DNA from: Gnetum montanum | Taxonomy: Eukaryota > Plantae > Gnetophyta | Length of the DNA stretch: 64,000 bases | Direction of reading: 5' to 3' | Assembly (NCBI GenBank): GCA_015680685.1 | Contig: MNCI01000255.1 | Coordinates: 124,182 to 188,181 of the forward strand | Notes under the pieces: generated by a model | What the model was told of the DNA's origin: nothing | Databases searched by the model: none | What the model saw: only the letters and a program-made list of their open reading frames with translations | Position numbers and translations under genes: made by a program | Part shown: piece after piece, positions 1 to 64,000 of the stretch | How the letters are laid out: every line of letters begins with the position of its first letter | Position numbering within the stretch: position 1 is the first letter of the stretch

Positions 1-508
1 GTCTTACTTATTAGAATGGAGGATACCCCCCATAACTAAATGATTGAGCACAGCAACGAGTAATAAATGAAAAGTTGGGATCCTTGCATGTTGGACGTAT
101 TAGGATCCGATCATATCTAAACCACTGGGTATCTTTTGATGTGGTGGTTGGAACATACCCCAAGTGGGGTTCACACACTTGATTATGGTAAGCATAGTGG
201 GGCAATTTATAAGATGTAGTTAATTTATGAGTGGTTGACCACTATGGCACCCATGATTGTAAGATGGTATGCAAGGATCAACATGTCTCCCCATGTGGCT
301 ATATTCATTGGGTCGCCTAGCTGTTAGAGTATTGAGTGGTGGCCCTGATAAGGTAACATGAGGAATTCGGTTTGAAGAGGAAGATGCACCACAATGTTGA
401 ACTTGTGCTGAGTTGGAGGATGTAGTGGACTTAGAATTTTGCTATTCCTTCTTACGGTAATGCCAAAAGAAGGGGCATCTTCGATGTTGAGGAGAGTTCC
501 CACTATTG

Positions 509-1392
509 TTGTCAATAAAAGCACAGGTAATATTTGTGGGTTTTTGCTGTGGTGCAAACCCTTCTGGTATAGCTGGTGGCAATGTAGAAGGAGGTGAAGG
601 ATGAGAATGTTGAAATTGAGGACAAGTGTAATGTACACAAGGTGGTGGTCCTATTGGAGAGGATATGGGTTAATAGTATTAAGGAGAATAATAATAATGT
701 GGCAAGATAGAGAATGTTGACTTGGTTGGGGAAATAGGATGTTGGACTTGATAAGCACTTAGGTTCGGATGGTATGAATGGTATAACCAATTTGGGAGTG
801 GCCTCCCCCACGACTAGGATTGTTGCCACTATGATCAAACACAATATCTTTGTATGAACTCTACATGTAACACTCTTCCCCAATGTTCCTGTAAATGTGA
901 TTAGACATTGGCCCTTGGGGTGATTGTATAGGCAAATGTTGCATTGATANATTGTCAATAAAAGCACAGGTAATATTTGTGGGTTTTTGCTGTGGTGCAA
1001 ACCCTTCTGGTATAGCTAGTGGCAATGTAGAAGGAGGTGAAGGATGAGAATGTTGAAATTGAGGACAAGTGTAATGTACACAAGGTGGTGGTCCTATTGG
1101 AGAGGATATGGGTTAATAGTATTAAGGAGAATAATAATAATGTGGCAAGATAGAGAATGTTGACTTGGTTAGGGAAATAGGATGTTGGACTTGATAAGCA
1201 CTTAGGTTCGGATGGTATGAATGGTATAACCAATTTGGGAGTGGCCTCCCCCACGACTAGGATTGTTGCCACTATGATCAAACACAATATCTTTGTACGA
1301 ACTCTACATGTAACACTCTTCCCCAATGTTCCTGTAAATGTGATTAGACATTGGCCCTTGGGGTAATTGTATAGGCAAATGTTGCATTGATA
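509..1392. repeat. ~440 bp near-identical tandem duplication across a single N (probable assembly or haplotype overlap)
   Basis: 509-949 is repeated at ~952-1392 with only a handful of differences, and the junction is the N at 950. Confidence 0.85.
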
Positions 1393-2555
1393 CGTATGAT
1401 TGTCTAAGGTTATTTTGTCCTACTTCTTGGTTTGTCATGACTCTACCTCCAATAATGTTGGCATATTCTCTGCATTTTTTATGCATCCATTCCATCATCT
1501 TATTGATCTTTGCCTCAATTTCATTTAATGATTGTAGTGTTGGCAAAGATGATTCTACCTCCTTGAGGTGAGTTGATTTCTCCTCTTTCAAATTATGGAC
1601 CTTTGTTGATGTAATATTTTGGTCCCATTGAGATTTTTTAGCATTCTCCCATTTAGCCATTTCTCCTTCTTCTTTTGGTACCTACTTGATAAGCTCTTGG
1701 AGTTGGTGGGTTCATAGCTCATATAGTTGACCTTGGGCATATATCCCTAAGGTCTCCCTTGTTTCATTACAAAGCCCATTTATGATATAGTACATTAGCC
1801 TTTCCTTGAAGAACCCATGGCCTGGGCAGTTGTTTAACAATGCATAATATCTTTCTAAGGCCATGTCCAAGTGTTCATGTTACTCTTGTTTCCATTCTTG
1901 GATTTGTCTTCTCAAGCTTGACACTCGTGCATAGGTTTGATATCTTTCGTTGAAGAGCTCTACCATTGTTGGCCAATGTCGAATTGATTTTGGTTTTAAC
2001 GACCTATACCGTACTTTTTCTTGGCCAACGAGTGTCATAGGAAAGATCTTAAGTTTATGCCACCCATTATCAATATTATTCCATACACAAGCATCATGGA
2101 AGGCTTGTAAATGATGTTGTGGATCTAAGCCTCCAAAAAACTTAGGAAAGTTATTCAAATCGAGCCTGGGTAAATGGGTCTCCTTGTGATTCCTGCAGGA
2201 TATTTGAATAGCCTCTTGTATTTCTATTAAGCTTGTATTGGCCAGTAGGGGTTCATCGTCACTCGGTATGTTATGCCTTTATGAGTTGGGACGATTTTGT
2301 CTTTGTTTATGTTCATAGGAGATCCCTACATCAGATTGGGTACTCTAAACTTTATCTTCATCATCATATAATTTGTTGGTTCTCCAATGAATTGCCTCAC
2401 TAGTTGCATTTTTAGAGTCTTGTGAGAGAGACATGGTTGTGAATTTTTGTGTGATTTAATTGCAATTATTATTATTATTATTTCTAAAAGATATATCGTT
2501 GATACTTTGTTACAATGATCTTGTATGATGTAACTAATCTAAATAACTAGCACCA

Positions 2556-2573
2556 TCCCTGGCAACGACACCA
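2556..2573 (-). other. Primer binding site, tRNA-Asp type
   Basis: TGGTGTCGTTGCCAGGGA versus the Athila consensus TGGCGCCGTTGCCGGGGA. All differences are transitions. Confidence 0.8.
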
Positions 2574-2574
2574 A

Positions 2575-3410
2575 TGATAAGTGGCGAGATACCCCTACAC
2601 TCAACCATACGAATACAAGCATTTCATGCACAATATGATCGAACTCCGCAGACAGGATAGTTGTGGTATCTAGATAGGTACTTGCTGATCGTAGTTTGTT
2701 GTCTTCCCACCTGGACTAATATTTGCTTTGTCATGTATGGTTTAGTCCAAATTGAGGTGCATGATGTGTTCCTAAACTAATGCTACTCCTGGAGGCAATG
2801 AAAAATAATCTTAGCTAAGCTAGGAGGGAAAAGGGAGAGAGAGTTAAACTAAGAGGAGATAGGGAGAGAGAATCTAAGCTAGCCTAAGTGCAATGAGCAT
2901 CCGTTCCTTAATCATCCATACACATCTTAGGCCTCGTCCATGACTACCACTAGGATTACTAAGTCCATTGCTTGAGTACGCTATTGGGATACCAAGCAGT
3001 CACACATAGATGCTCGTGATTAAGTCATACTCATTCCACATTTAATAACAATAACAATTAAGTAATTAAACTAAGTGAATGCTGCAATGATGAAGAAATC
3101 TTGATCTTTATTTCTAGTCATGTGCATGTCCAAGTCCGTCACACTCAAATAAAGGTGTCGTATAATTACAATCATCACACTGTGAGCATGCACTGGGATA
3201 AAGAGTTAAGAGAGAAAAAGAAATATACTAACTTCTAAAACTAACTATTTCTAAAACTTACAAGATTAACTCCTTTCGTGTGCCTACATGTGTATTTATA
3301 GGCTCACACAAGAGTCACGATATTGTGTATCTGATATCATTATTTGGGCTACAATATCGCATAGTCGATATCGTGGATCCGATATTGGGGGTCCAATATC
3401 ATAGCTTGAT
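2575..3410 (-). repeat. 5' LTR of Athila-like copy 1
   Basis: Both ends resemble the LTRs at 49955-50753 and 59023-59873 (GATATTGGACCC.. near the start; GTGTAGGGGTA..CTTATCA at the end). Confidence 0.75.
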
Positions 3411-6400
3411 GAATCATGATTCATCATTGAGGAAAGACATCTTTCTAAAACTGCTCTCTATTCTTGGAGTACACCTTTGTTTGGTGAGGAGGTATTTTCT
3501 TGATGAAAGACATTTGTTGTTTTGTGGAGATACCTTTGTTTGTGCATCCTTCAATTCTACTAAGATGTCTACTATTTCTTAGAGAACTCTTTCTTCACCT
3601 TCCTTTGCATGATGAATTCTTCATTCCTTGTTCATAGTCTTACACTTCCACATGTTTCAATGATGACAACTTTTCTTATGAGTTATTCAATCCTTGTCCA
3701 TGTTCTTGAGTTCTTACATGTTCTCTTGAGACCTTATGGATGACCTTCTTCTTTAAGCTCCAAACCAATTCATTCCATGTTATTAATGTAGGATTTATAT
3801 CATCTTAGTTTTTTAAGTAAATTATCCAACAAACACAACAACCACACGACCATACACACAACCTTTGTCTTCATTTTACTTAACATTTTGAGACACCAAA
3901 AGGTTCACAATCTTCCCCATTTTAGTGATGTTCAAAATTTAAGAAAATGGGTTAGTAGACAAGTAAAAAACTCTAAATATAGCATAACCTACTCCAAATA
4001 ATGTGTTAGTATATAAGCAAAGAACTACAAATATAGCATAACCTACTTAAAATATAGGATAACCTAACTCTTCCCCTTTTTGAATAGTAGCAAAAAGGAT
4101 AAGAAACATAAATCAGTTAAAGAGACATTATAAAAGTGCAATAGCATATATTATGTATAATTAACAACATATGATAATCCTAAGGAGATAAAGACATTGA
4201 GTAAAAGAGTGCACATCTTTTAGCACTGAGTTTCATGAAGAGTTGCCCCTAATTTGTCAAGTCTTTTAGGTAATATTCAAACTTAAAGCTTGAAGTGAAG
4301 TATAATCCTTGAAGATTAAGTAACCTATCTCTAAACTAGTAAGTCATTAGTAGTTTGTATTGAATGGTTGATTAATATTCTAATACTCTTCATCTTTGCA
4401 AAACATTAGCAAAGGAATATGGCATATCTTTTATGGTAGTAATACACCTTCACAATTTGAAACCAGCCATGTCAAATTTGAAATTCGTGAACTAGGAAGT
4501 ACATCTAAAGGTAAAATATTCAAGGGATGTTTCAATAAAAACCATGGATACTTTTCCATAAACAAAATGATCATGTTCTTGCTCATATTACTGTAAGGAA
4601 TAATATCAACTATTTTCTTTCTTTCATAAAAATAGAGTGACTTCTTGCTTCAGCTTATGCTTGAATATCAAATAGGTGGGTTGATGATAAATTGAGACTT
4701 GCTCTCTTTAGTTCAAAAACAAGGACCTACAAATAAATCAAAAAGAACCAATAATACACAATTTGATGCCAAAGACCAAAGATAGATCATGTAAAAACAA
4801 GCAACCTATCTATTTGAAACAATTATCTCATTAAAACTTATATCTCTATACTCAACTAGAAATTTGGAAAACATCAATACAAGGATATGGAAGCAATAAG
4901 AGAAACATGCATATTTTTCTTTTTGTACAAAGCAATGCAACAAACACAACCATGTATCAAAAACCAATCATGTTGATTGAGAAATATGTATATATTCATA
5001 TACCTCATTTTTACCAAAGGATATCAAGAACAAAAATTTAATACTTAGCCATCCTCTTAAAATAAAAATACCTCTTGATGTCCTTATCTTGGTCATTTTG
5101 GAATATCTTTCTATTTCAGTGTTTCTTGGCTAAAGTCTCCTAAGACCCCCTCTACATTGATAACCTCCAAAATGATGATGGACAATGAGGAATAAGCTCC
5201 TCCTATACATGTGTTGCTTATCTTGGGCTTTCAAGATCAATGTGTAAATGTTGTAAATCACCAAAACACTACAATTGTAGGTCAACATTAAGATCAAATG
5301 TGGAGACTAAGGTCTCCAATTAGTAATATTGATAGAATTTTTCAAAATCTTGACTTATGTCATAAATAGTAAAAATATTCCAAAGGATATGAGCTTAGAA
5401 ATAGACCATCATAAGAAGTTCAAATTAAGAAAGAATGAATGTAAGACAAAAATCAAACTAAAATTATTACAAGATGAACGTCCAATTATTACAAATGCTA
5501 CACTAAATATTTTCATAAAAATCACTTATACCAATCTCATGGATGAATGTAAGAGATGCTCTAAACAATTATTCTGATACTTTTCTGATCTAGGCAAGAC
5601 AAACAATTTTGGACCACTTAACTCATATTCTTATTAACTATCAAGGATAGAGATGGAAACTTACCTTAACTTACCTTGCTTGCCAATGAGGAGAGAAGAT
5701 TAATGGATTTTGAGATGAGGTCCCCTATCATGAAGTACCTCCTCATCCTTAGGTTCTCTTTTATTAGATCATGTATGTGATGTCTCCACTTGTTTATGTT
5801 TTTTGTGATAAAACCGTTAATTACTTAATGCGTTATTTTTAATTTTCCACTTCTTTTCTTTCTCAGTTATTAGTACTTTTACAATTTCATTACCAAAGCC
5901 TTTTCAACAAGGTCAAGTGTTAATCTTATTTTGATCATCATGAGTATAGTTAAGAGTTTGCTTACAACCACAATTTTTAAAAACAAATAAAGTATTATCC
6001 TCATGATCAAAATTATCAAGCTTGACTATGCTTGTGCTTGAATTTTCATGTGTAGCTTCCTCTAAATTCTTTGGCTATTTTTTAGGAGTCTCCTCTTCTT
6101 GAGCCTTATTGCAATCCTTATTAAAAGAGGTTAGTTGTTGAATCTCAACTCTTATGTCTAAGATCTCTTCTTTCACTTCAACATGGATAGCATCCAACTT
6201 AGAAATTACAACTTTCTTTGCCTTCCTAATCAAATGATGTAAAAGAAAAATTTCTTATTTAAATTCACTATACCTTTTATCACACTTACCATCTTGTTTA
6301 GCCACGTGTGAGGATTTGATATGTGAATCTTTGGAAGAATTGCATGCTTCTTCTTCATTTTGCTCACCATTATTCCAACTTATATAGAAGTTTGTATTTT

Positions 6401-8628
6401 TTAATTCCTCATCATTAGATTTATTCTTTGGTTTTACCTTGCTATCATTAGGATATTGGAAGGCTATCTAGGTTAGAATTCAAATATTTTTTTCCCTCTT
6501 TCTTTACCTTTTAGTAGACTGGATCTTTGTGGAAATGCCTCCTTATTTCTTCCTGTCAGTAATAGTTGTAGCTTCCTTGAGAGAAAGGGAATCTCATCTT
6601 TGTTACACTCATCATGCTCATTGGACTTCTTCTTGGAGGTAGTCTTTAGAGCATTAGGTCTTTCCTGGATTGCTTCTTCATTTATGAGATTCATTTCATA
6701 AGCAATGAATGCACTTTGAAGCTCTTCAAATTTTAAAGTTGAGAAATTTCTGATTTCCTCAATAACCATGACCTTTGGTCTAAACTCCAGTTGTAGAGTT
6801 TTGATCATTTTGATGATGACATCACTTTCTAGAAAATGTTTATCTATTCTTCTAATAGCTACAACAAGATCATTGGCTTTGGAAAAATAATCTTTTATTT
6901 TCTCAACTCCTCTCATTTTGAGCTTACCATATTCACTTTGTAAAACTAACAATTTTGATTGGTTAACAGTAGAAGTTCCTTCATAAGTAGCTTCTAAAGT
7001 TTGCCAAATTTCTTTGGCCAAGTTACATCCTGCTATCCTATTAAACTCAAATTTATTTAAAGCACAATATAAATAATTTTTTTGCTTTTGAATTAAACAT
7101 GAACTTATCTTTCTCCTCTTGTGCCCATTTTTTATGAGGCTTGATGATGTTGGTGGAGTTGTCAACAGGAAAAGTGTAGCCATAAATAATTGACTCCCAT
7201 ACTTCAAACTTCATGAACTTGAAGAATCCTTTCATTCTAGCTTTTCAGTAGGTGAAGTCGAATCCATCGAACATGGATGGCTTTGTGTAAGATGTCTCCT
7301 CCATTGTTTACTCTTGAAGTTAATGATGGAAAAGAAGAGTACTAGGCTTCAATACCACTTATGGATCATTGAACTTAGAAGGGGGAGGGATGAATGAGCT
7401 TCTCAAATTCAAATTCTTTCAATAAAGCGCACACACCAAATTTAACATGGTTCCCCAACTTGGGTGGTTCACACTTGGAGGGTAGATCGCAAGCACATCT
7501 CTAGATTTTGTTACTCTCAAATGTGGTTTGAATGGTACCACACCTTATACAATCTCTAATCCCTGCTTTGGAGTGTTGTGATGTTGCATCAACCAGTCAA
7601 CTCTACAAGGTCCCCCCAAGCTTAGAATGTAGTTTCTAGGCTTTCACAACCTTTACAATCTTGAGCTTTTCTTTAGAGTATTGTACCACAACACCAACCA
7701 CTCAATCCTATAGGATCTCGACAAGCTCAAGTAAGATGCCTTCCCACAAGAATCACATCAACCCCACAGGGTCCAAGGAAGAACAACAATTACAAGGGAT
7801 GAATGCAACTTAGTTTCCTAATCCATGCACTTTGAGGTAGAACATGCTTTACAATGGATAAATGATAGTACAACAAGGAGCAATCATTATTACAATGATT
7901 AACAAATGATTATACAATGATTTTATAAGAGTTTGCACATTTCCTAATGAGAGTGATGTCTTCTTATAGTCACCATGTTTTCAAATCTATCTTGGAACTC
8001 ATGCAATGGCTAGCTAATGGTTATGGAAGACATCATCTTCATGCCTAAGATGTCTTTCTATATTTGCCTCCATTTTGGAAAGATATCTTCTTCATGCTTG
8101 AGATGCCTTTTAATATTTTCCTTCAATTTGGGAAGATATTTTTATTTGTGGAAAGATGTCTTTTTGAATATGTTCCCTATTATGGGAATATATCTTTGTT
8201 TGGTGAAGATGTCTTTGCTTAATGAAAGACATTTGTTGTTTCTTGGAGGCATCTTTGTTTTTTCATCCTTCAATTCTACCAAAACATGTATTGTTTCTTA
8301 GAGACATCTTCCTTCACCTTCCTTTGCATGATGAATTCTTCATTCCTTGTTCATAGTCTTGCACTTCCGCATTCTTCAATGGTGACAACTTTTCTTATGA
8401 GTTATTTGATTCTTGTCCATGTTCTTGAATTCTTGCATGTTTGCTTGAGACCTTGTGGATGACCTTCTCCTTTGAGCTCCAAACTAGTTTGTTGTTTGTC
8501 ATCAATGTAGGCTTTATCTTATCTTAGTTTCCCAAGTATGTTGTCCTACAAACATATCAATCACACAACCATACACACAACCTTTATCTCTATTTTACTT
8601 AATGTTTTGATACACCAAAAGGTCTACA
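3411..8628 (-). mobile_element. SIRE/Sirevirus-like Ty1/copia copy 1, non-autonomous (gag plus eroded pol remnant)
   Basis: 5' LTR ~7362-8628 ends in ATTCATCCCTCCCCCTTCT (Sirevirus-like C-rich motif). Met-type PBS TGGTATTGAAGCC at ~7345-7357. Multiple PPTs (~3910-3922, ~4070). Partial 3' LTR 3411-3909 matches ~8140-8628. An integrase trace LQHLHIDLESP lies at ~5225-5260. Confidence 0.8.
5800..7304 (-). pseudogene. Copia gag (DUF4219/UBN2-type), disrupted
   Basis: MEETSYTKPSMFDGFDFTY*KARMKGF..., ..AKEIWQTLEATYEGTSTV..KL..LQSEY.. (UBN2-like). Contains a frameshift and stops. Confidence 0.85.
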
Positions 8629-8770
8629 AGACATTTAAGTCCTCAAGTGATCTACCAAACCATTTGAGGTACTTGTAGATCCTTTTCTAGGCCCATGGAT
8701 CTACAAGTTAAATTTTTTGAATGGGAATCTTCAACCCATTAGTACCAAAGTTTTTCATTGCTATAGTTTT

Positions 8771-8787
8771 TGGCACTAGAAGGCAGG
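8771..8787 (+). other. Primer binding site, tRNA-Asn type (Tat)
   Basis: TGGCACTAGAAGGCAGG versus TGGCGCTAGAAGGAGGG, immediately after the LTR tail. Confidence 0.75.
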
Positions 8788-9593
8788 CCTCTACCTGACT
8801 TCTTCATCCAAACCTATTGCAGTTTCTACCTATTTCTACTAATAGCATCTTTTAAAAATTTAATCTAAAATTATTTTTGGTTTTACCATTGCAACCTATA
8901 ACTTTGTTTTTCCATCACTATTTGCAATATCGGTTTGTAGTGTAGCTTATCTTCACTATAACCTACAACTTTGAAAATTTATTTTATTATTATTATTTTT
9001 GTAGTTCACTATAACTTGAAACTTTCAAAAAATTATTTATTATTATTGTTGTTGTTGTGTGTAGCATCCTTTCCAGCATACACTAGAGAAAACTAAATAA
9101 AAATAATTTTTAATTTTATAGTTGCAGTTGTAATGTTGATGCTAGAACCACTTCTTAATTTCCCAATGTCAGTAAACTTAGGAAATTTCAAGTACTCATC
9201 AAACCTACCACTTTCGCTACAACTCATTGACATTATACAAGTGTCATTGACATTGTAATTATCATGCATACTATGTAATTTTCATTGACACCATGTAATT
9301 GTCATTGATACTATGTAATTGACATTGATGCAAACAAACTTTCATTGATGCTATGACACTGTTATTGATGCTACAACCTACGTATGCTATAGCTTTCAGT
9401 TATTGTGTATGCTAAATCTTTTGCCTAGTTAAATACTCTATTAATGCCTTTTCACTAATCCACTATGTTACCACTTAACATGATTAACATGATTTCCAGC
9501 CAAGACATAATTCATGTGTATGACCTAAAGGATCTAGCTATGGCTAAGCATAGATAATTACTTAGGTAGAGGGGCAAAAGCCTAGACTTTGCT

Positions 9594-12500
9594 ATGATTA
9601 ATGAAGAAGACTACAACTTTATGTGTGCAAAAATCCAAGCTAGCTTGTCAATTCCATGCACAAAATCCAAATCCAAGCATGAGTTCAAATTAATCTATAG
9701 AAATGGAAATAAATACATCTCCTCCCCTTATGACAAGATAAAACTAAATGACATTCATACATGCATACTTGCTCAACTAATTGAGATGGATGAGTTAACT
9801 AAATAGGTCAACTTAGAGGGCCACCATGAGGAGTCTATTGAATTTGAAGTCAAACTAAAACTTGATACCTTCATTGGGATCCGTTTCCAACAATTGGCTT
9901 TTGAAACCATTCCACCCAATTCAGCCTCTCTTGCCCCTTCCATGGAGCAAGTGCCCCAACCTTCTTCTCCTCTTGCCTATCCTAATATGTTCAAGTCAAC
10001 ATCCATCATAAGCATCCACCAGGCATAATCCATGCCTTAGTTGGCCTCTCTTTTCTTCTTCACACCTTTTTCCATGTAACCTTGATCTATACAATCATCC
10101 CTTGTATTGTTTACTGTAGCTCATCCCTTCTCCATACCAATGGATTTTTTAGTGGGAACCCAGGCAACCCAAGCATCTCATACCCCATTCACCCACTTTG
10201 TCCCTCAAGTACCTCCTCAAACCTCATTTTAACTGTTTAGTCCCCCTACAACAATGATCACCCAACCTTTACCATCCTTACTATTACTGATTGTGTGACC
10301 ACAAGCCCCCCAACTTGCCATGTAGTCATTTGTACAAAGCCCATAGCCCACCAGAATTCCTTAGTACTTGGATCAAGTCTTCCAGATGATCAAAAATCTC
10401 ACTAAGCTACGAAAGCTCAAAGCCTCTACTACTCAAATGGTCAAGATAATGGACTTCTACAAAGATGATCCCATTAGTCTTGTTGTCCCCCAAATAACTC
10501 TTCTCTCAAGAATTCCCATCCCCCAATTTAGCAAATACAATGAAGAGGGTGATCCCAACTCACACATCATTACCATCCATTCTAATTGCTTGTTATTACA
10601 AGCTTGGCCTCATACCTTTCTGCACATATTTCGTATGTTCCTTATCAAGAAAGGTTTGGATTGATACCATGTGTTACCTAGAGGATCCATTACCTTATTA
10701 GAATACTTAGTTATGCAATTCATTGATCATTTCATGTATAAATTAAAACTTGATATGATTCTTGACTAACTAATGAAGGTCAAGCAAGGGCCCCTTGAAC
10801 CTATGTAAAAGTTCATATAATGATGGAATGTTCTTGTCAATAAGATTCTTGGACCCATAGCTAAGACACATCTTCTAGCCATATTCAAGAAGACAGATAA
10901 TGACTTTATTAAGTCCAAACTCTAATACTTAGACCTGTGGTCCCTCAGTTAACCTTTCTTATAAATGAAGAACATAGGGGATTCTGCTAAAGCTAGCCAT
11001 GACCTTGCCTAAAGATAGGGACAATGGGAAACAAAACCATGCAGTAGTGGCCACAGTCGCCAAAGAGACCAAAACAATGTAGGTGCCAAAAAAATCAACC
11101 AAAGGTCACTATCACCATTGCTCAACCCTCAATGTCTAGGGCTCATATATCTAACCAACCTAGGCCTAACTTTGAGAAAAAGGATTGGTCAAAATATACA
11201 AAGTTGCACTTGAAACCGTTCGATCTCCTTGGCTAGTTGCTCAAAAGTGGCCATATCCAATATAAGCAAATGACTGAGAATGCCCACAAGAGGCATCATT
11301 GTCTATGTGAGATTATCAAGGATCCCACTATGGCAACCAAGATGATCCACCAGTGCTTAAATATTTCAAATTAGATTGATTTTGTGATTATAATCAATCG
11401 CCCAGTCATGCTATCGATTTCTACTTGGCCCTAAAGGATGACTTGATAGAAAATGAAGAGCTGGTTTCCAATTCTATTTGGCCCCAAAGCCAATACATGT
11501 AGGTACATAGTAACCCCTTAAATGCTAACGATGATCCATATACAATATCAATATTCAATGTTGGCAATAATCCTAAACTTGCCTAGGAGCCGTTTGTGAT
11601 TTGGTTGCCTCCTTGTGATGAAAGGACTTTAATTTCATCAAGTTCAAGGACTTCTTTTGTCATAAGGACACCATCACCAATGCCTCCTAAAGAACCATTT
11701 ATTATAAGAGTGCCCCATCCTACCACTATTAAGCCCACAACTCAAGATTACCAACGTCCCCTTGTGGTGGCCAATGCCTCAACCCCTTCATAATCTAATA
11801 ACAAGAGATCATGAATAAAATAATGTAAGAAGCCAAATCCTAAGCCAAATGCTAAGGATAATGCAAAACCAAAAGTGTGGAAAGAGGTAGGTCCACCAAA
11901 GCCTACACCCATTTCAGCCATACCCATGAGTTCTAATGCTTAAGCTTCTTCAATGAGTTTGCTTAAGAGGGACAATAAACAACAAGAAAGGAAGAGGAGC
12001 CTAAACCACAAACATTAAAACATGAGGTAAAAATACTAGGTAGAATGAAGAAATTCAAAAGCAAAAAGAATGAAAAAAATAATGAATAATGGCAAAGACT
12101 TTCTCATTACCATGAAGCAAGTCAAGCTCTTACTTAAATAGAAGAACATCTCATTGAATTTGTATGACTTAGTTATGACCTCTCATGCCCACTATGAAGC
12201 TTTAGTTCATATGTTAACTTCTATTTCTATCAGTGAGGATATCCCAACCAACCAAGAATCTATACACGCAATAATAGTCCCACCCCCCATAAAGAATAAA
12301 CAAGGTCAACTACCTTAACTTTTTGGGACAACGAGGTAAAGATCAAATCACAAAGTGGTAAGGTGTTAAGAGCTCCCTTGTTTATAATGATAAGGGTTGG
12401 CCAGTACAAGGTACATTGGGTACACATAGACAATGAGATAGCTACTAATGTTATCCCCTTTCCTATTGTAGAACATTTGGGATCAACCTAACACATTTAA

Positions 12501-13019
12501 AGCACCTCCACCTCAGTGCTTAAATTATTCAATGGATCATGTGTAGAGTTGAGAGGATCAATTTTGTTGGATTTAGTAGCTAGGAAATAGTTCCTCACAT
12601 CAGCTATTTTCCTTATGGTGGAAGAGACACTAGGATTCAACCTAATCCTGGGGAGACCTTGGCTAGCTAAAGTATAGGCTATCTCTTCCTCAATTCATCA
12701 AGAGATTCATCTTCCCTACAAGGAAGGTAAGATTATTATGCACAGTGACAACATAACTCCCTTGTCTATCAACAATGTTGACATAGAACAAGGATATAAG
12801 GTGGAGTTTCAAGAAGAAGCTTTCATAACCCAAAAGATAGCTAAAAAACCCACTAAAATTGACCAAGGTAGACCTAATAACACACAAGCCACAAACGAAT
12901 CATGGGATGAATTGCCATTTAGCATGGTAAGCGAGTGGAATGTGAAGTATAAAATCATGCAACAAAGACCTTACACATTTTCTAATCTCTCAAAGATTAG
13001 AAAGCAATTGTGCAATTAA
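9594..13019 (+). pseudogene. Tat gag-protease, decayed
   Basis: IPQFSKYNEEGDPNSHI (gag) at ~10515-10570. VHIDNEIATNVI at ~12420 and FNLILGRPWL at ~12636 (aspartic protease). Many stops. Confidence 0.8.
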
Positions 13020-13499
13020 ACAATCTACCTACTTTCTTAACCTTATACCTTATGATGTAGTCTTTAGTTAGTAGTCTTACTTTCAACTTTTACATTTAGC
13101 ATTATATCTATGAACTTTATTTTCATGTTTAGTTTATAATTTCATGCCTATTCCTTTTGTATTTACATAAAATCATAAAAATGCAATAAAAATAAAAAAT
13201 ATGAAAATATGTTTAAAATGTAACGAATAAAAAGCCAATTTAGAATTGAAAACAATAACTCATAATAGTCAAATTCTAGATCAATAGTAGCCATGGTCAC
13301 ATTGTGTGACAAATACAAAAAAATAGATACATCGTGTCCGATAGGCATAGTCATAGCCAATACTTGCATTGTGCAATAAATGACAAGAGCCTATAAAAAA
13401 TAATAAATAGTATCATGAGTTAAAATAGCTAAATAACATTAATATCTAACAACAATGACATGAAATAAATCAAATAACACATCTAGGCCATGAGGGGAG

Positions 13500-16400
13500 G
13501 AGGAGTGTCATCGCTACTACCAAGACCATCGACATGACCAACACCACTAGGAGTCTATAACCAATAATGAAACAATTCAAGCAATTAGTAACCATGGTAA
13601 CTTATAGAAATAACATAGAATAAATAAAAACTATAAAGCCAACACATTAAAACATTTTTTTTTCAAACCTTAGGAGAATCAAGGACAATGTCCTTAGGAG
13701 CAAACTTCTAGAGACTCACTTCAAGCCTATGAAGAATTTGTTCTTCACTCAAATTTGCCTAGTCAACATTTCCTAAATCTACACCTGTTGGAACCTTTCC
13801 CCTCTCTACATCTATTCACTCAAGTGGATCATGAGAAAAGTCTTAGTGGTGGTTACTCTAGAAGCAGTATTAATTAGGGAAATAGGATCATCAGTATCTA
13901 CCACTAATTTCTCAAATAAGCAGAAAACATCCTCTACGACTATACCCTATACAAACAACTTGTACTTATGGTATTTCATGGTTACCTCATGCCATGATTT
14001 TTTGTAGTTTCCTCTTTCCATATTGTAGAGTCGTTTGTGAGCCATTTGCCCCTACCCCACTCTAAGATCAAGGCACAGTGATCATGCCACCCCTTGGCTT
14101 TATGAATTAAATGCTCCATTTGTTTATCCTTCTCCACAATGCTTCTAGCTAGGGCCACCTTCCCCTGGATGGCACTCCAATACCGAGATCACTCAATCTC
14201 CTTAGCACGCAAGGAATCCCTATTGGCTACTTGTGCCTCTATGAATTCCTTATGATCCTTAAGGCTCATAGCTTTATTAGTTAACTCCTTCATTTGTTTC
14301 TCAACTACAACAAGGTGTTCCCACAGCAACTCATTGGAATGTTGGGATTCCAAAACATCAACGCACATGATGCAACATGTTTAGTAGCCCCTTTGTAAAA
14401 CCTCCGTGGAATGCTCTCTACATCTGAAGGCATCTCAAAAAGCTCATCAAGCTCAAAGTCTCGTTAGGAATTCCATCTTATCTTGGGAACTTTCAATATA
14501 AAAAAAACTTAAAATAATAAGAAACAATAAAGATAAAACATGAGAAACTATAATCATATGACCATAAGACATGAAAGTGAAGATTAGGATTACGAAACAA
14601 ACATAAACAAAAAATACAACATAACTATTCTTACCATAATTAGGGTCCATCTATTGCAACCTACCCACCATATCAGACATCATACCTCACATGAACTCCA
14701 CCTTATCTGGGACCTCCACCCAAGGTTTAGTGTAAAATGTAGATGACTTTGAAGGAAGATCATGCCCTACAATGAGCATAGAAGGCAACATCCATTTACA
14801 GTGAAATAACAATAAACAACTAAAATGAAAGTAAAGGTACAAATGTTAAAGCTCACTAGGAAAGTTAAGAAGCATGTCTAATGTGGCATGGTCCTCTAGA
14901 GGTATACCATCTAGAGAGAAGTCCAAGATATCTAATGCCTCTTTAGATCTTCTTTTCTCTTCCTCCTTGTGCCTACGCTCCTCCTTCACAGCAACATGAG
15001 TAGATAGGTGATGTATCCTCCCTACAATGAATAAAGGGCAATAGGAATCAAATGAGCTAGAAAATAGTTTTAACAAAAAAATGAAATATAAAACATAAAG
15101 AAGAAAGAAGAAAACAATTACATACCTCTAATGCCTTGAGTCTTCTTCTTTAGTTTGATTATCATTTTCTTAGAGGCTTCTTAAGCTAGGGCTGAAGTGT
15201 TGTTATTAACTAGTGGCCTTTTTATCTGTTCTTTGGCAACACCATCCACTTTTGCATGAGCTTGCTTGGCCTTCTTCACATTGTCATGGATAAAGTGGGG
15301 CTCTCTTCCCATGCTATTAGGGAAAGTATATTGCAAGCCACTAACATTCTTAGTGATCAGAGATAATGATTCACATTCTTCCTCCATTGGTGGACCTTGA
15401 ATATGCATCACTGGGACAATATCTTGTGCCCAAGGCCCTAAGAGCTAAGATTCATTGCGAAGCACCCACTTTCCATCTCTCTTGATAACCAAAAACTTTA
15501 TGAACCTTCTAAGGTACACATAGAAAAAGGTGAACTATAGATGATGTTGAAAATTAAGGTTACCATGGAGTTTGTGGACTTCCTTCTTTAAGCCACTAAT
15601 GAAGAATGTTACCCAATCAAACTTGGTTCCATTGGTTAAAATCTTCTTCATGGTCCAAGCTTGTTGAACTCCCATAACTTTCTTTTATAACAAGAGCATG
15701 GGAAAGATCCTAAATCAGAATAGATGGTAAGTTTGGTTCACCTCCTCAACAATACACTTACTAAGAGATAATTTAGGACTAGGAAGTGAATTAAGCCAAG
15801 CTTCTAACTCTTCTCTATAGCTTGCATCTTTCCTTGCTCTAGTTGCTACCTCAATGCCATCGTGAGGTATGCCAAAATGCTCACTAAACACAGATTTATT
15901 AATGTTTATAATAATGGGAAAACCATGGACACTAGAGGCAAATCTAGTGATAGCCTCATCAAAAGAATCAATGACATTTAACATCTCAACTGGTCGCATA
16001 GATGGGCTAGGTAACATAAAGTGGTCAAACAAACCTGCTCTATTAACCTCTGCTAGATAACCCCAAGATCCCTATTCGCCAATCATTCATGTGCATCGTC
16101 TACCTTCCCTCACTTGAGGAGAATCTTCTCCTCAATATAGCCTAAAGTGATCACAACAATGGTAGATTCACACATAAAATCTGCAATGCAAGGCAATTAA
16201 CAAGATATGTATGACAATATTAAGCATCAAAAACTATAAAACTCTAAAATGATGACCATATTACAATGACTTATACTTTACCAGGTTTAGGTGAATGTTG
16301 GTGAAGGTTGGGAGCCCTTGCACGTATGCTTATATCTTAGTGTGCCCAAAAATTATGTCCATAGATCTTAGCCACACATGTTTGGTATACCTAAGAATAC

Positions 16401-17073
16401 TGCAACTTATAATTATTAAACTCTTCACCAAGTTGAATAATTACCTGAGCCTTTACGCTTTCACCTTGTCTAAACTCTTCCAAGGAAGTGTAGGCGATGG
16501 ATAAAGTTTGATCATTAGCCACAAGCCCCAAGATAAACAAACAAGACCCAAAGACCTAAGGACGAACAATCGCAAAACAAGACAACCATAGATACAAAAA
16601 CAAAAATGATGCAAAACCAAGCTTACCCTTCAAGCAAGTAGATAGAGCCAGGGGGATTCTAGAACAAAGAGTTTACAATCATTAGGGTATTATCAAGGTG
16701 ATATATTGTGAATTCTGGCATCCACCAAATCAGTGATAACTGCCGAACTACCACCAAGGGTGTGCTCCCCTTTTGCTCTGTCTCCATAGCAACTTTAGGT
16801 TCATCTTTCATGAACTTGAGGATGCATTGGGAAGACCCTCTTGCAAAAGCCTCAATAATGACCCTTGCAACATTCATTGTTAAGTGTGATCATATGATCA
16901 CATTGAACTATTGTAGTAGATAGAGCAAGAACTCCCTAGCACCTGAGCAGAACTACACATGAATCTCCTCATCAAATTGCATGTGGGAAGACAAGCTGTT
17001 TTGGCAAGTCTTTCCAATGAAACATAGGATGCTCACCGGTTCAACCATCACCACAATGGGTTTGAGATATGCC
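13500..17073 (-). pseudogene. Antisense multi-exon gene inside the Tat element (FCP1/NIF-like exon followed by transposon-associated exons), decayed
   Basis: Minus-strand GT donors (16626, 16444, 16282, 15125, 14856) and AG acceptors (17074, 16391, 16181, 15022, 14767) delimit mostly short introns. Long frames such as 15715-16032 are present. The 3' part (13200-13650) recurs after the protease of Tat copy B (48100-48620). Confidence 0.6.
16627..17073 (-). pseudogene. Exon encoding a degenerate FCP1/NIF (HAD superfamily, CTD-phosphatase-like) domain
   Basis: Translation AYLKPIVVMVEPVSILCF...FCSGAREFLLYLLQ*FNVII*S...PLVVVRQLSLIWWMPEFTIYHLDNTLMIVNSLF*NPPGS aligns by eye to the NIF motifs RPG..EFL...F.V.IWS, KDL..IW and NTLL.DDSP....NP. 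Flanked by TGTAG| and |GTAAGC. Confidence 0.6.
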
Positions 17074-17512
17074 CTACATACACAAAAATTTAACGACAGC
17101 ATAAGAGAAGAAAAATATACATGTCGGACGTGGTCTTTACATCAAATACAACTTTGTAACTTAGATTTCATTATTTTAAGAGGCGTCTTCTGATTAAGAT
17201 GCGGAACGTGCTAATCTGATAATAAAAAAGCAGCAAATGCCAAAAGATTACTTCGAGCCAACCCCTTGTATAACTATCGTCCCTGACCAAAATACATCCA
17301 ATTATAAGACGTCCGTTTAACGCAAATTTCATATTGTTCATCCCACTAGTCTCTACCCCAGCAGTGTTGATGTGCTAAGACAGCTCACTTCCTGGAATTG
17401 CAATCTCTGCGGCAAATACATTATAATTTGCAACCCAAAAAAAAGTTCTGGGCCATGCTCTGAATACCAGCGTTGTTGTTGAAGCCCACATTGAGGAGGA
17501 AAGAGCAAGAAA

Positions 17513-18080
17513 ATGCAGCAGCATCTCATGCAAATGCAGCCTATTATAGGAGCAGCTTACTCCTCCAATACCATCACCACTGATCATATCCAGAAGTATT
17601 TGGATGAAAATAGGCAGTTAATTCTGGCAATTGTTGACAACCAAAACCTTGGAAAGTTAAATGAGTGTGCACAGTACCAGGCAAGGCTGCAGCAAAATTT
17701 GATGTATCTTGCTGCCATTGCTGATTCGCAACCTCGAGCACCATCCGCACATGCTCAGATCCCCTCAAACGCAATGATGCAATCAGGTGTCCATTATATA
17801 CAACACCAGCAGCAGGAAGTAACACCTCAGAGCTTGCATACCTCAAGGTCCCAAATGCTTTATTCTCAATAACCTATGGCTGCATTTCATCAAGCGGCAC
17901 AGCAGCACCATCTCTTCACAGCCAACTTGGAATAAATTCAGGAGCAACTAATGGATTACAGATGCTACATGATCAGAGAGCACTCATGTCGTTTCTGGAC
18001 GAGGAGGTGCAAATGTGGGCCAAAATGCAGACGGAGCAGGCTCATCTTATTTAAAAGCTTCTGAGGATTAAGGAAATTAG
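17513..18080 (+). pseudogene. GIF: Intronless GRF-interacting factor (GIF/AN3, SSXT domain) copy with premature stop and frameshifts; 119-aa ORF 17513-17872
   Basis: MQQHLMQMQP...ITTDHIQKYLDENRQLILAIVDNQNLGKLNECAQYQARLQQNLMYLAAIADSQP. TAA at 17870. Downstream shifted remnants SLHSQLGINSG..GLQMLH and SSYLKASED*GN*. No introns across the SSXT domain. Confidence 0.92.
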
Positions 18081-19127
18081 TTTAATCTGTGTTTTTTATT
18101 CGTAGAAAACTGAAGCTGTACTGGTACTGTACATGGTACTCACTAATGCTTCTCAACTTACCATTGCATTTAGAATTTTAACATAAACTTTTTTAGAGAC
18201 CTTTCTATTCTTAGACCTTCTCTTCATTGCGTATATAGGAAATATGATGACAAGGATGCCAGGGTTATATAATACGGCCTACAATTACGATAATTTCTCG
18301 TTTTACTTTGGGTCTTAGCTTAAATATTTGAACTATTATCCATTGTTCATCGGCACTACTGTTACGTTGCGGATGGGTTCCCTTAATTTCCCAGCTTTTG
18401 TCAGAGCGGCTGTGCCCAAGGCTTAAGCAATTGAGATAGCTTATTAAGGTAGCGGAAAACCGATCGGAATAGCTGACAGCAATCGCACCAGTTTTTGAGA
18501 GAAATGCATGAGAGTTCCCGGGCCAACCATGGTCGGAATCTCCAAAGCTCTTATCTACTTACTATCTGCTAAGGGTCTCACGGCGAATAACAGGCCTTTT
18601 CATAAGATTTACAGGAAAGCTATGTGACTGAAAATCATCACGAGGCATGAAACCCCAGCGGTGAAGGCCTAACGGCAACGCCATCAGGCCTCGGAAATAG
18701 TAATTCCTGAATGTTGCCTTCGAATCAGGCTACGATTCGTGTGGCTCTGGTTGCGACAGCGAGAACAAAATCGCATCTACGATACCAATGACATGGATCT
18801 GAAGTTTGTCAGGGTTTCACAGAAGAATTGGTCTCTGTGAACTATCTTTCTTCGAAAATCCACTACCTGTTTCCGAATCTGCAAAGTTGTGTGAGTATTT
18901 AAATATGGCCTTCCTACTATCAACTTCATGCCTATTTAACTCTATGGAAATGTTGCCTTTCATGTGTCCTGTATGAGTTACACTATCATAATTACTGTGT
19001 CTTTGACTATCTCTAGAAATATCATTCATCCATGGGCTTAATCCATTTCACGGGACTACTCTTTTGATGATGCTGATGGCTCGATAAGTTAGTGTCATTA
19101 GCATGTACAACTACACTTTTCACTACC

Positions 19128-19170
19128 AACTCCTCTTCCTTTTAAAAAAAAACTGAAGGGAAGAGGAGTT
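19128..19170. repeat. Inverted repeat, 12-bp perfect stem
   Basis: AACTCCTCTTCC ... GGAAGAGGAGTT around an A-rich loop. Confidence 0.8.
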
Positions 19171-19493
19171 TTTCAAGGAACAATGGACACTGGAACGGAA
19201 AATTCTTACCTCCCATACATAGCCGGTAATTCTTCATCAGCAGGGAGGTCTGTAAATCTTGAAACTACGTCGATGGCTTCCTCCTCCTTCAAGCTCTGGG
19301 TTCCTGCTGCTGCTGCCGTTCTTCCCTGCCATGATTACAGACGATTGGGATCCTGGGCGCTCGAATGAAAAATTGGTAAATCAACAACGTTAATCTTAAG
19401 TTCACGGGTGTTCAACTCTGCTATCTCTAGGCCAGGGCAGAGTTTAGATAACAACCGACAAACGATCAGTTCAAATTAGGAAGTTTCAGGAGC

Positions 19494-19633
19494 AACTAGC
19501 GCCTTTCAAAAACGAAACTTTCCAAAATCGATAAAACAAAATTACCAGCGTCTGCCAAAAACGAAAGTTTCCAAAATGACACCGCTGCGGTATCTGAACT
19601 AGCGTCTGCCGAAAACGGAGCTTTCCGAAATCG
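19494..19633. repeat. Three diverged copies of a ~37-bp CpG-containing unit
   Basis: Approximate consensus AACTAGCGTCTGCCAAAAACGAAACTTTCCAAAATCG, with short unequal spacers. Confidence 0.75.
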
Positions 19634-19739
19634 GGTACTCCATCTCTGCCACCCCCATGGCCATGGCCATGACCATGAAGAAGCACAAGAACGCCACCTT
19701 CAGAACAAAGAGGCTTGTACTTACTAGGGCAGACTCCAT
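19599..19739 (-). CDS. Candidate 46-aa small ORF with a hydrophobic signal-peptide-like N-terminus
   Basis: MESALVSTSLFVLKVAFLCFFMVMAMAMGVAEMEYPISESSVFGRR*, start context ACAATGG. No homolog recognised. Confidence 0.2.
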   Translation of the reverse strand: MESALVSTSLFVLKVAFLCFFMVMAMAMGVAEMEYPISESSVFGRR

Positions 19740-21320
19740 TGTTAGGCTATTGCCTTCGCCGAACTGACAGTACAGGTGCAGTCTTAAGACAAGCCTGAAA
19801 TAGGGAGTGTGCTAAGCCTGAGGTCGAGGCTGAGGACGAACTCTCAATTTCAGGGGGAGCTCCATGGATAGTAGAATAAGAACCATGCCATCACCAGTAC
19901 ACAAGTAGCTATCCTTCCTGTCGATTTCTTGTATGATACGTCTGCTATCCCAAGTGAATTTGGCAAGTCAAATACCTTTGCAAGGAAGAACCACGAACCC
20001 TGAACAGGTTGCAAAGACGGTTGCTTACTCCAAAAATCATAGGAAGAGTCGAATTTATCATCTAAATCGAATAGTTTAATTAGAATAAAACATATGACTT
20101 TAAAAAAATTATTTCTGTTGCTACGTTTTCGTTTCCTGCGCAAGCACCCAGCTGCAATCCAAAGCCGATGTGTGTGTTGCCGTTGAAGTTTATGCTGGCT
20201 GTACATTTTGTACGGGACACATGATAGAAACACCAAACAAAACCAAAACTAAAATTTAGTGTTGTTAAGTGTAACTGGCACTGATGTTTCCGAAATTTGG
20301 AATTTATGATGGTGTCAAGTGGCAACACAGACGATGATGCTGATTTGAACTAGAACCAGAATCTTTGATATCAAGAAGCGTATGTACTTAACCAAAGTAC
20401 TAAGACCGAAGACCGAAGACCGACACTTGCTGGGGGATGGATGGATTTTCAGTGGCTGTCTGCCGCTTGCAACACTCCTTTTGGGCAACATCATGCTGAG
20501 CTGATCATAGATTTGGGTTTCCGGATTGCTGAAAAAAATAAAAATATGCATTGCATTGTCCCGGCAAGCAAAAGGAGTTGTGATTGCTAAATATGCATTG
20601 CTGCTGTTTCTGCAACCAACTCTGAATTTATGGACAACACTGCTGCACAGCTTGACTGCACTGCTCGTCTTGTGCTGGAAAGCTTAGTACGTTTTGTTTT
20701 GCAAATCCTTGGAGGTACGATCCGCCGGCATAGAATCGAATCATGAAGCATTGCCTCTTGCCAATGGCAAATCGCTTACCATGGAACCTCAAAGCGCCGA
20801 ATTTTTGGTTCCGGATAGAAAATTGAGCAGGACCCACTAATTTTGTAGCCAAGATCGCCATTGGTCTTTGTGACTTAAGCAAATTCTAGTAATGATGTTT
20901 CCCATGGAACACCCACTGTCAAAACATGTTCTCGATGAGGTTTGGAAGAGAACTTAACAAACTTGTGAGTTGACAGTGTCTATTAGTTGCAGGCAAAAGG
21001 CAAACACAAATTAGCAGTGGCGCACACATTTTGGTGGAGATAAACACAGCAATTTGACCTTGATTGACTCATGGCGTAGCCTCGGTTGTGGCAACATATG
21101 GAGCTGGCAGTTTTCGAGAATCTATCCCAAGGAAACCCTTGTGGTCAAATGCTCACAAAGGATGGTAGGAACGGTTTGTGCAACACCAAGCACATTGATG
21201 GAAATGCTTGTTTAGATGATAGTTCTATTTCAAAGTTTAATGATGTCCTTCCCGAGATCTTTAAAGCTCTTACCTTTACATTGATATATCGAATAGACCA
21301 AGCAATTATCAGTGTTTTGA

Positions 21321-21348
21321 ATGTGAGTGTTGATATCAACACTCTCAT
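21321..21348. repeat. 20-bp perfect palindrome (28 bp with one mismatched pair)
   Basis: GAGTGTTGATATCAACACTC at 21325-21344. Confidence 0.85.
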
Positions 21349-21416
21349 GGCAGCACGGGGTCATGTTTGAATAAGTTTTTGTCCCATGGTAATTATAAAT
21401 CCTATGGTATTAACTC

Positions 21417-21554
21417 ATACAAGTTATTTGTATGAGTTGCATAGATTAAGCTCAACCGTAATATACAAGTTATTTGTATGGGTTGCATAGATTAAGCTCA
21501 ACTGTAATATACAAGTTATTTGTATGAGTTGCATAGATTAAACTCAACCGTAAT
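21417..21554. repeat. Tandem repeat, 3 x 46 bp
   Basis: ATACAAGTTATTTGTATGAGTTGCATAGATTAAGCTCAACCGTAAT x3 with 1-2 differences per copy. An 11-bp inverted repeat lies at 21412-21438. Confidence 0.92.
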
Positions 21555-22698
21555 ACCTTCGTTGATTTTGTTTATAATACAGTTTGCAATACAGGAATCT
21601 AGTTGAAATACAATAATATCAGCATGCCTAATAGAGTAAGTTGGCTACCCAAAGAGGGTTTGTGCTACCATAAGCCAGATAGCTATGGGTGTAAATATCC
21701 CAATTTTTTTAAAGCTTGGCTGAATATCAATTACATCTCCACCCTGCGCTTTCATTTTTCTCGAGTATAAATAGACAAGTCACGTGAATGAATAGCCTAA
21801 TGTAACCCTATTTTCAATCTTTCATTGACGTTAATACTTGTTCCATTTATAGGTGAAGACAAATTTGGCAGTAAAGAAAATTTATACATTTTGTATTCGG
21901 CACACAAACACCTATGAAGCGTAACAGGGGAAAAATGTGGCAAGTTGACGAAGTGGGAAACGTATAAACCAAAAACATTGAATCTGCAGCTGATTTTTGC
22001 ATAGTTTACTACAGACCAGTAGCTTCTCAATACACAAAACAAAACAGACAGAAATCGTGCTACTTTAATAGACAAAATACCATCCCCACCCTTAAAAATC
22101 ATCATAAAATCAACTTTAAGCAAACAACATCTTTACACATAAAAATTTCTTTGTTTATTGGTTCGATCCATTTAATTATGAATTTTAAAATATATATACA
22201 TATTTATACGGTATAGAGAATTTTAGAACTGCTACATCTCAGGGACGTAATAGAAAATTCGGTTTCAGCTTCACAGGATCACGACGTTGAAGTTGACACT
22301 TGCTTTGGTTTATCCACGTTAAAATCACTCCTGATTTCCAACAATATTCGATATAATTTATTTCAACACATGGCAGTTAAGAAATGCAGTTGAAGTTCCA
22401 ATAATGTCCGGTTGATGCTTAAACCAACTGAAGATGAATTTACGGTACAATTTAGTATAAATTTTGATAACAATATTAGGTTGAGATAATAAGTTGCAGT
22501 AGCCTCCTATTCCTCACACAGATTCATCAGGCTAATATAAATCCTTTATTACAATTTCCACGCAGTGAGCTTCTTCTAATCTAATTACATTGAAACTGAA
22601 AACATAATAATCTAATTCCATAGAGACTGCCTCTACATCGGGACGCGGGGGTCTTTAGTTGCCAGTAACATGGGTGAATAGTTTCCTCCCTGCAAGCT

Positions 22699-23232
22699 TT
22701 ATTCTTCATCACTTATCTCCGGAGATTGAAGCTGTGCAATGCTGGGATTCAGTGATATTGAGGCATCCAGGCTCCCAAGTTCCTTCAATGATTGCCAGGT
22801 CCCCAGGGCAGTGTTCTTTTTTCCTTGTTTCTTCGTTCTTGCAGCTTTCCCCGTAAACGCCCCTTTAGCACCCTTTACCATGCTCAAGAACACACGTAAA
22901 TGCCCCAGGCTTGCTGTTACGGTTGAGTAAGTCGGTAAAGGTATTTCGATCTTCGCCACCATTGCTTGCAGCAAGTTTTTGCGCATGCTTGCTCTGTCTA
23001 AGATCCCTTCCAATGGATTCCTCCGTACAAATGTGTGAAATGCTACTTCTGCCACTGCCTCCTCGGCTTGTCATAACGTGCTGAAAAACCTGGGACTTGC
23101 GAAAGTTTCATTGTTAAAACTCACCACTGCTTTAAAACGGGGAGCATGATCCAAACCTTCATGTATGCAATAGTATGAGTGCAGGTTGAAGCAATTCCGT
23201 TGGGACCATTCTTGCAACTGGTTTCTGAACAT
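22699..23232 (-). pseudogene. DRB2: Double-stranded RNA-binding protein (DRB2/3/5 clade), two dsRBDs, intronless, in-frame stop at codon 54
   Basis: MFRNQLQEWSQRNCFNLHSYYCIHEGLDHAPRFKAVVSFNNETFASPRFFSTL*QAEEAVAEVA...KNLLQ...LPTYST...GHLRVF...FTGKAARTKKQGKKNTALGTWQSLKEL matches DRB2-type MYKNQLQELAQRSCFNLPSY..EGPDHAPRFKA. TGA at 23071-23073 is probably CGA>TGA. The exact paralog is uncertain. Confidence 0.9.
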
Positions 23233-24400
23233 CTCTGCACCACAACATTCAAAAGAAAAGAAGTGGAGTTAGGGTGTGAAGAGAATTCCATGTGGGGTGT
23301 GTCTCCCCTTCCTAAATCACAAATCCTTAAATTATTGATGCTTTTAAATACCAGCCATTATCAACGTCTCCCTGCTGACAACTCAACTACCGATCATTCA
23401 GCATACAAACTTAGGTCTTTTTCCAAGATATAATACTAACTGCCCATTCACAGTAGTCATTCTTGCTGCCTTTCCTCTGCACATCATAATTCAAATGGCA
23501 GTAGCTAAAATGATAGTTCAACTTGATCTGCAAGCTTTGCCGTTTGTCCTCTGATTTTCCCTAAACGTATGTGGCTTCCATTTTTACATCGCCCCGGCCC
23601 AGACGTAGACACTGACTGTTATAGCAATGAGAGTTTTGCTGCAATTACTATTTTTGTTGCACTTATTGTCCCTATGTTTACACACCACTCCTAGGAAACT
23701 TTTTAAACTACATGCTACTTGCATGACCAATCCACTAACATTACACAAAAAAACTGGAGGTTGCAGGGAGTCTGAACCTTTCCCTATGCAACTCCAATGA
23801 TTTTGGTGGCATGTTTGGTAGGGTTCGCATGGTGGCTGACTGGGAGTGAAACGGAAATTGCACGGTACGGAAATTCTGACTTCCTGAATCAGATCCTGGG
23901 TGGTCACCATTGGAGGCGATTCAGAAGATTTTGAGTTCCGCAGATTTTGGACCTATGGTGGCCTGATTCGCAGCGGCCTCTGATTCAGTTGGTGGACGCT
24001 GTACCGAGTAGCCTCTATGTTCCACCTAATACGCCAAGCACGTCTATGCATGATCGAGTTTGCTTGCTGCAATTTGTGAGCATGTTTATGGAAGCCACGG
24101 AACGTTGAACAGCTTTCCACGTTCTGAAAACCCAATCATGTTTTGCTGCAAGTCCCATTGCCTGCTGGGTTTCTGTGGTGTTCTTGAAGGAGTAGATGGT
24201 GTGCGCAATCATGGTCTCTCTCTCTCTTGATTAGGATGGGTACTGTGAGTCAGGATCTGGTCACCGAGATCTTCCTATGGCCCCTGCCCGCCAAGGCTTC
24301 CAGCCGGTGTACAGACCATAGACGACAGCATGATCATCAACAATAATGTAACAGCTATTGACTATTGTTGCTTTTTGCTTCCTGCCACTTGGGATCTAGC

Positions 24401-24435
24401 CATGCGGTCATGCAAACCTCTTGCATGACCACGTG
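24401..24435. promoter_or_regulatory. RY (CATGCA) pair in an inverted repeat plus an adjacent G-box (CACGTG)
   Basis: GGTCATGCAA-ACCTC-TTGCATGACC overlapping CACGTG at 24430-24435. Confidence 0.35.
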
Positions 24436-26199
24436 TGGTGCACTGGAACCCTGATTAGGCTCCCGAAACTTAATCACAACGGCCTTCCTTAAAATAAACC
24501 CTATTTTGGAAAGAATTTTTGTTAAATATCTTTTCTTGATTCTTTTGTCAAAGGCTATAACTACATTATGTTATGTTTTAATAAACAAATAAATAGATAA
24601 AACGTTTGATATTGTTTTTTCTTCTTCTTCTTTTAGTTTCGTTTTCACTTTTGTGAGGTTTGATGTGCAAGTTTCTAAGGGAGCAGAAGAGGCAGAAGTT
24701 CAGGCGGAAACAGAGGGAAAAATCAAAACCGATAAAACCCTCCTCACAATTAGATGTAGGGGATTTGGCAGCCAGAAAAGGGAAATCCGAAGAATCTTTT
24801 CTTGGATTGTCTTACTAAATCAATCTTGGAGGTGCTTCTGGAAGGAGTTCAGTGAGTTGTGAATGGATCTGAGAGCTAGAAGTTGTAGACTTTTTTGAGG
24901 AGGTGTACTTCCTGGAGGCACGGGAAGATAAGCTTGTACAATCAACCGTCCATTTTGCTAATTAGATCTAGTGCTCAAATTTGAGCTAAGTCTTGCTAAA
25001 CCCTATTGTTTGTTATTGTGAGCTTTAATTTCTGTTGTATGATAAAGGTTTCAAATATAAAGCCTTTATTTGTATTTGAAGTTTATGAGCTTTTAGTTAC
25101 TTTAAACTTTCATTTGCTGAGCTTGTTTAATGAACAACCATTTTATTTTTCTGGTTAAGTTACCAATTCAAAGAGCTATTTCGTCTAAATTTCCTTGTTA
25201 AAGTTATTTAAAATTATCAATGTTATTTTACTTGATAAAACACCATGTGGCACTTTCCAACTGAGACTATTATCGAGTTTCTGTACCTGTACAAGAGGTG
25301 CCCTAGGCAATAGTCTCTTAAAATGAGCTTTTGTGGTTGTTGCTATATGACTAATATTTATGCATCAACAATGAGATTCTAAGATTTTTTTATCAAACAA
25401 TTAAAAAAAAATCTTCTTCTTCTAAAAATTTCCTTATTATTCCTTTTATTTGTGAACCTAGAGATCTCTGACCATACTCTATTATATCTATTATATGATT
25501 TTTTGTTCCTTTCATAGCATTCTACTTTTGCAAGAATAAAAGTCATTATTTATGATAGTCATTAATAAAGAAAACTACCATTTTATGATTAAAAAAGTTA
25601 AATTACACCTTCTCATAGGTAGGGCCTTAGATTATGGTTATTGGTTTTGTGAACAATTGATAAAAGGAGTGTTGATGTGGTTACAAGTGGCTAAATCACA
25701 TCTTTTACCTCTATATAATATTGTTCTACTTGCATTTCCTATGTGAAAGCTTAAGCTAATATAAAATTTGAAAATTTCACTTCAAATTCCCTTCAATATT
25801 AGCAACTGATTTCCTGTTATTGCAAGAAACTAAAATACAAAATAATTTAATTAGTTAATACTATTCCGATCTTGTATGCCTTATTTTACTTGATTTTACT
25901 TAGTTGCTCTCTTATTTTACTTTGTTTTTACCTAGTCTTACTTTTTTTTTACCTCATTTAATCATCATTGGCCCTAGTTTACCTTGTAGTGACCTTGTAT
26001 GATCTCACTTTACCTTATTCTACCCTGCTTAGCATTATTTTACTATGTGTTGGATCTTAGTTTTGCTCTGCATTGCTCTGTTGTTGCAGTGCTTTTGCAT
26101 TATTTTAACATTGTTTAACAACTATGTTACATAGATGCCACTTAATATGCTATTGGTTGAACTACAAGGTTTGAACATGGATATATGAACACCTCTAAA

Positions 26200-29100
26200 C
26201 CTGTTTGGATCCTATGGCGATGTTGAATGATCATTTGAGCTCAAATGCTTAGATTTTGTGTCTGGAAACCTCTTCAACCATATAGCCTCAATAGAGAAAG
26301 CCTTAGAGTGGCTAGAGTACGTTGTTAAGACTCTCAACTTAGAGGCCAAAGACATCACGAAAGGCTCTCTAGTTGAAATTTCTATTATAATGCATAACGA
26401 TGAGGAGAAAACACTAAAACTAAGTTCCTCACTTGAATCTCAGTAGACTCAAGACATTACTAAACTCCTCTAGGATAACATTAAAACCTTTGCATGGTCA
26501 TACAAAGACATGCTAGGTCTTGATCCATGCCTAGTACAACACAACATCATACTCAATCCTAGTATCAAACTAGTTAAGCAAAAGGTTTGCAAGATTAGAC
26601 TAAATTTAGCTTTGGCGATTCATGAAGAAATCATGAAAATTGTATTAAGCTAGTTTCATTCAAGTTGTTGATTATGCAAATTGGGTGTCCAACATAGTGG
26701 TGGTCCTTAAGAAAATGGGAGTACATGTATTTGCATCGATTTCTGAGATCTTAATAAGGCAACTATTAAAGATGATTTTTTGTTGCCTAGTATTGATCAA
26801 CTCATCAATACTATGGCTGGAAATGCCCTATTATCCTTTATGGATGGATTATTGAGATACAACCAAGTTAGGATCAACCTAAAGCCTCAGTTGTATACAA
26901 CCTTCATGACCCCTTGGGGAACCTACTATTATACCATGATGCCATTTAATCTAAAGAATGTGGGTGCAACCTATCAATGAGCTATGACCTAGATATTCAG
27001 TGATTACATGCTAGGGTTACTTAATGATTATGTTGATGACATGGAAATCAAGAACAAAATGGTTGATGATCATGCACATGACCTTGACTTAGTTCTCAAA
27101 TGATGTCTCAAATACAAACTTAGGCTTAATTCTAAGAACTGTGTCTTTTGCATCAAAACTGAAAAGATGCTTGGCTTTGTAGTGTCCAAAGTAGGGATAC
27201 ATGTCAATCTTAATATGGTTAAGGCCATAACTATGACATCCCATTCCCAGATGTCATGAAAAATGTCAAATATATGTTATATTAGACATTATGTGTAAGA
27301 AAACAATATATCAAATGTCAAATATATGTAACATTTAACATTATGTGTAAAAAAATGATAAGGAAAATGCAGAAGAAAAGAGGAGAGAATGCTTTATTGA
27401 TGTGAAATAATGTATTTAGATCATGCTTTAAGAGTGTTCCTTGGGATTTTCTTCCTTTGACATCTTTCACTTTGAGGAAATCTAGCACTACCATCATGGT
27501 TAGGCCTATCATCTACAAGAAGCGATGACTAGTCCTCTTCTTATCCTACTTCACTTGGCTTTCATTACTCACCTTTACTAGCTCTGTAACTGCATGCTAG
27601 CATGACCTCTAAGCCCAAGTATAAATGCCTTAGGTCAAACCCCCAAAGGTCACCTTGAGAGACACATTTGTGATTACAATGCACCCTTTTAGGTCTCAAT
27701 TACAACATGCCCTTTCGTGTCTCAATTACAACATATCCTTTTGGGTCTTGTTATGATAATGATAACATTTGTTATGTTGAGGCACCATCTTCGTTATGAA
27801 ACAATACCATTTGGAATGGGGACATTACAATAACCAACTTGGTAGTGCTAACCAACCTTAAGGAGCTTTGGAAACTGCAAGGTAAATTATAATTTATTCA
27901 TATATTCTTGTTAAGGCTTATAGATAAACTACAATCCATGCAACACTTCCTCTTTAGGAGCCAAGTTAATATCATATGCGCTCAATGCCAAAAAGCCTTT
28001 CAAAACCTTAAGCAAGATTTGGCACAGCTACCCATGATCTATCCATCGCAAAAGGATAAACCTTTTTACATTTACCTTATTATCTTTGACACATCCATTG
28101 CCTCTTTACTCTATTAAAATGGAGATGATGGAGTAGAATTTCTACTATACTACCTAAGTCATGCATTAATTGTCTATGAGACTTGATACACCAAAGTTGA
28201 GAAGTATTGTCTAGCCTTAGTTTTCTCATTGAAGAAGTGAAGACACTACCTCTTTAGGAGCCAAGTTAATATCATATGCAAGGACAATATACTAAGAGCC
28301 ATAACGACCAACATTTATGAAAGTAGTTGGATAGCCCATTGGAAAGTCATAACAAATGAATTTGACCTACATTACATCTCTCAAGCCTCAACCAAAGGCC
28401 AAGATATAGCCACACAACTCATAGTTTTTCCAATTGAAGACAATGTAACCATAGACCTTGAATTCCCTAATGTGCATGTCAACATTGCTAATGAGATGCC
28501 CGAGGGTTATGAGACTATCATGCATTTTGATGGAGCTTCAACTGCCCATGGGGCTAGTGCTACTGCCATCATAACATCATCTTACAGTGAGATCCAACTT
28601 TTTTCTTATCATTTTTAATTCTCATGTCCCAACAGTGTGGTGGAGTATGAAGGATTAATCAAAGGAATGATGGTAGCTCATAGCAAAGGAATCAAATGAT
28701 TGATGATAAAAAATGATTCACAACTTGTGGTTAACCAAGTAACTGAGGTTTATGCATGTAAAGCAAAATATTTACAATCTTATTGTGACCTAGCTAAGAA
28801 ACTCATGCAACAATTTCCACATGTGGGCATGCAACATATACCTCGAACTAAGAACACCTTATCTTATGCCATTGCAACCTTAGCCCTAAGTGTGAGGCCA
28901 TATGCTCTTAGCAAGATAACTTCTTTAATAGAAAACTATGCACTTCCCATCACATAAATCAAGGACATCTCCATAGCCACTATTGACACTACCCCTCAAA
29001 GAGAGTGGTATGACAATATCAAGTTTTACCTAACACATGGTGAACCTCCATAGAACCTGACTACTTCTCAAAAGGATGCTATACTTAAAAGATCAAAATA

Positions 29101-30192
29101 ATATGTCATTGTAGTTGATAACACACAATGTCAAAGGTCCTATGATGGCATATTGTCAGTGTGCTTGGGTAAAACTAAAGCTTGCACAATCCTTGAGGAA
29201 GATCATGAAGGGGTACGTGGAGGGCATATAGGACCTAGAGCCATGGCTACAAAGATTAGAAAATTAGGATACTATTGGCCCCATATGAAATGTGATTTCC
29301 TACAGAAGGTTAAGACTTGTGATTCCTATCAACAACATAGTAACTTAGTACACGTGCTACCAATGGGATTACACACTACCCAAATCACCTAGTCATTCCA
29401 ATGATGGAAAATAAACATGATTGGACCAATGATGCCTAAGTCTTCCATAGGGCATAGCTTCATCATCATTGCAATTGAATAGTTTACAAAGTGAATTAAG
29501 GCTATCCCTCTAAGGAAAAGAACATCTCAACAAGTCTATAAATTCATATTAGACAATATAGTGTTTCATTTTGGCATACCTCTGGCCATAGTCACAGATA
29601 ATGGACCATAATTTAGTAGCCAAGAAATGCAAGCCTTTTGTCAAGAACTAAGCATTAAACATTCTTTTCATTACCATATTATCCACAAGCTAATGGGCAA
29701 GCCAAAGCTAGCAACAAGGTCATCATAAACTTTCTTAAGAAGATGTTAAACAATAGCATATGTAACTAGCATGAATGACTTATACATGCACTATGGGCCT
29801 ATAGAAAAACCTTTAGGACTACAATGAGTGCCACTTTGTATAGCCTTATTGAAGCTATTATGCCTCTTAACTTGTAGATTCCATCACTAAGGGTAGCTCT
29901 ATTTGACTTCATCAGTGGAAGAGTAGCAAATACAAGTGCTTCCTCACATCGAACAATATCAAAAGAGGCAAAAAAATAGCATCATCATAATCCGAATAGA
30001 CCAAAAGTTAAGGAAGGAGACCTTATTCTTAATGTTCATCATGAACATGTAGATAAGTTCTCAACCAATTGGAAAGGATCTTTCTTGGTTACAAAAGCCT
30101 ACAATAATGGAGCATTTAGATTGGTAGATATGAATGAGAATGAATTGGCCAATCTAGTCAACCATTTCTATCTCAAACCTTATTATGTCTAA
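26200..30192 (+). pseudogene. Tat/Ogre pol: RT, RNase H, additional archaeal-type RNase H (aRH) and integrase, decayed
   Basis: FAWSYKDM, LPSIDQL, MPFNLKNVGATYQ, YVDDM (~27029). aRH MHFDGAS..EYEGLI..DSQLVVNQV (28520-28800). INT HEGVRGGH..GYYWP, DNG, YPQANGQA. Ends in YYV*. Confidence 0.9.
27232..27829. mobile_element. Solo LTR (598 bp) inserted in the Tat pol, 5-bp TSD ATAAC
   Basis: ATAAC at 27227-27231 and 27830-27834. Termini TATGACATCCCATTCC...GGAATGGGGACATTACA. The pol frame (VKAIT|NL..KELWKLQGK) is restored when the insert is removed. Confidence 0.85.
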
Positions 30193-31297
30193 TGCTAGCC
30201 TATTTTTTCCTGTAGTCCTTGTATGTTTTGTTTGTAGGTACGAATGAATGATGGATACTAATAACTCTTGTGACCTACAACAAGCAAGCCTATGTGACAT
30301 CTTATCTTTTTTTTTCTTTTTGGCATAACAAATGAATTGCAAAACTTTGTAAAATTTGTGAAAAAAAAATATAGATTCCTCATGTTGTACCATTTATAAC
30401 CTATGATGGCACATATTTTACTTACTATTTCATGTGGCCTTAAGAAATCTCTTGTAATAATATGTATTAGTTGTCTTGTTTCCTTATCCTCTTGGATTTG
30501 TGATTATAGAATGAAGCTTCAAGTGATCATGAAGGTTCAACTCATCGTAGCAATAAGTTATCATGTGATCTTGATGCATGAGATTCAATTAGCTTGTCCA
30601 ACTATGTCAAGAGTTCTTACCTCACATCACTTCTATTACCTCTTTTGAACCATGTTCCCATAGCCAAAGTACACTATTCCTTATCCTAAATAATAATGAA
30701 AATTAATGTTTGACATTCATGCACCATGGTCATGTGACATACTTCTCTACATGCTTCACAGATCAAGTTCGTTGAGTGTATCATATCTCATTCAACAAGA
30801 GAATAAAGTAGAATCTGGCATACTCCACTAATCAAGTTCACTAGATGTAACACATCTTCTTTAGTAAGAAAAAAAAATTTAGCCTTGACAATGGAACCTA
30901 ATGAATTTTTCACACCTAAAAGAATAGAAGAAAAAAAAGGGGAAGAAGATGCCAAGAAAGAAAAGAGGCCAATGAAGACTAATGTAAAATAAATGACTCC
31001 AAACCAAAAATGAAAAGAGCCTAATGACCAAAGAGGCCTAAGGATGGAGTGTTAGTTCCTCCAAAACATTGTTGAGTAACTAGCATTTCAAACATGAAGC
31101 ATGAAGACCTTTAGCAAGTTCACATAGCATAATCATATCATTACCATGATGTTGACATTTGGAATTCCTTGTTAGCCAAAATGACCATGCCTCATTAATC
31201 ACTATAATCATTGATCCCATCCCAAACTCTTGACATTTCATCATGACCTTCTTTCACCATCATGAGCACTCCCGAATCAAGTGTGGAGAGAGAGCAT

Positions 31298-32389
31298 TAG
31301 TCATGAACCTATAGTGGTGCCTCACATTCTTTGTTGATGTCCCTTAGGTCAATCCTCAAAACATCAACAGAGAGGAACCAATGAAACATTCCAAAGAAAT
31401 TCATATTATAATGCAGGACCAAAAGTCTTTCTAACTTGGTGGAAAAATAAAGGCAGATACAATTGCCTTATTTCCCCACTAATGCTAGCGTCATGGCCTC
31501 ATGTTATCGATAATGATGCTAGCATCGTTACCTCATGTTACTAACAATGATGCCAGCATCATTACCTCATGTTACTAACAATGAAATTAGCATTATTATC
31601 TCATGTCATTGACAATGACATTAGTAATTGTTACCTCATGTCACTGATGCTCAAAATGACACTAGTGTTATGGTCTTCATGGTATTGATGTTGACGCTAA
31701 CATCATGACTTCATGGTACCAACGTTGATGTTAACATCTTGGCCTAATGGTACTAAAACTAATGCTAACATTGGATGTTGCATGTAGATGTTGTAGGTAT
31801 GATAGAATTTGCTAGAAATTTGCAACAATCATGATAGAAACAATTAGCAACAACCTACTTCATCATAGGAACTTTTGGCATTTGACACTTACATCGAACG
31901 TAAGATTTTTGAGTAGTGTAGGCACCCAATAGTCCATGGCAACCAACATTACTCTCTCATAACATAAACCACCAGAGTATATAACCAAAGCTAAGGAATA
32001 GATCTATGTGGATACATTTCCCTATGGGAATATCAGAGCTTAATGATGATATTGCATCTTTGGGTTTTCTAAAATCCATAATCTAGATCTCCTAAACCTT
32101 TGCTTGTAACATTTCATTTTACAACATTAATATCAAAGTTGTAGTTTTGCCTTTATTTTGTCATTTTTCTATTCTGGTATTTCACAATGTATCTTAAATT
32201 AAAGATGATTTATTTGCACTTTTTATTTTATTTTTTGTATTACCCGATAACAGACATTTAAGTCCTCAAGTGATCTACTAGACTAGTTGAGATGCTCGTA
32301 GATCCTTTTTGAGGCTTATGGATTTGTAGGTTTAAACTATTTTGATAGGGATCTTTGGCCCTTTAGCATCAAAATTTTCCATTAGTACA
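31298..32389 (+). repeat. 3' LTR of Tat element A (contains a ~34-bp degenerate tandem array at ~31480-31770)
   Basis: Preceded by PPT GGAGAGAGAGCA and ends ..CATTAGTACA. Homologous to 43179-44259 (minus). Confidence 0.75.
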
Positions 32390-35300
32390 GTACCAGAGTT
32401 GAAGAACAACATAAAATTGATGTGCTTTTGTGGACAAAGCAATTTTAAATTAGGAAACTTATTCAACCCTCTTTCTAAGTTCTCTATCCTCAAGTAGTAT
32501 GGAAGCCCAACACTCTCAAGCTTATGCTTCAAATTTCAAGAGTAAACTATGGATGGGACATCTTATATAAAGCCAGCAATGTTTGATGGGTTTGACTTTG
32601 CATATTGGATGTTAAGGATGTAAGGCTTCTCTGAGTCTATGAAATTTGAAGTGTGGGAGTCAATCCCCTAAGGCTACACATCGCTCATCGATAGCAACTC
32701 AAAAGCTCTTAAGCCATAGAACAAATGGATTACTAAAGAAAAAGATAAGTTCATGTATGACTTTAAAGACAAAAATTGTTTATATTGTAAGATTTCTAAG
32801 GAAATATTGGAAACCTTAGGGCTACTTATGAGGGCATGTCCATAGTTACATAATCAAAACTCTTAGTATTGCAAAGCGAATATGACAAGCTTAGAATGAA
32901 AGAAGGAGAAAATATTAAGGATTACTTCACTAGGGCAAATGATCTTGTTGTATTTATTAGGGAAATAGGTTAGAACTTTCCAGAAAGAGATGTAATTATA
33001 AAAATGATTAGAACTTTACAGCCTAAGTTCAGATCCAAGGCCATTGTTATGAAATAAATCAGTAACTTTTCAGTGCTCAAATTTGAGGAGCTTCAAAGTG
33101 TTGTAATTGCTTATAAGATGAATCTCATAAGTGTTGGAGAGATAAAAGAAAAGCCTATTGATGTAAAATCAGCATCAAGAGAAAAGGAGCTAATTGAATA
33201 AGAAATAAATAGCAAAGATGAAATAGCTTTCCTATCAAGAAGAGTTCAAAGACTTCTTACAAATTCAATCAACCAAGCCCTAATTAATCCAAAGATAATG
33301 AGAATGGTGAAAATTCTACAAATTCAAATTTTGAAGCATGTTCCATACAATGTTGGGTATGTGGTGGAAGAGGCCATGTGGCCTTTGAATGTTCTAGCAT
33401 TGGTAGGTTGCAATGGAGAGATAAAAATGAAGCTAATTTGAAAAAGAAAAACTTTTACACTAGCTAGGACAATGGAGAAAAAAGTGAGAAAGAGGTAGAT
33501 AATACTATAAAGGACTCACATCTCATTTTCATGGCTCTTACAAATGATGATTACCCAACCACAGAAGAGGACCAAGTAATTGAAATTGATGAGGAAAGGT
33601 ATGATCTTTTGTGCAATGAACTATTATCCTTCCAAAATATTTGTATAAAGCTAAAGAAGGTTGTCAAAGAAAAAGATTAATATTTATCTCTAATTAATGC
33701 AATACATTTCGACCTCTTACAAGAAAACTTAGACCTAAGGACTAAGAGAAAAAATTAACATTATCTTATGAACAGATTGAAAATGAACTTATATATACCA
33801 AATTGGTGAATGAAAGACTAGTCAAAGTGAAAGAATTTCTTTGCATCATGTTGGGACAAGGAAGAGGTCCACACGATAAAAGTGGACTAGGATGCTACCA
33901 ACAAGAAGAAACATTAACACAAAATTCATCCAAACAAGAGATTACTCCAAAGATTGAAGTGTCAATTGGCAATACATCCAGACAAAGAGCACCTCCAAGA
34001 TTTGATCACTCTAGCTAGAATAATAGGATTAGATGTTATTATTAAAATATATTTAGGCATACACAATGGAATTGTAATTCAAAATATTATCACATGAATG
34101 CATGGTCATATAATAAGACTTCTTGGTCTTACCAAAATGCACCTAGAAAGGAATTCTTACGGACAAGAAGAAATGGAGGACAAATCAAAAGGGCAAGAAG
34201 AAGAAAAAGGTGTGAAGAATTAAACAAAAGGAAGAAAGTGAAAGAATCTTCATCAACAATTTTGTGGAAGAAAGCTAAACATTATAAATAGAAGAAATTT
34301 ATATGAAAGGAGGAACCTTGAAAGAAGAACCTCATTCTCAAGCTCCTTTAACATCTTCATCTCCATCAGCAAGCAAGGTAACTAGAGGTAAGTCTTCATC
34401 TCATTTAAAATTTCTTTTAAGAGTACAATCCATGGCAGTTATCCCCTAAACCTTTCCTTGCATGAGATGTCTACCTATAAACATCTAACATTAGATGTCT
34501 ACATAGAAGGATAGACATCTACATCATAAGTTAGACATCTATCTCAATTTTAAATAGACATGACATAAATGTCTACTAGTTCAGATAGATATCTATCTTT
34601 TCATAAAAATCCTCAATGATCATGATTACATAAATTCAACATTTTATTTTTCCCTCATTTTTCCACATACAAGCATAGACGACTAAGGGTAGATGACCAA
34701 GGCTTCTTCAATAGTGACAATTTATGCATTTTCTCTTAAATTAATGGCTCATAAGAAGATTACGATGTTCAAGGATCCTCTTAGAAGATATAAGTCGAAG
34801 GGAGCATCTTCTACCACTTCAAATTCCTATACTCCTCAATTTCACTCCATTAATGCTTAGCACAAATTTGAGGTACCTTGTTATGTTACCGTTATTTCTA
34901 AGAGATTTCTTTGTTTACAGCAATAATGTCAGAAGGAACATGGATTCTTGTCAAGTATTGAACTAGGTGACCTTTATTTCTATGAACTTTTGTGTCCCTA
35001 AAATTTTCATTAGGAATTTTATAGCAATAATGTTATTTCAAATGCTAGTGTTGCTGCTTTTACTTCTACTATTAAGAGACTCTTGATTGAAGTCACCCCT
35101 CAAGTTTTCAATGCCATCTTTGGAATTTCTAGTTCTAATGTTCATAGCATTACTATTCATTCCATGACTAACATATTCACAAATGGTGTAATCTATATTT
35201 TTCACAATGATTTTCATGATGCTTTATTTGGTTAGTCTATGTCTTTACATGGTAGGAAAGTATTTAGAAGTCAAATGGCTTTAAATGCTTCCACCCTCTC

Positions 35301-37929
35301 ATTTTTTTGTATAATATTATTATAAAAGGAGGAAGTTACAGCTACTTATTGTTAGCCCAAGCCTTTCTTCTTTATTATCTACTCACTAGGTAGCTACTAG
35401 ACTTGGGTCATATCCTATGCAGAGACATGTTAGGTCTCTTTACAAAGGAGAGAGTCTATAAGCATCCTCGTCTCATCAATTTGTTCATCCATCAAAGAGG
35501 TGTTCTTATTCTTAATATGTCTTTTCTTAAAGGCATGAGGAGCCTTGATGAGTATTCAAAGAAGAGGATCTCCACCCATGTTGAGGTAGCAGAACCTAGC
35601 ACCAAGCCACAAAAGTCAAGGAAGAAGGTATTTGAATTACCATCTTGGGCTTCTCCTTAGTTAAGAAGGTCCAAATTAGTTGGTGGCTAGAGGAGATCCA
35701 CTCTCAAGAAGCTTTTCAAGACTTTTTCTTGTACATTTGGGATGATTGATAGGAACCTCTCTTACCTTCATAAGAGAATGGATGTAGCTGGAGTACCTCT
35801 TCCTCTGGATGGACAATAGTTTGAAGAGATCACCACTACTCCAATATCAAATTGTTAGGAGGACATTCCAACTCTAGCTAGATACTTAGTAGCTGTTAGT
35901 CCTTGCCAAGCATATGACTCGAGAAATGCATTTAATTCAGAGGATCTTGATTTAGCACCTACACAAGTCTAGGGGAAGATTTCTAATCCTATGCAACCTA
36001 GACTCAGTTCTCTCCATCATGATGATGCTCCACAGACATTTGAGCAGCAAGCCATGGAGAGCATTTTTGGGCCTTCTTCTTAGTGGAGACCAATTGACCC
36101 CATTACATATCAGAGGAAGGGTACTTCCTCATCTTCGCAATAGGATCCATCTCATCTATCCACTTTATCCTAGTTTCAAGTAAAGGTTTGTTCTAGGAGA
36201 CCTCTAGTTCACATTCCATCATAAAATGATGATGATGATGAACAACACACCTCTAGTGCTAACATCAGTAGTGATGATGATGAGGAAGAGACATACAAGG
36301 CTTCTCATGTAGCAACTACTTCTGATAATGAGTTTGATGATTCCATCGATATTAGTGACTAGGTTCTCTTATTGGTCCCTCCTTTTGGATGATGTCCAAA
36401 AAGGAGGAGAATTTTGTGGACATATGTGGATTTATGGATTTTTTGGACAATTGTATACAGTTGTATATGGATATATGAATATGTATTTTGGCCTTTGTAT
36501 GTGATGTTGGACAACATATGATAACATTATTATTAATCATGTTTATGTCTATGGATAGCTATATTGGTAGCATGATATATTATGAGATAGGTTTGGAATT
36601 TGGATAGTTTATGAAAACTTCCTTGTGTTATCTATTTTTTCTTTAACCCATTTCCATGAACCTTTTATCCCTATCCCAATGTTACCCTTAGCTACCATTG
36701 AAATTTATAAGTCTTAAATGCTTTTATTAATTATCATTTAATTTATGTGTTATGAATGGTACTAACCCATATTCTTAAATTTTGGACATTATTAAATAGG
36801 GGAAGATTGTTAACCATTTTGGTATGTCAGAACCTTAAGGAAAATGATGTAGAATGTATGTGTGATTATGATTTTGTGGGGCCATGAATAAGAACTTCAC
36901 ACGAAGATCTAAGATTTCAAGAAAATGAGATCTACGTTGAGATGACAAAATGAAGACTACATGGACAAGATGAGAGCATGGATGAAAATGGAATCTACAA
37001 GTTATACTAAGGTGTTTCAAAGATTGCCAAGATCTTAAATTAAAAAGGGAATTCCTCAAAATCCAAAGTGAAAAAGTGAAGTATATGTCTTCAAAAAAAA
37101 AGAGATGTCTATATCAAATAGTAGACATCTATAGGTAGACATCTCCATTTTCAAATAGATGTCTTTCTTACATTAAGGACTATCTCAAATAGACATCTAA
37201 AATTCAAAGTAGATGTCTATACTAGTGGTTTAGTAGCCATTGCATGAATTTTGAGGAGTTTTCAAAAACTTTGATGTTATAAGATAATGCAAAAACCTTG
37301 GGAATTGTGCAAGCACTGTTCACACAAAGACTTATCATTGCCTATTTTGTTTTGCTCTTCATTGTAACATCATTTTCCTGTTGTACTTGTACAGAGCTTC
37401 AATTACTAGGATCTGTAAATTTAGTTACACTCTCTCCTTGTTCTTTTCTTTCTTTCTTGTAGCCCTAAAAGGTTGATGTGCTTCTTATGAGAATACATCC
37501 TTGTTGAGCTTATCAAGATCCTATAGGATTGAGTGATTTTGTGATGTTAAAACATTCTGGTGTAGAGCTCAATTTTGTAAAGGTTTTTGGGATCCCATAA
37601 ACCACATTTTGAGCTTGTCAAGACCTTGCGAGATCAAGTGGATTTATAGTGATAAAGCACTATAGAGAGGAGCTCAAATCTTGTACATGGTGTGGTACCC
37701 TTTAAACCACCTTTTAAAGGAACAAAGTCCTAAGGTGTGCATGGATTTTACCCTCTACGTGTGGACATACCCAAGTTGGAGAACCATATAAAATTAGTGT
37801 GTCTTTGTGGCAGGAGTAATTTTAAATTGGGAAACTTAGAAGAACTATGTAAAATTAGTGTGTTTTTGTTGCAGGAGTAGTTTAAATTGGGGAACTTATT
37901 TAACCTCCCTTCTAAGTTCTCAATCCACA
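32390..37929 (+). mobile_element. SIRE-like copia copy 2, non-autonomous (gag plus extra ORF, no pol)
   Basis: 5' LTR tail 32390-32492. Decayed Met PBS at 32495. gag from 32549 with a CCHC knuckle QCWVCGGRGHVAFEC (~33348). PPT GGGGAAGAT then 3' LTR 36808-37929. Homologous to copy 1. Confidence 0.8.
34744..36360 (+). pseudogene. SIRE extra (env-like / putative plant transposon protein, Transposase_32-like) ORF, decayed
   Basis: EFYSN...STIKRLLIEVTPQVFNAIFGI and LLYYL...LDLGHIL...HPRLINLF...GV motifs, followed by an acidic low-complexity tail. Confidence 0.65.
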
Positions 37930-38299
37930 CTAAGTGTTATAGGAAGATGATCCAAGAGTGTTATAGTGTACCAACCATTCCATGAATAAAGTTTGCTATT
38001 ATTTCTTTTCTTATTAATTCCATATTCATTCACCATTACTTTCCAATTTGAATATGCAATCAAGTTATTTTTACGCAATGCAATGATTTTATGCAACAGA
38101 TGATCATATTTCATCGACATCCAAAAATGGGATGTCACATTTGGGATTAGAGAAAACCATGATTTAAGAGCCAATGTTAAAGAAAATAAGAAATATTATT
38201 AAATGTTATTTATTAATATAAGAATGATGTATATCAAGAAGAGAAATATGGAAAGTATGAAGATGATGAAAAGATGGGAAATCAATCATCCAATTTAAG

Positions 38300-40350
38300 A
38301 ACTTTAAGAAGATCTATGATAACTTTGGACTAGGCCTCATGTTCTTCCTTGGTGGCATTATTCTTGTCTATTGCAACCTAACATCCAATCAAACCATCAT
38401 AGTGTTACCTAATGTATTAGTAGCACTTTTTGCAAGTTTAGATTCCAATAGTTTCACTTAAAGGTTTTGTTATATCATATTTTCTTGTCATTCTTTCTCC
38501 TTTCTTTGTATGCCCAAGATCATAATCATAAGCATAAAAAAATGAGAATAGAAAATAATAACAACTTATGTGAAGTTTATCATTTTTGATTTGAACTATG
38601 CACTCATGGTTTAACAAGTATCAAGTCAAGTAAGTAGCACTTAACAGTTCTCCTAAAATTTGTTCAAGATTTCTATTGACCTCTGGAGCATCATCAAGGA
38701 TAGCATGAAAACCAAATGCAATACCAACCTACACCAACTTGTAATTACTTTTGAAGTCATAAGACTTAGACTCCCTTAAGTGATACAAGTTCTCACCAAT
38801 AGAGTATGGATTATTTTTGGCAATCTAATCACTTAGATTTCAAATAAGAATAGGTTCCTCTTCCACAGCAGCCACCATTTATCCTAAGTAGAAAGGTGAA
38901 CCCATGATGGTATTGGAAGGGAAATAGAGGATCCTAGCATAACGTGTAGTAAGAAGCCCTTTACCAAAATCACATGTGAAGATGGCATGCAAGGAGATTT
39001 TGGAGGACATGTTGGAGTTTGTTCAAAACCATACTTATGTGGAGAATCCTTCTCCAACTCTTGGATGAAGTATCCTTGACCCAAAGATACCCACAATAAA
39101 AAGCAAATGTCACATAATAGGGAGAAAGGAAAAGAAGAAAGAAAGGGAAAGCAAATGTCATATAACTAAAATTACCTCTAGTTCTTTTTCTTTTTCTTTT
39201 TACTTGATAATTAGGACCTTACCACTAGAACCTTTCCTTGTGCATTGTTTCTAATAAAAAACCAAAAGTTAGGAATAGAATAAATATACATATATAAAAA
39301 CAACAAATAATAATGATATTGTGTGATAAATTAAAAACCTTGGAACTTAGTTTTATGTTTTCCACATCATCTTTTTCCTTAACACCTTCTGCAAGATTGG
39401 TTTGTACTACAGATTGCATTAGAAAATAAATATCATAAATGACACATAATTAATAAATGAAAACATATAATTGAAAGAAAAAAGTATGTACCTCATTAGT
39501 TTCCTCTACATTATGGGCTTGTACAAGAGCTCTTTGACCTTTTTGGGCACCTTCAATTCAACTTCTCACATTTTGTTCTCCCTCAAGAAACTTAGGATGT
39601 AGATTAGGATTAAAATAGTTAAGAATATTGGTTATATTATTGTAAATTAAGATCAAGGTCATCATGAGGAATACGCAACATATAGTGTAAGGTTTTTAAG
39701 GATATATCTTGGTGGCAATAACATTTTCTATGGTAAAATGTAAGGTAGAGAAACAAGATAAAGGCTAGTCATAAATCTTACCTATATTGATACCATGAAG
39801 AATATAAATAGAATAGGCATTAACATAGGAAGACCAAAAATTCCATAAAACCCTACCATATATGAATTAACTTAATTCATAATCAATTTCATTAATAAAA
39901 TTAATAGGATACTATTGATTTTGATGGATAGAAAAATATCTAAGATAATTAGATAATTTTCTTTGACAAAATGCTTTAAACTCAAGGGAGAATATATTAG
40001 GAATCAAAGAATTTTCACTTGGATGAAAATCTAAAACTAATTGAACAATGACAAGAGTAATTACCAATGGCTCAAACATCATTTTTGAAAGAGAACTTCC
40101 CTATATGCAATAAGCATTACATCATTGTCTTATCAAGTTTTTACAAGAAGAAGCTTTAAAAATAGGAAAAGCAAGCAACTTAGATAACCTAGAAGTTGTA
40201 AGATATTCAAAACCCCAAACACCCAGTAAGCTACATATCAAATCAATTACCACAACTACATTATTTTGAGGCAAAATAATAGACACTGAATTAGGACTAC
40301 TTGATGCAATAGACGAAGCATGACTAGGCCACTTAGGAAAAGCCATACTG
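38300..40350 (-). pseudogene. Unidentified decayed multi-exon gene, probably TE-borne
   Basis: A ~190-codon frame with few stops runs from 40346 to a GTAAG donor at ~39781. Further donors lie at ~39491 and ~39222, and exon-like frames at ~38580-38800. CpG-depleted. Confidence 0.3.
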
Positions 40351-41389
40351 GTAAACCAAAAGATGTCTTTTCCTCTAAAATATTTGAAACTACTATGCTT
40401 GAAGATGATGGATAAAAGGACATTCTTTTCATGAATTTATAGAAGATTTCAAAACCCTAGTTGTAGTAGGAGACAAAGCATACTCAAGAAAAGGATAGTG
40501 CAAATTATATGTTAATAGATAATTAGTTATTCATTCATCTTAAGCTAACTCTCACTTTTCTTAATTTTCTGATTGATAGATTAAGTTAACTAGCATTATC
40601 ATGAGTTGAGGATGTAGTGCTCTTCGAGATGATTCTAATGGTACCAATTTCATTATAATCGGACTTATGGTTTGGAAGATATCACGTTTCTCAAAATTCT
40701 ATCATCATTAAAATTTAATAAATTTCAATTTCATGAAAAATAAAAAATTAATTAAATTTTTAATTTTAAAAATCAAAAATATATATGACTTAGAATCGAG
40801 TAGGTAATCTCCAAGTTACTAAACCTAACTCTTAAATCTATCTTAGTTAGCCACCAAGTCACGTTTCTTGGTTAGGCAAAAATACAGATTACCTTTTAAT
40901 ATTTAAAGAAGTAATAATAAAATTTTAATTAAAAAAATAAAAAAATTTCAAGGGTTACATAGACCCTTCCTAGGCTTTTGTCAAAGCCCACCTAGTCCAT
41001 GCAAGCCCTTAGGAGGGTTGCACAAGTCCTACTAGAGGGCAATAGGCCAATTGGGCCATGCAAGCCCACAAAGCAGGCTGCTTAGGCTAGTCAAGCCATG
41101 GCAAAGAAATGTGGGTAGTTGCCCTACTACACAGCAAGGCCTTTCAACCCTACCATGAGGCATTACAGCATGCAATAGAAAAACAATGTAGGCCACTAGG
41201 TAGTGGGGCCTTTTTTATCCTACTATGAGGCATCATGGCATCCTTGCTCAACTCTCACCTCTTCATCACCATCCTCCTCATTGTTGCACCATTGTTACCT
41301 ACCACTACTATTGCATCCTTTCTTGCTATCAACTATTCATGCTACCACCATTCCTTACATCACCATCTACCACATTTCTTACCACTAAT

Positions 41390-41845
41390 GCAAGGAAAAG
41401 TTGTTTTGCTTGAGACATTATGCATACCATCGATGCCAAGAAAAGCTACCTTTCCTTGGCCACCACAAATACTGTTAGCACCAAGAAAAGTTGCCTTTCC
41501 CTATCCACTACAAACATCATCAGTGTCAAGAAAAGCTACCTTCCCTCAATTATTACAAACATCTTCGATGCTGGGTAAAGTTGCCTTTCCGTTTCCATCA
41601 TGAACATTGTTAGTATCGAGGAAAGCTATCTCCCCTGGCCACCATGGACACTATCATCCCCAAGGAAAGTTGCCTCCCATGGCCACCACAAACATTACTG
41701 ACACCAAGGAAAGTTATCTTTCCTCAATATACTCAAATACCAAGAAAAGCTACCTTCCCAAGCATGCTACGAACACCATCGAGGCCATGAAAAGCTACCT
41801 TCCTCAACACCCATAAACATCATTGACACTACAAAAAGATACCTA
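41390..41845. repeat. Degenerate tandem array, ~45-bp unit, about 10 copies
   Basis: Recurring AAGAAAAG(C/T)T(A/G)CCTT(T/C)CC..CCAC(C/T)ACAAACA. This produces the 15-aa periodicity in ORF 41235-41603. Confidence 0.85.
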
Positions 41846-42949
41846 TTGTGGATGGAAAATGTTTTTTGACAATTGGTGGAAAAAATTCAAAAATTTTGTT
41901 AATTGACAAAAAAAATCACAAGGAAAAATGCTAAGATCAAAGTTCATAAATCAAATATGTGAATTTAAAGAAATATCTCTAAAAAGACAAATTGACATGT
42001 TAATAGCAAGTGGAATAAACTTTCCCTAATTAAGGGCACTTGTCATGGAGTAGTATTGAGATGGATGACCTCTCATGAAGTCTCAAAAAACATGAAATTT
42101 TTGCAAACTTCAAACGACCATAAGTTGTGATTTTAAAGTCCATTTTTAATGAAACAAGAACCATTTCCAAAAAATTTGAACCTTTCCAACACAAGGAAAT
42201 GGTCAGATTTAGCCAATAAAAGATGAAAAAATAGTGTTTAATCTAATATTTAGGCTTCTAAAACATGAAAAAACTCTATAGGAAACCTAACAAAATTAAA
42301 ATTTCCTTGAAAATTAGAGTCTATTGTGGTCGATTAGTAGTTCATGAAGAGAAAAATTATTCATTGCAATTCTAACCTCTTTTTGGAAACCAATTAGCTA
42401 TCACATAGCCCATAAAAATAGCCACAAAGACTGAGGAATGATCAACCTACCTTGTTTCTTCAAATTACCAATGTCCAAACCCTAAAGAGTACATTGGAAA
42501 ATGATGAAGTCCTAAGTCAATGATCAAATGGATGCCCTTGAACAAAAGATTAATGAAATTATAGATTTCCAAGAGGAAGATCATCAATCAAACTAAGGGC
42601 TCAAGAAAAATATGCAAAACATGTGTAAAGAAATTAGGAAATTATCCTAAAGTTTAGAAGGAAAATGGTCAAAAGTACAAGGAAAGATGTATTGCTTTAT
42701 AGATTTCATCAAGTATTTAACTAATTATTTAATCCAACCTCCTAACCAAAGTCACTATTCACCTAGAGATCATAATCAAAATCAACTTCCTCCTTAGAAT
42801 CATCACCAAGATTAATTCCAACATCACCAAGACTAGAACCAAGATAAATTTCCTCTTTAGGAGTAATCCCTACCTATTGGATGCCAAGGTGTCAACATTC
42901 CTTCATAAGGCCAAAGAATAGAACCTGAAGGTGAGGGTTATTGGAATTG

Positions 42950-43178
42950 GTAAAATTCATCAAGAGAATCATTAATCCAAGTTCATGCCAAAAAGGTAAA
43001 ATTGGACCATTATGATGGAGCCCTCGAATCTAGTGCCAAAGCAAAAAATTGGCATGATATCATGAAGAATTATTTTGATAGGTTAAACGTATCAAGCCAA
43101 GAATGTTTAGAAGTAGTCTCCATGTACTTGAGATGACTTAATGCAACATGGTGAAATGGACTAAGATCTCAAGGCTTG
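42950..43178 (+). pseudogene. Ty3/gypsy gag fragment truncated by a Tat LTR
   Basis: KVKLDHYDGALESSAKAKNWHDIMKNYFDRL...VSMYLR*LNATW* resembles the Retrotrans_gag N-terminus. Confidence 0.55.
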
Positions 43179-44259
43179 TATAATGATTGAAAAATTCAAT
43201 GCTAGAAAATCAAAGATCTTAGTGTGGAACAATTTTAACTCTAAGATCCATAGGCCTTAGAAGAATCTAGGGGACCTTAAGTGGTCTTGCCAATTACCTA
43301 AGGACTTGGAAAAGTCTGTTATGAAGTGAGAATAAATAAAAACAAAAAATTGTAAAAATAATGAAGAAAATATGGCCAAAACAAACTACAAAATTTTATA
43401 TTGATATTAATGAGAATATAGAGTGAGGAAATATAAATCTACACATTATACAAATAATTGTTGAAGATCTAAAGTGCAAATGAGTAGTGTGTATTCCACA
43501 GTCCTTGGATCTACTATCTTTTAAAAGGTTTTACTGCAATGTCTTTCCCAAGGTTGCTCTCCTATGCAATGTATTCCAAAGATTCTAAAGATGAGAAGAA
43601 CCTCAAAAATGGTGTAGATTTTGGTTTAAATAAGCCATCAATTTGTTAATTCTGTGCTGATTTGATTATGGAAAATTTCTAGACATTCCCTACCATGTTT
43701 CTGATGCTTTTGATTATTGAAATCTATAGCATGTGAACTACTAGCGTTTTTTACCTTTTGAACTTGAAATTACAGCATTGTTGGTAGTTTTCACAATTCA
43801 AAATTACCATGTATGGGCTGCCAACGTGTGAAACTTTTCTTGCAACATTTTGTGATGTTTTAGGCCATTTCATGATCCAAGACTATAGCATATGAACCAT
43901 CAATATTTTTAGCTTTTACTACCAAATTTGGTAATGTATTTGGTATTTTGGCCCTCACACACTAGCATAAATAAAATTCATAATGTGTGGAGTGTAAATT
44001 TCACTTTTACACATTAAAAATGGTCTAATATTTTGCTAAAATAAGGTCACAAGGTAAAAGTTTTTGATAGAAAAACAAGGCAATTATTTCTGCCTTTGGA
44101 TCTCTACCAAATTACATTGCAAATTTGGCTATTAGGCTTCTTATGCATAACATGATTTTTTTGTGAGGTGTTTCATTGATCCCTCTTTGTTGATGTTTGA
44201 AGGATTGACCTGACAGATATCAACAAAGAATACAAAACACCATTGTAGGTTCATCAACA
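43179..44259 (-). repeat. 3' LTR of Tat element B
   Basis: PPT GGAGAGGGAGCAT then TGTTGATGAACC. About 1.08 kb, like 31298-32389. Confidence 0.75.
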
Positions 44260-45699
44260 ATGCTCCCTCTCCACACTTGATTTTGTAACTATTGAATCAT
44301 GCCAATGAGTGCTCATGATGGTGAAGTAAGGTTCCAATGGAATTTCAAGAATTTGGGATAAGAAAAAGGCTATATCTAGCTATTAGGATGGTCACTTTGC
44401 CTATTCAAATGATCACATGGGCTAACAAAAAATTCTAGATGTTGACATCATGGTTGTGGCATGGTGGTGACCTATTTACTGAATAAGGAGGTCTACATGC
44501 TTTGTGATGGAATCGTTGGTTATTTTATGATGTTTGGAGGAACCAGCACTTTGTAATAGGGTTTCTCTAGCCACTTGGCTCTCTCTCTCTCTCTTTCTCT
44601 TTTTTATGGAAAAGAAACCTTCATTAGGGTTCATTGCCAAGGCTAAAATTGAATTTTCTCACTAAATGAGATGTGTTATATTTAGTGAACTGGATTGGTG
44701 GGGCATGTCAAAGGATATGTCACATAGTCATGGTGCATGAATGTCAAACATAGGTTTTCATCATCAGTAAGGTAAGGAAGGCTGAAGTTTGGCTACGAGG
44801 TTATGGCTTAGGAGGGGTAACAAAGATGATGTCAGGCAATCACTATTGGAAAAATGAAACAAGCTAACTGAATCTCATGTATCAAGATCACATGGTGACT
44901 CACCTTTGCAATGAATCACACCCTTGTGATGACTCTGGGCCCATCTTGTAAGCACAACTCAAGTCAAATAATACATGTGTTTTCAAAAGGTTACATGAGG
45001 CAACAAGTAGATATAGGCCTCTATAAGTTACAATTGGTGGGACTTGAGAACTCTGTATTTTGCATTATAGATTTTTACAAAGTTTGTAGTATTCTAAAAT
45101 GTCAAAGAGATAAGAGGTCATGCAAGCTTGCTTGTTGTAGGCTACTAAAATTATCAACATCGATCATCCATTCAAACCTATGAACAAAGGCAAACAAAGG
45201 TGATAAGCAAACACATCAATGTTAGACATAATAAGAGTCATGTAAGGGCTCTGATGTTGCCTCACAGGGATTTGATGGTGTCTTGAGAAAACTAAGGTTC
45301 TAGTGAGAAACTTGGTTTTGGAGTTTTCTCCTTACCATTATGGATTGAAGTGAGGAATTTAACTAAGGAATTCCTTATGATGTTTATAGTCTCAAGTTCA
45401 AGAGCAGTTAAGCCATTGCATGGCATTAAGGCTAGATGGTCGAGGCTCACAAGCTCTCAATTTAGGCATTCAAGATCAACTTGGTCGAATGACATCACTA
45501 GAAGGGTCTACTCAAGATCAAAGGCTAGTCGAATACTCCCACATTTTTCTAGCTCAATCCTGCATGTTAACATAAGCATGTTAACACCTCAAGTAGCATA
45601 TTTTCTAAGCTGGGCCTTGTTTTGCCACTTTCTACCCTCCATGACTAATCTGACGGTATTCTCATGTGCGCTGCGAACTTCCTTGCTTTATGGTTTTCA

Positions 45700-48100
45700 A
45701 AGGCCATTGCTCAAATCCTAACTAGTTACAGAAATTTTCAAAGTTCCGTAGCTTTGCCAAAGGCTTCATTCCGTAGAATTCAAAGCATGCTTGTTAGAAG
45801 CTATTGCGAATTAATTTTCGTTAATGCCTTTTCTATCCCTATTTTGCTATTTGTCATGGAGTTTAGCCTATGCTTACACTGATGAGCTGTTTCTTGTATA
45901 TTCTCTTCGATAATTACAAGCTTTGAGCCTGCGAGACGTATTGCTTTTCCTGTGCTACCCAGCTTGAATTTTGAAATTTCAAAAGGTGCCTGTAGGATTT
46001 GTGTGGACGAAAATCATAGCTCAGCCCCAACAAAGCGACGATGGACAATGGACGATGGACATATCCCTCGTCGGCGACGGCATGGGCGTGGACATGGAAG
46101 ATCGGACCGAGAATCAGCGTCTCGTGTTCCCAGCATAGATGTCCATGTCAGTGGCGTCGTCGGATCAAACGCTAGACAAGCTTAAGCTTATTTTGTGATC
46201 ATGGTGCTGCCGGTGGCGATGAAGGTTCTGGGCCTGCCAGTGAAGCAGTCCAAAGAAATATCCTACCCAAAAAAAAAAAGCAAAATACACTAGTTTGCAA
46301 ATTACAGAGAAGGATGATTCTGCAAATAGGGTCAAGCAACTAAACTGCTCGGGTTGCATACATACATTTATAATTTCCATACATTCATGCAATATAAACA
46401 GACAGGTACAGGACAACGTGTCATCATATAACATTTCAATCTATGCCCCGGAGATTCGCGATTCCGGACAAATTTTCACGAACTGTTCGCGTCGGATTCG
46501 GGAGCGCGTACAGAAGCGCATTAAATTCGCAATGGGTACGTATTTCATAATTTCCAATAAAATTTTGTCTGATTTGTACTTATACATTGAAATGTTCGCC
46601 AGTGATGTCTGCATTTTGCATTAAAATCGTACGTATCTTCTCCTATTGGGATTGATACCAAAAATTTCATTACCAAAAATTTCATTTCATTGTTAAGGGG
46701 CAAGCAATCAAGATTCATGGCATCGGCATTAGACGGAGCACAGAAAACAAGCGAGTACGAATAAATAAACAAACATTGGTAACCGAAGGCCGAAGGGGCA
46801 AGTATGGGTCATACGGAAATCAAGTTTTGGACGGGGCGTGCGAGGAAAACATTGCATTTGCATGGATTCGCCTGCCTCTGGGAGCGTCAAAGGTTCCGCC
46901 ATGACTCACACATTCACGCGTGTTTATTGTTCATTGCTGGTTTGTGCTCTTTTTCTCATATCTCTGCTGAAAAAAGAAAAAACAAAACAACGTCATCGTC
47001 ATGGGTCATGAGTGAGGAACATGAACATGATGACGGATGGATGCTTGTTCAACTATTTTAAAAATCTGTTTGGTTATAAAGCAAAGAAGCCCACCAGCAC
47101 ATGGCCAATTGCTAGCGCCGATTTTTCCCTTCATCATGACTAGTGCCGAGCTCATGGTGCTCTGTTTTTACTTTTCCCTTCATTTTTCCCTTCATCATGA
47201 CTAGTGCCGATTTTTCAGCGTCTGAAAGGTTTTCGATCATTGTAGGTGAGGTGAGTTCCTGGCTGTGCCTAGTTTAGTTAAGTTGTGTCTTCTTTTAATG
47301 CAGTCATCTTCAATGTGGCCCTATGACGCTACTCACAGATAGTCCCTAGGGTGCTACTCACAAGTAGTTGTTGAACAAAAGTATTAGCAGACCTGATTTG
47401 TTATAAATTTGGTTGAGGCTTGAGGCTTAATTTCATTTTTGGAAATATTGGATTGCGTAACAAAGGGATTTCATTTTATTGCTGTCATTTTGGTTGTTGC
47501 AGAAATTATANATATATTTAAATTTTCTCTATCACGTCCCCGGCTACGAACCGTCCCCACTTTTCTTGAGGCGTACCCAAACATGTTCAGAATCACGAAT
47601 CCTTGATTCCTCGCTTCCACGAATCGATTCTTTTGATGCATAGATTTCAATAAATCTATATTATAGGGCCATAGAAAGCTTTAAACTGCATGAATCTTAT
47701 TCCAGCATGTTTGCTATGCAGACAAACAAAAACAACTTATTATACTTAACCAACAACTTCCAGCCATCTCACATAGAAGAATGTCATCCATCCATTCATC
47801 TTCATACGTCTTGTTCGCATGCCATAAGTGTTACTCAATGCCTCATCTCTGCTTATCTGCAATCAAATGTGCAATAAAAACTGACCACTACCATTGGAAA
47901 TTACATTAGCATTAGCATGAATTTATCCGGGTGCTACGCAGCATCAAATTGGATTTCATATTCGAGTAGGCGTAGGTGTTGGTGATTTTCATTGGCGTGG
48001 ATAGCGTTCGAGAAAGTTTTGTGGTTTTCCCCAGGGAAGAATGGTAGCGTGTGAGCTACAAGAGTCAAGAAAACTTGTACTTTTCACCACCACTTTTCCC
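45700..48100. other. CpG-retaining, host-like island with splice-site-like signals; no product identified
   Basis: Dense CpG at 46030-46540 and 46800-46920. TATAAA at ~47074. GAG|GTGAGT donor at 47251 and TTGTTGCAG acceptor at 47502, just before the N at 47511. Confidence 0.45.
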
Positions 48101-49954
48101 AGCGTTTGGAACTGTTGAGATGCTTGACTACTATATTTTATGTTGTATTTTCAATTTTTAATGTGGTTTCATGTTCTAATGGTTTTAAAGTTTTGTTTGT
48201 GTACAAGCCCCTAGACACTGATGATGATGTTGGTAATGATGTCAATGATGATCACACTCCTCCTCCCATGGCTTAGTTTTGACCTCAATGGATTTATCAT
48301 ATTTCACTATTTTAGTTACATCATTGTTATTGTATTTGGTTGTCACGACCTTAGAGACCGTGTAGTATTTTTATTGTCATCTATTGCACAATGCAACTAT
48401 GGCTATTGGACATTTATTTTTTGTTATTATCATATAGTGTGACCATGGCTACTATTTTAGACCATCTATATTCAGTCTTATGTTGTTATATTTTAGTTTT
48501 ATGTTCTACATTTCTCCTGGCTACAATTTTTAATTGTTTTTTCATGGTTTATATTTTTCTATAACAATGCTATGAAGTAAAATTTGGCAATATGATATAA
48601 TAAATTAATAAAAGTAAAATGAGGCATAATTATTAGAGTAAAAATCAATCATTGTGCATATGCAAAGGAAAGGAAGAGAGGCTACATACTCACCAGTTTT
48701 AGGCCCTAGAAACCCACCATTTTTAGGCCTTGGCAAGCCATGATCTCACTAGTTTTAGGCCTTGGTAGACCATTGTGTTACCAATTTTAGGCCTTAGTGG
48801 ATCATAGTCATACTTGTCTAGCAAGTATGGGATAATCTTGAAAGAAAAAATAACAATAATATAAACACCAAGACATGATGTAAGGCTACGAAGGTAAATA
48901 AACAACTATTGACAAAAGGGATAAGATGTCTATGATGTATTTGTTGCCTGAACTTTGATAGATCAAGGAGGTTCTTTTGTATAATCCTATGCTCATCATT
49001 CCTCTTATTCAATATGACAAGCAGTAGATTTTCTTGTTGGTCATTTGGTGTTATAGGATTGGTGATGTTAGCATTGTTATTGTTATTATTGTTGGCCCCA
49101 ACTTGAGTGTCAAGAGTTTCATCTTGAAAATCCACCTCCAAACCATGTTCAATGTTGATATTGTTTATTGATGGTAGAAGCATGTTGTCCCCATGAATCA
49201 CAATTTCACCATCCTCCTATAACAAGTGAATCTTCTTATGTATAGGAGATGAGATTGTTTGAAGCTTCATTAACCATGGTCTTCCTAGGATCAAGTTAAA
49301 ACCTAGTGTTTCTTTGACTACTAGGAAGTTGGTGGATGTGGGAAACTATTCCCCAGCTATAAAATCTAAGGAGATAGAACCTCGTACCATTACCCATGAT
49401 CCATTGAATGAATTGAGCATAGAGATAGAGCTTTCTTGAATATTTTTTGATACTCCTAGTTTCTCAACAATGGTGAATGCTATCATGTTAGTTACTACCC
49501 CATCATCCACATGAACATGATGAACCTTATACTTACCAACATGTATGGTAATGAGAAGAGGAGTAAGTAGCACTTTTCATTTCATGGAACAACCTTTACT
49601 TTGCTATTACAAAAGATGAAAATGGATTGATGCTTGTTTTCCTTGTGCCAAGTTTTATCATGACAAAGTGAATGGATTCTTTGTAAGCAAGCATGTCTCC
49701 GCTCATAGGAATAGAAGTCAACATTTGAGCTAGTGCATCTCTATGAGCATGAGAAGTCATGACTAGGTCGTATAAGTTCAGTGTGAATTTTCAAATTTGG
49801 CAATCTTAATTTCCTCCATTCTCCCTATAATTTTTTATGTTTTAATGTGTGTTTCTTGGATCCCTTGCATATACCCAACTTTTAATTCTCTCTTGGTTGA
49901 CTGGTTGACATAGTTTGAGTAATGGAGTTCATGGGAAAAGCTAGTCTTGATGGG

Positions 49955-52900
49955 TGATGAGTCCCGATATTGGACCCTCGATATCGGATATGCGATATCA
50001 GAGATGTCAAAGCAATATCGAACATGCGATGTTGGAGCCTATCTCATTGCCCATAAATAAGAGATAAGGGCACTTGGTTTGGCATTAGTTTTTCAATCCC
50101 TTAGCCAAACTCTTGTAGTTTTTCTATTCCAAATTTAGAATTATTTCTGAGTGCCTTTAGTATAAGTCATAAAGTGAATGGATCTTTATTTGAACATAGT
50201 GTACCTAAGCAAACCTTGTGTCTGGAAATAAATACGAACTTTGTGATAAACCTTGAAACATTCAGAATAGTTTAATTATTGCATTTCATGTTATTTGTTG
50301 TTATTTAATGCATTCACTAGTTACTTAATGTTATTTCATTGAAGTATTAATTGTCAATTATCAATGAATTAGCACACTCAGCACGACCACTTCGAGCATA
50401 CGTGGAACACTTGGTAACCCATTAACGATTAGCGTTTGGTAATCCCAGTAGTGTTACACTGGTTCAGAATATGTCCAGAGATTGCATTAGAGTTATAAAA
50501 ATCCATTAGTTAATTAAACATTTTCATTGCACACACTTAGGAGACTAAGATAGAAAATATAAAAAACATAAAAATCATATACCTCGAGTTTACTTAACCA
50601 TACAATTCTGTCTTACAAGTCAGCTTGGGAAGACAACAACTGCATAACTCATCCTTGTTCTACGTAGGTGCATAAGCACTTAATCCTTGGAGTTCGATCG
50701 GATCATACGTGAACGCTCGTATTTGTATGGTTGGGTGTAGGGGTAACTCATCATTGGCACCATTGTCAGGGATTTTGTTGTTTGTGCACTGATTAGAACA
50801 TAGGAAATCCTTTCATTGTTGAAACAAACCCTTAGAGTTAACTATCCTACAATCACTAGAAAAGGGTATTGCACACTAAATAATCAATTATGTGTCCTTC
50901 TTCTTATGAGAGTGCTTCACCAACTAGGTCTGACACCATGAACAATAGGAGGCGGGGTGCACATGATGATCTACCAGTGCCCCAACAGTTTCACATGGTG
51001 TATGCTCATCCTGATGAACATATACCAGACTTTACCTTTATTCTCCACCAGGATGAACAACTAGGATGGCATGATTTAGAAGGTAACATAGTGTTACCTC
51101 CCAATCACTCAATCCCAAGCATGCTTCTTCATGCTCTCACACGAATCAGTATGCAGCACTTACAATCAGAGTACATTGTGCATGAGCAAGAGTTGAGAGA
51201 TTATCAACCCACAAAGGCACAACGCCAGAGGGATTTGCAACAAGAGAGACATTACAAATCCATGAAGGGAAAGTGATCTTAGGATGTCTAGTATGTCCTA
51301 AGTGAAAACAAGGGTGGTGAACCTATCTCGGGAGTTTTTCCACAAAATGATATTCCTCTCATTGACTTTGGTCAAGGAGTTGTGTATCAAAATATTCACT
51401 CAACTATTCATAACCTAGGTTCTGGTACCAATGAACACAAAGGATCCAAAAAATGAACATGAACACATAAAAATGATGAACATTTTGATCGTAATCGTGA
51501 CCAAGGTCGTGATCACCAAAAAGAAGGTGACAAGTGTCACCATGGTGCCAGTCCTCCTTCCTCTTCACCTCCATCATCTTCTTCTTCCTCTCCTTCAGGA
51601 TCTAAACACAGTTGCAAAGGGCAAGACATGAGGATAAGGGTAAGCAAAATAGAAATCATAAACAAAACAATCGAGAAAGGGGACAAGGGTATTTCAGAGA
51701 AACACATCACGAAAGAAGGGAGAGTAGGGAATAGCATAGGCATCATAGATGCCATAGACGACATGATCACAATGAACCCCTACTCACCTCCCGAAGTATG
51801 TTAGATATAACAGAGGCCATTATGATCCGAACAAGGTACCAAAAAGATAGTAGGATCAAAAGACTAGACATGAATAACATCCCACAATTTGAAGGAGGAT
51901 ATAATGTTGATTCTCAAAACCATCTACAAGAATTCCACGATGCATGTGCCTTGCAAAATATAGAAAACGAGTGGAAAAAGCTAAAGTTGTTTCCATGAAC
52001 ATTGATCAAGGAAGCGGAAAGCCGGTACCAGTCCTTAGAACCAGAATCCATTCATCAATGTAATACCATGTTAGAGCTATTCAATGATAAGTATCAGACA
52101 TGCTCCCGAGTGTCTAACCTACGTAAGCAAATCCAAGGATGGAAACAAGGAGGACACGAACCCTTGGATGCTACGATGGGCTAGTACTATTCATTGTTAC
52201 ATCGTTGCCCTGGCCATGGTTACTTACAAAAGGAACAACTACACCATCTCATAGATGGGCTTAGGTACGAAACATGAAGAACCCTTGGAACTTATGCCAA
52301 AGAAAGGCTATCCGAGCTCACAGCCCATCAAATACAAAGATTGTTGGAGCAAGTTGCCAAGGAGGAAGGTGAGTTGAGAAAAAGAAAAAATGCGAAAGAG
52401 TACAACAAAGATCCTTCCCTCTGAAAGAAGGAAATTAGATTTTGTGAAGATGAAGAAGACTAACCACTTGAAGAGATGGTGAATATAAAGAATTTGGCTA
52501 TTCAAAAATTTGCATTAGAAGTATTGGCAAAGGTAGATCAAATGTGGAACTCCCTAGACGAAAAATTTCAAACTATCCTAAAAATAGTAGAGGAGTCTAG
52601 AGAACCAAGTAGTGACTGAGAGAGAAGGAAAAAGAAAGAAGCTGAGTATGCACATAACAAGGGTAAGGACAAGGTTACTATCATTGAAGAGGTTATGGAT
52701 TCGAACACGAACAATGATGAAGGATGTGAGATTTTCCAAAATGACGATCCTAAGGGACATTGCCCAGTAGTGTCACATCTGCAAGAGTTTGGGGTGTATG
52801 CACTAAACCCACGAGTAAACAGATGACAAACACCCAGAAGGCTACCTTATCCTCAAGGTAACCCAAGGTAGTTCGACCAACCCTTGACATATTATCCAAG

Positions 52901-55900
52901 TGGAGCTCCACCACAACCGAATGAATAGTATCAATGGTGGAAACACCCATAATCATGGGGAATGCCACAATCACATCAACAATACCCTTACCATCAACCT
53001 AACCCATACGAGTATTAAGTTCAGTAGCTGATCTCTCCACGTGACTCTACTAGTCACATTGCTCTTCAACCTTACTACCATGCCCTTAAGTAGTATAGAA
53101 CTTCCTCTCCTTAGGGTGATATTCCACATATCTGTACTATCCCTCTCATCTATCCACATCTCTTCCACCTTTGGATCCATTACCACCTACTCCAATGATG
53201 CAGGGTGAGCATCCTGCCCAACAGTAGCAACATAACGTCACAAGGGCTATCGATCTTTAACCTACTATTGGTTCGAACAACCGCACAAAGAAGAGATCTT
53301 TCTTTAGAACCAATAGTCCAACCAAGTCCTTGCAACCAAAAGTGGCTAATTATACAAACACCTCATCATCATTTGAATCTTCAAAGCTTCCTTCGAACCA
53401 AAAACTGCACCTAATGCATACTTTCATGTTAACCCATGTCATCATTGATTGGATTAAAGCTGGCTATCTTCCTAGGAAATTCTCTGATCCTAGATGTCCT
53501 ATTATTTATTTGCAAATCGCTAGAAATGAACCTTACAAAGCTCTTTTGAATTTAGGTTCTGGTGTTAATTTGATCTCGCAAGCAATGTATAAAGCCTAGA
53601 ACCTGCCTCCGCTAAAGAAGAGTAACATCTATTTAGAGTTGGCTAACCATTCCATCACTATCCCATTGGAACTAGTGGAGGACATTGTCACCACTCTTTG
53701 TGGGTGGTCGTATCCAGCCGATTTCCTAGTGATCCAAGTCAACAACTGTAAGGGGGACTTCACAATCATAATGGGAAGAGCATGGCTAAGTACAATTGAT
53801 GTGCACCTAGGAATACATGATCTTTCCCTAAAGATATCAAAAGAAAATACATTTGGAAAGATCGAGAACAAGAAAGTTTCATACATTACATACAGTGACA
53901 GAGGGTGCAACTACGTGTAGAAGTCCTAGTTTATACAACACTTAACATTGCCTACATGCAACCAGTGCGCACAAGTAACTGACATACAAAGATGCTTATA
54001 TGCAGTAACCACAAGACAGGAAGGCACCTAGTGGCTGATAGCTGACCTAAAGAACAATTCAACTTTGTGCATGGAACCAATTGAGAGCTTGAATTGTGCC
54101 TATATCGATAGCATAGATGTATTAGAGCAAGTCCATTGCCAACTTCCAAGTATTGACACCAAAAATATCAACTGGGGGAAGTTGGAAATCCCTGATGAGT
54201 TTAAGTGAGAGCCCCTTGAATTAAAATCGTTGCCCACTAGTATGGAGTATGCATTTCTCAAGAATGGAAAACCGATAATCATTAATGCTAAGCTCACTTC
54301 TCAACAAAAAGAAATACTGCTGAAGATGGTAAACAAATGGTCAAAAGAATTTGCTTGGTCATATTCCAAATTAACCAGAATAGATCCTATGATATGCCAA
54401 CATAGAATCTACCCTAACCCCTCTATAAAGCCTTGACTACAACCACAAATATGACTGAACCCAAAGCTCAAGCAAGTAGTTAAGGAAGAAATTGAACAAC
54501 TTCTGAAGGTTGGGTTCATCTACCCCATTGCTGATAGTGAATGGGTTAGTCCATTAGTCATTGTGCCTAAAAAAGGTGGTAAATGCACGGTGTGTATAGA
54601 CTTTGGGTTATTAAACATGGCAACATTTAAAGATAATTTCCCATTTCCATTTGTTGACCAAGTTCTAGATGCCATTGTAGGGCATTGTTATTATAGTTTT
54701 CTAGATGGTTATAGTGGATACAATCAAATCTAGATAGCACTAGAAGACCAAGCCAAAACTACATTCATGAGTCCTTGGGGGACATTCGCATATACGTAGA
54801 TGTCGTTTGGCTTGTGCAATGCTCCAGTAACATTTCAATGTTTGGTTCTCAATATATTTCAGCAACAAATAGGAAATGGTGTGGAGGTTTTTATGGATGA
54901 TTTCTCCACCTACAGAGTGGACTTTGAACAAGCATTGGACCAATTAGAGCAAGTACTGAAATGATGTGTTGAAACCAACCTAAGGCTCAATTAGTAGAAA
55001 AGCCATTTAATGGTCCAAGAGGGCATTGTATTAGGGCATAAAATTTCACAAACAAGGATGGAGGTAGATCCTAAAAAAATTAAAATCATCCAAGGAATCA
55101 CTTGTCAACCTGAAACTATAAAAGATGTTTGATCATTCCTTGGACATACTGCCTATTATAAACGCTTCATTGAGAACTTTTCGAAGATTGCAATACCCTT
55201 GGTAGAATTAACGAAGAAGGACGTACCCTTTAAATGGACCAAGGAATGTGAGCTAGCTTTCTAAACCTTGAAGCAAAAGCTAGTAGAAACACCTATTCTA
55301 CAAGCTCCTGACTAGTCCAAATCATTCCATATAATGAATGACGTGTCCAATTTTGCTTTAGGAGTCGTACTTACAAAGTTAGATAACCACAAACATCCCT
55401 ATTGCATTCACTGTGCAAGTCAAAGTATTACTAGTGCACAACTCAACTATACCACAACAAAAAAAGAGTTAATGACTATTGTGTTTACACTGGAGAAATT
55501 TAGGCACTATGTACTAGGCTATAAGGTATTTGTNGGAGAAATTTAGGCACTATGTACTAGGCTATAAGGTATTTGTACACANNNNNNNNNNNNNNNNNNN
55601 NNNNNNNNNNNNNNNNNNNNNNNNNNNNNNNNNNNNNNNNNNNNNNNNNNNNNNNNNNNNNNNNNNNNNNNNNNNNNNNNNNNNNNNNNNNNNNNNNNNN
55701 NNNNNNNNNNNNNNNNNNNNNNNNNNNNNNNNNNNNNNNNNNNNNNNNNNNNNNNNNNNNNNNNNNNNNNNNNNNNNNNNNNNNNNNNNNNNNNNNNNNN
55801 NNNNNNNNNNNNNNNNNNNNNNNNNNNNNNNNNNNNNNNNNNNNNNNNNNNNNNNNNNNNNNNNNNNNNNNNNNNNNNNNNNNNNNNNNNNNNNNNNNNN

Positions 55901-58900
55901 NNNNNNNNNNNNNNNNNNNNNNNNNNNNNNNNNNNNNNNNNNNNNNNNNNNNNNNNNNNNNNNNNNNNNNNNNNNNNNNNNNNNNNNNNNNNNNNNNNNN
56001 NNNNNNNNNNNNNNNNNNNNNNNNNNNNNNNNNNNNNNNNNNNNNNNNNNNNNNNNNNNNNNNNNNNNNNNNNNNNNNNNNNNNNNNNNNNNNNNNNNNN
56101 NNNNNNNNNNNNNNNNNNNNNNNNNNNNNNNNNNNNNNNNNNNNNNNNNNNNNNNNNNNNNNNNNNNNNNNNNNNNNNNNNNNNNNNNNNNNNNNNNNNN
56201 NNNNNNNNNNNNNNNNNNNNNNNNNNNNNNNNNNNNNNNNNNNNNNNNNNNNNNNNNNNNNNNNNNNNNNNNNNNNNNNNNNNNNNNNNNNNNNNNNNNN
56301 NNNNGCATGATTTGTTCAACAACAAATCATAAACAGGTTTGGCATGCCTCATGCACTTATTTCTAATAATGGTACACATTTTATAGGTGCAACTTTTTGA
56401 AAGTTGATGCAACGCTTAGGAGTTAAGCATAAACTAACTACACCATATCATCCTCAAGCGAATGGTCAAGCTGAAGTCACCAATAGGAAAATCACAAAAA
56501 TCTTGACATGAACCATTAGCAAATATAGGCAAGACTGGAGCACCAAGCTGAATGATGCTCTTTGGGCCTACCGCTTTACATGGAAACTCCCTATAGCCTA
56601 CTCTCCCTGTGAGTTAGTGTATGACAAACTTCCAACACTTCCTATCCAAGTTGAGCTTCATACACTATCTACATTATGTGACCTTAACCTTGACCTCAGT
56701 CTAGCATAGAAAGAACGGTTAATGAATCTTAATTTGGTAAATGAAAACTGATTAGCCACCCTGTCATCCAATGAACTACATAAGGCATTCAACAAACAAT
56801 GTCATGACCTGAAAATTAGAAAAGTCACATACCAACCATCAGATAGGGTTCTTTATTAGAATCCCGCACATGTGCCACAACAAACTAAATTTCAAATGTT
56901 GTGGAAAGGATCTTATATCATTCATGAAACTTTTTCTTCGGTGGCCATGATGATCTAAGCCCAGATAAGAAATTACTGGTCAACATCCAGCAAACCAAAC
57001 CTTTCCATGAGTCTAAAATGGCCAGTACTAACACTACCTCTACTGATGGACAACCTCGCTCATTATTTCAAATCTCCTCCTTCTCACTCAGTCATGGGGG
57101 AGATGGCCACCAATGCTAGTCATTCTAAGCTCTTAGTTTCTTTTATCTTTTTGTTTTACACATTTTTCATCTTTACTTGTCTTTGTTTTACACCATCGTT
57201 AACATTTTTGCTATTCCTTTCTTTATTACATTTTGTTTGATTTATTCTCACTTGTCATATAATAAGTTCTCATGATGGTGGAGTGTACTATAATCATGTT
57301 GCTTACTAATGTTTGGTTTTTACCTTTGATTTTTAATTTTGATGCTAAGATATGGTTCTTTTTGATAAAATAGGCAATGAGTCCACGTCATTCATTTATC
57401 CATTCAATTCTATGGTCTCCCTTTGTTTTAGAAATATATTGTACCTTTTTCTAATCTAACATATTAATGAATTGGTGGCTTGATATTCTTCAAACCAAGG
57501 AAAGATTCAAATGCATTGAAAATGATGTGACCTCAAAGGGATTCAACGCATTTGTGCTGGCTATTCTCTTGGGTACTTGAATGTTTTTCATAGGTTTTCT
57601 AACATTCCATTGTCGACTAATAGCAAGAAGTTGAATGAATCAAATAAGTCTTTGCACGATGTGGTTCTCACAAAAAAAAACTGGTGGGAATTCAAAGCAC
57701 ACCCCTTAGACGTAATAAAGGATCATGGGCTACAAGCACTCATTATGGCACTAGAAAGACATGTTACCCATGCCTGAAGGTATCCTCTAACTAAGGCCCT
57801 TCCTCACTTCCTACTTCTCTACTTTTTTGGATGGCGATTACTCTGTAGAAGCATTCTTGTTGCTTTAGGAGGATGGGTTGGTCAAGTGTGTTGATGCAAG
57901 GTCACTGGATGTGGTTAGTTTTAATCTAGATTTGGGCTGAATTTTATTAAGTCACATTAACCACATAATACACAAGGGACTTTACACAACTATGATTTCG
58001 AGATTCCATTCCATTCTCTTTTCTCTTTCAGTATTACTTCCCGTATTCGACCTCATTGCCAGTTTTATGATTAGTCTATACCTTGGTTGGCACATTGTTA
58101 TTCTTTGGTAAATTCTTGTGGGTGAATTCTTAACTATTGTCTCCATATGTCATTCATAGAGCCTACGGACTCTTTGGTTTGTGGGTTTGTCAGGGCATAA
58201 AGGGCATGAGCCTACTTTGGGGAGGACCCACTGGCATTCCTTTTTGGAGAAATTGTTAAGTTATTTCCTTTAAACATTTCTTATAATCAACTATTTCTTA
58301 TTTCACCCCATCCATCACATCTATTTTTGTTTTTCTCTTTCCTTCTATGCATTTTTATTAACTTCACCGTTGTTATTCCTCTTATCTTCCTTTTTTCTTT
58401 TGTCTTCCATCCTATTGCTACCGGAGGTTCACTCTTAGACGTGGGGGACTTTCACAAATTTTTCCATTCCATTACTTATCTTACCCCTACACCTTGGGTA
58501 GTTATCACTTACAAACCTCTAACCTAGTATCTACCATACCCACAACCTAGCCAATGTGTTTCATATCGAGGCAAGGTATTAACTGCATTATATCTTATCT
58601 ATCCTTGTTAATTCATGATTGTGTTATGTGTGTAGATGGCGATCACATGAACAATGGACTAGGATAGGAGCGAGCATGTAGGATGGACTTGAGAAAGAGC
58701 ATTTATGCAAGGAACAAGCTTGGTCATGTGGCCATGGATGAACAACGATGTGCATAGTTTTTGACATCAGTAGCAATGCATCTCATTTTTTTTCTCTCTC
58801 TCTCTTCAAGCTTTCAATTGAGGGTCTAGATGTCATCTATGTACAGTGTTCACCACAATGGTTATGAATACCAATGCTATAATACATTTGTCAATCCTTT

Positions 58901-59873
58901 CACTGGGCACTTTGAGTCTGTCATTCCATGTCACTATCAGTTGTCATTCAGTCAATAATCCCATACCTTCCCAATATTTTCTAAGAAACTTGAGGAAAAG
59001 TTTTCATTTAGTTGTGGGGGTATGATGAGTCCCAAAATTGGACCCTTGATATCGGACCCTCGATATTGGATACGCGATATCAAAGATGTTGAAGCAATAT
59101 CAGACATGTGATGTTGGAGCCTGTCTCATTTCCTATAAATAAGAGATAAGGGCACTTGGTTTGGCATTAGTTTTTCAGTCCCTTAGCTGAACTCTTACAA
59201 TTTTTCTATTCCAGAGTTAGAATTATTTTTGAGTGCCTACAGTAGGATTCATAAAGTGAACGGATCTTTATTTGAGCATTGGGTACTTAAGCAAACCTTG
59301 TGTCCAAAAATAAAGATGAACTTTGTGATAAACCTTGCAACATTCAAAATAGCTTAATTATTGCATTTCATGTTATTTACTATTATTTGATGCTTTCAAT
59401 AGCTACTTAATGTTATTTCATTGAAGTATTAATTATCAATTATCAATGAATTAGCACACTTAGCATGACCACTTCAAGCACACATGGAACACTTGGTAAC
59501 CCAGTCACGACTAGCATTTAGTAATCCCAGTAGTGTTACACTAGTTCAGAATGTGTCCGGAGAGTGGGAATGGATGCTGGTATTAGGATTTGATTCACAT
59601 TAGAGTTATAAAAATCCATTAGTTAATTAAATATTTTCATTTCACACACTTAGGAGACTAAGATAGAAAATATATAAAACATAAAAATCATATACCTCAA
59701 GTTTACTTAACCATGCAATTATGCCTTATAAGTAAGCTTGGGAAGACAATGACTACATAACTCATCCTTGTTCTGCATAGGCGCATAAGCACTTAATCCT
59801 TGGAGTTTGTTTGAATCGTGCATAAACACTCATATTCGTATGGTTGGGCATAGGGATACCTCACCGCTTATCA
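49955..59873 (+). mobile_element. Full-length Athila-like Ty3/gypsy copy 2, inserted in Tat element B
   Basis: LTRs 49955-50753 and 59023-59873 (TG...CA). TSD ATGGG/GTGGG. PBS TGGCACCATTGTCAGGGA at 50755-50772. PPT before 59023. gag, PR (ALLNLGSGVNLI), RT (FMDDFS ~54890), RH and INT (YHPQANGQAE) are all disabled. Confidence 0.92.
55582..56304. other. Assembly gap (723 N), within the RH-INT region
   Basis: N run. A 42-bp overlap duplication also flanks the N at 55534. Confidence 0.99.
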
Positions 59874-62449
59874 GTGGGTCAAATTATCTTCAAGCCTTTT
59901 GTTGTTGGCTACATTCAGTGGGCTTAGTTGTTGATTTTATGAAAGGTTGTTTTCATCACCATTGCAGTAGTGATTTTTTGTTAATTTTTGAGTTATTGGC
60001 CACAATATGTAAGCTTTGATCATAGATTATCACATTTTTTCTTATTGAAGATTGAGAAACCCTAATAAAAAATGGTTCCCTAGCTTTAGAAGGGTTCGTA
60101 ATGTGTTGTTTGGATTATGATGTTGATGTCACTGGAGGGTGAATGCATATAAAGAAAGGCTCTTTACAAGTCGGAGGTGGTAGCACCCTTATGACGAAGG
60201 GCTCTCTAGGCTTTAGATTCTGAGGTTGAGTGCTAGCTAGTAGTATCTTTATGATAAATGGTTCTCAAGGAGGATTAGACCATTTGCTTACTATAAATAA
60301 GGTGATGGTGTAAGAGTTATTATTGGATTTTGAAGAATTGAGCTCATTCAACACCAGCTCTCCATAATCAATCATCTTCTAAAGATCATCTTTAAGGGCT
60401 AAGCAAAAATTGGTATCATGACCAACGAGTTGATGGTAATAGAAAAACCTTTCAAATCTAAAGCACTTTGGCAATCTTGGATCATCTTTGGTTGCTACCA
60501 TTAAGTCTCTAGCTATCTTGAAAAGATGATTGTACCTCTTACGAGCTTCCTTAGATAGTTTCTTATGTTAAATATGGTTATTTTTAACCAACTATTCTAG
60601 GAGCTCATAAGGCTTCATAGGCAACTTAGCATAGCTAGTCTTATTCTTGTGCTCAAAATTTGGTCGTGGATAATTAGAAGCATATGAAGTAGATGGTTGC
60701 AATGGATCAAAAGCTTTATTGCATGATGGTGATCTTTACCTCTCTACTTTCTTTGGCTCTTTTGTTACTATGGCCATAGTTTCTTGTGTTGGCTTAGTTT
60801 TCTTCTTATCCCTTCTCATGTGTTGGTTTTTATAGGCTACATAGGCTATATTATTGCTAGCCTCAATAGCCTCCTCAATGGTATTAATTTATAAAAAGGA
60901 TTTCCTTTGTGATTGGGGTTCTAAGTATTAAAGCTTTAACTTAATGAAGTCATTAACTGCTTCCTTGAAGATGGCCAAAATGTGGATTTCAAAGATAGGC
61001 TCTAGAATCTCATTGAGCATTAAGTTTCATCTTTGAATGAATCTTAGAACTAGCTCAAGTGGCCCCTCCCTCACCTTCATAAGTTGATCTAAAGTTATAT
61101 CAAGCTTCAAGTTGTAATTAAGCATCTAACACATTGATTTATTAGGTCTTCAAGGGAGGATATAGAGTCCCTAGGTATGGTTTAATACTAATCTAAAGCC
61201 TTTCCTTTCTAGGACATAGGGAAGATACATAGTATTTTGTGAGGTCATACTTGCAATAGGAGGCACTCAAATCAAAAGATGACAAGATGTGCATTAGGGT
61301 CTCCTTCATCATTATATTTGATGAATTTTTGAATTGGGATGCCCATAGGAAGAGTTATCTATAGGAAAGTAGAACTAATGTGATTGTCTTAGTAAAAGTT
61401 CATTATCTTGACCATATGAGTGCTACTAGCTTTAAGCTTTTGTAGCTATTCAATGATATCTTGGATCATTTGAAAGGCTTGATCTAGGGCTTGGGACACT
61501 CTTGTACTCTGCAACATTTGTACTAATGGTTGGAAAGGAAGTTGAATGGCTTAAGACCATGCAATTGATATTAGTATGGATTGGAGAGGTTGTGTGACCA
61601 TTGTCATAGGAGGGTTGCATAAGGACAAGGATGTTTGAACTAGAATATATGGAACAAAAGGAATATTAAGCATAAATGAGTTATGGAAGATGTGTGGTAT
61701 TTGTACTCTAAATAAGGATTAGTCAAAACTATAAAAGGTTGAGACATGGAGGCAACTACTAGTAGAGGATGAGACACTATAATAAAAGGTGTTGAGATGA
61801 ATAGTGAAGTAAACAAGAAAGTGGATTGAGAACATGGATTTGTAAAGTTACAAGGGAAATTTCATTTATTATTAAGATAGGGGGTGTAGAGTTGGGGATG
61901 GTAACTTCATGAACAAATTGCTATAAATAGTCCTCAAAGTGAGTACTTGTCTTAGAATAAGCTCCAAACGCATCTTGGGCATCTTGGTTTTGATCTAAAC
62001 TTACTCTCTCACTTGCTTCATCTATATCTACTAATTGTGCTACATGTGCATATAAAACTCTATTAGTTCATTACGATCATATGGAGAAGGAATATACTCG
62101 AATATATTTCTATGAATAATGTCAAACTGAGGTTTGAATTATGATTCCATATGTGGGACAAGCAAACCAGCTTGGATTTTTTCAAAAATAAAGTTGTAAT
62201 ACTCTTCATTAATGTTTATGTGGACCAAGTCTAATTCTAGTTGCCTAAGGGACTATCTATGCTCTACTATAGCTAGATCCCTAGATCATAAATGCAAATA
62301 GGTTCTTGCCTTAAGGCCATATGGATGATCTTTTGTGGCTAAATGATTTAGCAACAAAAATACATAAACAGTGCAAGGCCAAGGTATTGTGCAAATATGG
62401 TATAGGTTTTAATGTTTTAGATAAGGTTTGAAGCTCCTAACATGTGAGA

Positions 62450-62600
62450 GTATGGCTTGTAAAGCTATAGCTTTTGAAGATATAGTGTGTGAAACTTGCA
62501 ACTAGTGAGGCTATAGCTTGTGAAGCTATAGATTATGAAAGTTGTAGCTTGTGAGGCTATAGCTTGTGAGGCTATAGCTTGTGGAGCTATAGCATGTGAG
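62450..62600. repeat. ~15-bp tandem repeats in the Tat 5' UTR
   Basis: GCTATAGCTTGTGA(A/G) repeated about 9 times. Confidence 0.8.
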
Positions 62601-63517
62601 TGCAGAAATCAGAAAAATAACATACACTACTATCGTAATGATAAAAATTTTAATTTTTAATTTTTCCTAGCATGTTTAAGAATGCTAAAGGAAATGAAAA
62701 TAGGCTTTAATATATGTAAAGAAACAAAGAAAAAATTGTAGACTATAGGTACAAAAAATGGAAAAGGCAATATGCACTGCAACTACAAAAATAAGAATTT
62801 CAATTGTAAATGTAGGAAACAAGGGTAGCACTATGTACTACAACTTCAAATATTAATTTTTAAATTACCAAGCATAGGGAGCTAAGGTAGCATTGTGCAC
62901 TACAATAGCAAAAATTAATTTTTGAATTTGTAATATGTAGGAAACAAGGGCAACATTGCAAATTGCAATTGCAAAAAGAATCATAAAAACTTTTTATTGA
63001 AACTAGCTTTAGTCTCACACACTAGGGTTTATGGGCTAAGAAGTAAGGTGGAGGTCCTTCATCTAGTGCCAAAAAACTGTAATGACTAAAAAATCTGGTG
63101 TTTGAAACCCAATGATCTCAATGTGAAATAATTTTGACCCCAAGATCCACAAGCCTAAGAAGGATCTGGGGTGCCTTAGGTAGTCTTGTCGATTACCTAG
63201 GGACTAAGAAAAGTCTATTACCAAATGAAAATAAATGAAAATGAGAAACTATAAAAAAGTAACAAAGAAAATATGACCAAAACAAACAGCAAATTTTTAT
63301 ATTAATATTAATGAAAATATAGAGTGAGGAAATGCAAATTTGCAAATGTTATGCAAATAATAATTAAAGTTCTAAAGCACGAATGGATGGTGTGTGTCCC
63401 ACAATCCTTCCAAGCACCTCTATCTTCTTATGATCAAAAGGTTTTGTTGCAATGTCTTCCCCAAGGTTGCTCTCCTCTACAATGTGTCCCAAAGATATGG
63501 TTAAGGTATGGTTAAGT

Positions 63518-64000
63518 GCAATTGAGGAATATGATTTTTATCATTTTTAAGTTTTATGTTGTAAGTCACCTAAGAATATAGAATAGAGAATTAAAGATAT
63601 TTAATTACTACTTTAATCAAACTAGCTAATATCTAACTAATCCTAGCATAAGAATCCATTCCACTTGTCATACACATCCTAAACATATTTAACTTTACTA
63701 GGTTATCAAATGTTAAGCATTACTGGGATTACCAAGCACCAAGTGTATGCTCAAATTAGTCATACTTATGTGCTTAATTTATCACTATTTAATCTAGCTT
63801 AGTCTAGCTTAATTTAGCTTAATTAATTACTTAAAGCATTAATGGAAATTGCTTAAAATATTACATGCACAAAAGAAATGATTAATATATTTCAAAATGC
63901 TGCAAGGTTTATTAGAAAACTCATCTTTAATGTTGCACACACTACCATGCTTAGGTACAACATTGCTTGAATAAAGATTTGTATACTCTTTAACTCCTAC
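63518..64000 (-). mobile_element. Athila-family LTR fragment interrupting the Tat B 5' LTR
   Basis: Reverse complement TGCTTGGTAATCCCAGTA and flanking similarity to 50160-50560. Confidence 0.5.

Follow-up and report, generated by a model that had tools for sequence, protein, structure and literature searches.

Host-gene pieces between the two halves of a decayed Tat retrotransposon in Gnetum montanum

Results

The window analysed here, a 64,000-nucleotide stretch of the Gnetum montanum genome, contains a decayed Tat element (Tat-1) and a second member of its family (Tat-2), each with an island between its antisense-gene remnant and its RT start (Table 1). Homology and Pfam searches bear out the plus-strand order proposed for Tat-1 in the sequence-only reading that preceded this work: LTR tail, PBS, gag, PR, antisense gene, island, RT-RH-aRH-INT, PPT and LTR.

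Table 1. Coordinates of the elements, islands and gene pieces in the window.
Feature	Positions	Strand	Remarks
SIRE-1, nested copia	3427-8628	-	Inserted in Tat-1 5' LTR; SIRE-like as assigned in the sequence-only reading
Tat-1	8629-32389	+	Decayed Tat (aRH) Ty3/gypsy element, probably single
Tat-1 5' LTR remnant	8629-8765	+	137-bp 3' tail; 76.6% to 32252-32389
Primer-binding site (PBS)	8771-8788	+	Type common to Tat-1 and Tat-2
gag, decayed	9570-11750	+	66.7% DNA identity to Tat-2 gag; also tblastn homology
Protease (PR) region	12300-13016	+	66.3% to Tat-2 PR; ends ahead of non-coding spacer
AT-rich spacer	13017-13480	+	Conserved in Tat-2 (48456-48374)
Antisense gene	13480-17100	-	Multi-exon; GT-AG introns seen directly in sequence
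Cargo island (island 1)	17170-24900	both	~8-kb mosaic of host-derived pieces; CpG and CWG kept
Alpha-glucan phosphorylase fragment	17296-17430	-	Antisense to Tat-1; PF00343, E 1.4e-5
GIF (AN3-type) mRNA copy	17431-18250	+	SSXT, E 5.5e-23
Expressed host transcript piece	18550-18760		RNA depth 259+217 in run X17
Other expressed host transcript piece	20690-20830		RNA depth ~22+23; loose ends on both sides
DRB2/3-like fragment	22700-23275	-	Antisense to Tat-1; two dsRBDs; ATG at 23232
AT-rich high-copy stretch	24900-26150	+	Acceptor-like AG at its end before RT; absent from Tat-2
RT-RH-aRH-INT, decayed	26150-30190	+	Pfam domains
Solo LTR	27229-27829		601 bp, 5-bp TSD; between Tat-1 RT and RH
Polypurine tract (PPT)	31285-31294	+	Matches Tat-2 PPT
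Tat-1 3' LTR	31298-32389	+	~1.09 kb; CA terminus; LTR comparison
SIRE-2, second SIRE-like copia	32390-37929	+	Target; 5' LTR cut by Tat-1
Tat-2	43181-64000	-	Second family member; pol deleted
Tat-2 3' LTR	44259-43181	-
Island 2	45610-48050		CpG/CWG-retaining insert at same site in Tat-2; CpG o/e 0.90, CWG 0.97
Nested Athila in Tat-2	49966-59880

The pol domains of Tat-1 were recognised as RT (RVT_1, E 2.8e-11), RH at 27893-28114 (RT_RNaseH_2, E 2e-6), aRH at 28478-28960 (RVT_3, E 4e-16) and INT from 29102 (rve, E 3e-13; Integrase_H2C2, E 1e-8). From its aRH and from the RT-RH-INT order between LTRs with PBS and PPT, Tat-1 is predicted to belong to the Tat clade (Ty3/gypsy, OTA). The aRH lies between the native RH and INT, as in Tat structure #1; this position rules out TatII and TatIII, which REXdb defines by an aRH before RT and after INT, respectively (PMC6317226). 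Neither gag nor PR gave a Pfam match. A leader of ~800 bp without a long ORF precedes gag, which carries at least 22 stops in one frame across 532 codons, and the several stops in all ORFs rule out recent autonomous activity of Tat-1. Pfam searches of 144 stop-free stretches of the window identified no families beyond SSXT, phosphorylase, dsrm and the pol domains; further matches were weak, unrelated and below the cut-off. Rfam at E 0.1 returned no match over the whole window. The hairpin near 25260-25320 was considered as a hammerhead and rejected for want of an Rfam match; 24400-26200 was rejected as a separate LTR, with no match to the other LTRs of the window and no TG..CA/TSD candidate. 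Near its start the window has an N gap and a near-perfect duplication of 443 bp.

A donor-like GTAAG site at 12927, in the PR region, and an acceptor-like AG before RT are present in both Tat copies; RNA reveals no spliced joint, but the Tat-1 copy is silent. The AT-rich stretch before RT reaches a depth of 3286-4184 in run X1. In the same run the antisense gene stands at ~15-35 single-copy depths, marking it as family sequence, and its 3' end also aligns in Tat-2. It has no Pfam match and, with 0 homologues among 213 candidates, cannot be assigned to PMD or TRP28.

LTRs were compared over 137 bp, with Tat-2 as the single outgroup element. Identity is 76.6% within Tat-1 (LTRs A and B) and 76.3% within Tat-2 (C and D), versus 62-67% across pairs; the Tat-1 pair differs by 26 transitions and 6 transversions. 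Of the 26 informative columns, 19 group AB and CD, 5 AC and BD, and 2 AD and BC (p=4e-5), and the columns of transversion or indel type split 7/0/0 in the same order. The pairing of LTRs two by two claimed earlier is therefore beyond chance, and the Tat-1 LTRs resemble one another more than they resemble those of the one other member compared. The identical 27-mer reported for both Tat-1 LTRs occurs exactly twice (8629 and 32252), as does the other variant on the minus strand (63216 and 43317). The proposed nesting stands as well. The Tat-1 5' LTR is cut by SIRE-1, whose LTR pair (3427-3910 and 8146-8629, 82.8%) has its TG start at 8628 and whose left LTR is itself cut at ~3427 by an Athila-like LTR; directly after the Tat-1 3' LTR follows the LTR tail of SIRE-2, the suggested target, with 32391-32461 matching 37768-37838 at 78.9%.

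The CpG-rich island described inside Tat-1 is real, with a CpG o/e of 0.61 and a CWG value of 1.36; the larger parts of Tat show 0.13-0.28 and 0.14-0.43. The short Tat-1 spacer has 0.39 and 0.0, and the kilobase before RT 0.18 and 0.72. Joint retention of CpG and CWG was found in 19 of 123 1-kb windows, all in islands 1 and 2.

The GIF copy holds the whole CDS (17513-18071), continuous without introns against full homologues, with one stop and frameshifts. GIF genes contain 2-5 introns (PMC8876841). Its start at 17457 is where mRNA molecules begin, as judged from RNA read starts, and its best database protein match is a Taxus GIF (79%). No poly(A) is present, and 17445-19143 contains no run of eight or more A. 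The island had been described as intronless copies of GIF and DRB, which is true of GIF. The DRB piece, matching DRB2 at E 5.8e-20 and 9.5e-15 and at zero RNA depth, retains an intron end (branch site, polypyrimidine tract and TGCAG) 2 nt ahead of its ATG and is therefore no clean retrocopy. In addition, the island contains the phosphorylase fragment (E 2.4e-15 against Arabidopsis PHS2), where RNA reads depart from the window at 17430, and two pieces of expressed transcripts, for which nine read-through frames gave no Pfam family.

The cargo copies are pseudogenes, with no detectable transcription in three RNA runs. Compared with RNA they show 257 fixed differences, 99 of them transversions, over ~2.4-3.3 kb; this rough transversion level of 3-4% is of the same order as that of the LTR pair (6/137, 4.4%). 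The island edges yielded neither TIR nor TSD nor poly(A). Four AT-rich TIR matches in island 1 are attributable to chance, none having a long TSD, and old decayed ends could escape detection; island 2 gave no TIR match. The only hairpin-plus-CTRRT matches are two weak ones, one of them on the minus strand near 24965, and no Helitron end is convincing.

Tat-2 comprises a 5' LTR tail (63080 upwards), gag, PR, spacer, the 3' end of the antisense gene, island, RT start and 3' LTR, with the RT start fused to the INT end. Its layout (leader, gag, PR, spacer, antisense end, island, RT start, 3'UTR, LTR) follows that of Tat-1 at a uniform 66-73% identity. Island 2 takes the place of most of the antisense gene. 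It has no blastn match to island 1 and no Pfam or Rfam match (6 read-through frames; plus frames 45600-47500). The sequence-only reading had overlooked it.

Reads and contigs from 8 of 23 public runs were compared over Tat-1. Independent contigs from two samples each of species A and of congener D span the left junction, carrying 2-20 substitutions (X1, 15914-17475; X5, 16401-17475; X8, 16400-17589; X9, 16685-17596). The left junction between Tat and cargo is thus real and common to the window and a congener. An island lacking Tat flanks in relatives had been named as evidence against a single element; in D, contigs join the island to Tat. Overlapping contigs tile most of the island, and none spans all of it or the right junction into RT.

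Depth matching makes a second locus with the left junction, ~16% diverged, likely. In X5, the depth of 21.9 at 17264 and 17350-17372 equals that of the run's own contig (12) plus that of a contig at 9.88 with RNA-type letters, likewise ending at 17476. In X6, position 17264 is covered at one depth only, 7.79, matching record 8; that record aligns to the antisense gene at 16457-17075 with 103 differences (~16%) and contains a further 447 letters. Such a copy could equally stem from an old segmental duplication. Non-coding island sites in X5 are covered by 3-11 contigs each, with pieces diverged by 11-13%.

In congener D, two samples show ~30-40 collapsed copies of the Tat-plus-cargo stretch. 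The symmetric change spectrum of X8 (86 vs 89, p=0.88) disfavours the view that this depth stems from a frozen organelle copy. In species A and B, the island's left half, 17.1-20.5 kb, stands at ~1.5-6 single-copy depths and is therefore not widely amplified. Between the window and D, the island has diverged by 1.98% (77/3893) versus 4.05% (90/2221) for the Tat arms (p=3e-6). Consequently, with the island diverging half as fast, its CpG retention need not mean a younger age.

Discussion

Tat-1 is probably one old element whose cargo was already on board at its last retrotransposition and travelled in the element RNA. The two halves belong together because their LTRs pair and because Tat-2 independently shows the same order of parts, which supports the earlier proposal of a ~24-kb element with cargo between PR and RT. 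Co-mobilisation of the cargo with Tat is likely on the basis of (I) a second island at the same site, (II) the inferred diverged junction copy, and (III) strand-selective intron loss. The accompanying proposal, capture by mRNA template switching, does not extend to all of the cargo: the DRB and phosphorylase pieces run antisense, and part of an intron survives in DRB. According to the available sections of PMC11963269, transduced genes mostly lie in sense orientation. Antisense pieces and a retained intron end are therefore a poor fit to simple mRNA template switching.

With gag-PR and RT-INT as separate reading units, the gap between them would tolerate cargo; in Ogre, the available part of PMC4408406 describes the PR-RT gap as a spliced intron. 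Pieces may have been added in series, some by template switching onto co-packaged RNA, as the start of GIF at its mRNA 5' end suggests, and DRB probably by genomic or unspliced capture. Passage through plus-strand element RNA would remove plus-strand introns, leaving GIF without any; minus-strand introns, such as those of the antisense gene and the DRB intron end, would survive it. After insertion, C-to-T decay would have proceeded faster in the Tat arms than in the cargo.

It is unlikely that the island instead reached a single old Tat after integration, as repair filler, a decayed Helitron or Pack-TIR element, or retrocopies near the antisense promoter, the other copies being segmental duplications. 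Such a late arrival also predicts CpG and CWG kept in the island and lost in the arms, where CpG o/e is 0.13-0.20 (gag-PR, antisense gene and pol). Capture at the DNA level agrees with pieces in both orientations and with the intron end left in place, and the weak minus-strand hairpin near 24965 points the same way. However, the slower rate of the island explains its CpG retention, its edges lack TIR and TSD, and GIF has lost all its introns and lacks poly(A). Tat-2, moreover, bears an island in the identical position, where it replaces family sequence, and the likely ~16%-diverged junction copy also speaks against a late arrival.

Two separate fragments of one family might have landed by chance around a pre-existing low-methylation gene island, and an LTR identity of just 76.6% over 137 bp is compatible with this; we regard it as very improbable, since the LTRs pair 19/5/2, the halves are complementary with no domain duplicated, and Tat-2 has the identical layout. 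The island, moreover, consists of broken pieces of at least four transcripts and is no gene region, and 99%-alike reads number just 4/3403 and 4/3253. That the joins are assembly artefacts is scarcely credible: the N gap and duplication near the window start, and the want of one contig across the whole island or right junction, stand against independent crossings of the left junction in four samples and the tiling of most of the island.

Capture of genes by LTR elements is already known (Bs1; a 2026 gymnosperm survey), and what is new in our reading of Tat-1 as a cargo-carrying element is the fixed PR-RT site. In the sections available, maize Bs1 and LTR retrocopies (PMC5131818, PMC13317346) likewise hold pieces of several host genes between two LTRs, as partial mRNAs; have element sequence replaced, clear in Tat-2, whose island follows the pattern of LTR template-switch capture (PMC5131818); and have further copies with common junctions, which the likely ~16%-diverged locus and the collapsed copies in D may parallel for Tat-1. 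Bs1-type intron loss is seen in GIF and not in the DRB piece. Unlike Bs1, Tat-1 keeps gag-PR and RT-INT around its cargo, ~8 kb of pieces on both strands that include a retained intron end, and we saw no chimeric ORF or transcription. Gymnosperm Gypsy/Copia capture (PMC13477047) is similar in its exon fragments within LTR elements, some multi-gene, and in the age of the events. The available text of that study, with genome-wide BLAST-overlap counts, gives ~400,000 TE-captured gene fragments in each gymnosperm genome, calls the process poorly understood, and does not mention a fixed PR-RT site, the Tat lineage or co-mobilisation, which Figure 7E or the supplements may show.

Ogre (Tat lineage IV; PMC4408406, PMC6431247, in the parts available) also separates gag-PR from RT-RH-aRH-INT by a non-coding region, has an extra ORF and reaches ~25 kb. 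Ogre, however, is described there from angiosperms, with its extra ORF sense and 5' of gag and its size due to long LTRs, whereas the extra gene of Tat-1 is antisense and after PR, its LTRs measure 1.1 kb, and that spliced gene plus host cargo fill the 13-kb PR-RT gap. Gymnosperm Tat structure #1, clusters J/K (PMC10508981, PMC13468544), has the RT-RH-aRH-INT order, a likeness by domain order; the portions covered describe no antisense gene or PR-RT cargo. Retand, in the available sections of PMC11963269, shares a long internal region with antisense ORFs, and its non-autonomous members amplify; unlike in Tat-1, the additional stretch follows pol and precedes the 3' LTR; it codes for TRP28 and is restricted to angiosperms.

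The poly(A) tail and TSD of a LINE retrocopy are lacking at the GIF copy. The island resembles Pack-MULE and Helitron captures, described in part in PMC13317346, in being a gene-fragment mosaic in both orientations with intron sequence. In contrast to them, neither island has TIRs with TSD or a convincing hairpin-CTRR end, and GIF has lost its introns.

A broader scenario is possible but tentative: a gymnosperm Tat lineage would keep a permanent cargo bay in the gap from its spliced antisense gene to RT, loaded serially with host DNA or RNA in either orientation, stripped of sense introns only, and less methylated than the arms; a long-dead copy bearing cargo would have been remobilised in trans in one congener, reaching ~30-40 copies and amplifying a GIF copy along with antisense fragments of a phosphorylase and a small-RNA-pathway gene. 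The locus offers an anatomical model, with one fixed loading site, for genome-wide testing, and strand-selective intron loss is a possible mark of passage through element RNA. GIF is a growth regulator. Congener D may serve as a natural experiment, in which small RNAs from the ~30-40 GIF-fragment copies could act back on the parent gene. Plant LTR elements measure 4.4-24.1 kb (PMC6317226); the 24-kb unit lies at the upper limit of this range, and standard annotation would miss or split it.

Paired LTRs and nesting of the two Tat elements

The window consists of nested, decayed plant LTR retrotransposons, and the feature delimited by Tat-1, a Tat (aRH) Ty3/gypsy element, is real. We recovered all the parts listed by the sequence-only reading, namely both Tat halves, the island, the LTR pieces, the PBS and the PPT. 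The 27-mer it assigned to the Tat-1 LTRs occurs at 8629 and 32252 only, and the variant assigned to the LTRs of Tat-2, a second Tat copy, at 63216 and 43317 only, on the minus strand. The proposed two-by-two pairing of these LTRs also stands: over the 137 bp surviving of the Tat-1 5' LTR, identity is 76.6% within the Tat-1 pair (26 transitions, 6 transversions) and 76.3% within the Tat-2 pair, whereas the four cross-element pairs reach 62–67% with 12–16 transversions. Nineteen of 26 informative columns favor this pairing, against 5 and 2 for the alternatives (p = 4e-5).

LTR-pair identities mostly agree with the nesting order, since the pair of SIRE-1, a copia element inside the Tat-1 5' LTR, is 82.8% identical and that of the Athila element inside Tat-2 is 88.2% identical; the exception is the transversion distance of SIRE-1 (0.056), which is not below that of Tat-1 (0.046). 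The SIRE, Athila and Tekay-like labels are presumptive, coming from the sequence-only reading or from known motifs. The domain order of Tat-1, RT-RH-aRH-INT, is described as dominant among gnetophytes (PMC10508981) and as also occurring in conifers II (PMC13468544).

Features of the window
Feature	Position	Strand	Remark
Duplication	509-1392		441-bp direct repeat, 99%, N at join; likely an assembly artefact
Tat-1	8629-32389	+	
Tandem array	9254-9353		20-nt unit
Antisense gene	13480-17100	-	
Island 1	17170-24900		cargo of Tat-1
Phosphorylase piece	17296-17430	-	adjoins GIF copy
GIF CDS	17513-18071		
Expressed-transcript piece	~18550-18760		RNA matches; source not named by Pfam
Expressed-transcript piece	~20690-20830		RNA matches; source not named by Pfam
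Tandem array	21417-21555		46-nt unit, near-perfect triple; within island 1
High-depth site	23147-23418		single contig (depth 278 in X1, 872 in X5) links sites on opposite strands
Hairpin	25260-25320		
Solo LTR	27229-27829		601 bp
Tandem array	31482-31761		34-nt unit; within Tat-1 3' LTR
SIRE-like element	32390-37929		gag then env-like region, apparently without pol (non-autonomous)
Tandem array	41397-41805		45-nt unit
Tat-2	43181-64000	-	
Island 2	45610-48050		
Athila	49966-59880		nested in Tat-2
N gap	55582-56304		723 N, within Athila pol
Tandem array	62456-62608		46/15-nt units

Cargo of island 1 and the antisense gene

Island 1 is a mosaic of pieces. Its GIF CDS is whole, with closest matches in Taxus (79%) and Cryptomeria (77%) and at most 74% in angiosperms, which places the host among the gymnosperms. 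The claim that this copy is intronless holds in that the CDS aligns continuously to full-length homologues; for comparison, GIF genes of soybean and Arabidopsis have 2–5 introns (PMC8876841). RNA molecules start at 17457 (8 of depth 39), and the copy therefore begins near the mRNA 5' end; a poly(A) tail, looked for at its end, is absent. At 17961-18071 the copy is ~45 C-terminal residues short relative to Taxus and Cryptomeria. Because RNA reads cross this spot with just a 1-base insertion, the parent GIF itself seems short.

The same claim fails for the minus-strand DRB2/3-like piece, which retains a branch site, a polypyrimidine tract and, 2 nt ahead of its ATG, a TGCAG intron end. This intron-end stretch carries 80 other letters in diverged contigs, and a short repeat akin to the DRB region occurs in many copies.

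The antisense gene, lying between PR and RT, is multi-exon and keeps its GT-AG introns on the minus strand; it has neither a Pfam match nor a database homologue. Passage through plus-strand element RNA would strip sense introns and keep antisense ones, and the pattern in one sense and two antisense genes is consistent with such passage. In Ogre, the gag-PR/RT gap is reported to be a spliced intron (PMC4408406); the Tat-1 gap contains donor-like and acceptor-like motifs, making it a candidate for splicing.

Island 1 transcription was undetected: reads at least 99% alike numbered 4/3253 in RNA run X16, 0/1951 in X13 and 4/3403 in X17, with 26%, 2% and 26% of these runs, respectively, covered.

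A second island in Tat-2

Judged by its sequence, Tat-2 is a second example of the Tat-1 layout. Identity between the two is 72.8% in the leader, 66.7% in gag, 66.3% in PR, 69.6% at the RT start and 73.1% in the 3' region, and the post-PR spacer and antisense-gene 3' end also align. Island 2 (2.4 kb, CpG o/e 0.90) lies between the antisense remnant (~48050) and the RT start (45608) and shows no relation to island 1 in sequence comparison. CpG and CWG are both retained in 19 of 123 1-kb windows, all 19 inside the two islands, and CG:GC counts separate the islands from flanking Tat sequence (p = 2e-15 and 4e-17). Island 2 takes the place of most of the antisense gene, and replaced element sequence is described as a signature of template-switch capture (PMC5131818). 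Pfam and Rfam searches of island 2 gave 0 matches, and its host origin is putative. A deletion in Tat-2 has removed pol between the RT start and the INT end, which are fused near 45237, leaving a gag-PR-only derivative.

Junctions and further copies

The left junction is crossed by a contig of sequencing run X1 (15914-17475; 2 differences, depth 9.4) and by contigs in X5 (3 differences) and in X8 and X9, both from the congener D; none of the listed contigs spans the right edge into RT. The window haplotype is single-copy in sampled organisms A and B (depth 8–14). Extra island copies exist, some of which may be parent genes: non-coding island 1 sites have 3–11 contigs each in X5, where DRB-region pieces 11–13% diverged are also present.

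Depth values point to a likely second locus that would share the left junction. At 17264 and 17350-17372, X5 shows a depth of 21.9, which equals that of the own contig (12) plus a contig of 9.88; the latter carries RNA-type letters at three sites and stops at 17476, as does the own contig. In run X6, the sole depth at 17264 (7.79) equals that of record 8, which aligns to antisense-gene positions 16457-17075 with 103 differences and 447 letters left over. An old segmental duplication would also give such matching depths.

Origin and age of the cargo

We consider it probable that the cargo pieces entered the gag-PR/RT gap one after another, and that this loading preceded the last retrotransposition. 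Bs1 and other LTR elements are reported to have captured host pieces (PMC13317346, PMC5131818, PMC6431247), as are gymnosperm elements (PMC13477047), and the extra ORFs described for Tat elements lie 5' of gag or 3' of pol (PMC4408406, PMC6317226, PMC11963269). In the literature parts available to us, subscription journals largely outside, we found no gymnosperm Tat element with a spliced antisense gene and host cargo between PR and RT.

The main rival, in which the island was inserted after Tat integration, is unlikely: old ends of an inserted element may decay, but no TIR, TSD or poly(A) turned up, nor any convincing Helitron end. Over the seven of eight listed X9 contigs lying wholly to one side of the junction, island and Tat arm differ from D at 77/3893 (1.98%) and 90/2221 (4.05%) positions, respectively (p = 3e-6). 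The island thus evolves at half the rate, which weakens the objection that CpG retention signals later arrival. Against RNA, the cargo has 257 fixed differences (158 transitions, 99 transversions), with window T/A in excess (100 versus 58, p = 0.001). Its transversions, ~3–4% over roughly 2.4–3.3 kb, are of the same order as the 4.4% of the LTR pair, the former figure being rough because it also includes GIF reads from paralogues and some repeats. Two independent Tat halves fit poorly and are very improbable; misassembly, also a poor fit, is less probable still.

Amplification in the congener

In X8, depth is 127 for the junction contig and 96–114 for the three that follow, against 3.0–4.65 for single-copy-like contigs; a shared repeat bin lies 3.4-fold below its level in X5 and X6. 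Estimated from single-contig depths and two normalisers (summed depth being no copy number), X8 has ~29–38 copies left of 20190 and 10–16 right of it. X9, a second D sample from another study, has 34–50 and ~19–25 (repeat-based scale ~1). Correction for partly read runs lifts the D estimate to 36–67. In D, Tat arm and cargo (12849-20190 and on to 32286) appear as ~30–40 collapsed copies, the right part as 10–25. An X8 contig departs from the window sequence at 20188.

The D copies are 96–98% like the window's decayed copy, and therefore an already dead element was multiplied once the species had separated. The cause has about an even chance of being tandem or segmental amplification. Remobilisation in trans is a lesser possibility; its simple form is opposed by SIRE-1, which had entered the 5' LTR before the split. 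Organelle transfer or library bias as the source of the depth is doubtful, and a frozen organelle copy is disfavoured by the symmetric change spectrum (86 versus 89).

Within the pol region of Tat-1, the solo LTR, presumptively Tekay-like by its end motif, is very high-copy and lies between RT and RH; its ends are inverted and it is flanked by a 5-bp TSD. The hairpin (-18.4 kcal/mol, raw energy, unshuffled) lies upstream of RT, in sequence of very high copy number, and the loose-end consensus suggests that it is kept across many copies.

Follow-up and report, generated by a model that had tools for sequence, protein, structure and literature searches.

We identified a decayed, spliced gene that lies antisense between the gag-protease and pol regions of an old family of Tat retrotransposons in Gnetum montanum. 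Within the window (the whole 64,000-nucleotide stretch of contig MNCI01000255.1 that was analysed), the gene occupies positions 13483-17073 on the minus strand as seven exons and six introns, and the first of the exons still present likely codes for a NIF/HAD domain, which would have been part of an accessory regulator. We put the probability of this reading as a whole at roughly 60%. The copy at this locus is dead, and the exon or exons upstream of the first surviving one have been lost. The gene runs opposite to gag-pro-pol and its six introns are all GT-AG, in agreement with an initial annotation made from the sequence alone, which had described it as antisense and intron-containing.

The gene sits in a Tat-clade LTR retrotransposon (element A) whose other parts run along the plus strand. 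A Copia insertion (3427-8629) cuts the 5′ LTR, of which the 3′ end remains (8629-8767); 107 of its 139 positions (77%) are identical to 32252-32391 in the 3′ LTR (3′ end at 32213-32402), a figure that compares partial LTRs only. Behind the 5′ LTR end is a primer-binding-site-like motif (8771-8787, plus strand). It is followed by remnants of gag (10170-11740, recognized visually and through homology to copy B, a second element in the window) and of protease (12150-13010, 56% identical to copy B), neither with a Pfam match; a protease motif search of metagenomes returned no loci. Next come the antisense gene, about 8 kb of host-like, CpG-rich cargo (17100-24950) and 1.2 kb of AT-rich DNA. Pol follows at 26140-29950, with Pfam matches in the order reverse transcriptase (RT), RNase H, additional RNase H and integrase (RVT_1, E=1.6e-10; RT_RNaseH_2, E=1e-17; RVT_3, E=6.4e-15; Integrase_H2C2, E=3.5e-7; rve, E=4.2e-12). 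The RVT_3 match falls between RNase H and integrase and is presumably the additional RNase H (aRH). The element continues with a 3′ internal region (30179-31473) shared with copy B (45235-44073). An element devoid of RT, RNase H and integrase was ruled out by the finding of pol beyond the cargo. The initial annotation had placed the gene inside a Tat element, and this is supported by the additional RNase H and by the LTR ends with the primer-binding-site-like motif; the gene is also multi-copy. It was silent on the position between protease and RT and on the loss of the gene's 5′ end to host-like cargo. As described in PMC6317226, an additional RNase H is the defining feature of Tat, and the RT-RH-aRH-INT domain order is also reported outside angiosperms (PMC10508981; PMC13468544).

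The exon-intron anatomy, for which splice sites were picked by eye, is very probably real. Exon a (16627-17073; 447 nt), the first surviving exon, is preceded by AG and followed by GT, as the initial annotation had it, and carries the NIF/FCP1-homology-like domain. Six more exons lead down to a stop at 13483, so the annotated presence of further exons also held. Exon b (16282-16555), which contains the segment NDQTLSIAY, may be a C-terminal part of NIF, judged by eye only; exon c (15126-16180) spans a weakly PMD-like domain of about 350 codons; exon d (14857-15021) is charged and free of stops in its implied frame; exon e lies at 14635-14766; exon f (13669-14489) contains frameshifts and a charged, helical-looking stretch; and exon g (13483-13554) is the last exon and holds the stop. 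Alignment to copy B places a likely 3′ UTR at 13088-13482. The introns measure 71-145 nt and are T-rich, with 26% GC and 52% T against 41% GC and 29% T in the 2966 exon bases. Over the first 40 codons of the downstream exon, the frame implied by splicing had the fewest stops at three of six junctions (b/c, c/d and e/f). The f/g junction was backed by copy B, and at d/e the implied frame had two stops against one in another frame. The NDQTLSIAY segment lies in a different frame from the one implied by the a/b splice, so a frameshift is needed after that junction. Third-position bias was only 10/20 (P=0.09).

We compared element A with copy B, which lies on the minus strand; six blocks, 66-74% identical, are colinear between the two: gag, protease, the antisense 3′ end, the start of pol, the 3′ region and the LTR end. 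The same primer-binding-site-like motif, by our reading, occurs in copy B at 63071 (minus strand). The copy B protease is directly followed by the antisense gene's last exon and likely 3′ UTR (48110-48643, plus strand). Positions 13088-13657 align to 48643-48110 with 62% identity over 594 columns (E=5e-25), and the last acceptor, last exon and stop are in register. The initial annotation's statement that the 3′ region is shared with a Tat copy is thereby upheld for the last ~570 nt, a stretch that excludes the NIF exon. This 3′ end has diverged between the two elements as much as gag and protease have. Copy B is without the region from RT to integrase and without most of the antisense gene, the rest of which is replaced by 2.6 kb of CpG-rich DNA unrelated to element A (45530-48100); CpG-rich, unrelated DNA thus stands in place of part of the antisense gene in both elements. 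Copy B is also interrupted by a nested element, Athila-like by eye, that has a match to Retrotrans_gag. Because copy B has the same block order, the layout of the family is likely gag-pro, antisense gene, pol, as far as can be judged from these two elements. Were element A instead a chimera of a gag-pro-antisense piece and a pol piece, the position of the gene would be accidental. In line with such a join, 9 kb of other DNA separates the gene from pol, only short LTR ends are available for comparison (77%), and 35-39 contigs depart from the alignment at 13003-13010, just past the protease; but copy B is an independent insertion on the other strand with the same six-block order, and we regard a chimera as very unlikely.

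The antisense gene is multi-copy, its exons more so than its introns. At 80% likeness, 2111 and 2443 DNA contigs aligned to 12900-17600, most of them less than 90% alike. Summed contig depth, which we read as a relative sign and not as copy number, was 41-934 over 13528-17138 against 10-37 over 17139-17600, and on the NIF core it reached 406 and 379 (again not a copy number). Across 23 bins, contig depth tracked the share of exon sequence (Spearman 0.53, P=0.01; 0.65, P=0.0008). The ratio of observed to expected CpG was 0.18 in the antisense gene, 0.14 in gag-pro and 0.12 in pol, compared with 0.61 in the cargo. In one other genomic copy, about 84% alike, the alignment runs through exon b and the intron into exon a, as far as 17075. 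The NIF exon, too, proved to be multi-copy, but among the aligned contigs no single one joined exon a to exon c, or to gag or pol, in another copy.

These observations bear on whether the NIF exon was captured from the host and is unique to element A, comparable to the pieces of host genes in the adjoining cargo. The cargo includes a GIF/AN3 copy (plus strand, from 17495; SSXT, E=5.5e-23), on which mRNA reads aligned at 90-99% likeness with no listed joints, so it is likely a processed copy. It also includes a DRB-like double dsRBD (minus strand, 22615-23316; dsrm, E=5e-10), which is 5.5 kb from the NIF exon and does not belong to the antisense gene; combining the two into a CPL-like gene was rejected for wrong order, distance and a different CpG signature. 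The NIF exon abuts the cargo at ~17080-17100, and capture of gene fragments by transposable elements is common in gymnosperms, according to PMC13477047. However, the NIF exon occurs in multiple copies, shares the element's CpG depletion and is linked with exon b in a further copy; the cargo, in contrast, is CpG-rich and close to single-copy. The captured-fragment reading is thus largely refuted, and we assign it only a marginal probability. As the cargo occupies the place of the gene's 5′ end, the start and promoter of the gene have been lost or displaced.

Exon a probably encodes a NIF-type domain, judging from profile comparisons. Its translation, quoted in part in the initial annotation, was reproduced and has four stops in 148 codons. 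A Pfam scan gave NIF (PF03031) as the sole match (E=0.019), at 15.1 bits, below the gathering cut-off of 21.8. For a closer profile, natural NIF proteins were fetched with a short motif and widened to 34, of which 29 were aligned as a DLNG-type subfamily. Exon a matched this profile with P=1e-5, a level reached by none of 2000 shuffles (1560 scored), and it ranked first among 3438 segments of the window (2644 scored), at 11.5 bits. BLASTP against one natural NIF protein was collinear over 94 residues (pairwise E=0.001), and a second protein gave E=0.029. With hhalign, the match to the NIF profile was 75% over 102 columns, or 28% under another setting, in which exon a still ranked above 150/150 shuffles and 150/150 window segments. 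The positions kept in exon a are L..IW, NTL.I..S, NP and the S after the aromatic strand. The alignment needs a three-residue gap before NP, where spacing is six in 24 of the 29 seeds, the other five not being matched by the pattern; another genomic copy has nine extra bases at 16670-16675, coinciding with this gap.

A chance likeness, in an exon of a transposable element gene whose protein is of unknown family, is improbable in our view. It would account for the score under the Pfam cut-off, the unrelated 37-residue chance match near +4855 that ran second at 11.2 bits, the missing catalytic Asp and an uninformative fold model (single sequence, pLDDT 35; a second prediction reached 39). Against it, the likeness is collinear over ~100 columns and beats all shuffles, and the predicted gap is matched by an independent copy. 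The proposal of NIF-like motifs in the right order is thus sustained in collinearity and against shuffles, but with a Pfam score below the cut-off and a near-equal chance match. Other searches found no relative: none among 402 longer candidates in a word-based search, no true relative among 1.84 billion representatives (two spurious matches, both repeat proteins), nothing meaningful in sequence searches of the PDB, and no loci related to exon a or protease in viral contigs.

We then considered which branch of the NIF family is nearest and what kind of enzyme it implies. FCP1/SCP/CPL CTD phosphatases combine DxDxT with BRCT or dsRBD partner domains. Exon a belongs to the same Pfam family, but the antisense gene has no DxDxT and no BRCT or dsRBD, and nothing in it points to the Pol II CTD or HYL1 as a substrate; the link to these phosphatases and to HYL1 drawn in the initial annotation was not borne out. 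The kept motifs fit the uncharacterized DLNG-type branch, which we take to be the C1271.03c-like FCP1-homology branch, and this is likely the nearer one. The assignment rests on motifs and not on score, since the per-model Pfam P value was no worse than that of the subfamily. Motif order and spacing agree with DLNG-type NIF proteins (PF03031), with S, W, NTL, S and NP kept over ~100 columns. Unlike them, the exon a copy has no Asp at motif I or DD, about 800 further residues are fused to it, and it is borne by a transposable element. Asp was absent from motif I in this decayed copy (DxDxT or DxNG, expected at residues 9-15 by seed spacing), and the DD metal-binding motif reads V-N; Asp occurs only at residues 34, 90 and 127. 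The annotation was thus correct that the catalytic DxDxT and DD residues are not preserved. Its reading as a (pseudo)phosphatase went further than one copy with this many stops allows, because decay of the copy makes the status of the family unreadable from these losses. We lean towards a weak or non-canonical enzyme in working copies, given that Asn already stands in place of the second Asp in the nearest branch (28 of 29 DLNG-type seeds). The annotation had also likened the NDQTLSIAY segment to the NIF C-terminal helix; exon b gave no match to the subfamily profile, its frame differs from that of the a/b splice, and the likeness was not confirmed.

The remaining exons were less informative. 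Exon c resembles the start of PMD by eye, and had no match in Pfam, including PF10536. Against a PMD profile built from 21 unique seeds of at least 150 residues, drawn from 49 metagenome loci of which 45 were translated, it gave P=0.06, with 60 of 500 shuffles as good. With hhalign the match was 2% in the expected register, narrowly above 150/150 shuffles and 108/108 segments. A word-based search found no relative of exon c among 1318 candidates, and a PMD motif search of viral contigs found no loci. A coiled coil in exon f was not supported (heptad test, p=0.68). No Rfam or tRNA matches were found.

Many short introns are usual in CACTA TnpA-like and MULE genes, which would fit a fossil DNA-transposon gene that landed in an ancestral spacer between gag-pro and pol and has been a passenger only. 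PMD is also related to MULE PMDs (as presented in PMC4408406). Yet conservation among copies is higher in exons than in introns; elements A and B keep the last exon, stop and acceptor at gag/protease-level divergence; the antisense gene had no match to a transposase family in Pfam; and terminal inverted repeats were not found within 16900-26700. We consider such a passenger unlikely, and the gene is probably a selected accessory gene of the retrotransposon.

We found no sign of expression at 13483-17073. Three RNA runs placed next to nothing on 13441-17367 at 90% likeness. At 80% likeness, reads from diverged relatives in one unstranded run covered parts of exons c and f to a depth of 4-13-fold, and a relative may be expressed. 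No reads fell on the NIF exon in five RNA runs. The spliced antisense reads that the initial annotation had suggested looking for did not appear, as no splice joint was listed at 80-90% likeness. Reads in introns in one run were poly-A/T artefacts by their loose ends and were discarded as signal. AG-like sites occur in front of pol, with no spliced reads there.

Antisense accessory genes are a known feature of Tat elements. Those described include PMD in gymnosperm lineage III, PMD-coiled coil in lineage V and Transposase_28 in Retand, Grande and RIRE2 (PMC4408406; PMC7264820; PMC11963269), and in these accounts the antisense genes lie between pol and the 3′ LTR, with Ogre's extra gene being 5′ and sense (PMC4408406; PMC11963269). 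The gene described here is similarly an antisense accessory gene of a Tat element with an additional RNase H, family-wide and not single-copy, and differs in lying between protease and RT, in having at least six introns and in its likely NIF domain. As for Grande gene23, for which an own promoter has been proposed (PMC7264820), we propose one for this gene. Ogre (Tat lineage IV) is described as gag-pro, intron, pol (PMC4408406, citing Macas and Neumann 2007 and Steinbauerova 2008). It likewise separates protease from RT-RH-aRH-INT by a spacer, but the spacer here is many kb long and contains a multi-exon antisense gene.

Enzyme capture by Gypsy elements is already known, an AlkB/2-ODD domain being fixed in orchid Gypsy elements (PMC9289625). 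That case shares a host-type enzyme domain in a Gypsy family, whereas the orchid domain is intact and assayed, and NIF is not among the angiosperm domains named in the accessible portion of that paper. A functional analogy may be drawn with MAIN/MAIL1-PP7L and MAIL3, in that a PMD-like domain may be paired with a phosphatase fold; there, however, PP7 is a host-encoded PPP metallophosphatase, and here a HAD/NIF candidate is encoded by a transposable element and the PMD likeness is weak (PMC7156037). Our search of the open-access literature found neither a plant LTR element carrying NIF nor an antisense multi-intron gene between protease and RT, although subscription papers or supplements may hold either. 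The terms NIF, FCP1 and phosphatase are absent from the supplement text of PMC6317226, whose extra-ORF domain table possibly lies outside that text. General context is given in PMC6431247.

Under our preferred reading, a selected accessory gene with a NIF/HAD module, a promoter of its own in the spacer ahead of pol would drive a spliced antisense mRNA. The introns would persist because the genomic RNA of the element is the other strand and reverse transcription copies that strand. Expression of pol might depend on removal of the spacer by splicing, as in the account of Ogre, or on a transcript of its own. The product would be a protein of ~1000 residues or longer, combining NIF, a weakly PMD-like domain and a charged tail, in which the NIF/HAD domain would be the part that handles phosphate. 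On the model of Grande gene23 and PMD/PP7-type modules, this accessory regulator could sustain transcription of the element in the nucleus, a pro-transcription role that we propose only tentatively. A bolder version, which we think unlikely to be right in full, is a three-unit Tat family (gag-pro, spliced antisense gene, pol) encoding a NIF-phosphatase and PMD-like protein as a transposable-element counterpart of MAIN/MAIL1-PP7L that counters silencing, with the same spacer serving as a hot spot for capture of host genes.

Antisense extra genes are common in plant Gypsy elements and their function is unknown, and a search for their spliced antisense transcripts has been urged (PMC7264820). Screens by ORF length, such as the 250-codon rule used in PMC6317226, would miss a gene with short exons inside gag-pol, and such genes are perhaps under-counted. 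The layout raises the question of how a spacer of many kb is bridged in the expression of pol, and a recognizable enzyme fold would offer a direct route to testing the function of antisense extra genes.

The 5' LTR of element A, the plus-strand Tat retrotransposon, is the insertion site of a minus-strand Copia element (3427-8629; LTRs 83% identical; gag E 1e-16). Copy B, which lies on the minus strand, is interrupted between gag and protease by a nested plus-strand LTR element at 49966-59863, with LTRs 85% identical, a gag match at E 1.4e-6 and a 723-base N gap within it; by eye, this element is Athila-like. Copy B also lacks the region from RT to integrase, the start of pol being joined directly to the 3' region at 45235-45239. 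Tandem arrays occur at 21417-21555 (46-base unit), 31485-31771 (34-base), 41397-41805 (45-base) and 62444-62599 (15-base).

Compact, stand-alone NIF proteins of the DLNG type, the branch of PF03031 to which exon a of element A's antisense gene likely belongs, are encoded on viral contigs L001-L004 (up to 196 kb).

The element A cargo contains a GIF/AN3 copy on the plus strand (17298-18183; SSXT E 5.5e-23) that includes the 5' UTR and is 90-99% alike to RNA reads from an expressed gene; it is likely a processed copy. A piece of a second expressed transcript lies at 18443-19142, with RNA reads from runs X15 and X16 only. Two dsRBD-like repeats on the minus strand (22615-23316; dsrm E 5e-10), antisense to element A, are presumably DRB2-like. 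The spacer ahead of pol holds CpG-rich, host-like but mutually unrelated DNA at the same place in element A (17100-24950) and copy B (45530-48100), and is possibly a hot spot for the capture of host DNA.
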